In this document: piece by piece, positions 1 through 64,000 of the stretch
Position numbering within the stretch: the stretch's first letter is position 1
Layout of the letters: each line of letters opens with the position of its first letter
Source of the DNA: a phage
Strand: one strand, 5' to 3'
DNA length: 64,000 nt
NCBI GenBank assembly: GCA_025611195.1
Contig: GCA_025611195.1_4718.1
The notes under the pieces: generated by a model
The model's database searches: none
Told to the model about the DNA's origin: nothing
What the model saw: only the letters and a program-made list of their open reading frames with translations
Program-made: the position numbers and the translations under genes

Positions 1-3
1 GTA

Positions 4-1257
4 ATGCTTGAAGACACCGACAGAAACCCGGTCGATACCGTCGAACAGGCATTACATAGTTTCGCTCGCGTCTACCAGTCTGGTTTCCCGTTGGGTGAAA
101 CTAACCCAATGGATATCATCAACGCGTACGAACGAAGCTCGATTCGATTGAAGGTTGAGGGGAATAACCCACGCTTCCCGAAATTGAATACAGATGTCAG
201 CGTTGAGCAGCGTAACTATCAGTCTCCTGATAACGAATTGATGGATCGTTACCGCCGTGACCATTTCATGGGTTTGGGAGTTTCTCCAGAGATTATCGAT
301 ACTTCCTACCAATCTGAATTCGCGGCTTCTGTGATTACCGCCAACGCGATGCAAGAGAAGCAGTTCACGGTTTGTCGTGAGGTTATCACGAACGGCTTAA
401 CTGATCACATCAAGAAGTACACGGCTTACAGTCCTGTATTGTTGACGTCGCTACGAAACACGGTTCGTGCGAACATGTCTAAGCTCTCCCAAGCACAATT
501 GAAACAGCTTTTTGGTAGCGATTTCGAAAACGGCGTTATTCGTAACGTTAATGCTTATCAGGAGATCGACGACCAGTCAGCAACAATGGACCTGGATTAT
601 TCTAAACCGGAAGTTCAGGAAGTTATTGCCGATGCTTATGTATCCATGTTCTTAAACAGTCTGCAGGTGCGTTTACCGAACAGCAATGCTCGCCGCCTTG
701 AAGATCAGGTACGTGAATATAATCAGTACAAGGAAGCGATTACAGCGCAACTTGATGATTATTTAACCCCTGATTACGTCATGGGTCTGGGTGGGGTTGA
801 TGAAACAACACTGCAGATGATCCGCGCATGCATTATTGGTACCGCGATGCGTACGTGGGCAAAAGAGAACAACTTCAATCAGGAGCTGGCTGATCTCTTC
901 AGTCTTGACGATAAGAAGAATGCCGTGCAAGATTGGAAACGTGCATCCATGGAGCATATTGAAATCATGGGTAAATGCATGGGTGATTTTGCATTGTATA
1001 TTCAGAATCTGACGAAGAAGATTGAAGAGAAGATGGGGGATCAAGCACAGGACGGCAGCGTTTCATCTGATGGTTCTTGGTCGTCTGATTCAAGTAGTGA
1101 TACCGGTTCTTCTGATGACTTTGGTGGTGATGATTTCGGGGATACCGATTTCGATACCGAAACGATGGAGGAAACCTCAACAGAGGAGACAACCACGTCT
1201 GAGGATACGACTACCGACACAACGTCAGAAGACGAGACTTCAGGTGATATTGTCTAA
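4..1257 (+). CDS. hypothetical protein with acidic Ser/Asp/Thr-rich C-terminal tail; ORF is open to the window edge so the true start may lie upstream
   Basis: 417-codon ORF; last ~70 aa low complexity (SSDGSWSSDSSSDTGSSDDFGGDDFGDTDFDTE...); hairpin 1289-1323 follows stop. Confidence 0.6.
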   Translation: MLEDTDRNPVDTVEQALHSFARVYQSGFPLGETNPMDIINAYERSSIRLKVEGNNPRFPKLNTDVSVEQRNYQSPDNELMDRYRRDHFMGLGVSPEIIDTSYQSEFAASVITANAMQEKQFTVCREVITNGLTDHIKKYTAYSPVLLTSLRNTVRANMSKLSQAQLKQLFGSDFENGVIRNVNAYQEIDDQSATMDLDYSKPEVQEVIADAYVSMFLNSLQVRLPNSNARRLEDQVREYNQYKEAITAQLDDYLTPDYVMGLGGVDETTLQMIRACIIGTAMRTWAKENNFNQELADLFSLDDKKNAVQDWKRASMEHIEIMGKCMGDFALYIQNLTKKIEEKMGDQAQDGSVSSDGSWSSDSSSDTGSSDDFGGDDFGDTDFDTETMEETSTEETTTSEDTTTDTTSEDETSGDIV

Positions 1258-1288
1258 ACGGATGTAAAAAAAAATAACACATAGTTAA

Positions 1289-1323
1289 CCTTCTCCCCAA
1301 CCCGATGAGGGAAGGGGAGAAGG
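1289..1323. terminator. palindromic hairpin element (CCTTCTCCCC-AACCC-loop-GGGAA-GGGGAGAAGG) between convergent genes; A-run on plus side gives a U-run on the minus transcript
   Basis: perfect inverted repeat read directly; member of conserved hairpin family. Confidence 0.55.
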
Positions 1324-1339
1324 GCTATGCGCTATTTAA

Positions 1340-1618
1340 TTATTTTCGAGAGGTTAACCACGATTCAATTGCGGTGAGGTTGCATTTCAGTTCACGCCAA
1401 CTAGGGTGTGGTGGGATCACAGCACCTTTGTCGATTACGGTTAGCTGAACCTGGTACTTCTGTTGCATACGCGCTACCGTATCGCTTACCGAGAGGAAAA
1501 GCTGGTAACGTTCGTACGCTGTCAGTTCGCGGTCCTGATAAACCGCGTAGGTGGCTAACGTAACTTCGCGTAAGTCCTTTGCGTCTACAGAGACGGTGAT
1601 GAGTTTATATTGACTCAT
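1340..1618 (-). CDS. hypothetical protein (92 aa)
   Basis: ORF between two hairpins, co-oriented with downstream genes. Confidence 0.5.
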   Translation of the reverse strand: MSQYKLITVSVDAKDLREVTLATYAVYQDRELTAYERYQLFLSVSDTVARMQQKYQVQLTVIDKGAVIPPHPSWRELKCNLTAIESWLTSRK

Positions 1619-1637
1619 ACGGTTTCCTTATCGACTA

Positions 1638-1660
1638 GGGTATTGCAAACTACAATACCC
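1638..1660 (-). terminator. stem-loop GGGTATTG-loop-CAATACCC downstream of the 852-aa gene
   Basis: 8-bp perfect inverted repeat in the intergenic gap 1619-1680. Confidence 0.4.
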
Positions 1661-1680
1661 GTCATCGGATGATAACTTAA

Positions 1681-4239
1681 TTACTGCTCTTCACGTTCCA
1701 ACAGATACTCGGAAGCGGTAATACCGTTTACCGTACGTACTGCTTTCAGACGAGTATCATCACTCAGAATCACGGTAACAGACTGCAGACCTTTTACTTT
1801 GGTCTCGAAGGTCTTGAATACCTGATCCAGCATACGAGCAATGCTTGGGTTGGTTGCAGCCGATGCGTGAGTGTAACCATTCTGGTTCAGCTTCAGAATC
1901 TTGGCGTTGGTTGGTACACGAAGAACAACATGCGGACGCATTGCGAACACACTGTGGTTAAACCAGTAAGCATCGTTACTATCTTCGTCGGTGACGATGT
2001 CTGGATTAACACGCATGTCTTCGGTAGCCGCGTCTGCCAAACGACGTTCGATTTCGTCAGCATCCAGAGAGCCGTCCTTCTCCAGTTCTGCACGATACTC
2101 ACTCATGGCAACCAGATGACGTTCACGATTCGCTGCAGATTTTTCGTGAGCGGCTTTCAGGTAGTCATGCATGTTGTACAGTTCTGCTATGGAAAGACGA
2201 ATGTTCCACTGACCTTCGCCGTCACGATTGCAGTAGAGACACTTCAGCATGTTGACCCAGGTGTAGTAGCAATTGGAGAACTCATCTTCAATGAACTTTT
2301 GATCCATTTTAAGATCGTGAATCAGCCAACCGGACAGTTCTCCGATATCATCAACGAAGCTAGAGATGGTGGTTTCAGAGAAGTTCTTCGGTACGATACG
2401 TTTGATCAGCTTGTTAACGTCTTTGGTCATGCTATCGTTCAGGAAATGCCAAATACGCAGAGGGATGACGTCACGATACTGTTGCATGATCTGACGATAA
2501 GCTTTGATATCGTCGCTACGACCTTTATCAATAGACAACGCGTCCAGGAATTCATGGATAGCATCCAGCTCTTTGTCGGTATAGGTTCCCAGATAGGAAT
2601 TGACCGTGGCAAGGAATGCTAATGCGTCGTTTTGGTTGACGTCAGTGTTGGTCTGCTGAATGATCGCTACTGCAGCTTTGGTTTCAGCATCCTCAACGCT
2701 TGACGCTGCGATCGCGTCGGTAACAGTAAACAGTTTCATTTCGCGCTGTTCGCCGACAACGATCGGTTCACGTTGAATCGGTTTGTTAAGACTAACGCGA
2801 ACAACTTCTGCTTGCGCGATACGATCCAGTTTTACCATTTCCTGCTCTGCCATACGACGAGCGGTTGGATCTGATTCAAGTTCGATGTATTCCACTTCTT
2901 CCTCCGTGAGGGATGTAATGTCAACAATGGTTTCATGAAGAATTCCGTTTTCGTCGATACGTGCTCGACGAGCGAAGTGTCTGAAGTCATACAACGTTGG
3001 CCAGCGACAATTCGGCGCGTAGTCTTTGGCCTTCAAACGCATCTGCATAAATTCTTCATGTTGAACAACACGACCGTAACGCTTAGCATCTTCGGTCGCA
3101 TCAATTGGATTAACGGTCTTTGTTACCGTAGCGGAACGAGCCGTACGAATGGGTTCCGGTTTAGTCTGCACAGGTTCAGGTTGAACGGATTTCTGTTGTC
3201 CGGCCTTAACATGCCATTCGGGTTCTTCGTACCGTTCAGCAAATTGCTCGGCTGCTGCAAAGATATCATTGATGCCACCAATATCTCCTTCTGGGTTCGT
3301 CGAATATACCCGTGGTTGCGGTGCCTCATAACGCGGCGCTGCGGTAGCAGGTGCGTCATTAACGATAGGATCGTCATCACCAACATCGTACAAACGGTTG
3401 AACGCACAATCCTTCGAATCGATATACGATGGAGCTTGTGGTTGGATAACCGTCGGTCGAGGCTGTGCGCCGTATCCCGGCATTGTTGGAGCCATACCAC
3501 GCATAACTGCCGGGTTAGGTTGGTATTGTGGTTGTGGGTAGGTTCCACCATACGTGGGATATGCGGGCTGTTGCGGTTGACCGTACCCACCGCCAACCAT
3601 CGCATTTGCTTGCGGCCCACGGTAAGTCATCCCCAGTTGCATTACCTGCTGCTTCAGACCACGGGACTTCTGCGCTATTTGCGCTAGACTCCCACTTTTA
3701 TTTAGCTGCGTGTACTTATTCGCGGCTTCCGGGTTAATGCGCGATAATTCAATCGCACGATAATATTCCGGGTATTGATTGGCTTCAAAGAGCCAGGTTA
3801 CGAGGTGATACAGCGCAACTGTGCTCACAGCAGCAGAGACGATCTGGTCGTTGGACGCATTCTGCGGCATCGGGTTGATGTAAGAGAATACGTTCCAACA
3901 ACAGTCTTCAACAAGCGATTCCATCATCATATCGTTATTGGTGTAACGTGCGACGAACTCGGTTTGTATTTTATCCTGTTGGGCGAAGTCTTTCAGGACA
4001 TTGAAGACGGCTTGACGGATTTTGACGATCGTCGCTTCTTGGGTGATGAAGTTATAGTTCTGCTGATATGATGGTTGTTGGTACTGTGGTTGTTGATAGG
4101 TGTTATTCGGGTATGCGCCGTACGGTGGTTGCTGGTACTGTTGCTGGCGAACCTGCTCAGCCGCATAATTAATCGTGCTCGCATAAGGGTTTTCGCTGTA
4201 GCCCATTTGCTGATACATGTTGTTACTGCCATTATACAT
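1681..4239 (-). CDS. large hypothetical protein (852 aa) with Gln/Tyr/Pro-rich low-complexity regions
   Basis: long ORF; N-terminus MYNGSNNMYQQMGYSENPY...YQQPQYQQPSYQQNY and internal GGGYGQPQQPAYPTYGGTYPQPQYQPNP. Confidence 0.7.
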   Translation of the reverse strand: MYNGSNNMYQQMGYSENPYASTINYAAEQVRQQQYQQPPYGAYPNNTYQQPQYQQPSYQQNYNFITQEATIVKIRQAVFNVLKDFAQQDKIQTEFVARYTNNDMMMESLVEDCCWNVFSYINPMPQNASNDQIVSAAVSTVALYHLVTWLFEANQYPEYYRAIELSRINPEAANKYTQLNKSGSLAQIAQKSRGLKQQVMQLGMTYRGPQANAMVGGGYGQPQQPAYPTYGGTYPQPQYQPNPAVMRGMAPTMPGYGAQPRPTVIQPQAPSYIDSKDCAFNRLYDVGDDDPIVNDAPATAAPRYEAPQPRVYSTNPEGDIGGINDIFAAAEQFAERYEEPEWHVKAGQQKSVQPEPVQTKPEPIRTARSATVTKTVNPIDATEDAKRYGRVVQHEEFMQMRLKAKDYAPNCRWPTLYDFRHFARRARIDENGILHETIVDITSLTEEEVEYIELESDPTARRMAEQEMVKLDRIAQAEVVRVSLNKPIQREPIVVGEQREMKLFTVTDAIAASSVEDAETKAAVAIIQQTNTDVNQNDALAFLATVNSYLGTYTDKELDAIHEFLDALSIDKGRSDDIKAYRQIMQQYRDVIPLRIWHFLNDSMTKDVNKLIKRIVPKNFSETTISSFVDDIGELSGWLIHDLKMDQKFIEDEFSNCYYTWVNMLKCLYCNRDGEGQWNIRLSIAELYNMHDYLKAAHEKSAANRERHLVAMSEYRAELEKDGSLDADEIERRLADAATEDMRVNPDIVTDEDSNDAYWFNHSVFAMRPHVVLRVPTNAKILKLNQNGYTHASAATNPSIARMLDQVFKTFETKVKGLQSVTVILSDDTRLKAVRTVNGITASEYLLEREEQ

Positions 4240-4274
4240 TTCTTACGATCCTTTTTATTTTATTCGGTTATGTG

Positions 4275-6071
4275 TCAATCGATTATGTCACGATCGTTAA
4301 TTTCTACAATTTCTTCATCGAATCGACCGACGTCTTTCTTCAAGCCTGCATTTGTTGCTGCAACGTCATTTGCGATTTGTGGGGTAATGATTAACCGACC
4401 GCGTTCATCGATAGGTGCGTACATACTGAACTTCTGACGTCCGGTTGGTTCGGAGTGTGGAAGATTCAGATAGCTTGCGCAGAACGGGATGGAACCACTC
4501 ACCAAACGACTCTCGTCAGCCAACGCAGCACCGCCTGCATTTTGGCTCTGGAGAACAACATGCGTGCTCACTTTGAACAGCATGCAATCGCCCGGTGACT
4601 GAATCGATGTTGCCACTTTCTCACGCTTATCACGATTGCTCTGGATATTGAGAATCGCTTCCGTTGCAACTTGATTGCGCAACGCCTTCTGTACATCGCG
4701 ATTGGTCATCTCTTTACGGTTGTTCTGTCGTTTACCACGTTCCGTGGTTTTAAGATGGAACCCCAGTTTAAAGATGCTTTTACGCACATCCTCCATGACG
4801 TATTCCAACACCATCAATTCCTTACCGAACATCGTCGTGGTATCAACACGACTCATTTCGATAGTAACGTTGTCAATCAGATACGCCATAAATTCGTAGA
4901 AGTCGTCGCAAGGAATATTTTCCTGTTTGAACTTCTTCTGTTGAATTTCATCAACGTAAAGATCGAGACTGTCGATGTGGTGGTTTACATCACGCAACAA
5001 ACGCGCATCCGCATTGTTGTTATTAAAGATAATCAAACCGAGTAATGTACGCCAATGGTCTGGCGCATTAGCGAACTCTTCAACCGGATAGTCTTCCGGG
5101 AAACGATCGTAATAACGGTCGATGAGATATAAGAACGCGCCGACAAGGCCAAGAACAATACGTTCCGTACCTCCACGTCTTACAGCGATTTGAATATCGG
5201 GATGTTTATAACGTACAGCGTTAGCGCTACGGCTTTTACCGCTTTTGCTGATACTAAAGCCTTTAGGAATAACCCCCATGGTGCGATAGATTACCCATTG
5301 GTCGCGCGGAAAATCGCGTTCAGCAAGATTCCGTCCGGTGACGGCTTCGACGCCAGCAAAACGTCGGAAACATTCACCCACCCCATACTTCGCAAAGAGA
5401 TAGTGACCCAGTGTGGTTACGCTGGTGTGGTTGATGTTGTCACCGTTCACTTTACTTTGTTTGGTAAGATGATAGATTTGCGACCAGGGTAACGACAGGT
5501 AATGACGATAATCGATACCCGTTGGTGTATCATTGCTCAGGAACTGATACGGTGTACGTTTAACCGTGATTTTGTCACGCGGAAGCATGATGAACGCCAT
5601 GTCTTTCGTGTAACTGATTACAGGGTCAGCGAGCACTGCACTGAGAATGAAGTTCGCACCACGTAGACGCATTTTACCACCCTGACCTACCGCGGGCAAT
5701 AGGAGAGGATGTCGGATAATGCAGTAGTCCTTTCCTGGTTCGCGGCGGTCACCTGATTCCATCGCACCATACCAGCGGAATTCTAGCATCACCATAAACA
5801 CGTCGGAAGGTGCAAGGTCGAAGGTCAGCTTACCGCTATCCTTCCCTTTGGTTTTCTTTCCTCCGCTTAAGTAGTGGAACTGTTCGCGGGCCATACAACG
5901 ACGCAGGCCATGATACACCAGATCCTTAGGTAAACTATCTTTGCTGTTCCGCCAAAGACGATCAACATAGGACTCAACATCTTGCATCTTATCGACGACG
6001 ATGTTGCGTGCTATCTTCTCGTTCATCTTCGGTGCAAGCTCAGCGACAGCTTTGCAGAATCTAGGATCCAT
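4275..6071 (-). CDS. hypothetical protein (598 aa)
   Basis: long ORF tightly packed in minus-strand gene string; no motif recognised. Confidence 0.7.
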   Translation of the reverse strand: MDPRFCKAVAELAPKMNEKIARNIVVDKMQDVESYVDRLWRNSKDSLPKDLVYHGLRRCMAREQFHYLSGGKKTKGKDSGKLTFDLAPSDVFMVMLEFRWYGAMESGDRREPGKDYCIIRHPLLLPAVGQGGKMRLRGANFILSAVLADPVISYTKDMAFIMLPRDKITVKRTPYQFLSNDTPTGIDYRHYLSLPWSQIYHLTKQSKVNGDNINHTSVTTLGHYLFAKYGVGECFRRFAGVEAVTGRNLAERDFPRDQWVIYRTMGVIPKGFSISKSGKSRSANAVRYKHPDIQIAVRRGGTERIVLGLVGAFLYLIDRYYDRFPEDYPVEEFANAPDHWRTLLGLIIFNNNNADARLLRDVNHHIDSLDLYVDEIQQKKFKQENIPCDDFYEFMAYLIDNVTIEMSRVDTTTMFGKELMVLEYVMEDVRKSIFKLGFHLKTTERGKRQNNRKEMTNRDVQKALRNQVATEAILNIQSNRDKREKVATSIQSPGDCMLFKVSTHVVLQSQNAGGAALADESRLVSGSIPFCASYLNLPHSEPTGRQKFSMYAPIDERGRLIITPQIANDVAATNAGLKKDVGRFDEEIVEINDRDIID

Positions 6072-6110
6072 TACTCACTCCTTTCAGAAAGTTGCTTAAG
6101 CAGATTAAAG

Positions 6111-7553
6111 TTACTTTTTCGATGACGTCTTCTCAAGAATCTTGAAAAAGGTCATACCTATACCGACAACGGCCGCAGTTATACTCGCAGCGGCTTTCCA
6201 AACATCGACGTTACGTTGACGTCGCGCTTCTTCCGCTTCACGTTGTCTTTTTGCCTCTTCATCACGTCGACGTATCTCAGCAGCAAACTCGTCGTGCTTA
6301 CGTTTGGCTTCTTCGTCTCGACGACGAAGTTCAGCGACGAATTCTTCATGTTTGCGTTTGGCCTCGTCATCACGACGTTTTAAATCAGCTTGATAATCTT
6401 CGTGTATTTGTCTACGTAGATCATCTTGACGTTTCATTTCGGCTTGGTGTTGTTCCATCCTACGTTTTGATTCGTCTCTAAGCTGATCGAGTTCGGCTTT
6501 GTGTTGTTCATCGCGCAGCTTTGCGTCGGCGCGATGCGCTTCGTGCATCTGTGCGATAACCGCCTTGTGTTCATCCGCCATACGCCGCATTTCAGCCATC
6601 ACCCCTTTAAGGGTTTCTTCTGATGACTTACGTTCATAGCTACGCTGGTCGAAATCATTTTTGTAGGCTTCTTTTTGGATGGGGTCGCGCCAATGCAATG
6701 CCGATTCACGTGTCGGAAAAACATTATACTTCCACATCTCTTTTTCCAAATCTTCGACCGGTACGAAGACGGAGTCGTTATTCCCGAAGGTAACCAACAT
6801 ACCTGGCGCGCCTGCTCCATTCGTTGGTTTTATTTCGAACGCTTTCCCCAGCACGTTAACCCATAGGCTATACGGATTATGAAAGTCGGGCGGCGTCCAA
6901 TGGATAGTGAGTTGCGTTCCGAGAATCCGGAAACCCTCTGTCTTTCCTGTCAAGCTCCGCGCACATGTTGCGATGTAGGGGTGATCAATCCCTTTCGTAA
7001 CATGGTCTGCGCTTTTGTATTCTCCTTTAACTTTTACGATTGCCACGTTGATTTGCGCGACATAAATAGGTTGATTAAAGTTCAACGTGTTGAGGTCAAT
7101 TTGACATATCTCATCCAGCGTATCGTACCAGTCTTGCTGGTCTAATAGACGCGGTATTTTCTCTGTGTTAACGGTGCGATGGATATGCGGTTTCCTTATC
7201 GCATAACCGGTGCCGTTTTTAACGCGGAGTATATCCCGACGTCTACCCGCGTAGACGAAGTTTCTGAATGCACCATTCGCATTAGATATGTCATGGCTGT
7301 CAACTATTACAGGACTACGAAATTTTGAACGTCGTACGATCCTGAATGTATTGCCGTCCTCAACTCTACCAGGAATGTACTGGAACATATTGTCGGAGGT
7401 GATAACCAACACGGTATGGCCGGATTCATTAATACATGCCCACCCTAATTCCAGGTCATACAACGGTTCAGCATAACCGTCAATGCGATATGCGTGCGTA
7501 CCATCCCACGGTTCGAACGCGGTATCACATATTGGCATGGAGGGCATCGTCAA
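6111..7553 (-). CDS. hypothetical protein (480 aa) with C-terminal charged coiled-coil repeats and C-terminal transmembrane anchor
   Basis: repeats RRRDEEAKRKHEEFVAEL / RRRDEEAKRKHDEFAAEI then hydrophobic WKAAASITAAVVGIGMTFFKIL at C-terminus; preceded by promoter-like motif 7695-7716. Confidence 0.7.
   Translation of the reverse strand: MTMPSMPICDTAFEPWDGTHAYRIDGYAEPLYDLELGWACINESGHTVLVITSDNMFQYIPGRVEDGNTFRIVRRSKFRSPVIVDSHDISNANGAFRNFVYAGRRRDILRVKNGTGYAIRKPHIHRTVNTEKIPRLLDQQDWYDTLDEICQIDLNTLNFNQPIYVAQINVAIVKVKGEYKSADHVTKGIDHPYIATCARSLTGKTEGFRILGTQLTIHWTPPDFHNPYSLWVNVLGKAFEIKPTNGAGAPGMLVTFGNNDSVFVPVEDLEKEMWKYNVFPTRESALHWRDPIQKEAYKNDFDQRSYERKSSEETLKGVMAEMRRMADEHKAVIAQMHEAHRADAKLRDEQHKAELDQLRDESKRRMEQHQAEMKRQDDLRRQIHEDYQADLKRRDDEAKRKHEEFVAELRRRDEEAKRKHDEFAAEIRRRDEEAKRQREAEEARRQRNVDVWKAAASITAAVVGIGMTFFKILEKTSSKK
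6205..6400 (-). repeat. in-frame tandem direct repeats (~54 bp unit, about 3 copies) encoding the charged coiled-coil segment of the 480-aa protein
   Basis: repeated DNA blocks ...cgtcgacgtatctcagcagcaaactcgtcgtgcttacgtttggc / ...cgtctcgacgacgaagttcagcgacgaattcttcatgtttgcgtttggc. Confidence 0.6.
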
Positions 7554-7694
7554 CCTCCATCAGATTGAAAACTATCACGCATAATGCATTTCCCTTTTCT
7601 TGTTCTTATCAAGCCGACAGCCGACGGTTTCAGCATCGTCCCTAGCGCGAGAACGACCTTACGTGTTGTCTATGCCTTATTAATCGCAGGCGTC

Positions 7695-7716
7695 TGTCAC
7701 CTAGGTAATGTAAGCG
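7695..7716 (-). promoter_or_regulatory. early-promoter-like motif (minus-strand reading CGCTTACATTACCTAGGTGACA), degenerate copy of the motif at 15865-15888 and 53555-53578
   Basis: shared core TAC/TATTACCTAGGTGA upstream of a minus-strand gene start and just downstream of a hairpin. Confidence 0.4.
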
Positions 7717-7755
7717 TCAAATTTTTTCTATTTATAACGATAAACGGCATAGAAA

Positions 7756-7785
7756 CCTCCCCCAACCCTTACGGGCTGAGGGAGG
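7756..7785 (-). terminator. palindromic hairpin element (CCTCCCCC-AACCC-TTAC-GGGCTGA-GGGAGG) downstream of the 740-aa gene
   Basis: inverted repeat; same AACCC...GGGAAGG-type architecture as the other copies. Confidence 0.5.
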
Positions 7786-7884
7786 CTGACTTATGTATCA
7801 CGGTGCCGGATGAATGTCCGGTGCAATGAAACCATCCGCAACGTTGTCGTCAAGAATATCATCCAACGAAGCAGCTACGGTAGT

Positions 7885-10107
7885 TCAGTTAGTCTGAACC
7901 GGCAGCTTGATGTTTTCAGTGTAGACCTTACGCAGGTTCACAACGTTAATCAGACCCAGCAGCGGGCAGTTGTTAACGAAGCGGCAGCGAGGCTGAACCA
8001 TGGTTTCTTTAGAAACCTGACCGTTACGGGTAACCTGAGCAACAGATACCAGTTCCGGTACATACAGGAACATACCGAAGGTCAGCGGATCCGGAGAACC
8101 CTGGATACCACGAGACAGGGTCACGAAGATCTTATCACGCAGCAGGACGTTCGGGTTATCTACAACCACGAAGTTGAAGCTTACACCAACGGTACGGAAA
8201 TCACCATCGGTCTGCAGGAACTGCGGGATGTAGTTGTCGGTTGCTACTACGCAACGCGGTTTCTCATCAGCGTTGGAAGACAGCAGCTGCAGAGCTGGCT
8301 GATAACCAGACTCGGAGTACATGCGATATGCCATCTCACGAATCACGTTCATGATCGCAGCGGACACTTCGGCACGACGTTCTGCAGTGGTGGTACCCTG
8401 AACAGATTTCGCCAGGTCCAGATTGATTTCTTCGAACCACGGACGGATCAGGTAACGACCGAAACCTTCGATCTGGATATCACCGAACTGACGGAAGCGA
8501 GAGGTCGCAACCGCTTTCAGTGCATCTTTGTAGCTGAACAGTTTCTCAACCATCAGGTTGTCGAAACGTGCGTTAGCAGCTTGGATCAGAACGTCCAGGT
8601 CAGCAGCGTTTTCTTCCCAATCCAGCGGACGAGGAATAGAGAACGGAGCCAGCAGGCCGATTGCGTAACGTTCTTGCTTCATGTTGAAGTCAAGGTGTTT
8701 ACCACGTTCACGACGGTTGCTGTTGTTACGGCGAATACGCAGTTCGTAACCAACCAGTTTGAAGCTCAGGTCGTCAGCCAGGTCTTTAAATTCTTGGCTC
8801 TTACGCGGCTGTTCGATGTTGTCCTGATCAACCAGGCGATACAGTTCAGCGTTAGCACCGTTAACACGCAGACCTGCTTTCTCTACGTTGGAAGAACCGT
8901 AAACTTCGATAGCCAGCTGAGCAGCAGATTTCGCATCGATGATGTCCTGCAGCGCTTCAGCTTTCGCGCCTTTAACGTCAACGGTGTTCTCATCAACGAA
9001 GATGGAGTGGGTGTCGAACGCCAGGGTCATTTTGCGGAAGTCGCCTTCCAGGGATTTCTGGAAACCGTTGGTAATCAGACCGGATACGTCGAACGGAACG
9101 TAAGAGGTCTTGCTGTGCTTGGCTGATTTGATTTCCACCAGGATTTTGGTCAGCGTGATCTGAGCATCCAGCGCGTCGGTGTTGTCGCTGTAACCGTTAG
9201 CCAGAATGCTATCGTCTTCAGCGATACCGATCATGTCGATCAGTTTATCAACAGCCAGGTAAGACGTTTTGTAAGTTACGCCTTTGATCTCGATGTCGCG
9301 CGGAGCAACGATAGTTTTGTCAACGAAGTACTGCGCGTTAGCATCGTCAGCACGATAGATCGGATGCAGATCGGTCACGTCGTTGGACAGAACGTCGTTG
9401 TACATGAACGCATCCAGCAGCGGACGACGTACCCAATCAGCCGGAGTACCGTCAGCGTTACGACGCAGGTGGTTGAACACCAGCGGACGACGGAAAGATA
9501 CATCATAACCGATCTGGTTCGGAGCCAGAACGATGGTGTTGTACAGTTCGTTACCCATGCGGCTCAGACGAGAAGCCTTCACGTTGAACACAACGGAGTA
9601 CGGCATCATGTCACGCAGTTCTTTCTGGTCGTAGGACAGCTGAACCAGTTCTTCAGATTCGCAACCGCAGGAATCAGCAGCCATCATGACGAAGTTAGAG
9701 CTGTCAACTTCACGGCCAGACGGAGTGGTGCTGATGTTCATGGAACGTGCTTGTTTAGCATATTCCACCGGGTTGCCATGAGCCAGCATGATCAGTGCTG
9801 CTGCACGAGCCTGCTGTGCGTTCATGGTGAACAGCTGTTCTTCAATACGCTGCTTCTCTTCCGGAGTGGTGGTTTCGAAGCCCAGCATGGACAGAACCGG
9901 TTCTTCTGCTTTACGGATGTCGCTGCTGAAGCTCTTAACATCCATATCGTTAACCAGTTTGTCCATGGATTTGAAATCAACCTTAGAAGCAGATTCCATA
10001 GACAGGAAGGTGTTCTCCAGACCTTTGTCTGCTGGTTTGCTACCATTAGCGGTCAGGAACTGGCGAGTGGCCGCGACCTGTTGGCTAAGAAGGGTTTTAT
10101 CATTCAT
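7885..10107 (-). CDS. abundant protein, candidate major capsid protein of a jumbo phage (740 aa); identity not verifiable from sequence alone
   Basis: strongly biased codon usage (cgt/ctg/gaa/ggt-rich) typical of very highly expressed genes; size fits phiKZ-type MCP; N-terminal LSMESA motif shared with paralog family; hairpin after stop. Confidence 0.7.
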   Translation of the reverse strand: MNDKTLLSQQVAATRQFLTANGSKPADKGLENTFLSMESASKVDFKSMDKLVNDMDVKSFSSDIRKAEEPVLSMLGFETTTPEEKQRIEEQLFTMNAQQARAAALIMLAHGNPVEYAKQARSMNISTTPSGREVDSSNFVMMAADSCGCESEELVQLSYDQKELRDMMPYSVVFNVKASRLSRMGNELYNTIVLAPNQIGYDVSFRRPLVFNHLRRNADGTPADWVRRPLLDAFMYNDVLSNDVTDLHPIYRADDANAQYFVDKTIVAPRDIEIKGVTYKTSYLAVDKLIDMIGIAEDDSILANGYSDNTDALDAQITLTKILVEIKSAKHSKTSYVPFDVSGLITNGFQKSLEGDFRKMTLAFDTHSIFVDENTVDVKGAKAEALQDIIDAKSAAQLAIEVYGSSNVEKAGLRVNGANAELYRLVDQDNIEQPRKSQEFKDLADDLSFKLVGYELRIRRNNSNRRERGKHLDFNMKQERYAIGLLAPFSIPRPLDWEENAADLDVLIQAANARFDNLMVEKLFSYKDALKAVATSRFRQFGDIQIEGFGRYLIRPWFEEINLDLAKSVQGTTTAERRAEVSAAIMNVIREMAYRMYSESGYQPALQLLSSNADEKPRCVVATDNYIPQFLQTDGDFRTVGVSFNFVVVDNPNVLLRDKIFVTLSRGIQGSPDPLTFGMFLYVPELVSVAQVTRNGQVSKETMVQPRCRFVNNCPLLGLINVVNLRKVYTENIKLPVQTN

Positions 10108-10256
10108 TGAAAGTATCCTTTACAGAATTAACTTATATAAGTCGGTCGATAGACCATAGCGTACACGCGTGCATGCGCCACTATAGTATCAGTAAACACT
10201 TACCGTTATTGAGGTTGTGATACAACACTAAAAATGCCGCATAACTTTTCCCTACG

Positions 10257-10877
10257 TCACAAACGACGCAGGCGATAATGGATGGAACGATTGGTGCAAT
10301 ATGAACGGAACAGCGGCAATTGCGCAACTTCCGCAAGACTCATATTAATTCGCAGATGTTCAATAACGGCGCTGTAGTTATCAGCAATACGATCGCTCAA
10401 TAACTCTTCTGCCAATAAAGGAAGACAATCGACAACAATCGCGATCACATCCTCATTAACATAACGCACCCGAACACTCAACGGACGTTTGTCTGGGCTG
10501 TAAGTTGGATCCGCCAAACGACGTTCAATATCACGCGGATAGCTCGTCAGTAAATGGTAATAACCATTGTCATAACGATTGATGTACTCACACAGCACAT
10601 CAACATTCTTCTCCGACGGCAAACCTGTTTCGTCATAGTGATACGCAAACATACCACCAAGTAGGTTGTTAAGATGTACCGCAGGGTTCGCTTGTTCGTG
10701 TTCTTTCGTGATGAAGAAAGGCACGTTTTGGGCTGCGAAATAAAAACCTACATCATTGGGCGATAGTATGCCGAAAAGACTTTTAGGATCCAACAGCACC
10801 TGTAAGTCATCACGCGCATTTCGAATAATCGCGTGTTCTACCCAATTCGGAACGACGAGATATCGGAGTTCCTTCAT
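10257..10877 (-). CDS. hypothetical protein (206 aa)
   Basis: ORF with SD-like AGAGGT upstream of ATG. Confidence 0.6.
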   Translation of the reverse strand: MKELRYLVVPNWVEHAIIRNARDDLQVLLDPKSLFGILSPNDVGFYFAAQNVPFFITKEHEQANPAVHLNNLLGGMFAYHYDETGLPSEKNVDVLCEYINRYDNGYYHLLTSYPRDIERRLADPTYSPDKRPLSVRVRYVNEDVIAIVVDCLPLLAEELLSDRIADNYSAVIEHLRINMSLAEVAQLPLFRSYCTNRSIHYRLRRL

Positions 10878-10916
10878 TATGATTACCTCTTTGCAAGTAT
10901 CGAAAGGATTGAGTCG

Positions 10917-12527
10917 ATGGACCCAAAACAGATAGCCATTAAGATTATTACGTTACTGTTTCGTAACGCACAATTGAACCATCCCGATCCCAGTACGATC
11001 GACCATGTTAAATCCGTCTTAGATAAAGTCGAACCCCCGAAAAACCATCTCGCTACGGACATAGATAGAGAGGTTTTCAACAACCTGATGAATACCATTC
11101 ATTGGATGCTGGAACAACCGTTATCGGAACCTTTCGACAAACAACAGTTGTTACAAAGGATACGTTTAGATTGCCTTGAGCAAAGCAATCTTTACGAGAT
11201 TCTTGCCGACGGACTGTACGATATCGAAGACGATGCTCATATCAGTAAGGTCTGTTCGCTTTATTACAACGAATTGCGTAACCTGGTTACCCGCCGTCGT
11301 GTTTTCGAAACCTTTAGAAACACGTACATGGATATCAGTAACGGGCGACTTGGGGATAAAGAATTTTTCGATGCGATGGCGAATTTGAAATTATCGCTTG
11401 ATAGTATCGAAATGGATACCGAAAATCCCGAAGAGATGTCGTGTATGGTTGATGGCTTTATTGCCGACAGCGAAGACGATATCGAGAAAGTCGAACGCAT
11501 GTTCGTCAAAGCGATGGAACGTAACAGTCCTGAAGGTGGGTTTGTAACCGGCTGGCAAGGTTTTAATAAAATGTTGGGGTCGGTCGGCGTTTTACGTCGC
11601 GGTACCTTAGGACTGATTGGTGCAATGCAGCACCGAAATAAATCGGGTGTGTTGTTAAAACTGTTCACGCATCTGGCATTGTACAATAAACCTCATTTCT
11701 TTTTTCCGGAGCGAGCAAAGAAAGCATTACTGATTCATTTGTCAACAGAAAACGAAGTAGAAGAAAACACGCTTCAGATATACAAGAACATGCGAGAACA
11801 GGAAACAGGCGAATATGTCGATATTCGTAAGATTGACCCTCGCGAGGCATCACGTTATGTGTTGAAGGTGTTCAACGATGCGGGTTTCTCTGTTTGTATG
11901 CGCCGTGTTGACGGGATGAGTTACAAACAACTCGCTAATCTCATCGACCATTTCGAACGCATGGGTTATGAGGTCATGGCGTTGTTCATTGACTATCTGA
12001 AAATGTTCTCATCGGAAGGGCTGGATAGAAATGGACCGACCGGCGCATGGCTACAAGAACTCTTCAACAAAGTCCGTAACCTCTGCAGTGTTAAACGTAT
12101 TTTAGGTATGACCGTACACCAGCTGTCATCCGACGCGAAGATGCGCGCACGTGATGGTAACGACGAAGAGTTTGTTGACCAGGTCGCAGGCTTAAGTTAC
12201 TGGGATGGTTGTAAAGGGATTGACCGTGAGATCGATCTTGAAGTGATTGTTGATATCGTTAAGGAACCGGGTAAACGTCAAAGCTGGCAAGTCTTTGCAT
12301 TAGGGAAGGACCGTCAACCGGATAACGGTTCAACAAAACCTGAGGATAAACATTTCACAATGCCATTCCAAACCATCGGGATGCTTCCTGATGATTACGG
12401 TAAGAAAGCAGTATACTGCCGTAAGGTTGGTGGACAACCGGTCTCCGAGGGAGGTAAAGGTCCGTGGAACAAATTCGATGAAAATGCAGCACCGAGTAAT
12501 GAATTACAATTTGATTTAGAATTTTAA
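10917..12527 (+). CDS. hypothetical protein (~536 aa); start moved to internal ATG with AAAGGA Shine-Dalgarno
   Basis: track ORF 10833-12527 overlaps divergent gene start; ATG at 10917 has SD at 10903-10910. Confidence 0.65.
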   Translation: MDPKQIAIKIITLLFRNAQLNHPDPSTIDHVKSVLDKVEPPKNHLATDIDREVFNNLMNTIHWMLEQPLSEPFDKQQLLQRIRLDCLEQSNLYEILADGLYDIEDDAHISKVCSLYYNELRNLVTRRRVFETFRNTYMDISNGRLGDKEFFDAMANLKLSLDSIEMDTENPEEMSCMVDGFIADSEDDIEKVERMFVKAMERNSPEGGFVTGWQGFNKMLGSVGVLRRGTLGLIGAMQHRNKSGVLLKLFTHLALYNKPHFFFPERAKKALLIHLSTENEVEENTLQIYKNMREQETGEYVDIRKIDPREASRYVLKVFNDAGFSVCMRRVDGMSYKQLANLIDHFERMGYEVMALFIDYLKMFSSEGLDRNGPTGAWLQELFNKVRNLCSVKRILGMTVHQLSSDAKMRARDGNDEEFVDQVAGLSYWDGCKGIDREIDLEVIVDIVKEPGKRQSWQVFALGKDRQPDNGSTKPEDKHFTMPFQTIGMLPDDYGKKAVYCRKVGGQPVSEGGKGPWNKFDENAAPSNELQFDLEF

Positions 12528-12553
12528 ACGCAAAAAAAAAAGATTGTACGGTT

Positions 12554-12585
12554 CCCTCCTCCAACCCGTAAGGGAAGGAGGAGGG
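12554..12585. terminator. palindromic hairpin element CCCTCCTCC-AACCC-GTAA-GGGAA-GGAGGAGGG between convergent genes, A10 run on plus side
   Basis: perfect 9-bp stem plus inner CCC/GGG; conserved family. Confidence 0.6.
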
Positions 12586-12600
12586 TTATGACCGCGGTGG

Positions 12601-12927
12601 TTAACTTATCGTCATAAATTCGCTTGGTGAGAATTTCCAACCATTCTCATTGAGAAGTGTGTTGAGTTTCGCTGCGACGATAAGCCATGCATGCATAGCC
12701 GTTATGTCGTATTGGCGATTCACTCGACGTTGGTTTTCGATATTGATTTGCTCCTGTTCAGTGATGTTTGGATAGAGTGAGATAGCGCTGGGCTTACCCA
12801 ACGCGCTAGTCATCACCGCAGTACATTCACTGATAATGTTGTTTAAGTGGTAGTTGTATACCGTTCCACGCATGACGCGATGACGGCATTCGATAATAGC
12901 GTCGTAAATGATTTCTCGAGTAATCAT
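12601..12927 (-). CDS. hypothetical protein (108 aa)
   Basis: ORF in minus-strand gene string. Confidence 0.5.
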   Translation of the reverse strand: MITREIIYDAIIECRHRVMRGTVYNYHLNNIISECTAVMTSALGKPSAISLYPNITEQEQINIENQRRVNRQYDITAMHAWLIVAAKLNTLLNENGWKFSPSEFMTIS

Positions 12928-12933
12928 GATAAC

Positions 12934-13335
12934 TTAAAACATACGTTCGTTTTTAGCACGTGCGGCCATTACCAGATCGTAGATACCCGCGGTTCGTAAA
13001 CATTCGTCGTAGTAACGATGTGCGCCTTCCTCAGCCATCCATGATAACCCACGACTATCCGCAACAATAACCAATTTGTTATTGTTGAATGCACACACAA
13101 CACGGTAAGTCGCGTTGTTATTCGGATCGCGAGTGATCAGTTCATAGACACCGTTAACAGGTTTACTGAATTCGCCATTTAACGGGACGAGTTCGGTAGT
13201 ACCTTCAGCAAACGTTACGTTGATCGGAGAAGGATCTTTAGCGATAACAGTATATTCCACATTGTGTTCTTTACTGGTCATAATGCCGAAGTAAGAACTG
13301 ATAGGAGAACGCGGTACACTAAGAATATTAAACAT
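12934..13335 (-). CDS. hypothetical protein (~134 aa); start moved to ATG at 13335 with AAGAGGA SD
   Basis: longer track ORF would overlap upstream gene; internal start has strong SD. Confidence 0.5.
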   Translation of the reverse strand: MFNILSVPRSPISSYFGIMTSKEHNVEYTVIAKDPSPINVTFAEGTTELVPLNGEFSKPVNGVYELITRDPNNNATYRVVCAFNNNKLVIVADSRGLSWMAEEGAHRYYDECLRTAGIYDLVMAARAKNERMF

Positions 13336-13405
13336 GAAAGTTGTCCTCTTAATTGGATATAAATTGTTGAGTTTGTGATTGGGAAATGAAAACGTTGTTT
13401 CGGTT

Positions 13406-13978
13406 TTAGACGATGAGTGACCAGGTGGTAAGCACACCGCTTGCGAATTCGAGCTTAAGACGTTTACCGATAAGTTGTTGTTGAATCATCTTTTCAGTGA
13501 TACGTCGATCTTGCTGAACCGCTTTATCAAACGCTTCTTTCGCTTCGGCTTGGTAGAAGTTCGTTTCTTCGTTGTCGTCGATCTCTTCGAGAGCGTCATC
13601 GTCGATGTCAGCAAGTTTCACTCGACCGTTTTCATCAGGTTGTTCTGCAGGCTCATTGTCATAAGGCGTGTCTTTTGTTGGTGCGACACGATGATGCAAC
13701 TCGACCTGTGTTAACATGATCTCCATCTCACCATCGATAGGGATGATTTCATCGGCGCAGCCGTTTTCGGTCAGCTCTCGACTTTCCAGTAATGTCGTGG
13801 TGACAGAGAACACCTCTTCAACAGGAACCTCATCATCGTCGATAGTGTTAACCGTATTGCTGGTAACTTCGGCAACGACCATCAAATCGAATGCGTGAGG
13901 ATCACCTGGCATTTTGATTCCTGGAAGTTTGTTGAGGTACCAAGGATCGAGAATCATGATTTCTGGATTAAACATCAT
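13406..13978 (-). CDS. hypothetical acidic protein (190 aa)
   Basis: ORF; Asp/Glu-rich. Confidence 0.55.
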   Translation of the reverse strand: MMFNPEIMILDPWYLNKLPGIKMPGDPHAFDLMVVAEVTSNTVNTIDDDEVPVEEVFSVTTTLLESRELTENGCADEIIPIDGEMEIMLTQVELHHRVAPTKDTPYDNEPAEQPDENGRVKLADIDDDALEEIDDNEETNFYQAEAKEAFDKAVQQDRRITEKMIQQQLIGKRLKLEFASGVLTTWSLIV

Positions 13979-14049
13979 TTTACCTTTCTATGTTAGGTGG
14001 ATTGCGGATAGAAGAATCAATGCATAAACTAATTTAAGTTTGTTAAGGT

Positions 14050-14952
14050 TTACTTAGCCTTTGAGTTATGCGGACTAACATGCTGTTGTACTCGTTGGAT
14101 TGTATCGTAGTACGGGTTAGATTGGTTGAACATGTTGTTGTGTGGGGGATAGCCATATGGCGCATTTTGCCTTGTTGGTGAGAAACCTTGTTGAGAAGGA
14201 CGGTTTGAATTAACCGCGAGTACGTAGTAAACCAAATTTTGACGGTCGAATGTTCCTTCGTTTTTGAAAGTGTCGGCGTAGGCTTTTACCGCTGGAGTGA
14301 GCCTATCACCATCGGCTGTAATAATTGTACCGTCTGGGTAAACTTCCCGAACGACGCACCATGTTCCGATGAGAACATCTTTAGGTGCTGTATTACCATA
14401 TCCGGTTGTAACGGTAAGGTAAGTATCGAACCCTTCAGAACAACAAGGATGACGATAGATGGGTCCTGTCATTTCCGTTCTATCGGTATCGCTACATTGT
14501 TCTATTGAGAGCGATGATGTGTCGGTTTTGAAATTGTCAAATTCTTTCTTTAAGTCGATTACGGGTTCTTTCGTATAGTACTTCTTGATTGCTTTGACGT
14601 AAAGATCAGGAACGGTTGTCAGCAATCCGTTATACCTGATTCTCAGGTTTTCGAGTAATCCAAAGATGCTCGCGCATGCCTGTTCGCGAGGTTTTGTAAG
14701 ATAAGAGATCCCCTCAGGAACGCTGGGATCTTTGAGAAAGAAGATTGCGTTATTGTCGTTGTGCGATGCGTTGAAGAAAACGATTGATTCGATATATACG
14801 GAGCATAGGCTGTCATTGGCGTCGTCAGATAACACCCAGATGCACTCATCGGTCGTCTTGTTTAAAAGTTCTGTTTTGTCGACCAAACGTTGTTTCATTG
14901 CGAGGAAATGTGCCTGTTGTTCAGCAGTTAATTCACGATAAATAGTGGTCAT
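14050..14952 (-). CDS. hypothetical protein (~300 aa), paralog of 15038-15811
   Basis: start at ATG 14952 with AAGGAG SD; C-terminal block HPCCSEGFDTYLTVTTGYGNTAPKDVLIGTWCVVREVYPDGTIITADG matches HPECHTTYDRYLTITGGVAAPSPVDIGEWRMIREIYPDGRIVTFCG in the neighbour. Confidence 0.65.
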   Translation of the reverse strand: MTTIYRELTAEQQAHFLAMKQRLVDKTELLNKTTDECIWVLSDDANDSLCSVYIESIVFFNASHNDNNAIFFLKDPSVPEGISYLTKPREQACASIFGLLENLRIRYNGLLTTVPDLYVKAIKKYYTKEPVIDLKKEFDNFKTDTSSLSIEQCSDTDRTEMTGPIYRHPCCSEGFDTYLTVTTGYGNTAPKDVLIGTWCVVREVYPDGTIITADGDRLTPAVKAYADTFKNEGTFDRQNLVYYVLAVNSNRPSQQGFSPTRQNAPYGYPPHNNMFNQSNPYYDTIQRVQQHVSPHNSKAK

Positions 14953-15037
14953 GTTGGGCTCCTTGATTACGATAAGGATGATTGCGGTTTTGTGGGTTTG
15001 GTAGGGCCCTAAACAAAGGAACCCTACCAATATTAGG

Positions 15038-15811
15038 TTAATCAGGATCGGCGTAGAAATGGTGAGGATAGCCGGAGTACGATCCTGCGTTACCGGCTAT
15101 GGATTCTTTCTGGGAATCGACGACGAGCGCATAGAACTGTCGGGAATTTGTTAGCGTTGAGAAATAAGCGGAAAGGACTTTTTCATTCAATGCATCACAA
15201 GGTAGGCAGGTGCGACCGCAAAACGTCACGATACGGCCGTCAGGATAGATCTCACGAATCATTCTCCACTCACCGATATCCACTGGTGATGGCGCTGCTA
15301 CACCACCTGTTATCGTTAAGTAACGATCGTACGTGGTATGGCATTCAGGATGAATATAGATCGGCTTGTTCGTTTCGACAGGTTCCGAAGTATCTCGACG
15401 ACTAAGAAGCTCAACGACTTCAAGATAAATCGTTGGTAGATCGCGGAGAATACCGGTGCTACGACGTTTCTTTGTGATTCGCGGACGAATCTCGTTGAGA
15501 GCGTATTCGAGCTTACGTTCAGCTTCGTACGCATCGAGTTTTATCAAGCGACCCGGTTCATCGGAATGATCCTGAGTTACGTAAACGAAATACGTGTCGC
15601 CTTTTGCAGCGTGAAAGATTCGAGCGACCTTAAATGTTTCTACGGTACGATAACCAAGGCGCGATTGATTTTCCACAGGAGAAAATATCCAATGCCGTCC
15701 TTCGTCAGCCTCAACAATTTCGTTGAAACTATCTGTCTGTTCTGGGACCTGGTAGTCAGCCAGTAATGTGTCGAGAGCATCATCAGCCAGTTTGATGTAA
15801 ATATCTGTCAT
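15038..15811 (-). CDS. hypothetical protein (257 aa), paralog of 14050-14952
   Basis: shared C-terminal domain with adjacent gene; preceded by promoter-like motif. Confidence 0.65.
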   Translation of the reverse strand: MTDIYIKLADDALDTLLADYQVPEQTDSFNEIVEADEGRHWIFSPVENQSRLGYRTVETFKVARIFHAAKGDTYFVYVTQDHSDEPGRLIKLDAYEAERKLEYALNEIRPRITKKRRSTGILRDLPTIYLEVVELLSRRDTSEPVETNKPIYIHPECHTTYDRYLTITGGVAAPSPVDIGEWRMIREIYPDGRIVTFCGRTCLPCDALNEKVLSAYFSTLTNSRQFYALVVDSQKESIAGNAGSYSGYPHHFYADPD

Positions 15812-15864
15812 GTTTGTATCCTCGGTTATTAAGAGAAATTTACAGTGATAACAGTAAGCGTTGT

Positions 15865-15888
15865 TATCACCTAGGTAATATAGTCGCG
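15865..15888 (-). promoter_or_regulatory. conserved early-promoter-like motif (minus-strand reading CGCGACTATATTACCTAGGTGATA) followed by 5'-UTR inverted repeat AGTGATAACA...TGTTATCAC (15844-15870)
   Basis: near-identical to motif at 53555-53578; placed between a hairpin and the next gene start. Confidence 0.5.
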
Positions 15889-15924
15889 AAATAAACTGGA
15901 GTAATGCGCTTAAGACAGCATAAA

Positions 15925-15957
15925 CCCCTCTCCCAACCCGTCAGGGAAGGGAGAGGG
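15925..15957 (-). terminator. palindromic hairpin element CCCCTCTCCC-AACCC-GTCA-GGGAA-GGGAGAGGG
   Basis: inverted repeat immediately after stop of 15962-17329. Confidence 0.55.
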
Positions 15958-15961
15958 AATA

Positions 15962-17329
15962 TTAAACGGTTGGACGAACGGTATTGTCTTTTTCTGGTGC
16001 GATCCATAACGTGACCGTACCATGGCATGTCCACTGTGGTTCACGTACAGAAGAACCCGCCATCGTTACAGCGCAATCGGTACGCATGATGACCCCATAT
16101 GCTTCGCAGAGGTTGTTATCCTGCATCCACACAACTTTAGCGGGCATACCGGGATACAACAGATCCATGTTTGCGTATTCCCACACCAACTGCATTGTTC
16201 TACCGCGTAATCCAGCAGTATTGCTTATTTCACGCCATCGGTTATCGGTTACGCGTCCCATCCCTTTCGCCACCTTCACGTTATCGCTACGCTCTTCAGT
16301 TACGTACTCGCTAACGTTTACGGTACGACTGATTATGGTATCGCCCCCCTTTGATAATGTCATCCCCTGACTCATCTGACTTGCCGAAACAAAACGCCCA
16401 CCCGCATTACCTAACAACGAAGCCGCGTTATTGACGTCGCTTACCGACGCCCCTCTCGTACATGCAATTTCCACGTATTTGTCGCGATTGATCCAGGTCT
16501 TGTCCATACCCGGAAACATATCGGCAGGATAGTTGTAAAAGATAGCTGTACGTCGACCGTCAGAGAAACGGGTTTCGTCGTATAAGGGGTAGATATACAG
16601 ATACGGGGATTGATAATAACAACCGACATCTGCTGAATAAATACCAACCTGGTTCTGGATTTTATCTACGAGATCCATCGCATTGGTACCGTGTGGAAGA
16701 ATAAGCAACTTGAATGGGTTGTCGTTATTCGGTGCAACGATATCCACACCCTGCATTTTGAATCCGGTGTCAGCTTCAACCGCAGAAAGTATCTTGCTGA
16801 ATTCAAGGCGCAACACATCCAGCACTTTCGATCCAGTATAGTTCTCACCGGTTTCTGATTGCATGAAGCTTTCAAGAACAGGATCGAACAGTTGAAATTG
16901 AAGATCGACCATTTGTTCGTAGTCTTTCTTCGAAGAATCGGTTGCGGTACGTTCGTCGGTAGCAGACATACGACTGTCTACGGTTGTTAAACAGACCGCC
17001 CGGTAGACATAAGCCTGTGCGGCATCGTCTACGGTTTGGCGTTGTCCGCGCATCAGGCTGTACGCCTGCACGATGATGCGCATTTTAAGTTGTTGTTGGT
17101 ACGGTAGAATGTATTTTCCGTAACTGCCTGGTGGAAACTTTACAGAGATATAAAGTTCATCCCCTGCGTTACGTTCATAGTCTCGATACGTGTGGACTTG
17201 AGTCACTAAAGGAACAGACACCGTCATTGACGGCGTGATTAATTCCGCGGTGACTTTATACGCAACAGCAACAGCTTCCTGCGCAAACGTACCGATATAC
17301 CGTCCTAACGGCGTCTGTTTGTAATCCAT
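15962..17329 (-). CDS. hypothetical protein (455 aa), probable structural-module gene
   Basis: long ORF in tightly packed co-directional block 15962-21178. Confidence 0.7.
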   Translation of the reverse strand: MDYKQTPLGRYIGTFAQEAVAVAYKVTAELITPSMTVSVPLVTQVHTYRDYERNAGDELYISVKFPPGSYGKYILPYQQQLKMRIIVQAYSLMRGQRQTVDDAAQAYVYRAVCLTTVDSRMSATDERTATDSSKKDYEQMVDLQFQLFDPVLESFMQSETGENYTGSKVLDVLRLEFSKILSAVEADTGFKMQGVDIVAPNNDNPFKLLILPHGTNAMDLVDKIQNQVGIYSADVGCYYQSPYLYIYPLYDETRFSDGRRTAIFYNYPADMFPGMDKTWINRDKYVEIACTRGASVSDVNNAASLLGNAGGRFVSASQMSQGMTLSKGGDTIISRTVNVSEYVTEERSDNVKVAKGMGRVTDNRWREISNTAGLRGRTMQLVWEYANMDLLYPGMPAKVVWMQDNNLCEAYGVIMRTDCAVTMAGSSVREPQWTCHGTVTLWIAPEKDNTVRPTV

Positions 17330-17331
17330 GT

Positions 17332-17937
17332 TTAACGACCCCGTTGCTGTTGTTGAATGATGAATTCTTCGATCTTCGTGCCACGGAATTCGCTGTGACG
17401 AACTGCTTGCAGCTGCTCTTCAACGGTTGGACCAGCGTGGAGACCACCACGACGTGCACGGTTGATGCCGATGCGACGACGTTGACCGATTTCACGCAAA
17501 CGTGAAGATAATCCGCTCATTTCGGTTGGGTCTTTAATACGACCGCGTGCAACGTTCCACAGACCACCCATGAACTCTTCGAGAATACGACTGGCTTCGA
17601 GAGATGGTACGCGTGCGTTAGGATCGTTTTCGAGATTGTATTTAACGTATTCCGTGTGTTCCAGAAGAAGCATGAACATCTTCATGGCGTTCACGTCAGG
17701 ATTTGCAATACGCATAGGGACACCACGAGAATGCTTCTCAGCAGCCTGCGGTACGGTGAGCTGTGCGGGCACCTCTTCGTTCATGGTCATATCGTCGATT
17801 TCTGCAACCCCTGAAGAGTAGACACCGCTGACCTCATTGGTGTAATTGTCCACCATGAATTTACGGGGAATCCAGAATTCGAATTTACGTTCAAATAGAC
17901 GTTTGGTTGGAGTATCTTTAACGTGTTGTAGACTCAT
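17332..17937 (-). CDS. hypothetical protein (201 aa)
   Basis: ORF, overlaps neighbours by a few nt (coupling). Confidence 0.65.
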   Translation of the reverse strand: MSLQHVKDTPTKRLFERKFEFWIPRKFMVDNYTNEVSGVYSSGVAEIDDMTMNEEVPAQLTVPQAAEKHSRGVPMRIANPDVNAMKMFMLLLEHTEYVKYNLENDPNARVPSLEASRILEEFMGGLWNVARGRIKDPTEMSGLSSRLREIGQRRRIGINRARRGGLHAGPTVEEQLQAVRHSEFRGTKIEEFIIQQQQRGR

Positions 17938-19250
17938 GGCTCAATAGCTCCTGCTCGTAACAGCATAATAACGAACGGTGTGAAATAATAACGGTCCAGC
18001 GGAGAAAGCAACGGTAATGCGTCAACCATCTGTTTCAGTGCTGGGTGACTGATCGCTTTCTCATCGACCATATCACGCACCATACTCTCAATGATTGTCA
18101 TTGGGGCTTGGTTGCGATAGAAAGCCTCTGTGAAAACATAGTACGGATCGTCTGCTACCGATGGAAATAACGGAACGTCGTCATACTCCATCGATGTATG
18201 ATTGGTCACCAATGGGTTTGTCGGCGGTGTGTTTTCAGGCACAGCCAACTCTTTACCTACGTCTTCACCGAGCGACGTGGTCGCAGGCCACATACAGAAT
18301 CGCGCCCCGCTAAAACGAATCCCACCTGCAGCTGGGTACTGATAGAAACGCTTTGTTGACAACAGTGTGAATTTCACCGTCAACCGCGCCTCGTCTTCCC
18401 GACGTCCGTCCATGACCCATTCAAAGACAGAAATCGCGTTCGCTTCCTGGCTATCATCTACATTAAGACGTCCGAAGTTCCATGAGGGTTTTCCTTCAAG
18501 CGACGACCATAATTTCGTAAACGCGTTAACACACCAGGGGTCGTAGGTTGCAGCATCTTGACCAGGAACAAGCAGCGTGTTTAATTCACGGCTGTAAAAT
18601 TCGTGGTAATACGCGTGACAAAGTCCCAGCGCACGACGGAGATAATCATACTTACGATTGTATTTCTCCGTTGCCATTACGGGATGTTTTCCGTGCTTTA
18701 ACTGGTCTTGGTCGTACAGTGTATCCTCAACGATTTTCGCTTCCAGTTCGATAAGCTGTTTTTCGTCAAGAATACGCTGGAAGGAAATATCGCATTCGTA
18801 AGCCGGTGCTAAGCTGATGTTCTTCGGTGTGATTCTGGTGATAGTGTACACCGCGATACGATGATCGAGACCGGAGATTAACAGCATGTTACCTAAAAGA
18901 GGAACCGATACTGCCGGAAGTATACACGTACCCTCGGATTGAAAACGTGCGGTACCGTTGTCGTACGACGGCGTCAATGACGACATTAACTTGATAGGGT
19001 AATGTCTGATACGACGGTACTGTTGTTCGGCGATATCGCGGTTAGCTTGAAAACTGCTTTGTTCATCATCACGACCGAGAATCTGTTCGTAATAATCACA
19101 TTCTACGGAATAACCGGATGCGTAATTCACCAGTCCGATTTGACTATTGTATTGCTCATCCACCACCGCAGAACGATAAACATCGTCGCGAGCCTTCGCA
19201 GGCTGTTGGGGGTTGATGATGGGTTTCGCGGGCTTCTTAGCGAGCGCCAT
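17934..19250 (-). CDS. hypothetical protein (438 aa)
   Basis: long ORF, 4-nt overlap with downstream gene. Confidence 0.7.
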   Translation of the reverse strand: MALAKKPAKPIINPQQPAKARDDVYRSAVVDEQYNSQIGLVNYASGYSVECDYYEQILGRDDEQSSFQANRDIAEQQYRRIRHYPIKLMSSLTPSYDNGTARFQSEGTCILPAVSVPLLGNMLLISGLDHRIAVYTITRITPKNISLAPAYECDISFQRILDEKQLIELEAKIVEDTLYDQDQLKHGKHPVMATEKYNRKYDYLRRALGLCHAYYHEFYSRELNTLLVPGQDAATYDPWCVNAFTKLWSSLEGKPSWNFGRLNVDDSQEANAISVFEWVMDGRREDEARLTVKFTLLSTKRFYQYPAAGGIRFSGARFCMWPATTSLGEDVGKELAVPENTPPTNPLVTNHTSMEYDDVPLFPSVADDPYYVFTEAFYRNQAPMTIIESMVRDMVDEKAISHPALKQMVDALPLLSPLDRYYFTPFVIMLLRAGAIEP

Positions 19251-20829
19251 AGCGTTTCACTCCTACGATGGTACCGACAAGAATTCTCGGTACGAATAAA
19301 CTACGATGTTTGAACCATGAAGCGGTTGTTGGGATACGTTTGATGGCTTCGATAAGCCCGATTAGCGTATAACATCCCCGGCTGTTCTTCTTAGGCCAGT
19401 ACTTTTTATCTAAACCTAATACCGCAAACAGTTCATCCACCAGATTGGGATAACAACACAACGCTTCAAGCGTCTCAACCTGTAACTGACTTAAATCTAA
19501 CAGTATCGCCAGACGAACGTGGTAATCACTCCGTAAGTCTAACTGATCTTTCGCTTCAAGATCACCAACGTCGGTTAATGTCCACGCGTCTCTTGCGTAG
19601 CGGTATTTACCCTTCCAAACCTCAAGGAAAAAAGGAGATTGGTAATGGCATTTTGACCATTCTGGGTACTCGCGGAACCACCGAACAAGATCGGGATGGA
19701 ATTCACCTTCTTCGGCTAACGCGTCCAACGTCACCAACAGGTTAGGTTGTTCAGGATCGATAGCGAGTAGCGCGGTGAAAAGCGTGCTTGATGGAAGCTC
19801 GGTCTCCACGCTCGATGGTGGCAGCCATTCATCCAAATCGGGATACCGATACGCTTGAATCGATGCACCCTGTTCCGGCAAGAACGAATCACGAAGAATG
19901 TCCTGATACTGCACCACCATACCACCACGACGTGCACGGGATTTATCACGCACCGAGAGGCTCGGTTTGTAAAGGTACTCTTCGGGGAGTATCTGTTGGT
20001 GTACTTGAACCGGATACCGTGCTACGATGTGTGTTGGTGTGTCGTACGTGTAACGGTAAGAGAATGTAGCGTTGTACGAAGAACTGTTCTCATTCTTCTC
20101 TGGCTTCGGAGCGTCAGTGAAATCAAATTGACCAGAGATCTCTTCTTGCATTTCCCTGATAACCAATTTAACGCTCTTACCGTCACCTGCGACTGTCGTC
20201 ATGGTGGTTGCACGGTTGTCGAACCCGTCTCTAAGGTATTCGCTGAACTTATCCTTGTAACCCGCTATTGCTTCTCGGTGTGTGTGAATAACTTTTAACA
20301 GCATGAGAAACTGTGTAGGGATCGCATAGCTGTATTCAGCACTGAGAAACGCGGCAACATGCTGACTTGTGAGCAAACGTTTCATGTCGTACCACCAACG
20401 TTCGGCGGTGACCTGATCCTCGAACCGTTTGGTGATCTGCATGGTCGCAACCATCGTACTGTAAACAGGTACTAGCGATACGCCAAGGTTACGGTCTTCA
20501 AATACTGGAAGACTGTTTCGTTTGTAAACGGTATCGTACATGGACGCCTGTTCTTCAGGAACAACGTTAAGCTCGATTTGGATAAACCCGTCAGCAGGCC
20601 CTTTTACATCCTGATCAACAACTTGCGGCGGTTGCTCGTTCGCAGCGCTCATTTTAGCGTGAAGAGCTTCCCCTCGAAAAAGAATATTCTCGCGATTGTA
20701 ATCCCACCCGCAAAGCTCGCTGATCTGCCGTAATACCGCGATTGCAACTGGACGTGTTACCGTCGCGTATACGTCATTGATTTTTCGATCAAGTTTAGGC
20801 ATCGATGTCATCCTCGCTAATTTCACCAT
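19237..20829 (-). CDS. hypothetical protein (530 aa)
   Basis: long ORF. Confidence 0.7.
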   Translation of the reverse strand: MVKLARMTSMPKLDRKINDVYATVTRPVAIAVLRQISELCGWDYNRENILFRGEALHAKMSAANEQPPQVVDQDVKGPADGFIQIELNVVPEEQASMYDTVYKRNSLPVFEDRNLGVSLVPVYSTMVATMQITKRFEDQVTAERWWYDMKRLLTSQHVAAFLSAEYSYAIPTQFLMLLKVIHTHREAIAGYKDKFSEYLRDGFDNRATTMTTVAGDGKSVKLVIREMQEEISGQFDFTDAPKPEKNENSSSYNATFSYRYTYDTPTHIVARYPVQVHQQILPEEYLYKPSLSVRDKSRARRGGMVVQYQDILRDSFLPEQGASIQAYRYPDLDEWLPPSSVETELPSSTLFTALLAIDPEQPNLLVTLDALAEEGEFHPDLVRWFREYPEWSKCHYQSPFFLEVWKGKYRYARDAWTLTDVGDLEAKDQLDLRSDYHVRLAILLDLSQLQVETLEALCCYPNLVDELFAVLGLDKKYWPKKNSRGCYTLIGLIEAIKRIPTTASWFKHRSLFVPRILVGTIVGVKRYGAR

Positions 20830-21178
20830 ATCCTTGTTGTCGATATCCGGTATAATGAATCAGACTGCTCTGTAGAAGCTCTTTAACGAGCCCTAGACGC
20901 GTTTTATCTGCTTCATTGGACGTTTCCATTAATGTTTCTATTTCGTTGTTTAAAACAGCGTATAGCGCTTCTAACGGCAATCCTTGGATGATTGGTTTGC
21001 TGGTGCCTTCTGGCAATGCCGCAACAGGAATCTGCACGACGGTTTCATGCGCAGTATGCGGGTTAATACGACAAATATACATACCTGGTACTGAATGTCG
21101 CGGGCACGCCGCTACCAAGCATGTCTGTTGTTGCGCACCGTTAAGTGCGAGTGGTAGAAATTTTGCTTCACGTCTCAT
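20795..21178 (-). CDS. hypothetical protein (127 aa)
   Basis: ORF at head of block, after hairpin 21229-21251. Confidence 0.5.
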   Translation of the reverse strand: MRREAKFLPLALNGAQQQTCLVAACPRHSVPGMYICRINPHTAHETVVQIPVAALPEGTSKPIIQGLPLEALYAVLNNEIETLMETSNEADKTRLGLVKELLQSSLIHYTGYRQQGYGEISEDDIDA

Positions 21179-21228
21179 CGCAGATTCCTGTTTGAAAGAT
21201 AAGATATCACATGATGGTCGACAGCATA

Positions 21229-21251
21229 AAGCCCACCCCGAAGGGCGGGCT
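21229..21251 (-). terminator. hairpin AGCCCACCCC-GAA-GGGCGGGCT downstream of the 1127-aa gene
   Basis: GC-rich inverted repeat in intergenic gap. Confidence 0.45.
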
Positions 21252-21266
21252 GTTTATGCGCACGGA

Positions 21267-24200
21267 TTACTTGTAGGCACCGCAGTGTGCTTTGATGAGG
21301 AAAAGCACCGCTTGCATCGGTTTATTGAACTGTTGCCATAACGTCAATGCCGGATGGAACAACCAATCTTCCAGGCCAAGAACAATACCGTAGTTAACGA
21401 CATTATTAACATCGTTCTCAACGTTGAGTTCGCTATCCAGGAATTTATCGATTGAACGCAGGGCCTGCATGGCGTTGTCAGCAATAAGCCACGCTTCATG
21501 CGCTTCACGAGCCGCACGGAGCAATGCTTCCAGTTCGCTGGTGCTGGCTACCGGTAACTCCTCACTGGTGAGGTCGTCAGAAACCGTAAACTGGCGATTG
21601 ATACCGGTGTAGATCCACTGCATCAGTTTCGCCGCTTCCTCGTTCGGGTTGTTACGTGTTGTCGCATAGGTCGCGCTCATCTTCACGATATGCGTTTCAC
21701 CAAGATACGCTTTGGACCCAACGCCTTTACGATCGCTGTCTTTCCACGGCTGTACGGTAGCGACCATGAGCTTATCCCATTTCTGAATAGGAATACGCTT
21801 CAGACCAACAACCGATCCGGCGGATGTTTCGGACTGGTTGCTCTTCCGCACTTCGCCGAGTTCACGATCGATAGCAACGATTAATTCACGCGTCATGTTA
21901 CCAAGCATTTTGATTTCACCCAACGCAGCGATAAGCTTCTTCACATCGGTAATCGGTTCACCACCGATGGTAAGATGACGGATGAAACGTTTCAGAATAA
22001 TCCGTTCTGCTGCTGGGTTACCGCGACGCGCTTTAGCCAACGCTTGCTGTGTTTCGGCGAACAGCTTATCCCATGGAGCCGTAGCGGCGGTATAGTAACG
22101 GTGGTTGGTTTCAATCCAGTTACCGATACGGTTGACCGCACTCTTAACGGTATCCATGAATCCTTCCATCGCAATTTCGGTAGCTTCGACGTTACCCTGG
22201 AAGTTATCAGGACCGATCTCGCGTGCCGCTACCAGAATACCTTCCACCGCACTCACCGCATGCCGACCGATAGCCAGATTTCGCTGTGCTTCTTCAGCAC
22301 GCTCAACGAATTCCACCACTGCAGGATCGTCAACGATTTCCGCCTCGACAACAACACGTGTACCCGCATCACCTTCCAATGTCTCGATAGTGACAACCGG
22401 ATCGTTTTCACCAGCAACATCCTGGTACTCTTCCTGTTTGAGTTCGCCGTTATCGGCCGCTGCGACAGCGGTGAGTATACGGACGGTAACATCACCGAGT
22501 TCTTTCGCAGCGAATCCGTAGACGGTGCATGCTGTTGTCGCAAAGTTCATCAGTGCGCGTGTGCGTTTAACGATGTAGCCAACGCCGTAGTCACTACCGT
22601 TCTTATCGAGGTCGCGGATTAACCGTTCAGCTGTCTCCTGAAGTTGTGTAGCTGCTTTCAGAAGGTCTTCGTTAAACAGTTTCGTTGACGCATCGATCAG
22701 CATATCAACGCTAACGTTAGACGGTACGGCATCATCCTGCTGTTTCATGGCGCTAAGTTCGTCGCGGAACTTACGGATACCGTCTAAAGCGGCGTCGGCA
22801 CTATGTCCGAACGCGGCCACGCCAGACATTGTTGTTGCTGTCAGCATGTCCGTATCAGCGTTTGGACTTTCGCCTTCTTTAAGATCCTTCAGCTGGTCGA
22901 AGAACTTACGGGATGCTTCAGCGATACGTTTGCTGTCTTTTACCGCGTTTACGATTTTATCGACGGATTTAGCATCGTTCGCAAGCAGCGTATCGAGTTT
23001 GTTCCATTCGACGTTGACTTTCTTTTCATCCGAAGTATTACTCGGTGGAGGAAGCAGTTTCATCACCGGTGCTGTGCGTTGTTCTTTGGTCAGCTTGTTG
23101 GCCTTCCCTTCGATTTTTTTCTTATTAACACCAAAGAGATTTTTCAAACGCGCCACGAGGGCTTTTAAGAACTTCGCGACCGCTTCGTAAACCGATTTCA
23201 GAATCTGTTTAAAGCGACCCGGCTGCTTTTCCCCGTCTTCCAGATTAAGATCGCTGTTCAGCGCGACATCAAGCTGTTTGTACGATTCCATGATGTATTC
23301 GTCTTTGATTTCAGGACGAATCTCGAAGCTTTCCATCGGACCTTCAGCCGGACGGAATTCCATTTTCAGTTCGCCTTGCAGAGTAGGGTCGACAATGGCG
23401 ATCGCTTCACCCTGACCATCAGCGTTAAAGCGTTCAGCGTAACGAGTACGACGAACAATAACACTCTTATCCCCATCAAGACGACGTACCACCATGGTGC
23501 CAGGAATGTACGGTTGTTCTGTTTCAATGACGGTAACATCTGTCTCACCTTCACCGAGAATAACCGATGCGCGCTGTTCAACAACAGGAACATCTAATAC
23601 ACCACGGGCTTCCAGCTCTTGATGAATTTCGAACGACTCTTGTTTCAGATCTTTATCTTCTTCGTTTTCGTCGTCTTCATCGTCACCTTTGGTGTTTTCA
23701 TCACCCTCGGTGGTTTTGGTGTCGGCAGCATCAGCATCGGCGTCTGCGTTGGTGGGTTCTTCGGACGCAGGTTCGGCGGTGCCGTCCTCGGTAGGCGTTT
23801 CATCAGCGTTATCGACATCAACATCGCCTTGCAGTTCTGTTTCCTGAGCAACTGCTTCGGCTTTCTGCTCGCCGGTATTACCGTCATTAGCGTCGACAGC
23901 AGGTTGTTCGTCAGCGACGGTATCTTCAACCTTTTCTACTTTCTCTACGACACGTTTAATCACAGTGACTTTGATGGGTTCTTCCGTTGTTTTGGTTTCT
24001 GGTACCGCATCGGCTACCGCAGGTGCTGTTTCAACAACAGGTTCTGCTTCTTCCGGTTCGACGACACTACCTTTAACACCCTCGGTAGTTTCCGCAGGTT
24101 GTGCTGCCTGTTCGATTTGTGTTGGGTTGGTTGGATCGATGGCGTTAGCCGCATCCTGAATCTTGTTCTTCAGGTTATCGCGGTCAGCGTTAACGGTCGG

Positions 24201-24650
24201 GTCATTGGTCACTTTCGGTGCCGGTGTTTCGGTCGGTGCGTTTGCCGGATACGGGTTCTTCGGCTCTTCACCAGGTGCGGTTGGTACCGCGATCAGAACG
24301 AACGGTTGAACATCGTTACCGTCTTCCATGGTCACGCCACCGTTGCTCGGTGTGAAACGAATTCGTAAACTACCATCGATAGGACGGGTCACAATAACAG
24401 CACGCACGACATCCTCACCGTTTTCATCCGTGCTACGAATCACACGAACGGCGTCATCAACAGTAGCCCCTTCCTCGAGCGTATCTGATTCGATCGTCGC
24501 TTCGATGCTGTCTGGCCGTGCCGCTGTAGGTAATGCGATCACTTGCTCTTCTTTATCGGTAGAAAGCGTTGCTTTGACTTCGATGGGTGTATCGCCGCTT
24601 TCCAGGTTAAGATGCGACTTACGCATCAGATCAGCTAACGATTTTTTCAT
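21267..24650 (-). CDS. very large hypothetical protein (1127 aa) with long acidic low-complexity linker, virion-protein-like
   Basis: long ORF; ~250-aa Asp/Glu/Thr/Pro-rich region (…ADADADAADTKTTEGDENTKGDDEDDENEEDKD…). Confidence 0.75.
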   Translation of the reverse strand: MKKSLADLMRKSHLNLESGDTPIEVKATLSTDKEEQVIALPTAARPDSIEATIESDTLEEGATVDDAVRVIRSTDENGEDVVRAVIVTRPIDGSLRIRFTPSNGGVTMEDGNDVQPFVLIAVPTAPGEEPKNPYPANAPTETPAPKVTNDPTVNADRDNLKNKIQDAANAIDPTNPTQIEQAAQPAETTEGVKGSVVEPEEAEPVVETAPAVADAVPETKTTEEPIKVTVIKRVVEKVEKVEDTVADEQPAVDANDGNTGEQKAEAVAQETELQGDVDVDNADETPTEDGTAEPASEEPTNADADADAADTKTTEGDENTKGDDEDDENEEDKDLKQESFEIHQELEARGVLDVPVVEQRASVILGEGETDVTVIETEQPYIPGTMVVRRLDGDKSVIVRRTRYAERFNADGQGEAIAIVDPTLQGELKMEFRPAEGPMESFEIRPEIKDEYIMESYKQLDVALNSDLNLEDGEKQPGRFKQILKSVYEAVAKFLKALVARLKNLFGVNKKKIEGKANKLTKEQRTAPVMKLLPPPSNTSDEKKVNVEWNKLDTLLANDAKSVDKIVNAVKDSKRIAEASRKFFDQLKDLKEGESPNADTDMLTATTMSGVAAFGHSADAALDGIRKFRDELSAMKQQDDAVPSNVSVDMLIDASTKLFNEDLLKAATQLQETAERLIRDLDKNGSDYGVGYIVKRTRALMNFATTACTVYGFAAKELGDVTVRILTAVAAADNGELKQEEYQDVAGENDPVVTIETLEGDAGTRVVVEAEIVDDPAVVEFVERAEEAQRNLAIGRHAVSAVEGILVAAREIGPDNFQGNVEATEIAMEGFMDTVKSAVNRIGNWIETNHRYYTAATAPWDKLFAETQQALAKARRGNPAAERIILKRFIRHLTIGGEPITDVKKLIAALGEIKMLGNMTRELIVAIDRELGEVRKSNQSETSAGSVVGLKRIPIQKWDKLMVATVQPWKDSDRKGVGSKAYLGETHIVKMSATYATTRNNPNEEAAKLMQWIYTGINRQFTVSDDLTSEELPVASTSELEALLRAAREAHEAWLIADNAMQALRSIDKFLDSELNVENDVNNVVNYGIVLGLEDWLFHPALTLWQQFNKPMQAVLFLIKAHCGAYK

Positions 24651-24665
24651 AAAGCGTTATTCCTC

Positions 24666-25772
24666 TTAAAAGTAATATTTCAGCGCCTCGCGAGAGACCT
24701 CAAGCATAGCCGCCGTTGAATTCGTAAAGAACTCGGCATAGCCCACAAGCGGCACCTTGATCCACGCGGTATACGCTGTAAGGTATCGAGAAAGGGCTAC
24801 CATAGCATCATCAGAAGCAGTAGTAACTGACAACTGACCTTGTTGACGATAAACGTCGTTAAGTTTTGCTTGTAGATTCCCTGCAATTTCGAGTAACTCA
24901 CTGGCGTACTTTTTACGATGGTAACTAACCAGTAAATCAACACCCGTATTCACAGACTCGAGCAGAATACCAACTTGTTCTAATGTTGGCATTGTAACCA
25001 CCATATCCCGTTCAACGGACGGTACGTCCTGGACTTCAAACCGTGCGGATTGAATGGCGAGGGACTGTTGAATTGATCCGGAACCTGAGGCGGTAACCTG
25101 ATCGAGTCGCAGCATACGGTTGCCCAGTAACGTTACGTTGACGAGTCTCGATTCGTTCAGCGTACTGTAGACTTTATGCAATAACGTATACGCATCGCGA
25201 TTAATCACATCGATTAATGCGGTATCCGTCTGTTTTAAGATAATGTCGAGCGCTCTATCTAACGTATTAGCGAACTGCTTGAAATCATCACGGAACGACG
25301 AAGACAAGAGATATTCAGCGATTGCCAAATTCTGTTTGTATAATGTATTCCCGGTCGTGAAATCGAACCCAAAACTGTTCCCATACCGTAGATGTGGTGC
25401 CAGCATTGTCGAAGCTTCGAAGCTTTGCGCGATGGGTTTACGACCAACGGCTTTTGTGTAGTGGCGACGGATGTTACTGAGTTCGAGTTGTAGTGCGCGA
25501 CTACGATCGATAAACCGTGCGATAAACGCAGTAATGTTCCGCAACGTTGTCCAGATTGCATCGATGATGGCTTTGATGATTTTCATCGCAAGCTGATTGT
25601 ACGATTCCATCGTGAGGAGATCAGCACTTTCTGTGGTATAGCTGGTCGGCAGCATACCGCCCGCTTGTTGATAAATAAGCTGGTGAATTTGTCGTTGCGT
25701 TGCTGTCTCTGGCACAGGTAATGTCTTTAACAAGCTTAACGCTTGAATCTGTCCATCATAGGTCTGCAGCAT
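24666..25772 (-). CDS. hypothetical protein (~369 aa), member of E-[SG]-[FY] paralog family
   Basis: start moved to ATG 25772 with GAGGA SD; motif LTMESYNQLAMKIIKAIIDAIW. Confidence 0.65.
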   Translation of the reverse strand: MLQTYDGQIQALSLLKTLPVPETATQRQIHQLIYQQAGGMLPTSYTTESADLLTMESYNQLAMKIIKAIIDAIWTTLRNITAFIARFIDRSRALQLELSNIRRHYTKAVGRKPIAQSFEASTMLAPHLRYGNSFGFDFTTGNTLYKQNLAIAEYLLSSSFRDDFKQFANTLDRALDIILKQTDTALIDVINRDAYTLLHKVYSTLNESRLVNVTLLGNRMLRLDQVTASGSGSIQQSLAIQSARFEVQDVPSVERDMVVTMPTLEQVGILLESVNTGVDLLVSYHRKKYASELLEIAGNLQAKLNDVYRQQGQLSVTTASDDAMVALSRYLTAYTAWIKVPLVGYAEFFTNSTAAMLEVSREALKYYF

Positions 25773-27057
25773 TGCCGGTTTCCTCAAGTTCGAGATGTGC
25801 ATCAAGATAATCATTAAGACCGTCGATGACGTCACAGACAGTTAACAGGAATCGGGCAAAAGCGACCGCCTGGAAACCGACGACGTTACGCGCGATACCC
25901 ACACGCTGAACGATAGCGGATGAAGCGGTATCGTTGTTGTCCATCTGTTGTAGCAAACGTTCATAAGGCTGAATCCATTCGTCCTGGTCGGCAAGGCTTG
26001 CTTCAAGACACCGTTTAAATTCCAACTGTCGTAGCGTAGACCATAACGTACTTAATGCGTTGATAATCGCGTTGGTTCCGTCGATAACATCGTTCAACGG
26101 CAAGAAACGGAATCCGTCTTTTGCTGATTGGAAAGATACGGCTTCCCACACAACGCTGAATTGCGTTCCTGTTGCGTCTTCGATGTCGTGTACTTTAAGA
26201 TAGGAAGCACCAACAGGTACGTCAACGACGATATCGTCTGTTCCGGTAGGCTTTAACGGCTTCTCGCATAACGCATCGTTGATGGCCTCGAGAATATTCT
26301 CCCAACAGGCTTCGTTTTCTGCAGCGATACCTTCTTTGTTATCCGCTGATGGTGCTTTTAGTAGCTGCATTAATAACGGATCGAGTTGACGATGCCATGC
26401 TGCGAGGATCCCTGTGTTCGTTACGATGTTTTCTGCGGTTTGCCGTAAATCAGCAATACTGCTTACCGCACCGCCTTTCGGATGAAGATATCGCCAGTTG
26501 TAGGGAAAGTTCTCCCAGAATGCGTTATCTTCATTAACATCGTATTCGGAAATAGTTTTCAACGCAGCCGCTTTCTTTAATAACGGCTTCACCTGACGAA
26601 CGAATCGACGATAACAACGATTACAGATATCGATCGCGTAGCGGTATAACTCGTTCATGTAAAGCCATAATGCACGGGTTGCTTCTTTTGAGGTCTTGTC
26701 AAAACTTTCCATGTTCAAGCTCATCCCGCTGGAAGTTTCCTCTTCCAGACCCTCGATGATTTGGTTTGGGTCCATTCCCATTCCGGCTGCTGCGGTTGTT
26801 GCGATATGTTTGATCGTGCTGATATCGCGTTCTTCAACTTCAGTCATGTTTGGGACAATATCCAGCCGGAGTTTATTTAATGTTTGAAGGTGTTGTTCAC
26901 CTTCTTTCATCACCGTGTTTGTTTCGTCGATTGAGTGAAACTGATTCTCAATATTACTGGCATCGAGAATATTGCCAGCGATACCGAACGATTCTACAGG
27001 TTCATCATCAATCCCTTGAAACAACGATGTCATGGGTTGTTGTAACACGTTTTCCAT
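25756..27057 (-). CDS. hypothetical protein (433 aa), member of E-[SG]-[FY] paralog family
   Basis: motif LNMESFDKTSKEATRALWLY; same architecture as neighbours. Confidence 0.7.
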   Translation of the reverse strand: MENVLQQPMTSLFQGIDDEPVESFGIAGNILDASNIENQFHSIDETNTVMKEGEQHLQTLNKLRLDIVPNMTEVEERDISTIKHIATTAAAGMGMDPNQIIEGLEEETSSGMSLNMESFDKTSKEATRALWLYMNELYRYAIDICNRCYRRFVRQVKPLLKKAAALKTISEYDVNEDNAFWENFPYNWRYLHPKGGAVSSIADLRQTAENIVTNTGILAAWHRQLDPLLMQLLKAPSADNKEGIAAENEACWENILEAINDALCEKPLKPTGTDDIVVDVPVGASYLKVHDIEDATGTQFSVVWEAVSFQSAKDGFRFLPLNDVIDGTNAIINALSTLWSTLRQLEFKRCLEASLADQDEWIQPYERLLQQMDNNDTASSAIVQRVGIARNVVGFQAVAFARFLLTVCDVIDGLNDYLDAHLELEETGNAADL

Positions 27058-27163
27058 TTGGGACTCCTACGTAGGAAAATCTTGGCGGGTGATCATGTCC
27101 GCCATTTACCTTCTGAACCGTTGATTCAGAAGTCAAAAGATAACCGGATACCAACGCCATAAA

Positions 27164-27195
27164 CCTTCCTCCAACCCAACAGGGAAGGAGGAAGG
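27164..27195 (-). terminator. palindromic hairpin element CCTTCCTCC-AACCC-AACA-GGGAA-GGAGGAAGG
   Basis: inverted repeat directly after stop of 27206-28495. Confidence 0.55.
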
Positions 27196-27205
27196 GATAT
27201 AGTGG

Positions 27206-28495
27206 TTATGCTTTTTCGGTCACGGCGTTAAAGTATTTCGCTGCAGCAAATACGGCATCCGCATATTGACGTATCGAAGCGCGAAGAATCTTGGTTGACA
27301 GTACCGTACTTAAACGCGCCATTTCAGAAACCGCGCCTACATAAGGACGGATGGTTTCACGATCGGCTTCAGGCAACTTGTCGAGCATATCACCCCACTT
27401 CGTTTTGATTTTCATACCGTTGAGTTTAGCGGTACGCTCCACAGAACCAGCCAAAGCTTCAACCATGTGAAAATAAGAGGGGTCGATCGTACGGAACACG
27501 TTAAGATAGGAAGTTAACGCACCCTTCAGTTCGTTATCGTCTTTGAAAATGTTTGCGTTCTCTATCTCACCGGCCACCGTCATCTCGGCTTCAACCCGAA
27601 TATTTTTCACCAACGTATAGGCTTTAATCGCGTCACGTTCGTTTTCAACAGCATCGAGACCTTGAATAACGAATTCCTTCCCACCGCTCTCTGGAAAAAC
27701 AACTTTATTCAGCGCGGATTTGATCGCCAGCAGGTATTTGTCTAAGATAGACGGAAGTAGAGTTAGGTCGGTGAGGTCTGCGACCTTTTTATTGATATCA
27801 GCTACTTGCTTAAACAGTGAATCTACCCCGCTTGCGCTTGCAGCGAGTTGTTCGATATGCTTGCTTGCAAACATGGCATTCGCTGACTTCGCGTTAGGGA
27901 ACATATTGACCATATTTTCAGTGGGTTTATCCAGTTGTTTGATATGGCGTTCACCTTTATTCACGGCGGTTGCGATGCCGACAATTTTGTTGTATGCGAT
28001 GACCAGGTTCTTGAACAGCATCTGGAGCAGTTTGAACAGCTGCTCAGCGATATTTGCAATGATTACCCAGACAGCATATAACGCTTGTGCTGCGCGTTCT
28101 TTAAAGCCTTCCAATACAATAGCTTGCCCTTCCACTAACTTATCATTAGCCTGGAACATGTCTTCATCGGACATCCCCAGGTTAGCCGCTGATGTCGAAG
28201 CGATCTGACGGATAAGTGCGACGTCGCTCGCACGTGCTTCCAAGATCGTTGGTGCGATCATGTATGCTGTATCTTCCAGCGTTGCTGAGGTACGCACTGC
28301 AATTTCAGCCAGTTCGCTGGATTCATCGATTGTCTCGTCGGTACGTTGAATCACCAACTCAACTTCACCCTCTTCAATTTCTGCGTTAGGATCGTGCTGC
28401 TCCGCCGGAATCGTCGCGAGAAGATCTTCGGCGCTCAATAGAGAGAGTTCGAATGCGTTTTTATTGACGTTATCAAAAAGAGAAATACGTGCCAT
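27206..28495 (-). CDS. hypothetical protein (429 aa), member of paralog family
   Basis: shares ...DVALIRQI...LEGFKERAAQALYAVWVII with 28505-29821 (...DVALVRNV...VEGFKDTVVKAMKKIWDII). Confidence 0.7.
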   Translation of the reverse strand: MARISLFDNVNKNAFELSLLSAEDLLATIPAEQHDPNAEIEEGEVELVIQRTDETIDESSELAEIAVRTSATLEDTAYMIAPTILEARASDVALIRQIASTSAANLGMSDEDMFQANDKLVEGQAIVLEGFKERAAQALYAVWVIIANIAEQLFKLLQMLFKNLVIAYNKIVGIATAVNKGERHIKQLDKPTENMVNMFPNAKSANAMFASKHIEQLAASASGVDSLFKQVADINKKVADLTDLTLLPSILDKYLLAIKSALNKVVFPESGGKEFVIQGLDAVENERDAIKAYTLVKNIRVEAEMTVAGEIENANIFKDDNELKGALTSYLNVFRTIDPSYFHMVEALAGSVERTAKLNGMKIKTKWGDMLDKLPEADRETIRPYVGAVSEMARLSTVLSTKILRASIRQYADAVFAAAKYFNAVTEKA

Positions 28496-28504
28496 GTTAG
28501 TTCC

Positions 28505-29821
28505 TTAACCTTTGGTATAGGCTTTAACGAGAGTGTTGATAAATGAAGTCAGTGCGCGAAGATATTGGTAAGCGAATTGGTTTTCAATACGGTTCTCTTT
28601 ACCGCAAAGCAGAATCGCGCGCTTAACGAGTTTAGGGTAGATCTCGACGTACGGTTGGTAGCTCGCATCAAAATTCTGCTCGTTGAAGCGTTTCATGGTG
28701 ATTTCCTGGATGCGCTCCATGGTGCGAATTTTATTGCGAGAGAACATCTCAGAGAAAGCGTGTCCGCGTTTTGTTACCATCAACAGATCTTTCGCGAACG
28801 TCAGCTGTCGAACGCTACGCAAATCGTCAGGTGTTGGTAGGACGTACGTTTCCGGTTCACTATCCCATTCAACATCTTCAACGATAATATCCAAGTCGAG
28901 GTAACGTTTAACCGCATCGATGATGTTGTCTTTTGACGCATCGAATTCTTTCAAGAAGACTGCGCCGTTGATGTAGCGGATACGTTTTCCGGAAACCGTT
29001 GGGGTGATAACGTCAGCACCTTCCACAGAACCACGATTTTCCAGCGTTGATTTGACAGCGTGCAAGAAAGACAGATAATCAACGGGAAGTTTTTCGACCT
29101 TATCTAAATGGAAGTCGAAGATGTTTAATCCTAAACCATCAATAACTGAATAGCCGTCCGATTTAAGGAACATCTGATTGAAGGTATCGATGTTGCTTTT
29201 CAGTGTGTCTACACCACCAACTTTGTTACGGTTAGGGAAAAGTGCCCACCATTCAGGTTTAAACGCAACCTCTTTATTTTCCGTGTATTTGCCTTTGGGC
29301 ATTTGTTCGAGGTTCGCAACGGCTTTCTGAAAATTGCGTGTTTCGTCGTAAACAAGACGGGTGAGCTTCTCGAAGGCTGCTGCCAGAGTCAGGGCAATAT
29401 CAACGATGATATCCCAGATCTTTTTCATGGCTTTTACAACGGTGTCCTTAAACCCCTCAACAACCAAAGCTTCTCCAACCTCAACACGATCGGTTGGAGT
29501 CAGCAACGCTTCGGAGGGCAGACCCAGAGCAATCGATGCGGATTCTTGAACGTTACGAACTAATGCAACGTCACAGTAGTTAGCCGATTCGATAGTCGGA
29601 GCAACATCAAAACTGATTTCCCGCAGTGCAGCAACAGCAGGGAAAGCACGATCGAGTGCATCTTCATGTTCGTCGATTGTCGCCAAACGTAATTCAACAC
29701 CATCGGCATCGATGACTTCAGCGGTAGGCTCCACAGCAAGCGCTTCAGCAACAATAGGATCTTTTTCAAACGCCTCAAGGCTGATATCGCCTTGTGTCGT
29801 AAATAGTGGTATGTGTACCAT
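28505..29821 (-). CDS. hypothetical protein (~438 aa), member of paralog family
   Basis: start moved to ATG 29821 with GGAGA SD; paralogous to 27206-28495. Confidence 0.7.
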   Translation of the reverse strand: MVHIPLFTTQGDISLEAFEKDPIVAEALAVEPTAEVIDADGVELRLATIDEHEDALDRAFPAVAALREISFDVAPTIESANYCDVALVRNVQESASIALGLPSEALLTPTDRVEVGEALVVEGFKDTVVKAMKKIWDIIVDIALTLAAAFEKLTRLVYDETRNFQKAVANLEQMPKGKYTENKEVAFKPEWWALFPNRNKVGGVDTLKSNIDTFNQMFLKSDGYSVIDGLGLNIFDFHLDKVEKLPVDYLSFLHAVKSTLENRGSVEGADVITPTVSGKRIRYINGAVFLKEFDASKDNIIDAVKRYLDLDIIVEDVEWDSEPETYVLPTPDDLRSVRQLTFAKDLLMVTKRGHAFSEMFSRNKIRTMERIQEITMKRFNEQNFDASYQPYVEIYPKLVKRAILLCGKENRIENQFAYQYLRALTSFINTLVKAYTKG

Positions 29822-29869
29822 GTGTTGTCTCCAGTAATGATTCAAAAGATAAACCTGGACGGCATATAA

Positions 29870-29901
29870 CCCTCTCCCAACCCGTAAGGGAAGGGAGAGG
29901 G
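29870..29901 (-). terminator. palindromic hairpin element CCCTCTCCC-AACCC-GTAA-GGGAA-GGGAGAGGG
   Basis: inverted repeat after stop of highly expressed 441-aa gene. Confidence 0.55.
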
Positions 29902-29923
29902 AATATATCAGTCTATTAACTGA

Positions 29924-31249
29924 TTACTGCTGTGCTGCGTCAGCCGGTTTCTCAGCCGCCTGGCCGCCGTACTCTTTCAGCATTTTAGCAGCGCCGTCCA
30001 GGACAGCGTTACCTGCCTGAACACCGTATTTCATCAGACCAGTCTGCGGGTTCACGTAGCAGGAACGTGCGTCTTTCAGTGCAGACAGTACAGCTTGAAC
30101 ACGCTGTTTTTCCTGAGCGGAAACTTCGCCTTTCTTAGACAGATCAGCTTCCATATCGTCACCGAATTTAACAGCGTCTTTGAAGCCCTGGGATTTCTTA
30201 CCGATGTTGCCTTTCAGCGCCAGCAGTTTGTCAGCCAGTACTTCAACACCGCTAACCGCAGCGGCCAGCTGATTCAGGGACAGGACGGTAGCTTCAACTT
30301 CTTTTGCTTCACCGGAGCGTTCCCAGGTTACTTTACCGTCGTTGGTTTTGAAACCCCAACCTGCCGGGCCAGCAACATCTGCGATTGCCGGTGCGTTCAG
30401 TTTATCAGCGTACTCGGTGTGAGATTTAGCAACAACGGTGTTGACGAATTTATCAGCACGGTCGTCAGCAGCCTTCATTGCTTTCTCGAAGGTGTCAGCG
30501 ATTTTGGTCGCACCGGTAACCAGATCGTCGCCACCGATGTAACCTGAAATGCCGCTACCCAGGGTAACTTTGGCATTTTTAGCAGCGCCTTTACGTTTGG
30601 CAATCATTTCTTTCAGTTTAGCAGCGCGTGCTTTCAGTTTGGTTGCGCCGTCGAAGATACGATCCATGAACTTCACGAAGGTTTCCCAGGAAGTTTTCAG
30701 GAAGTTCTTGATGGTTGCCCACAGTTTCTGCCACCATTTTTGTTCTTCCAGGAAGATCATGTTGGTTGCGTCGTAACGGGAAGCGGAACCACCGAAGCTT
30801 TCGAAGGACGGCATGGTTTCCGGCAGTTTGAAACCGATAGTACCACACAGGCGTTTCAGGTTACGCATGTGTTCCTGAGCGGTTTGTGCAGACATACCAC
30901 CGTCTTTTAGGTAGCTTTCGGTTGCAACAACGGTTTCCGTCAGTTCGTCCATGGCTTCGTCCATGGCTTCTGCGGTTTCGTCGTCTTTTGCAATTTCGAT
31001 AACAACAGCATCAACCTGCTCGATATCGCCACGAACTTCGATAGCCAGTTCGGTTTCAGCTGCGGTATCTTCAGCGATTTCAGCGCGTTCGGTCAGTTCA
31101 GCTACAACGGTTTCATCTGCTGCTGCTGCGGCATCAGCTGCCGGTTCTGCTTCAACGGTTGCCGCTGCATCTGGATCGATCTCAGCAGCCAGTTGAACCA
31201 GCTGTGCGTTAGATGGATTTGCGACAAGACGATCAAAAATAGAAGGCAT
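29924..31249 (-). CDS. abundant hypothetical protein (441 aa), likely virion/head-associated; distant member of paralog family
   Basis: very strong codon bias like the 740-aa gene; Ala/Glu/Asp/Lys-rich; ATESYLK motif. Confidence 0.75.
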   Translation of the reverse strand: MPSIFDRLVANPSNAQLVQLAAEIDPDAAATVEAEPAADAAAAADETVVAELTERAEIAEDTAAETELAIEVRGDIEQVDAVVIEIAKDDETAEAMDEAMDELTETVVATESYLKDGGMSAQTAQEHMRNLKRLCGTIGFKLPETMPSFESFGGSASRYDATNMIFLEEQKWWQKLWATIKNFLKTSWETFVKFMDRIFDGATKLKARAAKLKEMIAKRKGAAKNAKVTLGSGISGYIGGDDLVTGATKIADTFEKAMKAADDRADKFVNTVVAKSHTEYADKLNAPAIADVAGPAGWGFKTNDGKVTWERSGEAKEVEATVLSLNQLAAAVSGVEVLADKLLALKGNIGKKSQGFKDAVKFGDDMEADLSKKGEVSAQEKQRVQAVLSALKDARSCYVNPQTGLMKYGVQAGNAVLDGAAKMLKEYGGQAAEKPADAAQQ

Positions 31250-31274
31250 AATTTGTTTCCTTTACAATAAATTG

Positions 31275-31290
31275 CACATTAGCTAATGTG
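31275..31290. promoter_or_regulatory. perfect 16-bp palindrome CACATTAGCTAATGTG upstream of the 441-aa gene
   Basis: exact palindrome read directly, ~25 nt upstream of start codon region. Confidence 0.35.
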
Positions 31291-31292
31291 GC

Positions 31293-31317
31293 TTAAGTGG
31301 ACCGTTAGCCCACTTAA
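31293..31317 (-). terminator. stem-loop TTAAGTGG-loop-CCACTTAA overlapping stop codon of 31314-31844
   Basis: 8-bp perfect inverted repeat. Confidence 0.4.
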
Positions 31318-31844
31318 AAGCCCTTAAAACCCGGTGCCATAGGTTGCCCAAACACCGCATTCAAAGTACATATGATGTCCTGGATGCCATTGTCCCAATG
31401 GAGCCAAGTACGCACCATCTCTTCGTCTGACAACGTGATATAACTCATAAGTTTACCGCTGCTTTCCAGACGTTGGTGTGAACTTAGCGACTGACGATCT
31501 GACCAGTTATCAATCAATTGACCGGCAATCTGAACGTTCGTGTCTCGTCTACCCGTGTGAATGAACCGCAGTGTATCACGGATAAACTCCAGACTGGTGA
31601 AATTCAGATTTGGGTTATGGCTGTTCATTTCCACCCAATCGGTGATGGGGTACATCAAACGATAAAGGGTAGAAAGAACCTGACGTTCATATTTCCAGTC
31701 GTCGAGAGGGGTACCGTCGACCAAACGCTGATACAAACTAACAACGTCACGATCGTAGTTCTCCTGGCGTTTTACACCGTTAACCGGAAATCCAAAGAAC
31801 CCGGTACCGTATAACGTTAAAGGGACGTCACGAAGTGCACTCAT
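31314..31844 (-). CDS. hypothetical protein (~176 aa)
   Basis: start ATG at 31844 overlaps stop of upstream gene in ATGA arrangement (translational coupling). Confidence 0.6.
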   Translation of the reverse strand: MSALRDVPLTLYGTGFFGFPVNGVKRQENYDRDVVSLYQRLVDGTPLDDWKYERQVLSTLYRLMYPITDWVEMNSHNPNLNFTSLEFIRDTLRFIHTGRRDTNVQIAGQLIDNWSDRQSLSSHQRLESSGKLMSYITLSDEEMVRTWLHWDNGIQDIICTLNAVFGQPMAPGFKGF

Positions 31845-32743
31845 ACAGCCGCCTCTTCTTTTCGTTTGATGTCGTAACGAAGTTTCTTCAGTCGCTCTTC
31901 GTGATATTCGATCTGCTGCTGGATTTTTGGATCGTTGCCCGCATTCTGTTGCTTTTGCTTCAGTGACAAAATCCAATACTCCAGTGCTTGGGCTTCTTCT
32001 TTGGCCGCTTGCAATGATGCTTCTTCACGTTCGCTGCGCCAGATACGGAAACGGTAAACGAGCGTGTCGGTTACATCACCGTTAGCCCACGAACCCATAC
32101 GCATCGGGTCAGTATTACCCGCGTTGTACAACCCATTACCAACACCGTCTTCATCAGAAACCACGACATCCGGGATTTTATCCAACCCAGCAAGGATCTG
32201 TTGTTTCTGTCCACACAGCACTTCGGTGGCAATGGCGAAACCGTACATATTGGCGGTCAGGTAAGCAATCTCGTTTTTGGTGAAGAACTCACCAAGTGCT
32301 TTATCACCACCTGGCATGCTTTCGCAGATGACCGTCGCACGAAGCAGTGTACGAGCGTAGCTAACGTAGAAGCCCAAGGACTCAACAAGACGTACCAGAG
32401 CGGCTTCTTTGAAACTTAGACCGTCGGCAGCAACATCGATTTCCAGGTTTTTGTTAACACGTTTAACAATTTCTGGAATCAGGTCAACAGCATTACGTAA
32501 CGCTAAGTGAACGTTTTCTACCCAGCTTCCAGATCGAACGCGGGTTAAACGCTGGTGCAGATCCTTGTCAGCGAGTTTCCATAATGCGCTTTCTCCCTTT
32601 TGGAGAAGCGAAGCGGATGTCTCGTAGTAAGGAATCGCGGTGTTGTTGATTTCGTCACGGATTGATTCAAGTGCGTCAGCAACACCGGTGCGTTTAAAAA
32701 GCGGCTTCAAACCGCGAATGAATTCTTTAAAATCGATTGCCAT
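31841..32743 (-). CDS. hypothetical protein (300 aa)
   Basis: ORF. Confidence 0.65.
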   Translation of the reverse strand: MAIDFKEFIRGLKPLFKRTGVADALESIRDEINNTAIPYYETSASLLQKGESALWKLADKDLHQRLTRVRSGSWVENVHLALRNAVDLIPEIVKRVNKNLEIDVAADGLSFKEAALVRLVESLGFYVSYARTLLRATVICESMPGGDKALGEFFTKNEIAYLTANMYGFAIATEVLCGQKQQILAGLDKIPDVVVSDEDGVGNGLYNAGNTDPMRMGSWANGDVTDTLVYRFRIWRSEREEASLQAAKEEAQALEYWILSLKQKQQNAGNDPKIQQQIEYHEERLKKLRYDIKRKEEAAV

Positions 32744-32782
32744 GAGTGAGCACCTATGCTATTTCGAAACAGGTTACGTGTA

Positions 32783-33889
32783 TTAACGAATCTGTGGGAC
32801 GTTTCCGGTACGGAGCGCCTGGAGGATCGTCAGAAGATCGGAACCCGAGGTTGACGAACTGTTGGATTTTTCCAGCTGCTTGAAGCTTACGGTGGTCCCT
32901 TGATCCAAGCTGTGGAAATAGAAGGTCACCATCTCTTCAGCTTCGTCGATGATGATCAACTGCATTGCAAGGGCTTCAGCCATGACTTTCTGACGTGTGT
33001 TATAGTCAGATAAACGACGTCCGATCTTACGCTCGATGGCTTCCTGGTTAGCCTTAGAGATGATATAGGTGGAGGCGATTGCTCCAGAAGAAGGGATCTT
33101 TGTGCTCGCTGCTGCTTTTGCGGCATTGATGCGCGCAGCATTAACAGCCTTGCGGATACCCTCTTTATCCATGCGTGAGATTCGTTTATGTTCACGAACC
33201 AGATCGCTAAGCAGGATCATATCGCTCCAGAAAGATAGCTCACCGGCCATCATGCGATGCCAACGTGCTCGCCAGGTGTTCTGTGGACCGCCAATCGCTA
33301 AAATCGCTGCAAGCACTTCCGCTGGCGAACTCGCGATACGCATGCTGATGTTCAACGGCATTTTCATCGTTGCCTGACCATCGGTCAGCGTTACGGTTAA
33401 GAACTTGCCGGTAACCGCGTTCGCATCTTTGTTCAGCAATTCGATCGCAGCGTCGCTGGCTCCAACATCGGCGATGTTTTTTTGTTTCCCCTGCAGGTTG
33501 AATCCTTTGTCATCAAGGAAAACAAGGCTTTTGCTATCCGCACTTTCCAGTGCTAATTTAACAGCCTTATCCATCAGGTTAGCGTTACGGTTTGGGTTCA
33601 CACGACCCAGCGTTTTATCGACACTGATATTACCCACCTGCATGATGGTGTTCAACGCCAGTAAATAGAACCCGGTATACATGTTTTCAGCGGTGCGCAT
33701 GCAGTTGCCTAACGCATTGCGTGCGTCGCTATAATACAACTCACGTTCAAAAATCAACGGCGCGATAACGCGTGAAGGTTGTGAGAGTTCAACCAGCGAA
33801 CCTGGCTGGATAAGTTTATTAACTTCGTAGACTTTAGCGATACCGGACGCAACAACGTTAACAGCGTCGGCAATTTCTGATGCTACCAT
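32783..33889 (-). CDS. hypothetical protein (368 aa)
   Basis: ORF. Confidence 0.65.
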   Translation of the reverse strand: MVASEIADAVNVVASGIAKVYEVNKLIQPGSLVELSQPSRVIAPLIFERELYYSDARNALGNCMRTAENMYTGFYLLALNTIMQVGNISVDKTLGRVNPNRNANLMDKAVKLALESADSKSLVFLDDKGFNLQGKQKNIADVGASDAAIELLNKDANAVTGKFLTVTLTDGQATMKMPLNISMRIASSPAEVLAAILAIGGPQNTWRARWHRMMAGELSFWSDMILLSDLVREHKRISRMDKEGIRKAVNAARINAAKAAASTKIPSSGAIASTYIISKANQEAIERKIGRRLSDYNTRQKVMAEALAMQLIIIDEAEEMVTFYFHSLDQGTTVSFKQLEKSNSSSTSGSDLLTILQALRTGNVPQIR

Positions 33890-33923
33890 ATTGAAATCCT
33901 TATTTACAAATAAAGGAAAGAAA

Positions 33924-35129
33924 ATGTCTAATTACTACGACCAAGCTATTCAAACCATTCAGGAGAATAATGCGTCGTTAACACCCGAAGCTGTGGAGGC
34001 AGCGGGCAATGCGGTGTTATTCACTGATTCGGATTGGGCAATAGCGCGGAAGAATATTCGTACCAGTGTCGGTCAAGGGACATACGAGGACAGTATCGCC
34101 AGACGGTATCGGAATGTGTCACCTATTCCAGGTAACAGCCCGATTCCGATTAACCGCGATCATGCCGGTATTACCTTCTTCACACGACCTAATTTACATC
34201 TTACCGACGCGAACTTAAAACGAGATCGACGTTTGTGGTCGTTACGCACGGATAACCCTAACAGTATTCAGGCTGTTGTCCGCGACTACTTGGACCCTGT
34301 GGGTGCCAGAAAGCGGAACCATCGAGGACGTGCCATCGTCGATGAGCGCAATCCATTCATAAGTATACTGACGGACAACCTAACGGATATCAGTGGCTTC
34401 AACGACATGGAAATGCAGGTTTACCAGGGTAAACCGGGATTACGTCAAGAAACCGTTGTGATGGCTGACGGTTCAGTGGATATGTTCCAGCCCTATAACC
34501 TGAACGCGACGTTCAAGAACATCATGGGTAACCCCATCATGTTCCTTCATTATATTTGGTTGATTTACATCGCAGGCGTGCATAATGGCGAACTGACGCC
34601 AAGCCCTCAGGCCATCATTGATAATGAAATGGATTACTGGACAAGATGCTATCGTATCATCTTGGATCCGACTGGGATGTATGTTCGTTATATCTTCGCA
34701 CCGACCGCGATGTTTCCTGTCGGGTTACCGATCGGTAATATGGCTAACTACAGCGTCGATAAACCCTTCACGCAAGATAACGAACGTATCACTATCCCAT
34801 ACCAAGCGGTTGGTAACAACGCATTCGATGAAATTCTGAAGGATGAATTCAATCGCCTTGTTCTGATGTTCTATTACGGTGAGAACGATACCCGTACGTT
34901 CCTTGAAGATGAGGAGTTGGTACCTATCTCACCCTACGAGCGTCGAATCATGTCGTATCGTGTCGATATGTATCCATTTATTCATCCGTTGACCTCAGAG
35001 CTTCTTTGGTTCGTACCCGCTGATGCTTACAACGAATTCTATCTGGATCTTGAGCCATCGGCGTTACCACCGGATACGTTCAGTCGCGATCTTGTCCGTA
35101 CCACCATTCCGCAAAATTACGAGGGATAA
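33924..35129 (+). CDS. hypothetical protein (~401 aa)
   Basis: ATG at 33924 preceded by AAAGGAAAG; immediately followed by 997-aa gene. Confidence 0.65.
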   Translation: MSNYYDQAIQTIQENNASLTPEAVEAAGNAVLFTDSDWAIARKNIRTSVGQGTYEDSIARRYRNVSPIPGNSPIPINRDHAGITFFTRPNLHLTDANLKRDRRLWSLRTDNPNSIQAVVRDYLDPVGARKRNHRGRAIVDERNPFISILTDNLTDISGFNDMEMQVYQGKPGLRQETVVMADGSVDMFQPYNLNATFKNIMGNPIMFLHYIWLIYIAGVHNGELTPSPQAIIDNEMDYWTRCYRIILDPTGMYVRYIFAPTAMFPVGLPIGNMANYSVDKPFTQDNERITIPYQAVGNNAFDEILKDEFNRLVLMFYYGENDTRTFLEDEELVPISPYERRIMSYRVDMYPFIHPLTSELLWFVPADAYNEFYLDLEPSALPPDTFSRDLVRTTIPQNYEG

Positions 35130-35132
35130 TAA

Positions 35133-38126
35133 ATGAGCGTAACCAACAAAGATCTTGCTGAACAGCTCAATCGCTATATGCTTTCACCTATTGAGATGCA
35201 GGCTGTTGCAAGCGATATGATCCGTTTGGCTTCTGATGGTGAATTAACCCTGGTTGACCCCAGCTGTCCGTTTGTTTATCTGCTGGAGGTTGCAACGGCG
35301 ACGGCTGCGAACCAGAACGCACGGGATGAGTCCCGTGTTCGCGAACTGTATCCAAAACTTGCAACGAACTGGAATCAGCTCTATCGTTGGATGTATGATG
35401 AGTCGTACGTCGGACGTTTCGCAATGCCGGGTAAAACGGAAATCATTTATTCGTTAGGGTATCAGGAAATCCTCGATCGCGCTGTAGAAATTCCAAACAC
35501 CGCTTCCTCCGATGATTTAAGCCGTTCTTACAGCCGTAAGTTAGTGATACCACGTACGACGGCGTTTACGGTAGCCGGAATGGATTTCGGGTTGCATTAT
35601 CCCATCGAAATCCAAGTGCAGGCGCACGACCAGATACGCGTTGTTTATAACACGGATAACATCAGCCCGTTGCAAACCTTGGAGAGTAACCAAGTTGAGT
35701 ATGGGGTTGTTCGTGTAAAAGCGGGCAAAGTGTTGGTGATGCGTATCCCGCTGTTCCAGTTTAAAACGCTGGTAAAAGATGTGCCGTTTAACAGCGTTCA
35801 CGGGATGAACAGCAGCATTACCTTCGAAGATCAGTTTTACCATTGTCGTGCGTACATGTCGTCGGATAACGATACCTGGACGGAGATAGCGACAACCCAC
35901 AGTCAACAGATCTACGATCCGTTAACACCGACCATCGCGTTACAAGTAGAAGGGAACAAACTTAACTGGCGTGTTCCTGAAATTTATTTGTCTCAAGGTA
36001 CGATGGATAAAAGCACCATTCGACTTGAGGTGTTGACGACGAAAGGGAAAATCAGCGTCGACCCGTCTGATTACGACGTGACCGATTGGAAAGATAACTA
36101 CATCGATTTGTCACCAAAAGCCGAACAGAAATACAGTGCGCCGCTAAGTGCGTTCAACATTAAAGGGATTTATAGTGAAGGGGCGTTGTCGGGCGGACGA
36201 TCCGCATTAACGTTCGAGGAGCAACGTGAACGCGTTATGGCAGGCGTGAACAAAACCAAGGTACCGATCACGGGAACACAGGTAGAGCTGGTGCTTCAAG
36301 ATGCGGGTTATGGGATGGTAACCACTATCGACAACGTAACAAATCGTTCGTTCCTGGCAACCCGAGATTTACCGCAATTGAGCGACAGCGTGCCGCAGGC
36401 CGGTTCGTTGATGGGGTCTTTCTATACGTCAGCCGCAGCATTGGTGAAAAGTAAGTTTGTCGCCGATAACGGCGATCGTATCACGATTAAACCTGACTGC
36501 CTGTATCGTGACAGTAACGGAAGTATCGCGCTGTTGTCAGACGATGAAATTGATCGTATTAATGCAGGCGACTCCGATGCGAAGTTGAACGCAGTAAACA
36601 ACGCCATGTTGTTTTACAGCCCGTTTCATTACGTGTTGGATGCGACAAGCGATTTCGACATTCATGCTTATTACCTGGATGCTCCTAAGATCGGCACACA
36701 AGCATTCCTCGACGCGAACGAGACAATCCCGTTAACCGCTATGGTGACCGGATACCGTCTGGACCGTATCGCTGAAGGATATCGTCTAAGCCTCATCGTC
36801 GAAGGTAACGACGCATGGAAAGCGCTCGACGATAAAAACGTGCATGTGCAACTGGGATTCAATCCGCGGGGTGAGGGTGATTACGCAACGATGTTAGCAT
36901 CGCCTACAACCGATGATGAAGGTCGTCGTTTGTTCACCTTCGATATCACCACGAATTATGATTTTACACGAATCCTGGCTGATGATTCCACAGCGTATGA
37001 ACCGTATATCGCACTGACGTCCTTCTCGATGTATGAATCCACACCACGCGATTACTGGGCGTCATTACAACAGTACCTGGAAATCTTCCATGTGGTGACG
37101 GATTACGCGCCGGAAGATGTCGACGGTATTTTACACAGCGCTTCCGATAATTACCTGGTTAAGAAACTTACGCTTCAAAATGGGTATTGTTTCTACCGTG
37201 AACGTCTCACCGCAACCTTTGGTTATGATCTGGATGGTCTTTGGATGCGCTCTCGTACGGTAGCCTCGGAGATTACGTATAAACGTTACACCGAGAACAT
37301 TCCGTGGGTGTATGAAGAAGATATTCCAGCGACGGATGAGACCGGTTCGGTTATCATTGAGCAAGGTGAAGACGGTACGTTGTCGGTTAAATACCTGCAT
37401 CGTAAAGGTGACCCGAAATTAAACAGTGATGGAAGCCAAGCCTATCGTTATCTGAAAGGCGACATCATGAAAGATAATTACGGTAATCCGATTCCTGTCG
37501 ATGAACGTGAAGTTCTGCGTAACCTGGACATGTTCTTTATCGATGCGTCGTATCTGCTAGCGAACGATACTGACGTGATTGACTATCGTAATGCGATTCC
37601 TACGCAGCTTATCGAGTGGATCAAGAACGATATCATCACGTTCAGGAATTTCTGTTATGAGGAAACGGAAATTTCACTGTATCCTAAACAATCGTTGGGG
37701 TATGTGGACGTTATTGTGGAGAACGGATTGGAAACGACGCTTCCTGCTGCCCTATCGTTTAACGTAACGCTGTACTTACCGGCTAAGCAATACGCGGATT
37801 TGGATCTACGTCAAGTCCTTCAAGCGATGGTATCGAAAGTCATCAATAAATGCTTAACATCCCGTACAGTGGCTAAAGCAGAAATGATCGCGATGATTCG
37901 TGAGGAAGGTGGCGACGACATCCTTAACGTTGAAATCGATGATTTTGGACCAGGTAAGAACCTCAGTGTTTATACCGCGAAGAACGACGGTGTTCGTTGT
38001 GCGGTGAAGAAAGAGCTTTATGTGAAAGCGGATGGTATCTTGTCCGTACGTGAAGCGATCGATGTAAGTTTTGTGAAACATGCACAAAGCAACAGTTCGG
38101 CATTAGCGCAAGGCCTTCGTGTCTAA
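35133..38126 (+). CDS. large hypothetical protein (997 aa), probable virion component
   Basis: long ORF, hairpin after stop. Confidence 0.75.
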   Translation: MSVTNKDLAEQLNRYMLSPIEMQAVASDMIRLASDGELTLVDPSCPFVYLLEVATATAANQNARDESRVRELYPKLATNWNQLYRWMYDESYVGRFAMPGKTEIIYSLGYQEILDRAVEIPNTASSDDLSRSYSRKLVIPRTTAFTVAGMDFGLHYPIEIQVQAHDQIRVVYNTDNISPLQTLESNQVEYGVVRVKAGKVLVMRIPLFQFKTLVKDVPFNSVHGMNSSITFEDQFYHCRAYMSSDNDTWTEIATTHSQQIYDPLTPTIALQVEGNKLNWRVPEIYLSQGTMDKSTIRLEVLTTKGKISVDPSDYDVTDWKDNYIDLSPKAEQKYSAPLSAFNIKGIYSEGALSGGRSALTFEEQRERVMAGVNKTKVPITGTQVELVLQDAGYGMVTTIDNVTNRSFLATRDLPQLSDSVPQAGSLMGSFYTSAAALVKSKFVADNGDRITIKPDCLYRDSNGSIALLSDDEIDRINAGDSDAKLNAVNNAMLFYSPFHYVLDATSDFDIHAYYLDAPKIGTQAFLDANETIPLTAMVTGYRLDRIAEGYRLSLIVEGNDAWKALDDKNVHVQLGFNPRGEGDYATMLASPTTDDEGRRLFTFDITTNYDFTRILADDSTAYEPYIALTSFSMYESTPRDYWASLQQYLEIFHVVTDYAPEDVDGILHSASDNYLVKKLTLQNGYCFYRERLTATFGYDLDGLWMRSRTVASEITYKRYTENIPWVYEEDIPATDETGSVIIEQGEDGTLSVKYLHRKGDPKLNSDGSQAYRYLKGDIMKDNYGNPIPVDEREVLRNLDMFFIDASYLLANDTDVIDYRNAIPTQLIEWIKNDIITFRNFCYEETEISLYPKQSLGYVDVIVENGLETTLPAALSFNVTLYLPAKQYADLDLRQVLQAMVSKVINKCLTSRTVAKAEMIAMIREEGGDDILNVEIDDFGPGKNLSVYTAKNDGVRCAVKKELYVKADGILSVREAIDVSFVKHAQSNSSALAQGLRV

Positions 38127-38147
38127 AACAAAATAGCATGAGCATAA

Positions 38148-38179
38148 CCCTCCTCCAACCCAACAGGGAAGGAGGAGGG
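38148..38179. terminator. palindromic hairpin element CCCTCCTCC-AACCC-AACA-GGGAA-GGAGGAGGG between convergent genes
   Basis: identical to copy at 60307-60338. Confidence 0.6.
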
Positions 38180-38188
38180 AATATGTTG

Positions 38189-40981
38189 TTATCTTACGTT
38201 GCTGCTATTCTGCTGTTCGCTGAACCAACAGTACACCTTGAGATCGGTACCGTATTTCAATGCGATATACGCATTCAGTGCGGCACAGAACAAAGACGCG
38301 AATGCCCATATCAGCGAAGGATCAACATCTTCCGTTACTACCGGGGGAGTATTATCCGGTTCCCATGATGGAGAACTGTCCATGAACGTCGTGTACCATT
38401 CCCGCCGTTGTTCTTCAGTGGTAAAGTCGCTATGAGGTTCCAACGCTTCTTTTGCCAGACGTCGATATTCGAACATATGCGTTGCTAAAGCCGATGAGTT
38501 ACCAGATTCGCCTTCATAGTTCGGATCCACCGCATAACAGAGTTCTGTGGAATTTAACAAAGCAATCGCTTGTATGATGCTGTCGGCAGTGCCTGCACTA
38601 TAGAGCTCGATAGACCGCGAAAGCTTTTCACAGAACGTATTTAACGCGGCAGGATTGGACACCTGAAGGTCGAGGCCTAATGTCCACGGATAGTTACTGA
38701 ACACGCCCGTAAACCGCGGCATAACACCCAACAGATGTTGTCCGATTACGGCACGGTTATAAACAGCCCGGTTATAGACTTGAAACGCAGCCTCCAAGGC
38801 TTGGTTATAATGACGACGAAGTTCATCACGCGAGTTGCGGAATCTGTTTGCCGCAAGACTTGTGGCTGCGACGCTACAAACATCGTAATCGGTGGACGAG
38901 AGCACAGTTTCGTTAAGATCGAACGCTTCCTGTTTCAACGTTCCGCTAACAGCCGCTGCTTCGCTGTTTGCTTTATCGACAACTGTACTCAAAGCGTTGA
39001 TGTAACGCTTAGCTCGGACCTCCAACCATTGTGCGATGCCGAGAATATCCACCGCAGCTTTAGCAAGGTCGCGTGCGTTCACGATTTCGTTCTTCAACGC
39101 ACCTAAACCTTTATTCTCAGGCGATGAGGCTTGTTGACGAATCATGCTGTTCAACATGGTAAGCAGATTATCCAACTCGTGTCCGCTGACCTTGTTACGC
39201 GCATCGGTAACTGGCCCTTGCAGGAATTTACGGCAACCATCGTTGTATCGAATCAGTTTATCCACATCGATCGATTCGTTCGTGGATTCCTTGAACTGAT
39301 CCTTCAATTCTTCACGGTAGTCATGGATTTCACTTGCGAGATTATCGATAGTGATACCATCGTGTCCAAGAAGAACTTTATTGAAGTTACCTTTCTCGAA
39401 TGCAAGAGCAAGACCTTCACGAATCTTAGCGAGTTTATCCTGATCGAGTTCACGACCGTTCGATAGCTCTTTCACTTCCGAGCTGATTAATGCCGAAACG
39501 TTACCCAGATTGTCGGTAACCCCTTTGAACGCTCCCGACCAAATCGTTCCTGCTTCAGCGTATTTCGCAATGGTCTGAATACCGACGGTGTGCAGCGATG
39601 CTAAACGTTTCTTCGTGCCTTCGGTAAGCAATGCGTCTTTAGCTCGCGTAAGTTGACTGTTATTAGCTTCCGCCTGCTGAATCGCTGCTTTCGCACTTCC
39701 ATTACGCCAGCTCTTAACCAGCCAATCAACCAAACGTTTTAGGATATTGACGGTGTATTCCATTGTCCGCCGTAACGTTTCCCACGCGCTTTCTGCGGTA
39801 TAGATGCCGTACCCTTCCATCTTCGTTGGGTCAAAGAAACCTTCCTGCACGAGATCGGTACGTGTGTAGCCATCAGCAGCTTCTACTTCCGCCTGGGTTT
39901 TATCCCAGAAGTCGTCACTCTTTGCAGCAATCGCTGTATCTTTAACGTCCAGGATGATCTGACCAACCGTTTGTGCAAACAGCAAGGCCGCACGTACCGA
40001 TTGTGCGAACATCCGCTGATATTTGATTCGAACGCATTGCATCTGGGTTAGCAGATTCAGTTGTGCGATCCCATCCAAGGTGCTATCCTGAGCAAGCCCT
40101 TCGGCTTTAGCGATAACCTGTTTTACACGTTCAGCGACATCACCGTACTGCTGGCAAACATCCCGCAGAATACGTACCGCGAAGACCCCGGTACCGATAT
40201 AGTTCAATAGGTCTTTTAACGACCATTCGGTCGGACAATCGGTCGGCGCAATAGGGAGTAAGCAACCATCACCGTCCATGAATCTCTCTAATGCGTTAAT
40301 ATCCTGATTTTCTACGCTCATGGGGATATCGACATCAGCCGCTTGCAGATCCAGCATCTGTTGTAGGATGTTGGTATCGGCTTGTACAAGCGTCGCAAGC
40401 GCTTGGCTGTGTGCGATTATTGGTAACGCAGGCGACCATACTGCAGCAAGCTTGTCGACGTGACGTTGAATGGCATACCCCATATCCTCGATCACATCGG
40501 GATGCTCGATAACCCCCTGAAGCGTTTGATGTAGCTCACCGAGTTGCTGAGACAGATCGACCATCATGGTGTTGAAGGTTTCGCCATCCTCTTTGTGGTT
40601 GTCCAGACGCTCGAGTTCATGTCGAAGCAATGTAACGAGCTGTCCGTTGCCTTCTTGCTTCAGCTTGCTTTCCATTAACGTAATGGCTTTATCGACGATC
40701 TGACACGCTTCACGAAAACCGGTTGTGGAAGGAAGCTCTGTCCATAACGCCAGCGGTTTACCGTCAAGGGCTTCCGGCATCGATAACGAAAGCATAGACA
40801 GTTGTTGACGTGATACTTGCTGTTCACGGTGTAATGTTTCTTTTAACGCCAGGAGATCGTCAAGAAACGCGCCGTTAAGGGTGGTCGTACGCGGTGTTGA
40901 ATTAATACCGTCAGTTAACGATTCAAGCACCAGGAGACCGTTATCAGCTGAAGAGAGTCCCGCGGCAAGATATTTGTTCAT
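38189..40981 (-). CDS. large hypothetical protein (930 aa), long member of paralog family
   Basis: long ORF; N-terminal ...TTGFREACQIVDKAITLMES... Confidence 0.75.
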   Translation of the reverse strand: MNKYLAAGLSSADNGLLVLESLTDGINSTPRTTTLNGAFLDDLLALKETLHREQQVSRQQLSMLSLSMPEALDGKPLALWTELPSTTGFREACQIVDKAITLMESKLKQEGNGQLVTLLRHELERLDNHKEDGETFNTMMVDLSQQLGELHQTLQGVIEHPDVIEDMGYAIQRHVDKLAAVWSPALPIIAHSQALATLVQADTNILQQMLDLQAADVDIPMSVENQDINALERFMDGDGCLLPIAPTDCPTEWSLKDLLNYIGTGVFAVRILRDVCQQYGDVAERVKQVIAKAEGLAQDSTLDGIAQLNLLTQMQCVRIKYQRMFAQSVRAALLFAQTVGQIILDVKDTAIAAKSDDFWDKTQAEVEAADGYTRTDLVQEGFFDPTKMEGYGIYTAESAWETLRRTMEYTVNILKRLVDWLVKSWRNGSAKAAIQQAEANNSQLTRAKDALLTEGTKKRLASLHTVGIQTIAKYAEAGTIWSGAFKGVTDNLGNVSALISSEVKELSNGRELDQDKLAKIREGLALAFEKGNFNKVLLGHDGITIDNLASEIHDYREELKDQFKESTNESIDVDKLIRYNDGCRKFLQGPVTDARNKVSGHELDNLLTMLNSMIRQQASSPENKGLGALKNEIVNARDLAKAAVDILGIAQWLEVRAKRYINALSTVVDKANSEAAAVSGTLKQEAFDLNETVLSSTDYDVCSVAATSLAANRFRNSRDELRRHYNQALEAAFQVYNRAVYNRAVIGQHLLGVMPRFTGVFSNYPWTLGLDLQVSNPAALNTFCEKLSRSIELYSAGTADSIIQAIALLNSTELCYAVDPNYEGESGNSSALATHMFEYRRLAKEALEPHSDFTTEEQRREWYTTFMDSSPSWEPDNTPPVVTEDVDPSLIWAFASLFCAALNAYIALKYGTDLKVYCWFSEQQNSSNVR

Positions 40982-40996
40982 AAAACACTCCGTTGG

Positions 40997-41027
40997 CCTA
41001 GGGGAAGGTTTTCAGCCTTCCCCTAGG
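40997..41027 (-). terminator. hairpin CCTAGGGGAAGG-loop-CCTTCCCCTAGG (12-bp perfect stem)
   Basis: perfect inverted repeat after stop of 41041-43845. Confidence 0.55.
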
Positions 41028-41040
41028 GTTATAAACACAA

Positions 41041-43845
41041 TTAAGCTAATTTACCGAAACCGGCTTTCTGTAGTTTCTCGTTGATGATTTTCGCTTCAGC
41101 GAAGACGTAATCGCGGTAGGCGGTCACTAACGCATCCACACGTGAACGCAAGGCTTCTTCGAAGCTATACCACGCTGCGATTTCACGAATCTGTGCGTTG
41201 ATATAATCAACGGTTGAGCGAAGCTCGGTTGCGTTTTCTTGCGGGATGGCTTTCACCTGGCGAGCAACGTCATTTAAACGACGGAACTGTGTTTCGATTT
41301 CTTTAAACTTACTGTCGGCAAGTTTGCTGAATTCGTCACCGGAACGGGTAAATAACAGATAGCTGTTGCCGTCAAGTGCGGTCGCTAACTGCTGAAGTAC
41401 GTTGGTGTCCGGATACACAGGAGTACCGCTTTGCAATACTTTCTCACCGAATTCCGCGAAGTCCTTCGGCGGTAAGTGTGCAGACGTTGTCAACTCGTTG
41501 AAACGGAAAGTCAGCGAATTATCATAAAGCATCCGGTACGCTTCCATACCCTGTTTCATGGTACCAGCCAGGTTAGCCAGACGCGGAGCAATCTCACCTT
41601 CTTTAGCGCGTTTCTGATCTTCTAACGCCCCTTCGAGTTCTTTACACTGGTCATTCAGATACACGATACGATCGGGACGCAGACGACGCATCTCACGAAG
41701 AATAGTATCCAGCTTACCTTCCTGGAAATAACCTAACGTTAAAGACGTACACGCTTGCTGAAGACGATCGAACACCGGTAAGGTCACCATCTCTTTACGG
41801 ATACCATCAACAATCGCAGAAACAGCCGAAAGTTTCTGTTCGGTGGTTAATGGAGCGTCAGAGACCGACTTGCTGGGCGCGCCAACAACGTTACGCATTG
41901 CGTCGGTATCCTCGGTTTTATCAACCTCTTTACGAACGTTCTCATCAGGAACATAAACGTTCGCGTTACGTTTCGCCTGCTTGATGGCGTCGTTGGCTGC
42001 TTTTTCGGTGGCCGCTACACTATCGGCACGTTTCTTCAAGAGTTCAATAATCCAGAGCAACAGACGACGAATCGCTGTATAGGCTGTCGTGATGATGACA
42101 CCGATAACAGCCATCTTCATGATACCGAACGATTCCATGGTCGGCTCTAACGCCCGGTCTGGCATATACCGTTCACGCAGTTCCAGATAGATCTGCTCAT
42201 CTGGTTTGCTGATCTCACCACGATGCGAAGTCCGATAGATGGCTTCGTCAATCTCAACAAGATCTTTACGTGCTTGACGGTCTGTTTCGGTCAAATAAGC
42301 GCAGCCGGATACGTCGTCTTCAAAACTTTCGAACTTAAAGAAATCGACAACCATCTTGGCAAGCGCCTCTTTCTTAGCAGGATCGAGCGTCTTCGCATCC
42401 TCTTTTTGCTTATCCATTTTTTCCTTGAATTTCTCTTTATAGTCATTCAAGGGTTTTACCGCTCTTGCCTTCAACGCGTTATAGATAGCTTTCCACTCAT
42501 CGTCACGTTCGAGGACAATGAAATGGTTCTTGAGTTCGAAAGCACGATAGCGTGCAACGAGCTGTTCTACCTGAATGTGAGCGAGTTGGATATCCATTAA
42601 CCAACGCGACATCGCCGAGATCAAACGGCTATAAGCGAACAACGTTTGGTAGGTTAACTTCATGTATGTTTCATACAGCTCAATATCGCCGCTCTGAATA
42701 TTGGCTGTTGGATTCATTTCCTTTGTTGCCCTGAAGACCTGTTCTGCTTCTCTCAGCGTCTTTTCGAACTTAACGTCATTAAACGCAGTGAATGGTTCAG
42801 CCAACTCATGCATTTTATCGTGGAGTTCGCGGATCCAAGATTCCTTGCTGTCGCGGATGGTGTTTTCATCATGGAGCGCAGTCTGATGTTTTCGTACCCA
42901 TTCTTCCACGATATCAGCAGCTGCAACCACCTGGACACGATCTGAAATCAATGGGACAATCGCGTGAAGTGCCCCAACACATTCTGGCGTGTCCCAGTGT
43001 TTCTGGAGGTCACCACGGAAACGGTCGATGTCTTTTAAGGTGGTACCTAAGTCAAGGAAAGTGCCGCCATTATGACTCATTTGTGCGACAAGATCGGCAA
43101 ATACCTTTTGTTTTTCGATGACAAAAGGAACCATCCGCATAAGCCATTCAGCAGTTGCTTTAGCCTTTTCTTTCAGATTTTTGTCGGCGATTTCTTTAAG
43201 GTTAATCGCGCTACTGTATCCTGCAAGTTCGTTGTAGACGTCGTTAACCGTCATCTCTTTATCCAACATTTCTTTGAAACGTGGATAATCTGCACCTAAC
43301 GCGTCGATGACTTCTTGGATGATGTCGTCTGTGGTGGCGATAAATTTATTTGTGCCACCGTAATGTTTCCAGATTTTCTGTAGCATCTTCTTAAAGAATT
43401 CGAAGACGAATGTCCAGATACGCTTGATGAGTTCCCAGACTTTCTTCGCGCCATCGACAAACAGTTTAGAGACCTTGGCAACGAATCCTTCCTGTACCAA
43501 CTCAACGCCGTTACGTGATGGGATTTCCGTGAAGAAAGCATCTGGCAGTTGTTTCGGGAACGCATCGCCAAGACGCATACGTAGTTCAGGTACATCGGCA
43601 CGAGAGATACCGCGTGTTACTAACTGTTCGTGAAGACGAACATTTTCTTCACCAGAGGCTACGAATTCGTTAACGTCAAATGAAACCAGTTCTTGATCTT
43701 CGGTGGTGACGACGCTTGAACCATCACTGGTTTGGATGTCTTCGTCAGGGAACGCCATCAGCATACCGTGACGCATTTCAACCACTCCGTAATCGGTTGC
43801 TAAACCGAATTCGTTGTGATCGGGAGTAATAACTGGGATACTCAT
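41041..43845 (-). CDS. large hypothetical protein (934 aa), long member of paralog family
   Basis: N-terminal ...GVELVQEGFVAKVSKLFVDGAKKVWELIKRIW matches EGF-helix motif of the ~430-aa paralogs. Confidence 0.75.
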   Translation of the reverse strand: MSIPVITPDHNEFGLATDYGVVEMRHGMLMAFPDEDIQTSDGSSVVTTEDQELVSFDVNEFVASGEENVRLHEQLVTRGISRADVPELRMRLGDAFPKQLPDAFFTEIPSRNGVELVQEGFVAKVSKLFVDGAKKVWELIKRIWTFVFEFFKKMLQKIWKHYGGTNKFIATTDDIIQEVIDALGADYPRFKEMLDKEMTVNDVYNELAGYSSAINLKEIADKNLKEKAKATAEWLMRMVPFVIEKQKVFADLVAQMSHNGGTFLDLGTTLKDIDRFRGDLQKHWDTPECVGALHAIVPLISDRVQVVAAADIVEEWVRKHQTALHDENTIRDSKESWIRELHDKMHELAEPFTAFNDVKFEKTLREAEQVFRATKEMNPTANIQSGDIELYETYMKLTYQTLFAYSRLISAMSRWLMDIQLAHIQVEQLVARYRAFELKNHFIVLERDDEWKAIYNALKARAVKPLNDYKEKFKEKMDKQKEDAKTLDPAKKEALAKMVVDFFKFESFEDDVSGCAYLTETDRQARKDLVEIDEAIYRTSHRGEISKPDEQIYLELRERYMPDRALEPTMESFGIMKMAVIGVIITTAYTAIRRLLLWIIELLKKRADSVAATEKAANDAIKQAKRNANVYVPDENVRKEVDKTEDTDAMRNVVGAPSKSVSDAPLTTEQKLSAVSAIVDGIRKEMVTLPVFDRLQQACTSLTLGYFQEGKLDTILREMRRLRPDRIVYLNDQCKELEGALEDQKRAKEGEIAPRLANLAGTMKQGMEAYRMLYDNSLTFRFNELTTSAHLPPKDFAEFGEKVLQSGTPVYPDTNVLQQLATALDGNSYLLFTRSGDEFSKLADSKFKEIETQFRRLNDVARQVKAIPQENATELRSTVDYINAQIREIAAWYSFEEALRSRVDALVTAYRDYVFAEAKIINEKLQKAGFGKLA

Positions 43846-44282
43846 GCATTCTCTCCTTGCAGTGCGTTAGCGAAAGCTGTTGCAAGTTGCGCAACCAGTT
43901 TCGGATCAACGCCTTCGATAACGTCGGGCAGCCCCGCGGTTTCTTGGTCACGAACAGCAGCTGCTAATAACAGCATGGTTTCAGGTGCTGTCGGCTCATG
44001 CACCATGCGGTAACGCAGGCACCAGAAGTAGCGGGCAACGTCTAACGCATCAGCCAACCCAATAACCAGCACCTTGTTCAGCTTATCCAGCCCTTCACGG
44101 ATTTTAGGGAGATGTTCACGAACGAAAATGCTATCTGCGGTCAGATCTTCTTTTTCAGCGAATACCGGCATGCTGTAACCAGCGATGTAACCTGCGGCAA
44201 TACTCAATGCACGGGTCTGTTGTTCGGCCGGGAAATCACGTACCAGGTCTTTCAGCTGAACGGCGAAATCAGAAATATTCAT
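43842..44282 (-). CDS. hypothetical protein (146 aa)
   Basis: ORF, 4-nt overlap with downstream gene. Confidence 0.55.
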   Translation of the reverse strand: MNISDFAVQLKDLVRDFPAEQQTRALSIAAGYIAGYSMPVFAEKEDLTADSIFVREHLPKIREGLDKLNKVLVIGLADALDVARYFWCLRYRMVHEPTAPETMLLLAAAVRDQETAGLPDVIEGVDPKLVAQLATAFANALQGENA

Positions 44283-44311
44283 GTTAAATTCCTTTATAGT
44301 GAGGTTAAAGA

Positions 44312-45631
44312 TTAGGCGACAATAGAGTCAAGTGTTGCTGCCGTTTTAAACAGATCGTTGTTGATAACCGTAGACAGTGTTTTCTGAACCTGCTCCTGCT
44401 TCACGGCTTGCTGAACATCAGAACGCAACGCGATGGTAATGAGCTCCATAACGGTACGATTATCGTTGACCGTTTTCAAGATCTTGTCGATTTCTTTTAT
44501 CGCGTCTAGTGTCGAAACGCGGATATCCTGAGGTAAATCACGATCTTTAAGACGTCCAACCAACTCTTGTTTTAATTTCGCAACACGATCCTTGTCGCTG
44601 GTGTACGTGGAATAGGTAAAGTCGTATAGTGTTATTGTTTTCAGGTTGACGAAAAGAGCTACCGTACTCATTGTACCCAGGATTGGGTTAATTAACGATA
44701 AACCAACGATTGCGCCAATAACGGACAATGAACATACAGCATATTGCGTCCAAATACTATTGCGATCCCTTACTGATATTTTTCCGAGACGTTTGTAAAT
44801 TTTTGCTAGCGCGTCTGCCATTGCAGCTCCGCCGCCATGACGGGTGACGAATTGATCGGCGACAAATTCCGCTGAAGTATCGGAATAGCGACCCATGTGC
44901 GTTGCGACACGTGTCTGCTCTTCTTTATTGCTTATATACACGGTGTACCAGGTGGCAACATCGCTTGATTCCGCAATGACGTTGACGTCAACCGTTGTAC
45001 CCATCGCATCGTTTAATGATTTCGCGAGCGTGATCTTTTTCTCTTTATCTGTTGTTTGTAGTAATTCGCGTGCGGCGGTTGCGAGAGAAAAATCCGTCTT
45101 AGCGGATTCGGCGATAAATTCCAGGAAAGTAAAAGCGTGCCCAACTTCGTGCAATACAAACGCTGCTTTGTTTTCCGGAGTGAATTCCGTATCACGAATA
45201 AATCCGTCGGTTACAAATACGCGGATAACGATTTTCTCGAACGCACCTTTCACCCTACCATTGACAAGATCGACCACACCGACGATTTCATCGATATTCT
45301 TACTTAACTGTTTAAAATCTCTGTTTCGATAGAACTGTTTACGCCATTCTTCAATAAGCACATTGTTTTTTGTAATGTCTGGAGTAATACAGGAACAGTT
45401 AATTTCACTCATGTTCGGTATTACTTCTGTCTGGATGGTCAACCCAGTGTGTTTGCGTATTAAATCGGATAGTGGCTTACCACTGATATATTTTACCTTT
45501 TCTTCATAGCTGGTAAGATTATCCATTGTTTTGAATAACTCGGTCATTTCCTTGAACAAGGAACCATCTTGAAACTTGATGGCCTCCATCGTTAATTCGT
45601 CATGACCATACACGCGTTGTAGTAATGACAT
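44312..45631 (-). CDS. hypothetical protein (439 aa) with HExxH zinc-metallopeptidase-like motif and C-terminal hydrophobic segments
   Basis: AFVLHEVGHAF motif; later hydrophobic stretch VIGAIVGLSLINPILGTMSTVALFV. Confidence 0.65.
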   Translation of the reverse strand: MSLLQRVYGHDELTMEAIKFQDGSLFKEMTELFKTMDNLTSYEEKVKYISGKPLSDLIRKHTGLTIQTEVIPNMSEINCSCITPDITKNNVLIEEWRKQFYRNRDFKQLSKNIDEIVGVVDLVNGRVKGAFEKIVIRVFVTDGFIRDTEFTPENKAAFVLHEVGHAFTFLEFIAESAKTDFSLATAARELLQTTDKEKKITLAKSLNDAMGTTVDVNVIAESSDVATWYTVYISNKEEQTRVATHMGRYSDTSAEFVADQFVTRHGGGAAMADALAKIYKRLGKISVRDRNSIWTQYAVCSLSVIGAIVGLSLINPILGTMSTVALFVNLKTITLYDFTYSTYTSDKDRVAKLKQELVGRLKDRDLPQDIRVSTLDAIKEIDKILKTVNDNRTVMELITIALRSDVQQAVKQEQVQKTLSTVINNDLFKTAATLDSIVA

Positions 45632-45852
45632 TGTACACTCTCTAAATTTACGTAAATTTAAGGGCTAATGGATCGGCTGGCCGCACCAATCACAATGTGT
45701 TCGTTGCTATGCAACGGCATTCATAGAAATACCTTTTGACGGTAACATCACCGTTCATACCCCAAGCGATAAGAGTGGTCGGTTAAAAACAACAGAACGT
45801 GGGGATGATATAGAAAATCACCTTTTAACACTTATTACGAGTTTAGCAAGCC

Positions 45853-47604
45853 ATGAGCGAACAAGAACGAAAACCTAAGAAGAAACTGCTCGGTATTCAA
45901 TGTCGACACATCAGCTATAACGAAGCGAACGATGGTAGTAAGAACGACCTCATGATCGCAAAAGAGATCATGTTCTTCGATGATAATACGCAAGCGACGA
46001 ACCTTCGCTTCTTCGAGAATTACAAACGTCCGTTTTGGGTGACGGTAGAGAGTAAACGCAAGAACAAATATAAAAAGGAAAGCGAGAAGCTCTCGCACGT
46101 GCGACGCTACGATGTCCGTCAAAGTGAGCTGGTTGAAAAGATCAGCTCGGTGCTTTATAAAAGACGTGCTGACGATAACACCCGTTTACAGCAGCTTGCA
46201 CGGAGTCCCTACCTCTATGGCACGGACGTTAGCGCCAGCTGTTATTTAAAAACCCAATACAATACAAAATGGCCGGAATACGTCGATAAATTACCCGCGT
46301 CTATCGCATGTTTCGATATCGAAACCGATGTTGTCCACGGACACGGTAAGATCGTCTGTATGTCTATTACAATGGGATACAATGCGATCCTTTGCTATAC
46401 CAAGGACTTCGTTGGTCATATTCCGAATGCGATTGAGAAAACCCATGAGAAGATTCGATATTACCTGGCCGAACGTCTGAACACCAAAGAAGATCCTCAT
46501 GCGTTCGAAAAATATCAGTACGATGTTCGAATCGTAGAAAGCCCAGCACAAGCGGTCATCCAATGCATGCAGAAGGTTCACGAATGGCAGCCGGATTATC
46601 TCCTTGGCTGGAATATCGCGTTCGATATTCCGCGTATGCTCCAGGCACTGAACGAGGAAGGGTATCGTCCCGAGGATGTTTTCTCCGATCCTCGTGTACC
46701 ACCTAAGTATCGTATTGCTCGCTGGGTACCACCGAAGACCGACAAGGTATCTGCTTCAGGTCGTAAAACCAACCTTACCCTTGAGCAAACCTGGCCGATG
46801 TTTTATACGATGGCCACGTATCAGGTTATGGATGCGATGTGTGGTTATAAGTTCGTTCGTTTAGGAAGACCGGATGAGGGGAGATACTCACTCGATGCGG
46901 TGTTAGAGCGAAATAAATGTCATACGAAATTAAAAGCAATTCCTGGTACAGAGGGGTTCACGGAGCTTGCGTGGCACGAAGAGATGCAAACGAACCATCA
47001 AATCGACTACGGCGTATATAACCTTTGGGATAACCAGGGTATCGAGGCGTTGGACCAGAAAACAAAAGACTATTCGATGACCATCCCTATTCGTTTGGCA
47101 GCATCGGATTTGAAAGATTTCAGTTCTAACCCTAAACGTATCTGCGATAAACTTTTCTTCGTTTATCTTAACCGTGGGGAAGTCATGGGATGCACCGCCG
47201 ACGACATGACCCAGGAAGAAGATAAGTGGGTTATCTCACGAACCGGACATATCGTCACATTGCCATGCGATCTCATGGCGGACAACGGCATCCATCTCTT
47301 CTGGGATATGCCGAACCTGAGAAGTTATATCCGTCTATTCGTTGCAGACCTCGACATTAGCAGTTCATACCCGAATGGGCAGATCCTGTTGAATCTATCC
47401 AGAGCATGTGTTTTTCGTGAGCTCTCACGCATTGAAGGCGTCTCTGACTATCAGTTCAGGAAGTTAGGTATCAACTTTATTACCGGAGGTAAAACGAACG
47501 CTGTAGACTTCTGTAGAATCGTTTATAAAGCACCATCGATGTTCGAACTCTTAGAACATTTCGATGCAACGCGTCCAAAAGGGGAAGCGCGGACCATCGA
47601 ATGA
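45853..47604 (+). CDS. family B DNA polymerase, N-terminal fragment (3'-5' exonuclease domain plus polymerase motif A); polymerase appears split
   Basis: Exo I CFDIETDV, Exo II LLGWNIAFDIPRM, Exo III YNLWD, motif A ADLDISSSYPNG; no motif B/C before the stop. Confidence 0.7.
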   Translation: MSEQERKPKKKLLGIQCRHISYNEANDGSKNDLMIAKEIMFFDDNTQATNLRFFENYKRPFWVTVESKRKNKYKKESEKLSHVRRYDVRQSELVEKISSVLYKRRADDNTRLQQLARSPYLYGTDVSASCYLKTQYNTKWPEYVDKLPASIACFDIETDVVHGHGKIVCMSITMGYNAILCYTKDFVGHIPNAIEKTHEKIRYYLAERLNTKEDPHAFEKYQYDVRIVESPAQAVIQCMQKVHEWQPDYLLGWNIAFDIPRMLQALNEEGYRPEDVFSDPRVPPKYRIARWVPPKTDKVSASGRKTNLTLEQTWPMFYTMATYQVMDAMCGYKFVRLGRPDEGRYSLDAVLERNKCHTKLKAIPGTEGFTELAWHEEMQTNHQIDYGVYNLWDNQGIEALDQKTKDYSMTIPIRLAASDLKDFSSNPKRICDKLFFVYLNRGEVMGCTADDMTQEEDKWVISRTGHIVTLPCDLMADNGIHLFWDMPNLRSYIRLFVADLDISSSYPNGQILLNLSRACVFRELSRIEGVSDYQFRKLGINFITGGKTNAVDFCRIVYKAPSMFELLEHFDATRPKGEARTIE

Positions 47605-47652
47605 ATCAAGTATGTTGATCCTCGTTTAACAAAAAGAAAACGCATGCGAAGC

Positions 47653-47684
47653 CCCTCCCCCTGGCGGAAGCCGGAGGGAGGGGT
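47653..47684. terminator. hairpin CCCCTCCCCC-TGGCGGAAGCCGGA-GGGAGGGG between convergent genes
   Basis: inverted repeat. Confidence 0.5.
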
Positions 47685-47701
47685 GGAAGTTTTATGTGTT
47701 T

Positions 47702-48151
47702 TTAATTATTGTTGATGGGGTTATCGTCCGGCTTATATTCGATGCCGTAGGCGACGTAACGGTCTGTCGTATGGACGACAAGCGAGATGGGGAAATCATA
47801 ATGCGTGGTTTTGTCTCGGACGAGCTGAGTAAAGAGATCCATATAACGTATTAAGTCTTCACTGGTGTAATCAGAAGGGAAGAAGACGTCGATGGTTATT
47901 GAATCTTCATAGAGGCGTATAACCAACTTATCCAGAAGGTCGGCATATTGGTTAGCCGGGGTGACGTCCAGCTCACAGATATCACGATCTCCTTCGTCTC
48001 GTGATACCCACATCATGGTATCCTGTAATGAGGTTTCAAGGATCTCGAAAATGCATTTTGCTGTAAGTTTTAGTTTATTTGTTACGTCATGGTTAGGTGA
48101 ATAATGGTCACGGATGTTTTTCACTGCGTCTTTGATAGAGAAAGTCATCAT
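47702..48151 (-). CDS. small paralog array member P1 (149 aa)
   Basis: AAGGAG SD; C-terminal YDFPISLVV...EYKPDDN motif shared with P6-P9. Confidence 0.65.
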   Translation of the reverse strand: MMTFSIKDAVKNIRDHYSPNHDVTNKLKLTAKCIFEILETSLQDTMMWVSRDEGDRDICELDVTPANQYADLLDKLVIRLYEDSITIDVFFPSDYTSEDLIRYMDLFTQLVRDKTTHYDFPISLVVHTTDRYVAYGIEYKPDDNPINNN

Positions 48152-48161
48152 TGATGCTCCT

Positions 48162-48671
48162 TCAAATGAAATTAATACGTGCGGCTGTCGAAACGAGTTC
48201 GCTTGTAAAGCAATGCTTACCGTCGGTGTTTACCGTGTATGTAAGTTTACAAACCTTAGCGGCAGGGTTAGCACCGATAACAAGGACGGTCGTCATATCG
48301 AACAGTTCCACACGTTGAAGAAATGCCGTATCGGCTACCTTCTGTAAACCGGTTGCTTCAAAATCGATGTGGTCGTTAAGAGGCACCAATTGGATTTCAA
48401 TGCGTTCTTTGAAAAGTTTAAACGTTACTGAAAACCGATGAGGTTCGGTATTAAGCCATAAAGGTCCACGTTGGAAGTGCTGATATGCTTCATTCGCGGT
48501 GTTCTCGAAAACCCAGCAGTCGTGGACAAGAGAAGCCTCTTGTAACGATGATTCCAGGTAGTCAAATACCTTGTTTATCGTTTTCTCAAGCATAGGCGCT
48601 AGTGAACCAGGGTATCCGGCAAATGCTGCTTCGGCAATCGATTTTATTGATACGATGTTGTTCTGACTCAT
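48162..48671 (-). CDS. small paralog array member P2 (~169 aa)
   Basis: start moved to ATG 48671 with AAGGAA SD; same size class and context. Confidence 0.55.
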   Translation of the reverse strand: MSQNNIVSIKSIAEAAFAGYPGSLAPMLEKTINKVFDYLESSLQEASLVHDCWVFENTANEAYQHFQRGPLWLNTEPHRFSVTFKLFKERIEIQLVPLNDHIDFEATGLQKVADTAFLQRVELFDMTTVLVIGANPAAKVCKLTYTVNTDGKHCFTSELVSTAARINFI

Positions 48672-48675
48672 TTCT

Positions 48676-49128
48676 TTATTCCTTGTTGGCTTCTTCAATG
48701 TGCTTGGTGTCGTAAGACAAATGCTGAATTAATTTTCTAGGTTCGATGAAAATACGACATGTGATAAACACATCAGGGTTGTATTGTTCCACGCAACGTC
48801 CGAAGGCTCGTTTTGCGGACTGACGCATCAATGTTAATTCCTGATCGTTCATCTCATCATCAAATTCGATGTGTATCGTGATTTTATCGGGAAATAAATA
48901 GATAGAGTAGTCGCTACCGATATCACCGTCGTCAAAACGATAATCGTTGTGGTAATGGTGGAGTTTACCTTCGTGTATCGTCTGGTACCACCCAACGATA
49001 CTATCAAGACCCATACCCAGGCGTCCGAATGCTTGAGTAATAACATCCTCAACGACGGATGCGGGCGTGGGACCATTGAATAGACGATCTAAGCGCTTTT
49101 TCATTGATTTGTCGGTTTTCATGTTCAT
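48676..49128 (-). CDS. small paralog array member P3 (~150 aa)
   Basis: start moved to ATG 49128 with AGGAAA SD; AFGRCVEQYNPDVFITCRIFIEP resembles family C-terminal motif. Confidence 0.55.
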   Translation of the reverse strand: MNMKTDKSMKKRLDRLFNGPTPASVVEDVITQAFGRLGMGLDSIVGWYQTIHEGKLHHYHNDYRFDDGDIGSDYSIYLFPDKITIHIEFDDEMNDQELTLMRQSAKRAFGRCVEQYNPDVFITCRIFIEPRKLIQHLSYDTKHIEEANKE

Positions 49129-49158
49129 TGTTTCTTTTCCTGTGTAGTCGGTATACAA

Positions 49159-49190
49159 CCCTTCCCCGGCCTGATGGCTAGGGAAGGGGC
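49159..49190 (-). terminator. hairpin CCCTTCCCC-loop-GGGAAGGGG inside the small-paralog array
   Basis: inverted repeat between P4 and P3. Confidence 0.45.
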
Positions 49191-49202
49191 TATGCTACGT
49201 TG

Positions 49203-49601
49203 TTATGCTTCGCAATCAGCTGAAGACGTCGCGCCTTTCTTACCAGCGATACGCCAAATCCGACACGCTGGATAATGGTTAACCTCTAGAGAGCAAGGAA
49301 TGTTATATTTCTCTTCCAGCGCATAAAGACATTTCGTTAGCTGCTCCAGCGCGTTCTCGTCGTGTCGTAACGCGTGGTGGCCTAATCGATGTTGGTCGTT
49401 CTTTATATACGCCTCGAAGAGAACATGTTGGCGATGTACGCTGACGTTTACAGCCTCGAGTATAGCTTGGTCGAGCATACGACTAAAGCACATCAACGAG
49501 TCAGATACGTTTTCTCGCTTAACCAGATCGATCATGGCGGGAATATACGAATGGTCGATGTTATCGATGACCGCTTTAGCGACGGAATCAGCAACGTTCA
49601 T
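49203..49601 (-). CDS. small paralog array member P4 (~132 aa)
   Basis: start at ATG 49601; N-terminus MNVADSVAKAVIDNIDH and C-terminus LEEKYNIPCSLEVNHYPA near-identical to P5. Confidence 0.65.
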   Translation of the reverse strand: MNVADSVAKAVIDNIDHSYIPAMIDLVKRENVSDSLMCFSRMLDQAILEAVNVSVHRQHVLFEAYIKNDQHRLGHHALRHDENALEQLTKCLYALEEKYNIPCSLEVNHYPACRIWRIAGKKGATSSADCEA

Positions 49602-49637
49602 CTTTTTAATCCCTAGTTTGTTATTGATCACGTATAT

Positions 49638-50033
49638 TTACTCTTTGACGTCAGTTGTCGTTTCGACATGCTTCTCACTACTGACGTACCAGAGCAGGTA
49701 CGCTGGGAAAAGATTGACCTCTAAGCTAAATGGGATATTGTATTTCTCTTCCATTTTACAGAGATGTTCTTTAATTAAATTTCTCGCGTCTCTGTCACCA
49801 CGAACAGAGTGCCAGTCTAGTTCTTTGTTCTCCTTTACCAGGACCTCTACGATGATACGTTGCTCGTGAACCTCGGTTTTCACAGTGAAAAGTAAATCGC
49901 TGCTATCAAAACGGGTAAAACGAATGTATGAACCAGGTGTTTTTTCTTGTTTAATAATATCGATCATGGTAGAAATGCGCGGATGATCGATGTTGTCGTT
50001 AACAGCTTTAACGATGGATTCTACAATGCTCAT
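49638..50033 (-). CDS. small paralog array member P5 (131 aa)
   Basis: MSIVESIVKAVNDNIDH...MEEKYNIPFSLEVNLFPA; tandem duplicate of P4. Confidence 0.65.
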   Translation of the reverse strand: MSIVESIVKAVNDNIDHPRISTMIDIIKQEKTPGSYIRFTRFDSSDLLFTVKTEVHEQRIIVEVLVKENKELDWHSVRGDRDARNLIKEHLCKMEEKYNIPFSLEVNLFPAYLLWYVSSEKHVETTTDVKE

Positions 50034-50065
50034 TTTTTATCCTTAATGTTATCGATTTGGAAATA

Positions 50066-50833
50066 TTACTTATTTTTGCTTTCTTTATAGACAGTTGTTA
50101 CCCACGATGGGAAAGCCGGATGGAAACAGAGCGTGAACGTAACTGTCGTATCGTATTTAAACGCGCAGTTCACTAACCGGGTATCGAACGTTTTCCTTAG
50201 ACCATCATCATCGTTATCGATGACAGCCATATCTCTTAATATCCCAAGCACGTTAACGCCGTCGAGTGTCTGGGTTACGACAAGTCGTCGTAATGGCCCG
50301 CATGTATAGTCACGTACAAATCCTTTCTTCGGGTCCGATACCCTGTTTAACGCATCGTGATTTTTGATGAATTCATCGGCGATACAATAGGTTTGTTCCC
50401 TTGCTTTATCGGGATCGTATTCTGCTAATAGTTCCTTCGTGTCGAACGTTATCATGTTATTATCATTCGATTCAGAAGGGAAACATAAAACTAAACGAAC
50501 AGGGTATTCGTATTGATCTGTTCTTGTTTCGAAAGCATTAGCTAGACACGGCTTGTATGCCTTTGCGTCGACATTGTCCAAACATGGATGCAATAATGCA
50601 TGAATAACGGCACCATCGTCAGTTAAACCGAATTCCAGAAATTGTACTTTATCAGTATCCGCTACGGTTTTCTGAAGATACGCTTTACCGTTTACGATAT
50701 CGGTATCCCACATATCGTCGTTTAACGATTCTTCAAACTTATCGAATATATGGTTTACGAGATTGACGAGTTCATCAATACGGCACTGTTGGTTGAATTC
50801 GATTAATCGCTGAACTTTATCTTTGATAGACAT
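50066..50833 (-). CDS. small paralog array member P6 (255 aa, possibly a two-domain fusion)
   Basis: contains AFETRTDQYEYPVRLVLCFPSE motif mid-protein and second related half. Confidence 0.6.
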   Translation of the reverse strand: MSIKDKVQRLIEFNQQCRIDELVNLVNHIFDKFEESLNDDMWDTDIVNGKAYLQKTVADTDKVQFLEFGLTDDGAVIHALLHPCLDNVDAKAYKPCLANAFETRTDQYEYPVRLVLCFPSESNDNNMITFDTKELLAEYDPDKAREQTYCIADEFIKNHDALNRVSDPKKGFVRDYTCGPLRRLVVTQTLDGVNVLGILRDMAVIDNDDDGLRKTFDTRLVNCAFKYDTTVTFTLCFHPAFPSWVTTVYKESKNK

Positions 50834-50835
50834 GA

Positions 50836-51294
50836 TTACCCCTTAGTTTCTTCTTCGTCTGGAGAGTACTCCATTGTGTAGAATTCATAACCATCGGAAA
50901 ACTTGAGTGTTAATGTAATAGGGAAATCGCACGGCATAGCTGATTTCGTAAACGCGTTATTAGCAACATCAGCCAACCGACGTATAGCATCAGTCCCGCT
51001 GACGCTGAACGGTAGTTGTATGTTGATAAGGATGCGGTGCTTGTAAACATGGAAAACAACGGTACTGTCAAGATAAACGCTATGGAACGGTATTGTTGGG
51101 ATGCGTTCCACGATGGTAAAATACGTCCCGTCATTATCGCTATGTCCCATCGACCAAATATCGGATTTGCGTAGATTTTGTTTGAGGGATTCGATACTTC
51201 GAGTGACGGTATCAACAACAGGCGTGACGTAAGTGTCTTTATGCGAGTCGAAAAGTTCGTTGACGTTAGATTCGAATGAATACATTGTTGCCAT
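50836..51294 (-). CDS. small paralog array member P7 (152 aa)
   Basis: C-terminus AFTKSAMPCDFPITLTLKFSDGYEFYTMEYSPDEE; start overlaps P8 stop (TAATG). Confidence 0.65.
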   Translation of the reverse strand: MATMYSFESNVNELFDSHKDTYVTPVVDTVTRSIESLKQNLRKSDIWSMGHSDNDGTYFTIVERIPTIPFHSVYLDSTVVFHVYKHRILINIQLPFSVSGTDAIRRLADVANNAFTKSAMPCDFPITLTLKFSDGYEFYTMEYSPDEEETKG

Positions 51295-51773
51295 TATTCT
51301 ACCTCTTTCTTCATCTTCATCGGAACAGAGAGTGCTGTTATCTCTGTTCCATTATCCGGTTCATACTCCAATGTAACGAGATTGCAGCCATCCGATAATT
51401 CATAATCGATCGCTAGGGGGAACGAGACACCGTGCGACTTTATGCATTTACCAAATGTCTCGTTGGCTGTATACATTAGAAGTTGCTTTGCGGCAAGCCC
51501 GTTTACGCTGAAAGGTAATCGTGCTGTCGCAGCGATACGATTATTGTAAACTCTGATATCGGTGATATCTACAATCGTAGCATTGCCGTGTTGTGTCGTT
51601 GGAACGGATAGGCTGTAGAAGTAAGGTTCGGAGTCGGAATCGGGCTCGTTAAATAATTCCCAGCACCCGTCCTCCTGCAATCTTACTTCGAGTATTTCAA
51701 AGCTTTTAATTATCGATTCTACCAGCTGCTCACCGTAAGAATCCCATGTCGTCATTTTTAACACCTTCGACAC
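51294..51773 (-). CDS. small paralog array member P8 (159 aa)
   Basis: C-terminus TFGKCIKSHGVSFPLAIDYELSDGCNLVTLEYEPDNG. Confidence 0.65.
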   Translation of the reverse strand: MSKVLKMTTWDSYGEQLVESIIKSFEILEVRLQEDGCWELFNEPDSDSEPYFYSLSVPTTQHGNATIVDITDIRVYNNRIAATARLPFSVNGLAAKQLLMYTANETFGKCIKSHGVSFPLAIDYELSDGCNLVTLEYEPDNGTEITALSVPMKMKKEVE

Positions 51774-51825
51774 CTTTTAACCGATGCGTGCCCCACCTAA
51801 CAAGGGACACGATATCGTTGATTAA

Positions 51826-52326
51826 TTACTCTTCTGTGTTTTCATTGTCAGGATCGTAATGGAATTCGAACAGCCCTGAACCGTCATGTCCGTTGATTGT
51901 TAGTATAACGGGCATATCGAATCCTCGGACGCGCGAATGAAAACACTGTGCTAATTTTAGTTTGGCGTATGCCGCTATTTCATTGACGGCAATACACGAC
52001 TCACCTGTTATACTCAGTATAACGTCGATACTAACAACGTTGTCGTGCAACGCAAAACGCCAGCGATCGATACGATTATTATCTTTAGCAGCTGTCTCGT
52101 TTACGAGATAGACTTTATCGTCAACTGACAAAGCAGGGCTCCAGCAACGTTCGTTTATTAAATTCGCCTGGAGTTTTAGTATCGTCTGATCAATAATATC
52201 CCAACACGCAACCAGTGTGGTGTCGGGCACTGAACAGAGAAGGGCGAGCACTTTATCCTTTATTTTAAGTGCTTCCACAGAGCGTCCGCAAATACCATGC
52301 ATTTCAACCTTCTTATTCATATTCAC
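51826..52326 (-). CDS. small paralog array member P9 (166 aa)
   Basis: C-terminus LAQCFHSRVRGFDMPVILTINGHDGSGLFEFHYDPDNE. Confidence 0.65.
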   Translation of the reverse strand: MNMNKKVEMHGICGRSVEALKIKDKVLALLCSVPDTTLVACWDIIDQTILKLQANLINERCWSPALSVDDKVYLVNETAAKDNNRIDRWRFALHDNVVSIDVILSITGESCIAVNEIAAYAKLKLAQCFHSRVRGFDMPVILTINGHDGSGLFEFHYDPDNENTEE

Positions 52327-52363
52327 CTCTTTCTTAATCTAAATGTTAGTTGGGGTGGGATGC

Positions 52364-52966
52364 TTACATGCTTTCTAGCATATTGACGATCATGGAACCC
52401 ATACCGAAACTCGGTCTCTCGCCAATGTACTCAGCAAGCTGACGATGAACGTCTTTTGGATTCCCTTCTTCACCGTCGGCGTCGATGTAAACCGAAAAAG
52501 AAAATGAATCGCAATCCACGCTGATAACCAGACGACGCTCATTGCGTTCCTTGAGTGTGTCGACAATAGCTGCTTTCAGTACTGCGATCGCGTTCATCGC
52601 GTGCAAGATATCTCCATCGGGTTTCGGCAGATCGATCTTTTCTTTCAGGTCGATATTGATGTTGGTTACAATTGGATTGAGGTCGACCTTGACATAATCG
52701 TTAGGGTACATGCGAATAATCGCACGATCGATATCTGAACCGTAAAAGTCAACACGCGGCTTTAACACTTCTTTGTTTGGATCCATGTTTTCATCCATAC
52801 CCGCCTGTAGAAAGCGTTCTACGTTATCCAGTTCACGATAGATTGACGCTTCGATTTCTTTCAGATAGTTGGCTGCGGTTTCATGTTCTTTACGCAGCTC
52901 GTCTTTAAGGAGCTGTACGGTGGTTTCACTGGAACGAATGCTGTTTGCGAACTGGGTAATTGACAT
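52364..52966 (-). CDS. small array gene P10 (~200 aa)
   Basis: start moved to ATG 52966 (AAGGAA SD) because the longer track ORF runs through the terminator at 53014-53043. Confidence 0.55.
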   Translation of the reverse strand: MSITQFANSIRSSETTVQLLKDELRKEHETAANYLKEIEASIYRELDNVERFLQAGMDENMDPNKEVLKPRVDFYGSDIDRAIIRMYPNDYVKVDLNPIVTNINIDLKEKIDLPKPDGDILHAMNAIAVLKAAIVDTLKERNERRLVISVDCDSFSFSVYIDADGEEGNPKDVHRQLAEYIGERPSFGMGSMIVNMLESM

Positions 52967-53013
52967 ATCGAATTCCTTAAATTCTCTTGAGTTCAATTGA
53001 TGATGAAAAGCTG

Positions 53014-53043
53014 TTAAAAAAATGGTGGGGTTCTCCCCCACCA
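53014..53043 (-). terminator. canonical intrinsic terminator: stem TGGTGGGG/CCCCACCA with U7 tract on minus-strand transcript
   Basis: inverted repeat 53023-53043 plus A7 on plus strand 53016-53022 immediately 3' (minus sense) of hairpin. Confidence 0.6.
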
Positions 53044-53066
53044 AAACGTCAGACACACGCAGAAAA

Positions 53067-53489
53067 TCAATTCAGTGATGCATACAACGCATAACGACTG
53101 TAGATTTCAACCGCTGGTCCATTATGCGTTAACAGACCATCTCGGTTGTAGTATTGGAAAAATGAATAACGTTTGTCGAAGTGATAAACGAAAGCAATGT
53201 CTTTGCCAAGACCTGTGATGTGCGGTCTGTTTTTATCTAGCAATGCTTTGACTTTTAACAGTGTTGCCGCACGCGCTTTAACATTAGGGATTAATCCATC
53301 ACAGTCGATATAAATCGTGTAACCTGTTTCTGATGCTGCGACAGTTGTATTGCGATTGACGCGAAAGATTTTTGTTTTGTATGTATCATCTTCAAGGATT
53401 GGGTTTTGTTTTTCGTATTTTCGTTTACGCAGAAATTCTACAACGGTAATATAGTTAGCGGTAATATGTCCGGTTATAGCTTGTAACAT
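53067..53489 (-). CDS. first gene of small array, P11 (140 aa)
   Basis: AAGAGGA SD; immediately downstream of promoter-like motif 53555-53578. Confidence 0.6.
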   Translation of the reverse strand: MLQAITGHITANYITVVEFLRKRKYEKQNPILEDDTYKTKIFRVNRNTTVAASETGYTIYIDCDGLIPNVKARAATLLKVKALLDKNRPHITGLGKDIAFVYHFDKRYSFFQYYNRDGLLTHNGPAVEIYSRYALYASLN

Positions 53490-53554
53490 CTTGACATCCT
53501 CTTATATTGGATTGATTACAGTTATCTTAAATAGGTGATAAGATATCTTGCTCT

Positions 53555-53578
53555 TATCACCTTAGTAATATAGTCGTG
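53555..53578 (-). promoter_or_regulatory. conserved early-promoter-like motif (minus-strand reading CACGACTATATTACTAAGGTGATA) followed by 5'-UTR inverted repeat AGGTGATAAG...CTTATCACCT (53533-53562)
   Basis: near-identical to 15865-15888; sits between hairpin 53618-53660 and start of P11. Confidence 0.5.
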
Positions 53579-53617
53579 AAATAGACTGCGTTAACAAGAA
53601 ATAAAAACAGCATAAAA

Positions 53618-53660
53618 CCTCCTCCCCCATCCTTCAAGAGGACGGTGGGAAGAGGGAGAG
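53618..53660 (-). terminator. degenerate copy of the pyrimidine/purine-arm hairpin element
   Basis: imperfect inverted repeat CCTCCTCCCCCATCC...GGACGGTGGGAAGAGGGAG after stop of 53664-54065. Confidence 0.35.
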
Positions 53661-53663
53661 AGA

Positions 53664-54065
53664 TTAAATGTCGTGGACGGCAATGCCGTTTAACCAGCAA
53701 TACAGCTTAACGCGACACGGATATCGCTTCGTTGCAGCAGCCATTTCATCGCGTAAACGCTGGTAGATTTCATCCTGGTGTTCACGTTCAATGGGGTAAT
53801 CAGCCCAACATTCGATCATGACGTCACCATTAGTCAAAATCGTCGTACGCATCCTGTCCTGGACACGACGATCTTTCCCAGCATTAGGGAAATACATTCC
53901 TTCAGTACGAATAAGGTCGCCACAGGGCATGACTAACCATTCGTTCGTTTTGCTGGTATTCTTATAATCCAATACAGCTTGCATTGCGGTGTCAACGCTA
54001 AAAGAAACATAATTCCAAACGGGGGTCCAACGATAGATTGCAGGTTGTTCAAGTGTTTCGTTCAT
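53664..54065 (-). CDS. hypothetical protein (133 aa)
   Basis: ORF. Confidence 0.55.
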   Translation of the reverse strand: MNETLEQPAIYRWTPVWNYVSFSVDTAMQAVLDYKNTSKTNEWLVMPCGDLIRTEGMYFPNAGKDRRVQDRMRTTILTNGDVMIECWADYPIEREHQDEIYQRLRDEMAAATKRYPCRVKLYCWLNGIAVHDI

Positions 54066-54117
54066 GAGGCGCTTTTCCTATTTTTTATTTTCTGCACAGG
54101 ATAAATTCAACGGCATA

Positions 54118-54152
54118 AAGCCCTTCCCTGCCCTTATATGGGGCGGGAAGAG
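54118..54152 (-). terminator. degenerate hairpin element (CCCTTCCCTGCCC-TTATAT-GGGGCGGGAAGAG)
   Basis: imperfect inverted repeat in 215-bp intergenic region. Confidence 0.35.
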
Positions 54153-54280
54153 TTTATGACCGCAATGAGAATCTCTCACGACAAGCTCACGACGATTATC
54201 GCATCACCCCGCGAGTGAGGGAGATCAGGATCACCTCCTACGTCGTAATGACAGCAATCCTGTTAACGTCGCCTTAGGCA

Positions 54281-54919
54281 TTATGCAAAGCGACGCATGT
54301 AACCTGCCAGATAGTTACGCGTATCGAAGTAGGCGATTTCAGGAATTGCGATATTAAGGTCGATAGCGCGGATTTCAACTTGGCGACGGCTTTCATCATA
54401 GATCGCATCCATCAGACGCAGTACTGTCAGGAAAGCCATGCGGGTATGGTAGTCCAGCGGCATGTTATCGATACCGCGATACAGATAACGGTTTGCGTTA
54501 AACGCCCCTTCACTGTTATCTTTCCAGATCTTCAGAATATCAGCAAAAGCGGCGCGGAAAACCTCAGGATTATCCACATCCAGTAACGCACGGAAGGCAG
54601 ACATCAAAGATCGCTGATGACGGATCAAGGACTGCGGCGTTTGCGGCATGGTCGGACCCATTTCTTCCGCATATTTCTGGAACGGGGCGACCAGGGTTGC
54701 GGCACGAGAAGCAACGATAGAAACAGCAGGCGATTCTTTCACCGCTGGTTTCGCAGGCTTTTCTTCAACGGTGGTTTCCTTCTTCTCAACAGCAACCGTT
54801 TCCGGTTGTGCTACAACGTTGTTGGTCGGAGCAGCAGTCGCACCATTTTCCACGGCGGTCTCTACTGCTGTAATCTTTTCTTCCATTTGTGCGGAACGTT
54901 GGTCTTTATTCTTGCTCAT
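54281..54919 (-). CDS. hypothetical protein (212 aa)
   Basis: ORF downstream of RNAP fragment gene. Confidence 0.6.
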   Translation of the reverse strand: MSKNKDQRSAQMEEKITAVETAVENGATAAPTNNVVAQPETVAVEKKETTVEEKPAKPAVKESPAVSIVASRAATLVAPFQKYAEEMGPTMPQTPQSLIRHQRSLMSAFRALLDVDNPEVFRAAFADILKIWKDNSEGAFNANRYLYRGIDNMPLDYHTRMAFLTVLRLMDAIYDESRRQVEIRAIDLNIAIPEIAYFDTRNYLAGYMRRFA

Positions 54920-54944
54920 GTCTATTTCCTTTCATTTAACAAGG

Positions 54945-56246
54945 TTAACTAATATAAAGTTCAGGATCGTAAGGCGCTAATGATACACTGGCGTTATGCA
55001 TTGCTTTCATCATAGTGTTCATGAAAACGTTGTTTACACCGGTGATCTCTGCCCCGATCGCGTCTGGGGTTGGAGCCATCGCGTTACCGCAACAGGTAGC
55101 ACAGTATTCCAATGGACCTGCTTTACAGCGCTGAGGATCGCGTAACTTGATGGTTTGTCCTTCCAAGGAAGCGAGTAATTCAGCATCAATAAGTTTAAGC
55201 GCTGCGCCGTCGATCATGTAACGGCCGACAAGTAGCTTATCTTTGATGTGGTCGCGGTTTACCGTGAACAGAATATGTTCTTGGGTGCCGCAGTCGTCCA
55301 TCGTGATTTTAAGGTTCTGTGTTGCGCGTTGTGATTCTTTAGCCGTTTGTCCAGCTAAAGCGGTCAACGCACCACGTGAGAACGAACCAGCACGTGCACT
55401 GTTGTTGTACTCCGCCCAATGGTCGACACGCATCCCTTCAGCCAGGCTGTGTGTGATAACGTTACGTTTACCAGGGTCAACGAAGTCAGCCTCAACCCCC
55501 ATCATGATGTGCGTTTTCTTTCGAGTATTACCGAAACTCTTGCCAGGGTTAATATAGAACCCTTCCGATTCATCGCCCTTAAAGGATTCCTTATCCATTT
55601 TGGTTAGCGTGGCTTCGAGTTTGATCAGTTCTTCAGGCGTGAACTTACCTTCCTCTTGCAAACGCGCTAACTCTTTATCACGATAGGCAATAATATCATC
55701 GTCGACCGTTAACGCTTTATCGCTCATCGATGGCACAATCAAACGGTTGATAGCGGTTAATGCGCTGATATTGTTGGTGAATTTCTTCACTTCGCTTGCG
55801 TATAGCGGGCCAATCGGACGTTCGTTAGGATCGGGTATTCCCTCTTCAGGGTCGTCTGCTACGCGTGGCGCAATCAGTGATTCTAGTGTACCGCTGGTCA
55901 ACCGTCCTGCCTGATATTCAATCTGAATACCGAAAGCATCATAAAGGACGTACATATTGAACAACGCTTCACCGAAGGTTGTGGCGGTTGTGTTCTTAAC
56001 CGACGGTAGATCACCAGGTGCAAGCTCCAACGGCTCCCAGAAATTCAACAAGGGTTTTGTTGGTTCTGTTTCCCATTGGTGTTCTTCACCGTCGATGGTA
56101 ACCGTAACGATGTTACCTTGACGACGTAATTTAGGCTGATACTTCTCAGCACCGCCTTCCGTAAAAGCAAATGCGTCGTTAATCCATTCAAGATAACGGT
56201 AGTGCCCTTCACGCAACGCGTAAAGGAAATAATCACGAGGTGTCAT
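54945..56246 (-). CDS. multisubunit RNA polymerase beta-prime-like fragment (bridge helix to start of trigger loop), 433 aa
   Basis: ARAGSFSRGALTALAGQTAKESQRATQNL resembles bridge helix ([22 protein letters not shown]); LRDPQRCKAGPLEYCATCCGNAMA...DAIGAEITGVNNVFMNTMMKAMH resembles LRSPxTC...CxxCYGxDLA...[24 protein letters not shown] of bacterial RpoC (recalled from memory). Confidence 0.65.
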   Translation of the reverse strand: MTPRDYFLYALREGHYRYLEWINDAFAFTEGGAEKYQPKLRRQGNIVTVTIDGEEHQWETEPTKPLLNFWEPLELAPGDLPSVKNTTATTFGEALFNMYVLYDAFGIQIEYQAGRLTSGTLESLIAPRVADDPEEGIPDPNERPIGPLYASEVKKFTNNISALTAINRLIVPSMSDKALTVDDDIIAYRDKELARLQEEGKFTPEELIKLEATLTKMDKESFKGDESEGFYINPGKSFGNTRKKTHIMMGVEADFVDPGKRNVITHSLAEGMRVDHWAEYNNSARAGSFSRGALTALAGQTAKESQRATQNLKITMDDCGTQEHILFTVNRDHIKDKLLVGRYMIDGAALKLIDAELLASLEGQTIKLRDPQRCKAGPLEYCATCCGNAMAPTPDAIGAEITGVNNVFMNTMMKAMHNASVSLAPYDPELYIS

Positions 56247-56259
56247 GTAACAACTCCTT

Positions 56260-57138
56260 TTAAACGTGGGTCAGGTCACCGTGACGTGAAACGAACTCTG
56301 ATAACGCTCGGGTTGCTTCTTTGGATTCTTCAACCATCGGGAAGTTTGTGGTAACAAGTTCTCGTAGGACAGGAATGATTTCATTATCTTCGAGATCGGA
56401 AGCTAACGCGAATGCGATCAGTTCTTGGGCGTACGCATACGGCTGCTGACGTAATGCGGCAAGCTGATTCCGACACTGCGACATTAGCAGGTCCAGTGGA
56501 ACCGCTATTGTACCCCCTTCATCAATATACTGACCGAATACCGGTGGGAACGCATCGCTGATTACACGAATTCGTCGACGGATGCGATCAGGAATCTGGA
56601 CGTTTTCTTCGTCGGCGATATTTTCGCTGTCTTTCTCCAGCTTCTTGGTTAACACCTGCTGGATACGTGGGAGCAAGCTTGAATGCACGAAACTGATTAA
56701 TGATGCTACGTCCACAGCATCGACACCGTAAATATAACGCGTGCATTCCGCTAGCGTTTCAGCTGCGGTGTAGTCTTCATCTTCAACGATGGCGAGTAGA
56801 AAAGCGGTATCGTCGTGTGTTTCCAGGTCTAATAACGTAGACGTCAACGCATGAAGATATTTCAGGCTATCCAAAGATAGTTGCCCTTCGTTAACTCGGA
56901 TCCCGAAGGCAAGCAGTTGTTGTTTATAAAGTTCGATACATCCGTTTGTTAAAATGATATCGAGTTCGTTTAAATCGTATTGTTCCCCAGCACCTGACAA
57001 CATCGTACTACAAAACGTTTCCAGTTGCTCGCATTTAAAATCTTGGTATAAACGATGCATGCAGTGCTGTAACAGCGTACGCCTTGTTTCAGGGATCTTA
57101 CCTTCTAACAAAGCCAAGACGGAATCAATCATATCCAC
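56260..57138 (-). CDS. hypothetical protein (292 aa)
   Basis: ORF directly upstream (in transcript sense) of RNAP fragment gene. Confidence 0.65.
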   Translation of the reverse strand: MDMIDSVLALLEGKIPETRRTLLQHCMHRLYQDFKCEQLETFCSTMLSGAGEQYDLNELDIILTNGCIELYKQQLLAFGIRVNEGQLSLDSLKYLHALTSTLLDLETHDDTAFLLAIVEDEDYTAAETLAECTRYIYGVDAVDVASLISFVHSSLLPRIQQVLTKKLEKDSENIADEENVQIPDRIRRRIRVISDAFPPVFGQYIDEGGTIAVPLDLLMSQCRNQLAALRQQPYAYAQELIAFALASDLEDNEIIPVLRELVTTNFPMVEESKEATRALSEFVSRHGDLTHV

Positions 57139-57228
57139 TCCGATGCGGTAAATGTCTACTAGCTCTCATAATCTATTGAAGAAACTACCAGCTTACGCCA
57201 ACTTAGATTAATCAGGAGTAACCATCCC

Positions 57229-57702
57229 ATGCCAGTTTCATCCAAACCAAGAAAAAAATCAGTAGGAAAACCTAAAGCTCAGGAAACAACAGCGATTCGT
57301 TGGGACGAGTTACGTGAACCTATCGAAAACTGCGAATTGTTATTAGGCACCCTGGGTGCGGCTATTTACCAGGCAACACAACCTTGCCGTTTACGATTAA
57401 CCCAAAACAAGCGTGATGAGTTCGTTGCGTTATCAACAAGCACGAATAAAGATCTGACCGAACTTCAAACCGAGTTGACGACGATCAAGAACTCCATTAC
57501 GCCGATGTATGGTAAAGAAGTCGACGAACAAAGTATTCTGTTACAGTACAACTACGGGATGTCGTTAATGAACATCCTGGAACGCGCATCCGATATTCTG
57601 CGTCCTGACGTTGCACGCCTGAGCCAACTGCGTGTTGAAGGGATGGAGAACCAGATTCGATTCGCCAACAGTGTTAAATCTCAAGGAGCCACCGAAGCAT
57701 GA
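57229..57702 (+). CDS. hypothetical protein (157 aa)
   Basis: ORF, 4-nt overlap with following gene. Confidence 0.6.
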   Translation: MPVSSKPRKKSVGKPKAQETTAIRWDELREPIENCELLLGTLGAAIYQATQPCRLRLTQNKRDEFVALSTSTNKDLTELQTELTTIKNSITPMYGKEVDEQSILLQYNYGMSLMNILERASDILRPDVARLSQLRVEGMENQIRFANSVKSQGATEA

Positions 57703-59357
57703 GCGAACAAGAAAAAGATGTCGTGACGAATCAGGAAGCCACCGAGCGTTCAGAGTCGTCCGTTGAAACTACGATCCCAGCAAGTGAGGGTAAAGACGAA
57801 GCCGTCGCTACCGAAGGAGAGGTAGCGGCTCCAGAAGCAACCCGTGAAGAAGAACCATCACATCCACCGCTGGTTGATTTCTCGAAGGCGACGATACGTT
57901 TCCAATGCGAAGACATTCGTCCTAAGAGTCCGAAGAAAACAAAACGTCAGCCGTTGGTGTTACCGCTGTATTCTCCGCGTGTACAGACAGCGTATTACAA
58001 GGAATACATCAACGAAGCAATGGATACCGTGCAAGCCATTGTCGCTCAACGCGGTAAGCCTTCGGACGAGCAATTTGATAAATTCAGTAAAGCGGTAGTG
58101 CAATCGGTTGCTGATGGGCAATACCAACCGCGCGGGCCAGCTCATGATCGTGCGTTGGAGCGTAAGGGCAGTCAGTGGACTAACGTACCCGTAGACTCAT
58201 CGGGCGTTGGTCGTGTTATTCCTGGCATCCCACAACCGAACCATATTCCTGATGATGTCGAAGCGCCGCTGACAGGAACCGACGCAATCTATTTTGCAAT
58301 CCGCAATACGAAATCGGGCGCACCTGCGGTAATGCCGTTATGGCATAGCGGTATTAAGCTGCAGTTCAATCCACCGTCAAATGAACGTGTCGCAATTATG
58401 CATGAACGTATTGCACGCGATAAAATCCTGGGTGGGCGTGATAGTACCGGTTTCCTGTTTTCGGCAACCTCGATTATCACCATGAAGCACGCAATCGAAT
58501 TAGCATTAGAATGCTGTTACATGGCCAACGTACCGAACCTGGATATCCAGCGTTTGAAAGACATTATCCCGGTTACCGATGTTCCGGCACTGTTGTTGAA
58601 CGTGCTGGTAACCATGTACCCGTACGGGTATCCTTACGTGCAGACCTGCTATCAGAATCCAGAAACCTGCGACTATCGTGTTGAAGATACCGTAAGCTTT
58701 GCGAAGCTCTATCAAGTTGACAACAGCGCAATTACCAAACGTATGCGACAGATCATGACCGAAGGTCCGGTCATGACCGATGAACTTTTGCGTGAGTATG
58801 CGAACGAGCTGGGCGAAACAAACTCCCGTACGCTGGATCTGTCTGACAACGGTTCGGTTATCATTGAGCTTGAAGTACCGAAGATTTCACGTCAGATCGC
58901 CATGGGCGAACGCTGGTTAAGCGATACACTGGAAGATCTGCGTGATATTCTATCGCGTCCGTCAATGACCGAAGAAGAGCGTGATCGTGTTATTCGTGAG
59001 CGTCAGTTCTATAGCTGGATGCGTCAGTATGATGCGTGGATCAAATCGATGCATGTGTCGGTAAACGGTACCATGCGTCGTGTAAGCGATGCAGATACGG
59101 CAACGGTATTAGCACAGCTGTCTCGTGACAGCGACCTTCGTGAACGCTATATCGATGGGCTGATGCAGTTCATCGGTGATTCGACGATTGCGCTCGCAGC
59201 GATGCCTGCCTGGAAATGTCCGAAATGTAATACCGATATTGCTGACAATCTGCGTGACCAGAAATACTACGATCTGATTGCTTTGGATGTACCCCAGCTT
59301 TTTTTTACCCTAAACTCCGTCCAATCTCTTCAGGAGGGGATGGACGCGGTATTCTAA
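57699..59357 (+). CDS. hypothetical protein (552 aa); 3' end contains U-UUU-UUU slippery heptamer and may be extended by -1 frameshift
   Basis: long ORF; T8 run at 59299-59306 in X-XXY-YYZ register; -1 frame open from the run into 59420-59779. Confidence 0.7.
   Translation: MSEQEKDVVTNQEATERSESSVETTIPASEGKDEAVATEGEVAAPEATREEEPSHPPLVDFSKATIRFQCEDIRPKSPKKTKRQPLVLPLYSPRVQTAYYKEYINEAMDTVQAIVAQRGKPSDEQFDKFSKAVVQSVADGQYQPRGPAHDRALERKGSQWTNVPVDSSGVGRVIPGIPQPNHIPDDVEAPLTGTDAIYFAIRNTKSGAPAVMPLWHSGIKLQFNPPSNERVAIMHERIARDKILGGRDSTGFLFSATSIITMKHAIELALECCYMANVPNLDIQRLKDIIPVTDVPALLLNVLVTMYPYGYPYVQTCYQNPETCDYRVEDTVSFAKLYQVDNSAITKRMRQIMTEGPVMTDELLREYANELGETNSRTLDLSDNGSVIIELEVPKISRQIAMGERWLSDTLEDLRDILSRPSMTEEERDRVIRERQFYSWMRQYDAWIKSMHVSVNGTMRRVSDADTATVLAQLSRDSDLRERYIDGLMQFIGDSTIALAAMPAWKCPKCNTDIADNLRDQKYYDLIALDVPQLFFTLNSVQSLQEGMDAVF
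59299..59306 (+). other. homopolymeric T8 tract / candidate -1 programmed ribosomal frameshift or slippage site
   Basis: 0-frame codons CTT TTT TTT ACC; -1 frame has no stop until 59779. Confidence 0.4.
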
Positions 59358-59419
59358 TCGATCCGCGATACGGGTTACACGACGGACAACTTGTTCGTAA
59401 TGATGAAAAAATCTGGGAA

Positions 59420-59779
59420 TTGCTGTTAGCGCGTAAAGGCGACGGTGGCATGAAGCTGAACATCGAAATGGGTATTGCGTACGACACCATGTTTGGCTTG
59501 TACGATCGTGTTAACGACTGGACGCCGCTGAAATGGGTTGCTCAGCATCCCGCTGAAGATCCCTGGGACAGATTAGGGATTAAGCCCTTAATCGAAGATT
59601 ATGTTCGATTCGGTATTAAAGAGTTCATGACGCTGGATGCGTTTTTACAAGCACCGTATCCTTACGCGCAAACGGTACTCAAAATCGCACAAGACGAACT
59701 GCGGAAACGTAGTGCGGTACTGGACGACGATGAGGACAAGTTACGACGAGAAGAAGAACGTTTACGAAACGGAAAATAA
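59420..59779 (+). CDS. ORF in -1 frame relative to 57699-59357: either frameshift extension of that gene or a separate small gene with weak initiation signals
   Basis: annotated start is TTG; first ATG (59450) lacks a good SD; frame is open upstream across the T8 run. Confidence 0.4.
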   Translation: MLLARKGDGGMKLNIEMGIAYDTMFGLYDRVNDWTPLKWVAQHPAEDPWDRLGIKPLIEDYVRFGIKEFMTLDAFLQAPYPYAQTVLKIAQDELRKRSAVLDDDEDKLRREEERLRNGK

Positions 59780-59780
59780 A

Positions 59781-60290
59781 ATGGCGAGATTTACCAGTTT
59801 GATTGGGTTGGATATTTGGGAAACACCGGCTGACGTTCGGGTTATTCCTGTCAACACCGTCGGTGTGATGGGGCGCGGTCTTGCCAAACAGGCAGCAGAT
59901 CGCGTGCCCGGTCTTCTTGAAGCGTACCGTAAGCAGTGTCAAGATGGGTTTAAGGTGGGTGAAGTCGTATCGTATCAGCATGGCGATAACGATCAACTCA
60001 CCTACGTGTTGTTTCCATCAAAATCGGATTGGCGTGAAAGAACACGACGCGAGTATATCGTTAACGGCTTACTGGCGTTAAAAGCATGGTTATTGGAGCT
60101 TCAGTTCGAAAGAGACGGCTTCTCATACCAGCGTCCGGCTGAACCGCTGATTGTCGCAATTCCTCCGGTCGGTTCTGGTTGCGGTAATATCGGTTACGGA
60201 CAATCTGAAACAATCCAGCCTCAATGGGTACGCGCACAAATCAAACAGTATCTTGCCACCGTACCGAACGTTCATTTCTACTTGTTCTAA
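59781..60290 (+). CDS. macro-domain-like protein (putative ADP-ribose binding/hydrolase, TARG1/DarG-like), ~169 aa
   Basis: VIPVNTVGVMGRGLAKQAADRVPG resembles N-x-x-G-x-M-G-x-G-[IL]-A macro signature; LIVAIPPVGSGCGNIGYG...W..V...I resembles the second glycine-rich loop; ATG at 59781 right after upstream stop. Confidence 0.55.
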   Translation: MARFTSLIGLDIWETPADVRVIPVNTVGVMGRGLAKQAADRVPGLLEAYRKQCQDGFKVGEVVSYQHGDNDQLTYVLFPSKSDWRERTRREYIVNGLLALKAWLLELQFERDGFSYQRPAEPLIVAIPPVGSGCGNIGYGQSETIQPQWVRAQIKQYLATVPNVHFYLF

Positions 60291-60306
60291 TGCACAGATA
60301 GCATAA

Positions 60307-60338
60307 CCCTCCTCCAACCCAACAGGGAAGGAGGAGGG
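60307..60338. terminator. palindromic hairpin element CCCTCCTCC-AACCC-AACA-GGGAA-GGAGGAGGG between convergent genes
   Basis: identical to copy at 38148-38179. Confidence 0.6.
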
Positions 60339-60355
60339 AATATGTTGCTTTGCTA

Positions 60356-60730
60356 TTAATGTTCGTTCCAGATGGCATCTTCCGGTGGAACAATAGGATC
60401 TTTCTTCGGCATTGACGGTACTTCATGACGATGCTTACGGAATTGCCTATCGATAACCTCACGAAGCCGGTACGCATCAACCCACGTTGATTTATTGAAC
60501 AGCTCCAACGTCACAGTTAACCGCGTTCTTGACATTGAATAGCTTTTCTTTGCAATCAAATCGGGATAATTCAGTTGAGCGAACCATGCCCGTATTTGTG
60601 CTTCGGTAAAAGCGATGCTGTAATAACTAAGTTTACCGTCATTAAAATCGTGCGCGTGGGTGTAACGTCCAGCGTAACGCCAAACAAGATGCACATTCAG
60701 ATCTATCCATGGTGGGGTGGTATCAGCCAT
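60356..60730 (-). CDS. hypothetical protein (124 aa)
   Basis: ORF. Confidence 0.55.
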   Translation of the reverse strand: MADTTPPWIDLNVHLVWRYAGRYTHAHDFNDGKLSYYSIAFTEAQIRAWFAQLNYPDLIAKKSYSMSRTRLTVTLELFNKSTWVDAYRLREVIDRQFRKHRHEVPSMPKKDPIVPPEDAIWNEH

Positions 60731-60739
60731 GTGTTACCC

Positions 60740-61309
60740 TCAACGATTTTTCATCACTTTACCCAGGCTTTCGATATTATCCCAAAAGCGATTTTTACTT
60801 GGCGCATCGCCGACGATAACCGACATCAAATCACGACGTTCGCGACTGATGATGCCCTGCGATTTCCAGATCACCATCGTCCAGCAAGCTGCCAGAACGA
60901 ACAGGTGGTTAATACTCGGTTTGGTTTGCGCGATGAATGCAAGCCATGCCCAGATACCGGTATATACTATCGTCACTAAAAAGAGAGAGATTGTTGCAAC
61001 GACAACAACGAAGTTTTGGATGGCTGGCTGATTGGCGTTATCCTGAAAAGCGGTAAGATCGGGAAGATTACCTTCAACGGAACTCGTATCATCGATTTCC
61101 AATTCTTCGATTTCTTTTCGTGTGTCGGGAGCTAATCCGGCATCATCAAGATGCTTCTTTAACCGCTGAATACTTAATCGTTGACCGACAGGGATATTAA
61201 TGTTGTCGTAACTATTAAGCGCATCAACCAGGGAGCGTCCGTCAACGAGAACCAAGCTCGCAGTACCCATCGTCTGCGGTTTTATTTTGTAAAGGTCTTT
61301 TACTTTCAT
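60740..61309 (-). CDS. hypothetical membrane protein (189 aa)
   Basis: two hydrophobic segments (FVVVVATISLFLVTIVYTGIWAWLAFI and LFVLAACWTMVIW). Confidence 0.6.
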   Translation of the reverse strand: MKVKDLYKIKPQTMGTASLVLVDGRSLVDALNSYDNINIPVGQRLSIQRLKKHLDDAGLAPDTRKEIEELEIDDTSSVEGNLPDLTAFQDNANQPAIQNFVVVVATISLFLVTIVYTGIWAWLAFIAQTKPSINHLFVLAACWTMVIWKSQGIISRERRDLMSVIVGDAPSKNRFWDNIESLGKVMKNR

Positions 61310-61330
61310 GTAGGCACCACCTCCAACGTG

Positions 61331-63943
61331 TTATACGTCCGGCGTAAAATCAAAAGGAACGTCCGTACGAATGATATCATAACGTTTTCCTAAGAAATAG
61401 AACTCTTCGGGAACCAGACCGGGAATAATGCTATCGCCGATGAACTGTGGGTATGCCCAGATGTACTGAGTGAGTCCTTCGAACATATCCAGGTTATTTG
61501 CGTGGTTACCCATGATACGTTTCCAGAGTTCGCGTTTATACGGTGTTTTGACATCGAACCCATAAAGCGGTGCGAGGTCTTCGCCAGGAACAAACCCCAG
61601 GTAATAGTGGATCTGACTAACCGGGAACCCAAGCGTATCTCGCGGAATGGTGATCGCTTGCTCAGCCTTGGTGACATGCGTCTCAATAATCCAGTCGTAG
61701 CACTCCGAATAGAACCGATCGAATTTCTCTGGATTATACCACGCTTTGGGAAGATTCAGTTTCTCCGTGAACGCGTTCGACATGATCGTCGGCAAGAACG
61801 GAAGAACGCCGGTTTTGATCTGCGTGTATTTCGATTTTACCCGATTGACCAGATTCCAGCAACTGTATCCTAATTGATCGTTGCAGAACTCAACGTAGAG
61901 ATCGTAATCCCCACCCGATAATGGATTATTAATATCGCCGATGTCTGCCGCATATTTGTTGGGGTATCGGTTATTGAAAGCCAGTTTGGTTTGGTAATCG
62001 TAAATGCACGGTTTATTGTTCTTCGTGTTAATCCACCACCAGGGTTCACCCACCTGCACACAAATGTCTTGGACATGCGGGTAGATGATATCAGCAAACG
62101 CGGTTAACACATCCCCTAACCACGCCATCGCGTGCTGGTTGCATGGCGACAACAACCAAGACGGCGGCGTATATCCGGTTGCTGCTATGTTTCCTTCCCA
62201 ATCCTGCTGCGCCCACTCGAACGGGCATGCCGTACTCATCAATTCGTAACTTAAACTGATGGTGATAGAGAAATGGTGTTTTGCAGCGTATGCGGCGAAA
62301 GCTTCATGCCATGCGATACAGGGTGGGTTGAGTACATCTGTGGTGTTCACCAGTAACTTACTCGCACTTGGTGTCCAGACAGTATCGTAGAAATGCGACA
62401 TTCCAACATAGTGCACTAATTCATCTTGATATCCCGCATAAACCAGGTTCTCAAATACGCGTTCCGGCGTGATATTGTAATGGTCGTCATAAGCGGTTAT
62501 CGCACGAAGCTCGTGTGGTGTACATTGGTGACGATTAACCGTCATTTCCTGATACACCCCATCAATAGGAAGAATCTCGACGGTTAAACCAAGGTCGATC
62601 GGTGTTTCCAGGTAGGTTGTTTCGGTCGCGGCTTCCTTATAATGTCGAGAACTCATGCTGAACATCAACGACGTGACCGATTCAAGGTCGATAGGTTCGT
62701 CAGCATAGAACCCCGCCATCGCGTCGTTGAAATCGATCGTCACGATTGCGCTTGTACCGTCTTCAGAGACATCTGTCGCATATCGGGTTAATGAGATATA
62801 CTGACGACTATCGTCTTTGTGTACAATGGTTAAAACCGGCGGGTTTTCGGTATCGGCAAAGTTACGCTGGTCACCGGTAAACGTGATCTTGGCTTTAAAG
62901 ATCAAACCGAACAACGACGTCATGGGATCATACGCAACACAACCATGATCTAGCGTATCCGTTGTCCGCCATTCTATCCCTACCAACCCGTTAGCGGTAT
63001 GGCATCGCATATACGCATTAAGTGTCATGTCTTTACTAACAACCGCGAAGTTCTCTGTAGATTGACCATTGATAATCCAATACATCGGTTGCCAGAGGTT
63101 ACGCGTGCCTTTTGCGTAGCGGTAGGTTGGTGCGCCTTTAGGGTTGCCGTTATTGAGATGGAATACGGCAGTACCTTGGTAATGATCGTTCGTGTTAATC
63201 GGAACACTGTACGCGTCGCCGAGGTCCGTACGTTCGACCTTCGTGACAGTTGCGTTTTCAAACAGCCCGCGTAGTGTAGGAAGACCAATATCATCAGGCG
63301 CGTTTTCTCGACGAATTGCGTCCGCGATGCGGTGGGCTAGGGCGGGGTAAATGGTCTCACCCTGCTGTAGGTTTGCCAGACCTACAAAGCGATCGGGGTT
63401 GATACCAGCAATCAATAACTCGACATCGCCCTTCGTTCTATCGTCATGGAGGTATTTCAGTCCAGTAAGATCAAGATGTTGAATTAACGACAACAGATTG
63501 TACTTACGGTTTTCAACAGTCAGTGCAAGATCACCTGCCCAAACCAAACTTCCCTCATCCGCCGTTACTCTAACGGATTGGCGGCCTGTGATGGACGTTG
63601 TTGTCGTTTTATTTAATTGTCCTTGTAGGAAGTCGGTTGCGAGGTCAAAGGCAACGCCGTAACGGTCAGCGACCGCCTGCATGATTTCACGTAACTGGGT
63701 ATCTTCTTCAATGATGATCTTGACAGGTATTCCCAAGAACGCCTTGGCGAGGTCTCGCTTAACCATCGAGACGAATACGGATTTGTAATATCGGCCTCCA
63801 TCTTTCCCTTTAAAAAGAATGGAGGTTGTTTCGGGTGACGATAGAACACGTGCAAATTCAACATCGTCGAAAGTAAGAGAAAGTCCGTTTTTCTCGTTGG
63901 TTAATCTTAGTATTTCATTTTGCGCGGTTTCATGTAACTTCAT
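61331..63943 (-). CDS. large hypothetical protein (870 aa), Trp/Tyr-rich, possibly virion-associated
   Basis: long ORF; no motif recognised. Confidence 0.75.
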   Translation of the reverse strand: MKLHETAQNEILRLTNEKNGLSLTFDDVEFARVLSSPETTSILFKGKDGGRYYKSVFVSMVKRDLAKAFLGIPVKIIIEEDTQLREIMQAVADRYGVAFDLATDFLQGQLNKTTTTSITGRQSVRVTADEGSLVWAGDLALTVENRKYNLLSLIQHLDLTGLKYLHDDRTKGDVELLIAGINPDRFVGLANLQQGETIYPALAHRIADAIRRENAPDDIGLPTLRGLFENATVTKVERTDLGDAYSVPINTNDHYQGTAVFHLNNGNPKGAPTYRYAKGTRNLWQPMYWIINGQSTENFAVVSKDMTLNAYMRCHTANGLVGIEWRTTDTLDHGCVAYDPMTSLFGLIFKAKITFTGDQRNFADTENPPVLTIVHKDDSRQYISLTRYATDVSEDGTSAIVTIDFNDAMAGFYADEPIDLESVTSLMFSMSSRHYKEAATETTYLETPIDLGLTVEILPIDGVYQEMTVNRHQCTPHELRAITAYDDHYNITPERVFENLVYAGYQDELVHYVGMSHFYDTVWTPSASKLLVNTTDVLNPPCIAWHEAFAAYAAKHHFSITISLSYELMSTACPFEWAQQDWEGNIAATGYTPPSWLLSPCNQHAMAWLGDVLTAFADIIYPHVQDICVQVGEPWWWINTKNNKPCIYDYQTKLAFNNRYPNKYAADIGDINNPLSGGDYDLYVEFCNDQLGYSCWNLVNRVKSKYTQIKTGVLPFLPTIMSNAFTEKLNLPKAWYNPEKFDRFYSECYDWIIETHVTKAEQAITIPRDTLGFPVSQIHYYLGFVPGEDLAPLYGFDVKTPYKRELWKRIMGNHANNLDMFEGLTQYIWAYPQFIGDSIIPGLVPEEFYFLGKRYDIIRTDVPFDFTPDV

Positions 63944-64000
63944 TGAAAACCTCAGCCCTTTAGAATTAGATGTACTGCTTACCGCCCACGAAGGAAGTTA

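Follow-up and report, generated by a model that had tools for sequence, protein, structure and literature searches.

The early promoters of phage phiKZ, used by its virion RNA polymerase (vRNAP), were reportedly described by Ceyssens in 2014. Additional conserved upstream regions (T/A-rich upstream of ~-19; -20, -30) have been described for phiKZ and 201phi2-1. The vRNAP of coliphage N4 is a single-subunit enzyme; to recognise its promoters it requires, ahead of +1, a DNA hairpin whose stem is short and whose loop has 3 nt. Stabilising stem-loops at the 5′ terminus are known in mRNAs of bacteria and phages, for instance in the ompA leader. Early vRNAP motifs are ~10 nt long, AT-rich and centred at -10, and can be predicted in every RNAP-encoding jumbo phage (PMC7598289). 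The AR9 promoter reads TATTAT-(6N)-G+1, and in phiKZ transcription begins 6 nt past the element (PMC5312081). phiKZ late promoters follow a TATG consensus with the G as +1 (PMC4666361), and phiKZ and 201phi2-1 have the terminator motif BCCYCCCC...GGGRRGGBYTTATKYYGT (PMC10914365, PMC11512511).

We analysed a stretch of phage DNA of 64,000 nt (hereafter the window), which maps to Escherichia phage Goslar with 94-95% identity (blastn map). Judged by its sequence, the source is a Goslar-like, nucleus-forming, phiKZ-like jumbo phage of the family Chimalliviridae. At 54945..56246, on the minus strand, the window encodes a protein that conserved gene order and identity with Goslar 88077..89378 mark as the ortholog of gp78, one of the five subunits of the multisubunit vRNAP detected in virions (bioRxiv 10.64898/2026.04.21.720040). 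This protein is presumed to be part of the enzyme that reads the promoters described below.

Three putative early promoters on the minus strand

The original prediction had placed a conserved promoter-like motif at three minus-strand sites, all intergenic and ahead of minus-strand genes, and the sequences were located there: site 1 (CGACTATATTACCTAGGTGATA, 15865-15886) and site 2 (CGACTATATTACTAAGGTGATA, 53555-53576), both by exact 22-mer match, and site 3 (TACATTACCTAGGTGA, 7697-7712), ahead of the genes starting at 15811, 53489 and 7553, respectively. Allowing up to 3 mismatches, the 22-mer occurs twice in the window and in none of 100 shuffles. TTACYWAGGTGA, with at most 1 mismatch, is found three times (0.7 expected), while the bare 8-mer TATATTAC alone is not significant in the window (3 found vs 1.6 expected).

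The shared motif is real but, in an alignment of the 12 sites of Goslar (see below), it covers ~41 nt and not 22: TTAAy..(A/T-rich)..TTTCACGrCTAyATTAC-YTnnnT-GA. All three window sites are strong members. They combine a conserved AT-rich core of ~8-10 nt near -10 (TATATTAC, or TACATTAC in the case of site 3) with the upstream elements conserved in the alignment (TTTCACG, an A-run and the TTAAy box), and 3/3 are co-oriented on a single strand in front of genes. The full elements lie on the minus strand at 15866..15906 (promoter 1, core at 15875-15882, matrix score 49.4), 53556..53596 (promoter 2, core at 53565-53572, 42.1) and 7696..7736 (promoter 3, core at 7705-7712, 41.5). An independent 41-nt matrix, built from 8 Goslar sites none of which is orthologous to a window site, gave 39.4, 34.7 and 32.5 bits, against 4.1 for the next-best window position and a top score of 10.4 bits in 10 shuffled windows. 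Site 3, previously regarded as degenerate, is not so, because its 32.5 bits stand far from that next-best 4.1 and its TAC-ATTAC core is a common variant (4 of the 11 Goslar sites found first). On the plus strand and in gene interiors of the window the independent matrix finds nothing above 4 bits.

A genome-wide search of Goslar returned 12 sites at 32-55 bits (next-best score 14.7). All 12 are on the minus (main coding) strand, ahead of minus-strand genes; 11 lie between annotated CDSs and the twelfth within a doubtful 5′ extension of the 62-aa gp047. Their flanks are unrelated to each other, and one of them precedes the nuclear-shell gene chmA. Promoter 1 has orthologs in Goslar and in two IMG/VR genomes. 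Since RNA-seq detected 175 of 249 Goslar genes at 5 min post-infection, 12 promoters cannot account for all of the early programme, except with long operons or with a contribution from promoters of other types.

Of the copies of TATATTAC in the phiKZ genome, 33 are on the leading (plus) strand against 9 on the other. Some 25 stand ahead of genes in the form TTTAAnnnn-TATATTAC-nnnnnTG, which agrees with the 28-32 AT-rich early promoters published for this phage (PMC8244752, PMC10914365) and bears out the earlier recognition of the core as the phiKZ early-promoter consensus. Goslar-type and phiKZ elements are alignable over ~35 nt. They share the core, a TG six-seven bases downstream, an A/T-rich element ~5 nt upstream of the core (TTTAAA in phiKZ; AAATTT or ATTTTC here), one-strandedness and gene-front positions. 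They also share genomic places. Before chmA, the alignment of phiKZ GAAAAAAATTTGAGATTTATATTACTAAATTGAATC with Goslar GAAAAAAATTTCAGGGTTATATTACCTAGGTGAATG runs through AAAAAAATTT, and in both phages a conserved G stands 66 nt before the ATG. Directly after the capsid gene, promoter 3 occupies the place that in phiKZ belongs to the early promoter at 120657, and the order capsid, promoter, gp123 homolog is common to the window and phiKZ. The Goslar-type element differs in its GC-richer core-adjacent stretch (TTTCACGrC) and start region (YTAGGTGA), in tolerating C at core position 3, and in copy number (12 in 237 kb in Goslar vs ~25-32 in 280 kb in phiKZ). With AR9 promoters (AAATATATATTAT-(6N)-G+1; PMC5312081) it has in common an AT-rich core ending in TATTAY, a six-base spacer, a G start (predicted for the window) and, by homology for the window, a virion multisubunit RNAP as reader; the upstream half of the promoter differs, and AR9 has a uracil-containing genome and forms no nucleus.

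From AR9 and phiKZ, the start of promoter 1 is predicted at the G that is the 7th base after TATATTAC (15868), and by homology those of promoters 2 and 3 at 53558 and 7698, all on the minus strand. T-G occupies positions 6-7 after the core in 3/3 window sites, 12/12 Goslar sites and 20/21 folded phiKZ sites. The matrix scores, the 12 gene-front sites of Goslar and the element shared with phiKZ together make early promoters for the virion RNAP the best reading. We consider it likely that a Goslar-like chimallivirus uses the three sites as early promoters, which are homologs of those of phiKZ, with early timing and the virion polymerase assigned by homology. This promoter type is an expected feature of phiKZ-like giant phages, and the conserved hairpin that overlaps the start is its sole unusual part.

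Upstream terminators and the units served

Each promoter lies 25-30 nt behind a phiKZ-type terminator, also on the minus strand. The first (15915..15957, -26.8 kcal/mol), a CCCTCTCCC...GGGAGAGGG hairpin followed by TTTATGCTGT, ends gene 15962..17329; the second (53607..53660, -28.4 kcal/mol), a hairpin with TTTTATGCTGT, comes after gene 53664..54065; the third (7744..7785, -30.0 kcal/mol) follows the gene of the major head protein (7885..10107). All three match the phiKZ/201phi2-1 motif, including a TTATGCYGT tail, and differ from it by longer stems (30-40 nt).

Promoter 1 serves two paralogous minus-strand ORFs, 15038..15811 and 14050..15030 (together 14050..15811; BLASTP 6e-16 between them), without Pfam or PHROG match. 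This pair is a window-specific 1.78-kb insertion in place of 89 bp of Goslar (blastn map), the motif having been kept while its downstream cargo was exchanged. Promoter 2 serves a 140-aa orphan gene (53067..53489, minus strand), the Goslar gp075 ortholog. Its unit is closed by a canonical intrinsic terminator read from the sequence at 53016..53042 (minus strand; GGTGGGG-GAGAA-CCCCACC + T7), and the Goslar annotation has a terminator at the equivalent place. The gene had been taken for the first of a small-paralog array; having its own terminator and no BLASTP similarity to the array paralogs at E<1e-3, it precedes the array and is not a detectable member. Promoter 3 serves two minus-strand genes (4275..7553): an orphan, 6111..7553, and 4275..6071, a homolog of phiKZ gp123 (BLASTP 1e-56 vs PHIKZ123; PHROG 2943 'polymerase', 7e-120). 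We take phiKZ gp123 to be a non-virion RNAP subunit; the database record says 'polymerase'.

In the mechanism that we propose, the virion-packaged multisubunit RNAP (Goslar gp78/196/205/207/210) would be injected along with the DNA and would bind the long element, from the TTAAy box near -40 through the A/T-rich stretch and TTTCACG to the TAyATTAC core at ~-14 to -7; transcription would begin at the conserved G, the seventh base past the core. The upstream terminator would halt transcription of the preceding, partly late, gene, and the promoter would open a new early unit: the inserted orphan paralog pair at site 1, the terminator-closed orphan at site 2 and the operon toward the gp123 homolog at site 3.

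The hairpin at the predicted start

Folding of the minus strand gave a hairpin at site 1 (15844..15871; GGTGATAACA, 8-nt loop, TGTTATCACT; arms 15871-15862 and 15853-15844; z -3.8) and at site 2 (53533..53562; AGGTGATAAGA, 8-nt loop, TCTTATCACCT; arms 53562-53552 and 53543-53533; z -7.0). Inverted repeats had been proposed at these two sites and both were recovered, except that the basal pair at site 1 is G-U and not G-C. They overlap the motif, as proposed, but span the predicted +1 instead of lying wholly in the 5′ UTR. Site 3 folds into no start-site hairpin of this kind. The hairpin is enriched at Goslar-type promoters (Goslar mean z -2.2, Fisher p 1.3e-7), about half of which carry it, whereas phiKZ promoters show no significant enrichment (p 0.08) and none is reported for AR9. 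Across 7 sequences, 9 pairs were followed; 2 show compensatory changes, and the only pair that is not standard, an A-C, closes the loop. Site 3 and about half of the Goslar sites lack the hairpin, so promoter function does not depend on it. The start-site hairpins received no terminator-like call (tails GTAAATTTC and TATTTAAGA), and none of the Rfam covariance models reached its gathering threshold in any part of the window.

Early promoters of N4 also serve an injected polymerase and are associated with an inverted repeat (PMC4496689). An N4-type hairpin promoter was nevertheless rejected: the Goslar-type stem lies at -4..+24, its loops are of 8-13 nt, its covariation is of the RNA type, with G-U pairs, half of the promoters lack it, and the polymerase is multisubunit. 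As a separate observation, in another clade, of ~220-kb IMG/VR jumbo contigs, the same promoter is followed by a covarying hairpin at ~+6.

An RNA begun at the predicted +1 has a flush 7-bp 5′ stem-loop, GAUAACA/UGUUAUC at site 1 and GAUAAGA/UCUUAUC at site 2. The most likely role of the hairpin is that of a 5′-end stabiliser; at sites 1 and 2 the terminal stem-loop would shield early mRNAs from 5′-end-dependent decay in the host cytoplasm. As in ompA-type stem-loops, the stem begins at or a few bases from the predicted 5′ end; the difference is that part of the conserved stem here is upstream of the predicted start. Counting against this role, the window stems begin 2-4 nt ahead of the predicted +1 G (up to 6 nt at other Goslar-type promoters), and these upstream pairs are conserved in 7/7 sequences with GC, GU and AU variants. 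At the Goslar gp200 promoter and at IMG/VR locus L010, the 5′ arm is almost wholly upstream of the +1 G. Their RNA, if begun at the G, would lack the hairpin, so that the stabiliser reading leaves some data unexplained.

We also entertain, tentatively and at a lower probability, that the hairpin acts elsewhere than at the 5′ end of early mRNA, in one of three ways to which this probability applies jointly and which all leave the promoter assignment unchanged. The Goslar-type vRNAP might start 3-6 nt further upstream than those of AR9 and phiKZ, the whole stem being then transcribed; the stem might belong to RNAs begun upstream, either because of read-through at the terminator or from the TATG that each of the three terminator tails contains; or a DNA hairpin or palindrome might help or block initiation. 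The retained pairs at -1 and -2 and the upstream arms of gp200 and L010 point in this direction, as does the start of the stem, which in most sites with a hairpin falls on one of the positions 1-6 following TAC. On the other side, TATTAC at -12..-7 with G at +1 fits both AR9 and bacterial -10 spacing. Against a two-strand cruciform, G-U wobble pairs are found on the sense strand only, which points to RNA, and the start-site loops, of 8-13 nt, are of a size that extrudes poorly. A fixed protein operator agrees badly with an arm spacing that varies from 9 to 23 nt across sites and with inner stem sequences that differ.

It is rather doubtful that the start-site hairpin has a function of its own, peculiar to the Goslar lineage, and is not a by-product. 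If it had, its conserved pairs at -4..-1 would have one of three meanings: initiation by the Goslar-type virion RNAP some bases ahead of the canonical G; an action of the hairpin on non-template DNA that aids initiation on the injected genome while this is in the early-infection vesicle; or a mark on early mRNAs, for their stability or their export from that vesicle.

Other readings of the motif

Returning to the motif itself, it might be a middle or late promoter for the non-virion RNAP, or be bound by a transcription factor of the phage; a study of 201phi2-1 found the class of a promoter and the function of its gene not always as expected. We judge this quite unlikely, as the phiKZ middle (AAAATTACC-like, centred near -24) and late (TATG) motifs are short and weakly conserved, whereas the 41-nt element aligns with the phiKZ early element. 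In addition, chmA, which lies behind one copy, is transcribed in the vRNAP-containing early (EPI) vesicle of Goslar and the capsid gene late, according to RNA-seq (bioRxiv 10.1101/2023.09.20.558163); in ChmA-knockdown EPI vesicles, without a nucleus, transcription is seen for chmA but not for the capsid gene. These published data lend indirect support to the assignment of timing and polymerase.

It is very improbable that E. coli RNAP reads the sites as host sigma-70 promoters in which TATATT would be the -10 box. TATATT is one mismatch from TATAAT and site 2 offers a 9/12 match (TTAACG-16-TATATT), but hexamers with 16-18 nt spacing gave 0, 1 and 0 matches at sites 1, 2 and 3, that of site 2 being at chance level. 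The conserved TTTCACG, ATTAC and TGA are not sigma-70 determinants, and phages of the phiKZ type develop without the host RNAP (PMC10914365; PMC7598289).

Finally, the likeness of sites 1 and 2 extends past the motif (CCAGTTTATTTC..., GTGATAAC / GTGATAAG) and duplication is their probable origin, yet that the similarity is only a functionless remnant of duplicated intergenic DNA is scarcely credible, given 12 gene-front Goslar sites on one strand with unrelated flanks, an element conserved as far as phiKZ, and a motif retained through the exchange of its downstream cargo.

The probable early-promoter motif in the window and in Goslar

The three sequences first noticed as promoter-like were confirmed on the minus strand, in intergenic positions before minus-strand genes: 15866..15906 (site 1), 53556..53596 (site 2) and 7696..7736 (site 3). 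The 8-mer TATATTAC alone occurs three times in the window against 1.6 expected, which is not significant, and the long motif was therefore adopted for the analysis. The 12-mer TTACYWAGGTGA, with one mismatch allowed, occurs three times in the window against 0.7 expected, and the 22-mer consensus with ≤3 mismatches twice, compared to none in 100 shuffles. We then scored the sites with an independent matrix, for which only the eight Goslar sites without orthology to those of the window were used. Sites 1, 2 and 3 reached 39.4, 34.7 and 32.5 bits, the next window position 4.1 bits and shuffled windows at most 10.4. Site 3, originally described as degenerate, is thus a full member of the motif, its score standing far above the window background; its TAC-ATTAC is a common variant.

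Goslar is a phiKZ-like jumbo phage that forms a nucleus. Escherichia phage vB_EcoM_Goslar was the sole match to a 4-kb piece around site 1 (95% identity), and in a blastn map the whole window follows Goslar 35.5-97.1 kb collinearly (94-95% identity, few replacements). The exception is the paralog region at 47.7-51.8 kb, which has stretches that are more divergent or without match. Goslar virions contain a multisubunit RNA polymerase (vRNAP) of five subunits, gp78, 196, 205, 207 and 210 (bioRxiv 10.64898/2026.04.21.720040), and the window encodes the gp78 ortholog (54945..56246). Together with the identity to Goslar, this bears out the phiKZ-like kind of phage originally proposed. We also observed that the DNA polymerase gene of Goslar is interrupted by a 1.78-kb insertion (81186-82966), and that this insertion carries gp069, which encodes a NUMOD1/HNH endonuclease. 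Rfam gave no match in the insertion, and hence no group I intron. The window counterpart (47348-47368) is without the insertion and forms part of one unbroken 583-aa ORF, 45853..47604, on the plus strand.

For motif searches, the Goslar genome was put together from five annotated stretches. An 18-mer search returned 11 minus-strand copies plus a single plus-strand match that looks like chance. A 41-nt matrix gave 12 sites at 32-55 bits, the next best position scoring 14.7. Every one of the 12 is a minus-strand site upstream of a minus-strand gene, and 11 lie between annotated CDSs. The motif consensus reads TTAAy, an A/T-rich stretch, then TTTCACGrCTAyATTAC-YTnnnT-GA. The twelfth site falls within the first part of the 62-aa gp047 (NC_048170 49584-49772), because the annotated start of this ORF precedes both the early promoter and the hairpin that goes with it. 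This start is probably mis-called: translation would more likely begin at the ATG that follows GAGGATACAGTC, unless the whole ORF is spurious. Two weaker minus-strand matches in Goslar, 151618-151658 (14.2 bits) before gp165 (RNAP subunit) and 187623-187663 (12.2 bits) before gp225, are possibly early promoters that are weak or have diverged.

Relationship to phiKZ early promoters and terminators

In the assembled phiKZ genome, the leading strand carries 33 copies of TATATTAC and the other strand 9. The form TTTAA-N4-TATATTAC-N5-TG upstream of genes accounts for about 25 copies, in agreement with the 28-32 AT-rich early promoters published for this phage (PMC8244752, PMC10914365). The nuclear-shell gene chmA is preceded by GAAAAAAATTTGAGATTTATATTACTAAATTGAATC in phiKZ (gp054) and by GAAAAAAATTTCAGGGTTATATTACCTAGGTGAATG in Goslar (gp246), and in both phages the conserved G stands 66 nt upstream of the chmA ATG. 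Reviews describe an AT-rich early motif as detectable by bioinformatics in every RNAP-encoding jumbo phage; it is some 10 nt long, has its centre at -10 and is recognised by vRNAP (PMC7598289). The AR9 early promoter is AAATATATATTAT-(6N)-G+1, and phiKZ transcripts start 6 nt past the element (PMC5312081). Applying this spacing to the window predicts starts at the G of positions 15868, 53558 and 7698.

The surroundings of site 3 are also shared. In phiKZ the capsid gene is immediately followed by an early promoter that leads to gp121, gp122 and gp123. Similarly, site 3 directly follows the capsid gene and leads into 6111..7553 and then 4275..6071. Of these two, 4275..6071 is homologous to phiKZ gp123 (BLASTP 1e-56; PHROG ‘polymerase’), which we take to be a non-virion RNAP subunit, the record label being ‘polymerase’; 6111..7553 showed no BLASTP similarity to PHIKZ122. 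Goslar RNA-seq places transcription of chmA, picA and chmC in the vRNAP-containing early-infection (EPI) vesicle and the capsid gene late (bioRxiv 10.1101/2023.09.20.558163). The late capsid gene fits a terminator and an early promoter at this junction, an arrangement by which it can adjoin an early polymerase-subunit operon. According to the Extended Data Fig. 4 legend of the Goslar vesicle paper, the ‘TSS sequence’ shown there has its first base 91 nt before the chmA ATG; this stretch includes the core and the predicted start, and the legend does not fix +1.

Homology, synteny and genome-wide specificity thus support the original reading of the three sites as phiKZ-type early promoters; which polymerase reads them, when it does so and from which exact +1 are inferred. 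The short phiKZ middle and late motifs are unlike the 41-nt element (PMC4666361, PMC7598289), which makes this class unlikely. A host sigma-70 promoter was rejected, since scans gave 0, 1 (chance level) and 0 matches at the three sites. No published promoter motif for Goslar was found in the literature; full-text searches with TATATTAC alone gave unrelated papers, and with TATATTAC plus vRNAP none. For the E. coli chimallivirus Goslar, by now one of the principal systems for studying the phage nucleus and the EPI vesicle, and for its relatives, the result is an early-promoter model specific enough to be tested; it predicts 12 early start points in Goslar and 3 in the window.

Upstream of each site, at a distance of 25-30 nt, stands a long hairpin rich in GC, with TTTATGCTGT or a near-identical sequence after it. 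By sequence, these hairpins match the conserved phiKZ terminator motif, BCCYCCCC...GGGRRGGBYTTATKYYGT (PMC10914365). Six such phiKZ-type terminators, of the shape CCYCCC...GGGRGG hairpin then (T)TTATGCYGT, are found on the minus strand of the window. Three precede the promoters, at 7744-7785 (promoter 3), 15915-15957 (promoter 1) and 53607-53660 (promoter 2); the others are at ~21221-21265, ~29859-29905 and ~54110-54155. A generic hairpin-plus-T-run scan missed all three phiKZ-type terminators within the scanned regions. The promoters and terminators offer compact parts for engineering Goslar-like phages.

A hairpin spanning the predicted start

The only feature beyond expectation is a covarying hairpin that spans the start site. 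The inverted repeats originally described at the two strong sites (15844..15871 at site 1, 53533..53562 at site 2) both fold, at -11.4 and -16.1 kcal/mol. For statistics, the 32 nt after the core were folded and compared with shuffles of nucleotides 9-32. The 12 Goslar sites gave a mean z of -2.2 (Fisher p 1.3e-7), with strong hairpins at five of them (chmA, gp200, gp105, gp075 and gp047); in the window, z was -7.0 at site 2, -3.8 at site 1 and -0.7 at site 3. Over 21 phiKZ sites, no significant hairpin enrichment was observed (mean z -0.4, p 0.08), and on this p value a general chimallivirus feature was rejected for phiKZ.

For covariation, site orthologs were drawn also from two more Goslar-like IMG/VR genomes. 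In seven site-1/site-2 sequences, the nine-pair consensus stem has a single non-standard pair, the loop-closing A-C, and three of its pairs vary, as CG/GC, GC/GU/AU and UA/UG respectively. In Goslar the gp200 promoter hairpin is CTTCATGA-TGACTG-TCATGAAG, and a relative has TTCATGATGC-CAT-GCATCATGAA, a different sequence with the same fold. A separate jumbo-phage clade with ~220-kb contigs (IMG/VR; the loci below are on contigs of about 85-223 kb, GC 0.48-0.54) has AAAAAATTTCAGATCTATATTAC-(5N)-T-GAATAG, at loci L050, L053, L055, L059, L060, L062, L067, L069 and L074. Most of these carry a covarying hairpin starting ~6 nt past the conserved G, with arms GGATACA/TGTATCC, GACTAGA/TCTGGTC and GAATACAA/TTGTATTC. 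Finding the same promoter with a covarying hairpin in this clade shows that early transcripts in the family repeatedly carry 5′-proximal stems.

If transcription begins at the predicted G, the RNAs from sites 1 and 2 fold into a stem-loop of 7 bp, flush with the 5′ terminus. Such a structure would suit protection of early mRNAs from 5′-end-dependent decay, and bears on how mRNAs made in the vesicle survive in it or exit from it. The conserved stem, though, reaches 2-4 nt upstream of the predicted G, up to 6 nt at other promoters, and these extra pairs are maintained through compensatory change; at the gp200 and L010 promoters almost the entire 5′ arm is upstream of G. Transcription in the Goslar lineage may start further upstream than predicted. 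Alternatively, the stem may be relevant in RNAs beginning upstream, through read-through or from the TATG included in the tails of the phiKZ-type terminators, TATG being the phiKZ late-promoter core (PMC4666361). A third possibility is that the hairpin acts at the DNA level. Its wobble pairs on the sense strand, arm spacing of 9-23 nt and differing inner sequences point to a structure in RNA rather than to a protein operator or cruciform, and the latter two properties led us to reject a fixed operator. Rfam gave no match anywhere in the window, and a terminator was dismissed because the hairpin is without U tract or TTATG tail.

Genes served and cargo exchange

Promoter 1 heads a window-specific 1.78-kb segment (14027-15806), which stands in place of 89 bp of Goslar and carries two ORFs, 14050..15030 and 15038..15811, paralogous to each other (37% identity, BLASTP 6e-16). 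The junction with Goslar sequence is right after the start codon, so that promoter 1, hairpin and RBS were retained while the cargo was swapped. Early-promoter cassettes thus appear as places of accessory-gene swapping. Two IMG/VR relatives have extra DNA between the upstream gene and the promoter 1 counterpart.

Promoter 2 serves a single orphan gene, and the unit is closed by a canonical intrinsic terminator on the minus strand (53016-53042; GGTGGGG-GAGAA-CCCCACC plus T7). The next ORF probably starts at ATG 52965, not at the mechanically listed GTG 53056. The promoter 2 gene had been taken as the first of the small-paralog array, a placing that BLASTP does not support: at E<1e-3, no similarity between it and the array downstream was detected. 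Genes behind promoters 1 and 2 gave no Pfam and no PHROGs match. The array itself, on the minus strand at 47702-52326, comprises one group of 50836..51294, 51294..51773, 51826..52326 and 47702..48151, and a second of 49203..49631 and 49638..50033. It aligns patchily with Goslar, and its content therefore differs between the two phages.

Follow-up and report, generated by a model that had tools for sequence, protein, structure and literature searches.

The DNA analyzed here (the window, a stretch of 64,000 nucleotides) is ~95% identical to Escherichia phage Goslar, and its source is a Goslar-like nucleus-forming jumbo phage (Goslarvirus, Chimalliviridae). Between gp48, which encodes the baseplate spike cap, and gp46, it carries two minus-strand genes, B and A (Table 1). 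An earlier note on the window had placed these reading frames correctly, and the peptide blocks that it quoted are found in them verbatim. When window positions 13001–17500 are compared with Goslar by blastn, homology stops at 14026 and restarts at 15807, a point 5 nt inside gene B. Goslar has neither gene and retains just a 26-aa remnant of a third paralog; its gp047 is a mis-annotated remnant gene at this locus. For gene A, a mechanical list of reading frames extends the gene to a TTG at 15030; the length of 300 aa agrees with that of its homologues. A six-frame hmmsearch of the window revealed no further copies of the domain that A and B have in common.

Table 1. Coordinates of the cassette, its genes and its transcription-related elements in the window
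Feature	Position	Strand	Remarks
Cassette indel relative to Goslar	14027..15806	.	1780 bp in the window, 89 bp in Goslar
Gene B, 257 aa	15038..15811	-	ORF; product acidic, soluble; RBS GAGGA at 15819-15823
B N-domain, residues 1-137	15401-15811	-	short linker after
B C-domain, residues 150-234	15110-15364	-	includes H154, C157, C198, C202, C205
B tail	15041-15109	-	Tyr/His/Pro-rich, ...GYPHHFYADPD
Gene A, 300 aa	14050..14952	-	ORF; ATG at 14952, AAGGAG ahead
A N-domain, residues 1-126	14575-14952	-	
A linker	residues 127-161	-	disordered, acidic
A C-domain, residues 162-250	14203-14469	-	
A tail, residues 251-300	14053-14202	-	basic, Q/N/P/Y-rich
Terminator-like hairpin	15925..15958	-	G+C-rich, CCCUCUCCC...GGGAGAGGG; closes the gp48 transcription unit upstream of the cassette
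U-rich tract	15911-15924	-	after the terminator-like hairpin
Early-class promoter-like element	15865..15899	-	CCAGTTTATTTCGCGACTATATTACCTAGGTGATA; core TATATTAC at 15875-15882
10-bp hairpin	15844..15871	-	GGUGAUAACA / UGUUAUCACU; immediately after the promoter core; RNA fold
B-A intergenic stem-loop	14998..15030	-	GGUAGGG...CCCUACC; -22.8 kcal/mol, z=-3.0; U-tract absent

The proteins share one architecture. An N-terminal domain of ~130 aa with an alpha/beta fold is joined through a disordered linker to a beta-rich C-terminal domain of ~90 aa, and each protein ends in a disordered tail rich in aromatic residues, Pro, His and Asn. In the AF2 model of B, pLDDT is ~80–88 in the N-domain and 60–69 in the C-domain, the latter being a model of low confidence built on an alignment of only 26 sequences; the model of A has its secondary structure in the same order. 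An N-terminal MT.[IVL][YI] motif is conserved in all paralogs, where AF2 places it in the first beta-strand of the fold. The cassette proteins are acidic overall (pI 5.2–5.6, with B at 5.2), soluble, and have no transmembrane segment.

The earlier note had proposed that A and B share a C-terminal domain while their N-terminal halves differ, as would be expected of a duplicated module. The common domain is beyond doubt: BLASTP aligns A and B at 37% identity over 119 aa (E = 3e-17), and the pairwise alignment that the note had suggested as a check yields, for the C-terminal halves alone, an hhalign probability of 99% with E = 2.6e-18. For the full-length proteins, the hhalign probability is 99.5% (E = 2e-22). 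The N-terminal halves are indeed strongly diversified, but they are not unrelated, since on their own they still align at a probability of 95.4% (E = 1.8e-8). They have in common the MT.IY start, a Trp at about position 40, an LP.[IL]Y motif that closes the domain, and an identical order of predicted secondary-structure elements. Because the N-terminal halves are also homologous, A and B are whole-gene tandem paralogs rather than one module placed on unrelated heads; the duplication that the note perceived is real and the C-domain is conserved, but the duplicated unit was the whole gene.

Expression of both genes from a single element upstream of B, as had been suggested, agrees with what we find. 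The motif at 15865–15888 recurs at 53555–53578 with 3 mismatches, where 0 copies are expected by chance, and it is not repeated inside the cassette, so that A and B lie behind one promoter-like element of the chimallivirus early class. As sequence criteria for this class, we took an AT-rich core TATATTAC, a TTTC..-type element upstream, a ..GTG downstream, and an intergenic position pointing at the downstream gene. All of these are present in TTTCGCGACTATATTACCTAGGTGA at 15865–15892 on the minus strand, which matches the predicted promoter consensus of phiKZ, 201phi2-1, OBP and N1M2 (PMC7058600, Table 2). Every further copy of the motif lies in an intergenic region and has the orientation of the gene downstream. 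A 16-nt segment of the element, TATATTACCTAGGTGA, is identical to an element ~80 nt upstream of Goslar chmA, the gene for the nuclear shell protein chimallin, and chimallin has been described as early-expressed (bioRxiv 10.64898/2026.04.21.720040). We infer from this motif match that the cassette promoter belongs to the early class read by the virion RNA polymerase and that the cassette would be expressed early. A sigma-70 promoter was considered as the driver of the cassette and rejected, as none was detected in 13300–16300.

Several RNA structures accompany these elements. The region 15812–15961 folds at −46.3 kcal/mol (z = −4.9). All related loci retain the terminator hairpin, which precedes each cassette, and each cassette has one promoter-like element. 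Some relatives carry an extra 210-aa gene (X210) upstream of the terminator hairpin; its candidacy as an ADP-ribosyltransferase was based on R-S-E-like motifs read by eye and was dropped for lack of support from Pfam and from PDB sequence searches. The hairpin at 15844..15871 may be either a 5′-leader stem-loop or a palindromic operator. Its pairing is kept in relatives, with substitutions, and a corresponding hairpin accompanies the second copy of the promoter, at 53.5 kb, where it is built on a different stem sequence (GGTGATAAGA..TCTTATCACC); the pairing is therefore maintained by compensatory changes. The stem between B and A is likewise kept by compensatory substitutions in five relatives (L002, L014, L005, L003 and L016). 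It is not called in an intrinsic-terminator scan, and within the operon it is probably an mRNA-stabilizing or processing hairpin, or a weak attenuator.

The pair found in the window is one of several states of this locus. Across 17 related contigs, the slot between gp48 and gp46 contains 0–3 full-length paralogs of types B, A, D and C, to which an N-domain-only member (Nonly) is added in some. The window, L002 and L009/L010 have the order B-A; L005–7 and L012 have Nonly-B-A; L003/L004 have B-D-C; L016 has Nonly-B-D-C; L011 has B-D-C(deltaN), and Goslar and L017 hold the 26-aa remnant only. What had been described as a duplicated pair is thus a pair of tandem paralogs, as stated, but represents only one state of a recombining cassette that varies in copy number and is absent from Goslar. 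The genomes are otherwise ~95–99% identical, the flanks of the slot are 94–99% identical at the protein level, and the flanking genes have dS of ~0.2–0.3 with dN/dS of 0.03–0.04. Presence/absence and allelic polymorphism at a fixed position, with one early-class promoter per slot, together define an accessory variable slot, akin to an anti-defense island. Because it carries 0–3 copies in near-identical genomes, the cassette genes are dispensable. Their reading frames are nevertheless intact in 15 loci, with conserved RBS sequences and intergenic hairpins.

Variation within the genes is concentrated in the N-domains. Between the window and one relative (L014), nucleotide identity is 37–56% over the N-terminal half of B versus 94–97% from about codon 150 through gene A. 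The N types of the B family are 30–38% identical to one another, and all four combinations of N1b or N2 with C-alpha or C-beta are present, which shows recombination between the domains. The N-domains are deeply divergent allelic types that have been shuffled against C-domain types by recombination at the domain boundary. The type of the B C-domain tracks the downstream partner perfectly, C-alpha occurring with A and C-beta with D and C, an association that could arise from physical linkage alone. In B, dN/dS is 0.13–0.3 for the N-domain within N types and 0.03–0.18 for the C-domain, where dS reaches 0.75 at ~97% amino acid identity. In A, the N-domain has dN/dS of 0.54–0.84 between allelic types at an unsaturated dS of 0.35–0.55, and the C-domain has values mostly of 0.04–0.25. 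The paralog copies are still under purifying selection and are therefore functional. Elevated dN/dS and allelic types would fit the “diversified N-terminal specificity” that the earlier note suggested; as dN/dS of the N-domains stays below 1, relaxed constraint acting on old alleles could also suffice without an arms race. An association of N type with host genus was considered but finds no support among the few named sources, in which the N types are not sorted by genus, N2 being found in E. coli, Shigella and Salmonella assemblies.

The search for the domain elsewhere, which the note had also recommended, covered databases and related contigs and returned four subfamilies, all in Goslar-like phages. 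An exhaustive HMMER profile search of 1.84 billion (1.84e9) representative proteins recovered only clusters of types B, A, D and C; a word-indexed profile search had missed the D and C types, which only the exhaustive search recovered. B homologues form 19 clusters of 47–95% identity, all on Goslar-like contigs of ~240 kb, and A homologues form 5 clusters of 56–95% identity. No copies were found by tblastn in 50,697 phage records, Goslar included, nor in complete E. coli genomes, PLSDB plasmids or GTDB representative genomes. As judged from these searches, the family consists of the four subfamilies plus the N-domain-only form and is confined to Goslar-like nucleus-forming jumbo phages. Pfam, PHROGs, PADLOC, NCBIfam and PDB sequence searches gave nothing significant for A, B, C, D, the N-only form or the C-domains alone, and in PADLOC, NCBIfam, Pfam and PHROGs this extends to known anti-phage-defense and counter-defense families. 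Weak matches to EspF, TusA and Hikeshi fell below the cut-off, and no fold match was found for the A/B family.

Two more specific identities for the C-domain can also be set aside. An 18-aa segment, IR.I.PDG.[IV].T..G, resembles the blade motif of NHL repeats, and two NHL-repeat proteins reach E ~1e-4 through 5–7 repeated matches to this segment alone. The segment occurs once per protein, Pfam NHL gives no match at E≤10, and no propeller fold is predicted, so we rejected an NHL-repeat beta-propeller. The Cys/His content of the domain, highlighted in the earlier note, holds in part: the only such residue found throughout is the His of an HP motif, one Cys is near-universal (C157 in B, C171 in A), and the Cys cluster is confined to B. 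There, C198-x3-C202-x2-C205 is invariant in 20/20 B-type proteins, as is H154, and C157 is nearly so. A zinc site common to the C-domain was rejected, as the CGRTCxPC cluster is missing from A, C and D; for the same reason, a metal site is possible in B only.

The anatomy and evolution of the paralog cassette as set out above are, in our judgment, very probably correct. Its function is a more tentative matter. A dispensable, variable slot driven by an early-class promoter suggests host-interaction genes. Jumbo phages that form a nucleus are protected from DNA-targeting immunity, and their weak point is the cytoplasmic stage that precedes the nucleus. Roles are known for few of the early accessory proteins of these phages. 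A recombining paralog cassette that encodes early host-interaction adaptors is, taken as a whole, the explanation that we prefer, as a plausible account that is some way from secure. Early in infection, the injected virion RNA polymerase would read the cassette, whose soluble, acidic products would work in the host cytoplasm. The constant C-domain and tail could serve as a docking or assembly module for an invariant partner, be it a hub of phage or host origin or the sister paralogs, and the variable N-domain could, as a specificity module, engage host factors that are polymorphic, among which strain-specific defense or host-range determinants are the most plausible. Multiple paralogs and alleles would then cover a broader set of targets. 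This particular mechanism, in which docking falls to the constant module and specificity to the variable one, is possible but doubtful. A bolder version, which we regard as rather unlikely, would be an undescribed two-module counter-defense or host-range system, in which a C-domain of new fold (possibly a single NHL-like blade) homo- or hetero-oligomerizes the paralogs or docks to an invariant hub and displays combinatorial N-domains to strain-specific immune factors in the cytoplasm before the nucleus forms. If so, the covariation of C-alpha with A and of C-beta with D and C would reflect co-evolving interfaces and not linkage.

Other functions deserve consideration. The slot lies within a structural-gene block, directly after the baseplate spike-cap gene, the extreme N-terminal MT.[IVL][YI] motif of all paralogs recalls the T4 capsid-targeting sequence, and Goslar is known to possess a tandem array of injected-protein paralogs (PF12699, gp53–58). 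The A/B proteins might accordingly be packaged and injected, like the T4 internal proteins and Alt or the phiKZ inner-body paralogs, with the constant part acting as the signal for packaging or targeting and the variable part as the injected effector. We consider this improbable: between gp48 and the cassette lie a terminator and an early-class promoter, conservation covers a folded C-domain of 90 aa rather than a short signal, Goslar forms complete virions in the absence of the A/B proteins, and there is no match to PF12699 (absent from A, B, C and D in Pfam scans at E≤1) or to another virion protein. About equally improbable is a role in lifestyle or superinfection, in which the proteins would promote the persistent carrier-state infection that is nearly always the setting of Goslar-like phages, or exclude related phages. 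Of the known Goslar-like genomes, 59/60 come from bacterial isolate assemblies, and Goslar is the only plaque-isolated phage (bioRxiv 10.1101/2024.12.31.630880). Goslar is also one of just two genomes here that lack the cassette, and homologues are found in assemblies of E. coli, Shigella and Salmonella. The correlation is based, however, on a single isolate (n = 1); the other cassette-less genome, L017, is metagenome-derived, and the proteins lack a membrane segment, a frequent feature of superinfection-exclusion proteins.

The invariant H154, C198, C202 and C205 of B, its nearly invariant C157, and an RPRITKKRR stretch conserved in both of its N types raise the further prospect of nucleic acid-binding early-to-middle regulators, with B binding zinc and using its basic patch to contact phage or host DNA or RNA; the C-domain model also bears a weak, non-significant likeness to small Mop/OB-like barrels. 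We consider this reading improbable too, slightly more so than the packaging and lifestyle proposals. Neither the Cys cluster nor the basic patch occurs in A, C or D, the proteins have an acidic pI overall, no family that binds DNA or RNA is matched, and dispensability and hypervariability are unexpected of a core regulator. Finally, the cassette is dispensable, some genomes have lost it or carry it in truncated form (the remnant in Goslar and L017, C(deltaN) in L011), and it has no known homologues, as might be expected of decaying duplicates that are functionless or selfish filler. Such an origin is very hard to credit, given the intact frames and the conserved RBS sequences and hairpins, and purifying selection on the C-domains (dN/dS of 0.03–0.19 at substantial dS) largely refutes it.

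The cassette has partial parallels in other systems. The T4-type IP loci and the “hyperplastic” regions of T-even phages are dispensable slots between conserved genes, whose content varies among close relatives and whose products share a short conserved N-terminus; the T4 IP genes are thought to counter strain-specific host defenses. The A/B cassette resembles these loci in being a dispensable slot with variable content and a short conserved N-terminus. T4 IPs are, however, packaged and have only a ~10-aa capsid-targeting signal in common, being otherwise unrelated, whereas the A/B family has a conserved folded C-terminal domain, homology in both domains and an early-class promoter. Poxvirus ankyrin/PRANC (F-box-like) host-range proteins and the multigene families of ASFV are tandem paralogs that vary in copy number, are non-essential, are linked to host range, and pair a variable, target-binding N-terminal part with a constant C-terminal adaptor domain. 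Like these, the A/B proteins are non-essential tandem paralogs of a large DNA virus, variable in copy number, that combine a variable N-terminal part with a constant C-terminal domain; unlike these, to which they have no sequence or fold relationship, they belong to a phage whose host has no ubiquitin system. The PF12699 “inner body” array of phiKZ and Goslar (Goslar gp53–gp58) is likewise a lineage-specific set of tandem paralogs and shares both genome and structural-gene region with the cassette. It is conserved across chimalliviruses and virion-abundant; A and B, by contrast, are absent from Goslar, do not match PF12699 and have a different promoter context.

The cassette is thus a cleanly bounded, dispensable, polymorphic locus, driven by an early-class promoter, in phages that infect E. 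coli, Shigella and Salmonella, and Goslar-like phages have mostly been encountered as persistent passengers of clinical and environmental isolates. Goslar, which is naturally without the cassette, is a ready knock-in recipient in which effects on host range, counter-defense and persistence could be assessed, and the sharp transition from the variable to the constant domain provides natural chimeras for the mapping of specificity. Should the proteins have no role in host interaction, the locus would still be a clear case of domain-level recombination, together with a mis-annotated remnant in Goslar gp047.

Genes A and B belong to a dispensable yet selected, lineage-restricted multigene family of two-domain proteins, carried in a recombining cassette with an early-class promoter ahead of it. 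Both open reading frames lie on the minus strand where the earlier note had placed them, with the quoted peptides present, and their similarity is far beyond chance (BLASTP of 300 versus 257 aa aligns 119 aa at 37% identity, E=3e-17). The note had proposed a common C-terminal domain joined to differing N-terminal halves. The common domain holds, and the N-halves have indeed diverged, but they are nevertheless homologous: in profile-profile comparison the A and B families match over their full length (99.5% probability, E=2e-22), over the C-halves alone (99%, E=2.6e-18), and over the N-halves alone (95.4%, E=1.8e-8), where 120 columns align at 21% identity. The two proteins are also alike in the succession of secondary-structure elements that AF2 predicts for them, from shallow alignments (26 sequences) that give low-confidence C-domain models. 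A and B are thus paralogs along their whole length, with N-domains that have changed much faster. The "Cys/His" description of the domain is apt for a universal HP histidine and one nearly universal cysteine but not for the C-x3-C-x2-C cluster, which B-type proteins keep without change and A lacks. The cassette products are acidic and soluble, without transmembrane segments. The most conserved stretch of the common domain, G.W..[IV]RE[IV]YPDG.[IV].T..G, resembles a single NHL-repeat blade. A basic patch, RPRITKKRR, is kept in all B-type proteins, across N-domain types only 30-38% identical, and is absent from A and from the further paralog types C and D.

Word-indexed searches recovered 19 B-type and 5 A-type clusters, with all homologues on ~240-kb contigs from E. 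coli, Shigella, or Salmonella assemblies or from metagenomes. This location is explained by the origin of 59 of the 60 known Goslar-like genomes in bacterial isolate assemblies (bioRxiv 10.1101/2024.12.31.630880). The shared domain, which the earlier note had suggested seeking elsewhere, has no further copy that we could find in the 64-kb window; exhaustive HMMER searching of 1.84 billion representative proteins returned only four family clusters, B, A, D (286 aa), and C (291 aa), the sole non-family matches being two marginal NHL-repeat proteins (E ~1e-4) that match, repeatedly, only an 18-aa segment, IR.I.PDG.V.T..G. No match was found in Pfam, PHROGs, PADLOC, NCBIfam, or PDB sequence searches, nor any homologue in 50,697 phage records, Goslar included.

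Window 12000-20000 is 94.6% identical to Escherichia phage vB_EcoM_Goslar (Goslarvirus, Chimalliviridae, a nucleus-forming jumbo phage). Query coverage is incomplete (78%) because the A/B segment is missing from Goslar; blastn homology stops at 14026 and restarts at 15807, 1780 bp in the window corresponding to 89 bp in Goslar. The cassette is flanked by homologues of gp48, identified in a 2026 cryo-EM preprint as the Goslar baseplate spike-cap protein, and, downstream of A, of the Goslar hypothetical proteins gp46, gp45, and gp44. Across 17 related loci, the gp48 and gp46 flanks show 94-99% protein identity (dS ~0.2-0.3, dN/dS 0.03-0.04), and the slot between them varies in content (see table), with only about a dozen distinct genomes legible at the nucleotide level. 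Where present, the first cassette gene is Nonly, an N-domain-only member of 134 aa (MTDIYRN...LPSIWLKID) that stops precisely at the LP.[IL]Y motif closing the N-domain and scores ~19 bits against the B N-domain profile (hmmsearch).

Coordinates of features and slot contents in the window and related loci (L numbers; L001 is Goslar)
Feature	Location	Strand	Remark
Gene A	window 14050-14952	-	300 aa
Gene B	window 15038-15811	-	257 aa
NHL-like stretch	B residues 180-199 (window ~15215-15274); A residues 196-215
Basic patch RPRITKKRR	B residues 109-117 (window ~15461-15487)
gp48 homologue	window 15962-17329	-	455 aa; upstream neighbour, same strand as A/B
gp46 homologue	window 13406-13978	-	directly downstream of A; strikingly acidic
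Promoter-like motif	window 15865-15888	-
Second full terminator-hairpin/early-promoter/5'-hairpin module	window 53490-53660	-
Third, weaker copy TTTGACGCTTACATTACCTAGGTGA	near window 7690-7725	-	upstream of 480-aa gene 6111-7553
B-A stem-loop, no U-tract	window 14998-15030	-	equivalents in L002, L003, L005, L014, L016
Nonly	L005 4569-4973; L012 2066-2470; L016 5554-5958
gp047 annotation	L001 5031-5219 = NC_048170 49584-49772		63 aa
X210	L007 1745-2377; L005 3816-4448; L011 5214-5846		also L014, L015, L017
Slot B-A	window, L002, L009/L010, L014, L015
Slot B-D-C	L003/L004
Slot Nonly-B-A	L005-7, L012
Slot Nonly-B-D-C	L016
Slot B-D-C(deltaN)	L011
Slot with 26-aa remnant only	Goslar, L017

By approximate Nei-Gojobori estimates, the B family N-domain types (N1a, N1b, and N2, with dS saturated between types) have dN/dS values of 0.13-0.3 within a type, and the C-domain types (alpha, beta, and gamma) values of 0.03-0.18; alpha alleles reach a dS of 0.75 despite ~97% protein identity. 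In the A family, N-domain dN/dS between allelic types is 0.54-0.84 with dS unsaturated (0.35-0.55), and C-domain values lie mainly at 0.04-0.25, apart from 0.51 for one very close pair. N1 and N2 of the B family are 30-38% identical, and all four combinations of N1b or N2 with C-alpha or C-beta are found, which requires recombination between domains. Between the window and L014, nucleotide identity is 37-56% over the B N-half, rises abruptly near codon 150 to 94-97%, and holds at that level through gene A. The downstream partner follows the B C-domain type without exception, A accompanying alpha and D-C accompanying beta; physical linkage explains this most simply.

The 150-nt gp48-B spacer contains a strong G+C hairpin with a U-rich tail, then the motif CCAGTTTATTTCGCGACTATATTACCTAGGTGATA, then a 10-bp hairpin. 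With TTTC.. and ..GTG on either side, the TATATTAC core agrees with the consensus that PMC7058600 tabulates for phiKZ, 201phi2-1, OBP, and N1M2. Goslar has the 16-nt TATATTACCTAGGTGA without a mismatch ~80 nt upstream of its chimallin gene, a gene described as expressed early (bioRxiv 10.64898/2026.04.21.720040). Judged by this motif, the cassette would likewise be early. Every further promoter copy lies between genes and points the same way as the gene that follows; the module at ~53.5 kb, upstream of a 140-aa ORFan (53067-53489), has a hairpin stem of different sequence with pairing kept. Every related locus has exactly one promoter per cassette. A conserved leader, CATCCTTATCGTAATCAAGGAGCC, is common to paralogs A, C, and D. 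The B-A and D-C spacers contain conserved hairpins without a U-tract, in which compensatory changes keep pairing (intergenic stem variants GGTAGGG/CCCTACC, GGTAGGAC/GTCCTACC, and GGTAGAG/CTCTAC across genomes); such a stem-loop may act in processing, stability, or attenuation. No terminator was found after A, and gp46-gp44 are therefore probably co-transcribed with the cassette. The gp46 homologue, which probably shares its operon, may be another early effector; no family match to it was found. It carries long D/E runs (DDDEVPVEEVF, DIDDDALEEIDDNEE).

In Goslar, the real ORF behind the ribosome-binding site is the 26-aa MTLLIRDPSEYENTRYNHNQFGNNF, a C-type paralog reduced by internal deletion to ~11 residues from its start and ~9 from its end. 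A second genome, independent of Goslar (L017 8170-8248, IMG/VR 3300011560), carries the identical remnant and also has X210. The Goslar gp047 annotation is probably mis-called, since its start lies upstream of the promoter and its frame reads through it. X210, a 210-aa gene unrelated to the cassette and absent from the window and Goslar, lies in many relatives after the gp48 stop codon but ahead of the terminator, and thus belongs to the gp48 transcription unit rather than to the cassette. Its distant homologues are in the jumbo phages Erwinia pEa_SNUABM_54, Shewanella SXP01, and Klebsiella Eowyn. R-S-E-like motifs read by eye (ILYRGV, SFTDTP, QREYV) recall ADP-ribosyltransferases, an assignment unsupported by Pfam and PDB sequence searches.

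What the cassette does can be read in several ways. That it is purely functionless is unlikely because its genes are under purifying selection. Its products could be packaged or injected proteins, which we consider improbable, or modulators of persistence or exclusion, for which the chance seems similarly small; that they are B-specific zinc or nucleic-acid-binding regulators is slightly more doubtful still. We tentatively infer a mechanism that divides the labor between the two domains. The constant C-domain and tail would serve as a docking or assembly module, and the variable N-domain would be a specificity module targeting polymorphic host factors, which it would engage in the cytoplasmic, pre-nucleus phase of infection.

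Follow-up and report, generated by a model that had tools for sequence, protein, structure and literature searches.

A Glu-[Ser/Gly]-[Phe/Tyr] motif as a probable prohead-protease site in internal head and vertex proteins of a Goslar-like phage

Head-protein genes at the locus

The window analyzed here is a 64-kb stretch of phage DNA that shares 95% nucleotide identity with Escherichia phage Goslar and belongs to a Goslar-like chimallivirus. The initial annotation had singled out seven genes, and all seven are real minus-strand ORFs whose lengths match Goslar gp54–58, gp64, and gp65; we use the Goslar names for the orthologues. The window genes lie in the same order as phiKZ gp84–97 and SPN3US gp45–54. 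A Pfam scan matched gp59 to PF25618 (PhiKZ_gp91; 1e-46), and the PF12699-type genes stand in tandem on the same strand, directly downstream of the gp89–gp90–gp91 homologues, in the order seen in phiKZ and SPN3US and in the tandem arrangement found at 14 other chimallivirus loci. They share their position downstream of the gp91-type vertex protein with phiKZ gp92–97, gp162, and gp163 and SPN3US paralog family A (gp53 and gp54). Synteny, Pfam, and a PDB match show that the noted genes belong to a phiKZ-like phage and encode its PF12699 internal-head or ejection proteins and its gp86-type vertex protein, in line with the earlier suggestion that they specify head-internal proteins as in large myoviruses.

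The genes at 21267–31249, all on the minus strand and orthologous to Goslar gp53–58, belong to the established PF12699 family, the "phiKZ internal head proteins." The dominant member, gp58 (29924–31249; 441 aa), scored 64.1 bits against PF12699 (E = 1.7e-17), above the cut-off of 27, and is the only protein in this lineage to reach that threshold. Its gene product had been called abundant, and published proteomics and imaging of the ~96%-identical Goslar orthologue agree, with ~2150 copies per virion and injection into the host. Its candidate cuts (bonds marked ↓) are ATE111↓SY; SFE150↓SF (codons 30794–30802), the family-wide "first site"; and FLE168↓EQ (codons 30740–30748), which directly precedes the helix KWWQKLWATIKNF and forms a two-site arrangement with SFE150↓SF. 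Three further members are paralogs of one another by BLASTP (gp55 vs gp56, 1e-7; gp55 vs gp57, 2e-7; gp56 vs gp57, 2e-17). Predicted cuts in gp55 (25756–27057; 433 aa) are the N-proximal PVE22↓SF, which aligns with phiKZ gp93 E13↓S14, and NME117↓SF (codons 26701–26709), which stands before a helix. The predicted cut in gp56 (27206–28495; 429 aa) is VLE129↓GF (codons 28103–28111), followed by a hydrophobic amphipathic helix, and that in gp57 (28505–29821; 438 aa) is VVE122↓GF (codons 29450–29458); in a low-confidence AF2 model, a helix of 50 residues begins at residue 122. The PF12699-like gp54 (24666–25772; 368 aa) has a 56-residue leader with a predicted cut at LTME56↓SY (codons 25599–25607), then the helix NQLAMKIIKAIIDAIW.

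The range first noted began at 24666 and covered these five genes; gp53 (21267–24650; 1127 aa) lies outside it and carries four motif copies, E338↓SF, E440↓SF, E455↓SY, and E829↓GF. A strongly amphipathic helix follows only E829 (codons 22158–22166), and residues 824–932 match the PHROG "internal head protein." The Pfam scan detected no PF12699 in gp53, gp55, or gp56 and scored gp54 (21.6 bits) and gp57 (20.9 bits) below the cut-off of 27; gp57 orthologues carry a precomputed PF12699.14 annotation. The Goslar preprint (10.64898/2026.04.21.720040) groups gp53–58 by Pfam and AlphaFold fold, assigning gp54–57 by AlphaFold fold, and lists gp53 as a PF12699 protein with ~330 copies per virion. Published proteomics puts gp54–57 at ~50–70 copies each per Goslar virion. 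By these published Goslar figures, PF12699 proteins are present at tens to thousands of copies, as in the relatives.

Membership in one paralog family had been proposed for all seven genes, and it holds for gp53–58. The 934-aa gp65 (41041–43845, minus strand) is the phiKZ gp86/SPN3US gp47 vertex-binding protein, as judged by PDB match, alignment, and synteny: it shares 96% identity with Goslar gp65, whose structure is solved (PDB 11fg "gp65," matched over residues 1–934), it can be aligned with gp86 and gp47 over its C-terminal half, and it sits between the gp85 and gp87 homologues. Compared with gp86 and gp47, it has ~450 additional N-terminal residues, a domain that brings a leader and an E119↓GF site of its own; the predicted cut VQE119↓GF (codons 43483–43491) would remove this leader. 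A second predicted cut, PTME571↓SF (codons 42127–42135), precedes a segment hydrophobic enough to be transmembrane-like; this site and its hydrophobic helix align with SPN3US gp47 ALE-111↓SW and its predicted transmembrane helix, and E571 aligns with phiKZ gp86 SQE116↓AV.

The neighboring gp64 (38189–40981, minus strand; 930 aa) is a lineage-restricted virion protein with ~110 copies per Goslar virion. It has only the leader in common with gp65, its own leader being homologous to that of gp65 without the E↓GF (relative P0362 vs the gp65 leader, E = 2e-4), and as a vertex-binding protein it received an hhalign probability of 0.2% against gp65C/gp86/gp47. Tandem candidate cuts, E380↓GF, E389↓GY, and TAE397↓SAW (codons 39785–39793), stand before its helix. 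The initial annotation had chosen E380↓GF, but E380 and E389 sit in a 22-residue insertion missing from a 32%-identical relative, and the site conserved across evolution is E397↓SAW. When gp64 and gp65 were compared with the PF12699 set, pairwise BLAST gave nothing useful, and profile–profile comparison gave 21% probability over 93 columns centered on the motif. The PF12699 profile scored 16.5 bits on gp65, whereas 300 local shuffles reached at most 7.2. With the PF12699 set, gp64 and gp65 share a leader/cleavage/helix cassette, not the body, and they are not demonstrable paralogs.

The 740-aa major capsid protein (7885–10107, minus strand; PF25620, 1.6e-217) had also been said to begin with the motif. 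The residues in question, FLSME38↓S, lie at residue 38 and can be no more than a site within the leader; maturation cleavage belongs to GCE150↓S (codons 9652–9660), which aligns with E163↓N164 of phiKZ gp120, where the phiKZ capsid protein is cut. The leader sites SME38↓S and GFE78↓T are conserved and match phiKZ. The gp67 orthologue (44312–45631, minus strand; phiKZ gp84/SPN3US gp45) has a predicted short-leader cut, LTME16↓AI (codons 45578–45586), whose E16 aligns with SPN3US gp45 ASE20↓SIGFQD; the 20-residue leader of gp45, ending at E20↓S, has been mapped by mass spectrometry.

The motif and its alignment with mapped cleavages

The shared motif is well above expectation. E[SG][FY] occurs 16 times in the eight head proteins (gp53–58, gp64, and gp65), where shuffling predicts ~2.5, and 13 times in the remaining 46 window ORFs, where ~9 are expected. 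The narrower [MLVQ]E[SG][FYW] has 15 copies in the whole window, where 2.5 would be expected, and gp53–57, gp64, and gp65 account for 13 of them. In eight places the motif marks the boundary between an acidic leader and a strongly amphipathic helix. Net charge upstream is −15 to −27, as the initial annotation's acidic region implied, with the exception of gp54, which has only −3 over its 56-residue leader. The amphipathic helix and conserved Trp that it described were both recovered: at most helix-adjacent sites the 18-mer after the motif ranks in the top 1–5% for hydrophobic moment within its own protein (gp56, ~90th percentile), and Trp is found in every Goslar-type copy. Across natural variants (120 for each of gp57, gp64, and gp65), the P1 Glu, P1', and P2' residues were unvarying at gp57 E122, gp64 E380 and E389, and gp65 E119 and E571; at E506, a third copy in gp65, P1' was variable.

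In two alignments with phiKZ gp92–96 and SPN3US gp53/54, no internal column other than that of the motif Glu was invariant. Its position is also where mass spectrometry has placed maturation cleavages in SPN3US gp53 (E125↓GW; semi-tryptic peptide (E)GWKETLKDLFER) and gp54 (E137, semi-tryptic peptide (E)SLWDDIK; also E124↓SY) (PMC10052503). In phiKZ, gp86, gp93, and gp162 are also cleaved. The PF12699 relatives and the Goslar-type proteins are alike in running from an acidic leader through one or more conserved Glu sites to a helical body; those of phiKZ and SPN3US are cleaved by the S80 prohead protease, whereas in the Goslar lineage the sites are predicted.

We extended the alignment to 42 nonredundant PF12699 or gp86-like proteins from the 14 other chimallivirus loci, and the aligned column was Glu in 35. 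In these 35, P3 was Ser (18), Gly (13), or Ala (4); P2 was most often Leu (16), Met (7), or Val (4); P1' was mostly Asp (16) or Ser (11); and P2' was mostly Phe (16) or Tyr (13). The resulting consensus, [SGA]-[LMV]-E↓[DS]-[FY], is the published phiKZ S/A/G-X-E rule with an aromatic P2'. Within the window, S/A/G at P3 with Glu at P1 is found in capsid protein GCE150, gp58 SFE150 and ATE111, and gp53 AME829. Other P3 residues occur in gp54 (TME), gp55 (NME), gp56 (VLE), gp57 (VVE), gp64 (TAE), and gp65 (VQE and TME), so that P3 is Thr, Asn, or Val in these proteins, in contrast to the Ser, Gly, or Ala of the other PF12699 proteins, the 35 relatives, and the published phiKZ and SPN3US rules. The Goslar-type gp54–57 also differ in having a single site fused to the helix rather than the usual two sites 11–20 residues apart.

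The prohead protease and Goslar virion data

No S80 protease homologue was found within the 64-kb window by tblastn. Goslar gp212 matches Peptidase_S80 (PF20034; 1.3e-78) and shares 26% identity with SPN3US gp245; from the 95% identity to Goslar, we infer that this phage encodes such a protease outside the window. The gp212 tail carries SPTME197↓GF where phiKZ gp175 has SPALE210↓NY and PhiPA3 gp205 has SPALE↓SF. In SPN3US, self-cleavage of the protease at VAQE203↓S has been mapped by mass spectrometry, and this sequence mirrors the substrate sites VAQE↓SY and AAQE↓GW. The Goslar-type system would resemble those of phiKZ gp175 and SPN3US gp245 in cleavage after Glu, in long N-terminal leaders with several cuts, and in a protease C-terminal tail with a substrate-like self-cleavage site. 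It differs in its predicted specificity, which puts weight on P2 (M/L/V/Q), P1' (S/G), and P2' (F/Y) and relaxes P3, vs S/A/G-X-E or A-X-E in the relatives. T-M-E occurs in the Goslar protease tail (PTME↓GF) and at gp67 E16, where LTME16↓A is homologous to a site mapped in SPN3US, and both occurrences speak for T-M-E as an accepted site.

The Goslar mass-spectrometry figures considered here are published and come from a partial peptide list that runs alphabetically as far as "ELK"; the preprint (10.64898/2026.04.21.720040) mentions processing for the capsid protein only. Among the peptides listed, those from the leaders of gp55, gp58, gp65, and the capsid protein were at ~2–20% of typical intensity, depending on the protein. 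Listed peptides 55–72 and 115–128 of the gp58 leader had only a few percent of the average area per peptide, gp55 peptide 52–62 had ~7%, and gp65 peptide 83–91 had an area of 451 against a mean of ~20,000. Among the listed gp53 peptides, one spanning E827↓GF was seen in trace only, and E456↓SY (Goslar numbering; E455 here) was spanned by EIRPEIKDEYIMESYK at near-average intensity, indicating that this bond is not cut to completion. Residues 202–220 of gp53 were retained and abundant among the listed virion peptides, which means that processing does not simply reduce gp53 to its C-terminal domain.

In the composite Goslar entry 36za, the capsid chain comprises residues 158–740 and starts 8 residues past the predicted cut, and gp65 comprises residues 134–934, starting 14 residues past the predicted E119 cut (PDB 11fg is full length). 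The gp65 chain in 36za is unbroken across E571, and cleavage there is without support from this structure. AF2 models had low confidence (pLDDT 35–38), and structural context therefore rests on sequence features.

Proposed processing and alternative explanations

The alignment of the motif Glu to mapped cuts, the starts of the solved chains, and the PTME↓GF of the protease agree, and for this reason they support the initial annotation's reading of the motif as a prohead-protease site cleaved after Glu. We conclude that the motif is probably the recognition and cleavage site of the Peptidase_S80 prohead serine protease (Goslar gp212), and that it most likely marks where this protease trims acidic leaders off inner body and vertex proteins. 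The acidic N-terminal leader on each protein would bring it into the assembling prohead, where the protease would cut after the conserved Glu, within x-[M/L/V/Q]-E followed by [S/G]-[F/Y]. The cut would free the mature protein, i.e., the PF12699 internal-head or ejection proteins gp53–58, vertex-binding gp65, and gp64, and would leave at its new N terminus the first helix of the helical body, which is amphipathic and basic and contains Trp. Part of the leader may remain on the inner capsid wall as cement, like the phiKZ gp93 leader. That the Goslar-type enzyme would cut these bonds in this lineage is predicted from sequence; it would then appear to tolerate Thr, Val, or Asn at P3, and the choice of final maturation cut among tandem sites is likewise a prediction. 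Leader cleavage has already been demonstrated in phiKZ and SPN3US, and the Goslar-type motif is therefore a local version of known biology.

We considered whether Glu-[S/G]-[F/Y] is mainly structural, an N-cap or start of the first long helix of a PF12699-type body, with most copies uncleaved in this lineage and only canonical S/A/G-X-E sites, such as capsid GCE150↓S or gp58 SFE150↓S, being cut. The P3 residues of gp54–57, gp64, and gp65, the uncut gp53 E456↓SY, the passage of the gp65 chain through E571, and the low-confidence models that begin a helix exactly at the Glu all fit this possibility. However, the same aligned positions are cut in SPN3US precisely where the helix begins ((E)GWKETL and (E)SLWDDIK), gp65 is modeled only from residue 134 with its leader peptide nearly absent, and gp67 and the protease tail speak for T-M-E as an accepted site. 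A pure helix cap also leaves unexplained the helix-less copies inside acidic leaders (gp53 E338 and E440; gp55 E22), and we regard this explanation as improbable.

That the shared element serves chiefly for capsid targeting or scaffold docking, in the manner of the T4 capsid-targeting sequence, seems to us slightly less probable still; the conserved end of the leader, together with the motif, would then attach to the core or shell of the prohead, and proteolysis would play a secondary part or none. Its appeal is that the likeness between the gp64 family and gp65 covers ~45 residues upstream of the Glu and stops there, that the phiKZ gp93 leader (residues 14–84) remains on the capsid wall after cleavage, and that long leaders serve in targeting, as inferred by the authors of the SPN3US work. 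Yet conservation is strongest at P3–P2' of the scissile bond, not in the leader body, and leaders are depleted in Goslar virions among the peptides listed. Targeting, which the initial annotation had offered as the alternative to processing, is compatible with cleavage rather than competing with it, as every studied relative also loses its targeting leader at a Glu. Chance or compositional recurrence is hardly credible: acidic, helical, Glu-rich proteins such as these readily contain repeats of a short motif, but the six-fold enrichment over composition-matched shuffles and the Glu column that is positionally invariant across lineages already refute it, and the PF12699 score on gp65 far exceeds its shuffle maximum. 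As for more distant systems, T4 gp21, which follows an L/I-X-E rule, and the T4 capsid-targeting sequences resemble the S80-type processing proposed here by mechanism only.

Motif-bearing genes and their relatives

The 19-kb region and its flanks were 95% identical in nucleotide sequence to Escherichia phage vB_EcoM_Goslar, a jumbo phage that forms a nucleus and belongs to the Chimalliviridae, and we named ORFs by their Goslar orthologues. The seven ORFs singled out in the initial annotation all lie on the minus strand and match Goslar gp54-58, gp64 (38189-40981) and gp65 (41041-43845) one-to-one and at equal lengths. The start coordinate chosen for the family was too narrow, as gp53 (21267-24650), with four motif copies, also belongs to it; gp53-58 span 21267-31249. 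The genes follow the same order as phiKZ gp84-gp97 and SPN3US gp45-gp54. By synteny, gp67, gp66 and gp65 correspond to phiKZ gp84, gp85 and gp86 and to SPN3US gp45, gp46 and gp47; gp61 to phiKZ gp89 and SPN3US gp50; gp63, gp62, gp60 and gp59 to phiKZ gp87, gp88, gp90 and gp91, with no SPN3US partner given (gp59 also matched PF25618 at 1e-46); and gp58-53 to the phiKZ gp92-97 block and SPN3US gp53/54. phiKZ is without a counterpart of gp64.

The description of these genes as a dispersed paralog family held for part of the set: gp55, gp56 and gp57 are clearly paralogous (BLASTP 1e-7 to 2e-17) and gp53-58 group as PF12699 proteins, whereas gp64 and gp65 share with them only a cassette of acidic leader, Glu-[S/G]-[F/Y] and amphipathic helix. 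In the Pfam scan, gp58 matched PF12699 (phiKZ_IP) at 1.7e-17, gp54 and gp57 fell slightly under threshold, and gp53, gp55 and gp56 had no PF12699 match; the 2026 Goslar virion preprint, which describes the set, grouped gp53-58 as PF12699 via Pfam and AlphaFold and reported all six in virions, gp58 at ~2150 copies, gp53 at ~330 and the rest at ~50-70 (10.64898/2026.04.21.720040). gp65 is a component of the vertex-binding complex, a homologue of phiKZ gp86 solved in PDB 11fg, and not a PF12699 protein. An exhaustive search of 1.8 billion representative proteins returned just four relatives of gp64.

We gave up the reading of these eight proteins as a single paralog family because hhalign found no similarity between the gp64 family and the gp86 family (gp65C/gp86/gp47) and, between PF12699 and the N-terminal modules of gp64/gp65, matched a 12-column motif and nothing more. 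Comparing PF12699 with gp64/gp65 in hhalign gave a probability of 21% across 93 columns, with motif and helix at their centre. The PF12699 profile scored 16.5 bits against gp65 residues 36-206 (maximum of 300 local shuffles, 7.2) and 11.6 bits against gp64 residues 387-501 (null maximum, 11.2). P0362, a relative of gp64, matched the gp65 leader at E = 2e-4, the match stopping exactly at E↓GF (↓, predicted or mapped scissile bond), and the gp86 homologues of phiKZ-type phages carry a double site as PF12699 proteins do (SLE↓QY..TPTRS..TISQE↓AV vs ALE↓NY..SPRS..VISLE↓DL). Judged by sequence, what PF12699 proteins, gp64 and gp65 have in common is the cassette around the motif. AlphaFold2 models from shallow alignments had pLDDT values of 38 (gp57-like) and 35 (gp64-like) and were used for secondary-structure boundaries only.

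The motif and its relation to mapped cleavage sites

E[SG][FY] occurred 16 times in gp53-58, gp64 and gp65 against ~2.5 expected from residue shuffles, and 13 times in the other 46 ORFs against ~9 expected. The extended form [MLVQ]E[SG][FYW] occurred 15 times in the window (2.5 expected), 13 of them within gp53-57, gp64 and gp65. The motif is genuine, as first noticed, and not a composition effect. Eight copies (gp54 E56, gp55 E117, gp56 E129, gp57 E122, gp58 E168, gp53 E829, gp64 E397 and gp65 E119) mark a boundary between an acidic N-terminal region, of net charge -15 to -27 except for the short gp54 leader (-3), and a segment with a high helical hydrophobic moment, ranking in the top 1-5% of its own protein in most cases and at the ~90th percentile in gp56. 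The segment behind gp65 E571 is transmembrane-like in hydrophobicity, and gp58 has two sites, SFE150↓SF and then FLE168↓EQ adjoining the helix. For gp57, gp64 and gp65, with 120 natural variants per protein, neither the Glu nor the next two residues varied at gp57 E122, gp64 E380/E389 and gp65 E119/E571, which is conservation in the population rather than deep homology, the homologue searches having returned almost only Goslar-like proteins of 85-100% identity. Two placements in the initial annotation needed correction. Motif copies do exist in gp64, but the conserved site is TAE397↓SAW and not E380↓GF; E380↓GF and E389↓GY lie within a 22-residue insertion absent from a 32%-identical relative. 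FLSMES, assigned to the N terminus of the capsid protein (7885-10107, 740 aa), occupies residues 34-39.

We compared the motif with phiKZ-like inner-body families by retrieving 17 chimallivirus loci, with the gp91 homologue as anchor, and running the PF12699 profile over the 195 ORFs on their plus strands; the PF12699 alignment itself held no stretch conserved enough to serve as a locus-search pattern. The column aligned to gp57 E122 was Glu in 35 of 42 non-redundant, non-Goslar hits, flanked by S (18), G (13) or A (4) at P3, L (16), M (7) or V (4) at P2, D (16), S (11) or A (3) at P1', and F (16) or Y (13) at P2'. The pattern repeats the S/A/G-X-E rule published for phiKZ and adds an aromatic P2' to it, which makes E-[SG]-[FY] the Goslar-lineage form of a family-wide site. 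In most relatives another [SGA]-x-E follows 11-20 residues further downstream, immediately ahead of the helix; gp58 retains both sites, whereas gp54-57 have one, fused to the helix.

Aligning gp54-58 with phiKZ gp92-96 left the motif Glu as the sole invariant internal column, and it was again the only one in a separate alignment with SPN3US gp53/54 and phiKZ gp92/93/96. The SPN3US maturation cuts are mapped by mass spectrometry, from the semi-tryptic peptides (E)GWKETLKDLFER in gp53 (leader, 125 residues) and (E)SLWDDIK in gp54 (leader, 137 residues), with an additional gp54 cut at AQE-124↓SY (PMC10052503). Residue counting puts these cuts at AAQE125↓GW, VARE137↓SL and VAQE124↓SY: Glu, a small residue and usually an aromatic one (in gp54, Leu then Trp) at the start of an amphipathic helix, an arrangement identical to that in the window.

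Further proteins aligned in the same way. gp67 LTME16↓AIKFQDG aligned with SPN3US gp45 ASE20↓SIGFQD, where a 20-residue leader is mapped (PMC10052503), and gp65 PTME571↓SF with its hydrophobic helix aligned with SPN3US gp47 ALE-111↓SW and its predicted transmembrane helix, and also with phiKZ gp86 SQE116↓AV. Capsid protein GCE150↓S aligned with phiKZ gp120 GLE163↓N; the predicted mature N-terminal peptide is SEELVQLSYDQK. The phiKZ cleavage sites are quoted second-hand, from PMC11297242. Within the capsid protein leader, SME38↓S and GFE78↓T, both [S/G]-x-E, are conserved with phiKZ gp120, and the sites suggest that the 150-residue leader is cut up into ~40-70-residue pieces. gp61 ALE115↓S was kept as a candidate only: the cut mapped in SPN3US gp50, which with the start site corrected is apparently ATE↓SS, did not align with it.

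The protease and the virion proteins

The window contains no homologue of the prohead protease whose processing sites the motif had been said to resemble; in Goslar, the enzyme is gp212 (L006:16033-16839, minus strand), a Peptidase_S80 protein (PF20034, 1.3e-78) with 26% identity to SPN3US gp245 and ~160 copies per virion (10.64898/2026.04.21.720040 table). It has a C-terminal site, SPTME197↓GFQK, as do phiKZ gp175 (L024:20351-21163; SPALE210↓NY) and PhiPA3 gp205 (L025:353-1186; SPALE↓SF), and SPN3US gp245 (L005:2809-3612) has the self-cleavage site VAQE203↓ST, the cut VAQE203↓S delimiting a mapped 64-residue C-terminal propeptide. Thomas and Black reportedly found in 2013 that phiKZ gp175 self-cleaves at E210. 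In each lineage, the predicted or mapped site of the protease itself resembles its substrates: VAQE↓S beside VAQE↓SY and AAQE↓GW in SPN3US, PALE↓NY beside AALE↓NY of gp93 in phiKZ, and PTME↓GF beside gp65 PTME↓SF, gp54 LTME↓SY and gp67 LTME↓AI in the Goslar type. The resemblance suggests that self-cleavage and substrate sites may co-evolve lineage by lineage. All 35 relatives with Glu have S, G or A at P3, unlike the T, V or N of the Goslar type; mainly because the Goslar-type protease tail PTME resembles the substrate sites, we infer that this enzyme would accept Thr, and by extension Val and Asn, at P3.

On processing, the Goslar preprint mentions only the missing capsid protein N terminus: the first 157 residues are without density, and processing is suggested with no site mapped (10.64898/2026.04.21.720040). 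In composite PDB 36za the capsid chain covers 158-740 and the gp65 chain 134-934, starting 8 residues past the predicted E150 cut and 14 past E119, respectively. Chain C7 of this entry has the sequence of gp65 134-934 and carries the label 'Inner-peripheral baseplate spoke gp32', probably a slip in the composite entry.

We checked the A- to E-initial peptides of Goslar Table S4 (alphabetical to 'ELK'), a range that G- and S-initial mature N-termini fall outside. Leader peptides in this range were low-level, with areas of 1,260-2,160 for capsid protein 102-118 (vs 9,280 for one mature peptide), 4,880 for gp58 55-72 (mean ~124,000), 1,130 for gp55 52-62 (mean ~15,800) and 451 for gp65 83-91 (mean ~19,800). 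These levels fit removal of most leaders with some retained, as reported for SPN3US, and they also agree with phiKZ, where gp93 residues 14-84 stay on the capsid wall (PMC11297242).

gp53 behaves unlike the other family members (E456 and E827 in the Goslar numbering used for peptides are E455 and E829 in the window). Within the same peptide range, EIRPEIKDEYIMESYK, of near-average intensity, crosses E456↓SY and counts against cleavage there, and abundant peptide 202-220 counts against N-terminal trimming; therefore gp53 leaves at least this internal E↓SY uncut and keeps its N-terminal region. The sole peptide across E827↓GF in this range was a trace (area 541). The N-terminal ~330 residues of gp53 are rich in Pro, Glu, Asp and Thr, and peptides indicate their retention in the virion. 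A gp53 peptide starting after F443 was rejected as a protease product and taken for a chymotryptic-type artefact, because DFETPLVNVCF, ending after Phe, occurs in the same dataset.

Proposed leader delivery and cleavage, and alternatives

We consider leader delivery followed by S80 protease cleavage at the conserved Glu the most likely mechanism, and hold it with good confidence. The acidic leaders would carry the proteins into the prohead, where the protease would cut behind the conserved Glu, in many cases more than once per leader; leader fragments would mostly leave, some perhaps staying as capsid-lining peptides, and the mature proteins would start at, or a few residues ahead of, the amphipathic Trp-containing helix. 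A reading of the motif as a helix-start feature and nothing else, uncut in the Goslar-type lineage, would suit its position and the intact gp53 copy; set beside the mapped SPN3US cuts and the scarcity of leader peptides, it is improbable. A pure targeting signal is very improbable as the whole explanation, although targeting is compatible with cleavage and does not exclude it. Chance recurrence is scarcely credible beside the shuffled expectation.

A broader version of the cleavage reading is an outside possibility: a portable 'package-then-unmask' cassette, joined to three or more cargo bodies that are not related to one another (PF12699 proteins, gp64 and the gp86-type vertex protein), whose freed helix would engage lipid after ejection. 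Beyond leader removal, cleavage would then lay bare a helix at the N terminus, amphipathic or transmembrane-like, that could take part in building the early-infection (EPI) membrane vesicle receiving the chimallivirus genome, or in docking it, and substrate P3-P2 would co-evolve with the protease self-site (SPN3US VAQE; phiKZ and PhiPA3 PALE; Goslar PTME). We raise the membrane-active helix because the helices are hydrophobic or amphipathic and injected PF12699 proteins have been published at the vesicle; we found no further support.

The PF12699 family, the vertex protein, the protease family and Glu-specific leader removal are published for phiKZ, 201phi2-1 and SPN3US, and nothing here overturns current understanding. 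The Goslar-lineage site map, its P3 residues outside S/A/G, the family-wide preference for an aromatic P2' and the cassette common to PF12699, gp86-type proteins and gp64 appear to be unstated in the literature consulted. The predicted sites give a testable map, with coordinates, of ~10 bonds in 8-9 head proteins that the Goslar-type head protease should cut. Correct mature boundaries matter for copy-number estimates, help assign unmodelled helical density by the vertex complex, and guide tagged or truncated designs of those PF12699 proteins that are injected; what these do is described as a key unsolved chimallivirus problem (10.64898/2026.04.21.720040). The apparent P3 relaxation and the match between substrates and protease tail would refine the S80 specificity rule.

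Elsewhere in the window, adjacent ORFs of 326 and 257 aa at 14050-15811 (minus strand), between the gp46 and gp48 orthologues, had no match in a Pfam scan, and the ~1.75 kb that holds them is missing from Goslar (a 2,051-bp query was matched by its flanks only, 13% coverage); in a genome otherwise 95% identical, the segment has the look of an accessory island that varies between phages. The DNA polymerase ORF at 45853-47604 (plus strand) is 583 aa; in Goslar (gp68-gp69, L001:39691-42470) it is annotated as an ORF of 499 aa with a NUMOD1/HNH endonuclease gene behind it. This phage may lack the homing-endonuclease insertion or have it in another place. Near-identical copies of gp64 and gp65 (P0001-P0360, the retrieved proteins) occur on ~235-247 kb contigs of public genome assemblies labelled Escherichia coli, Salmonella enterica, Shigella flexneri and Enterobacter, and a 135-kb NCBI E. 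coli contig encodes a protein with 100% identity to the window gp64. It therefore seems that Goslar-like phages are often carried along when enterobacterial isolates are sequenced.
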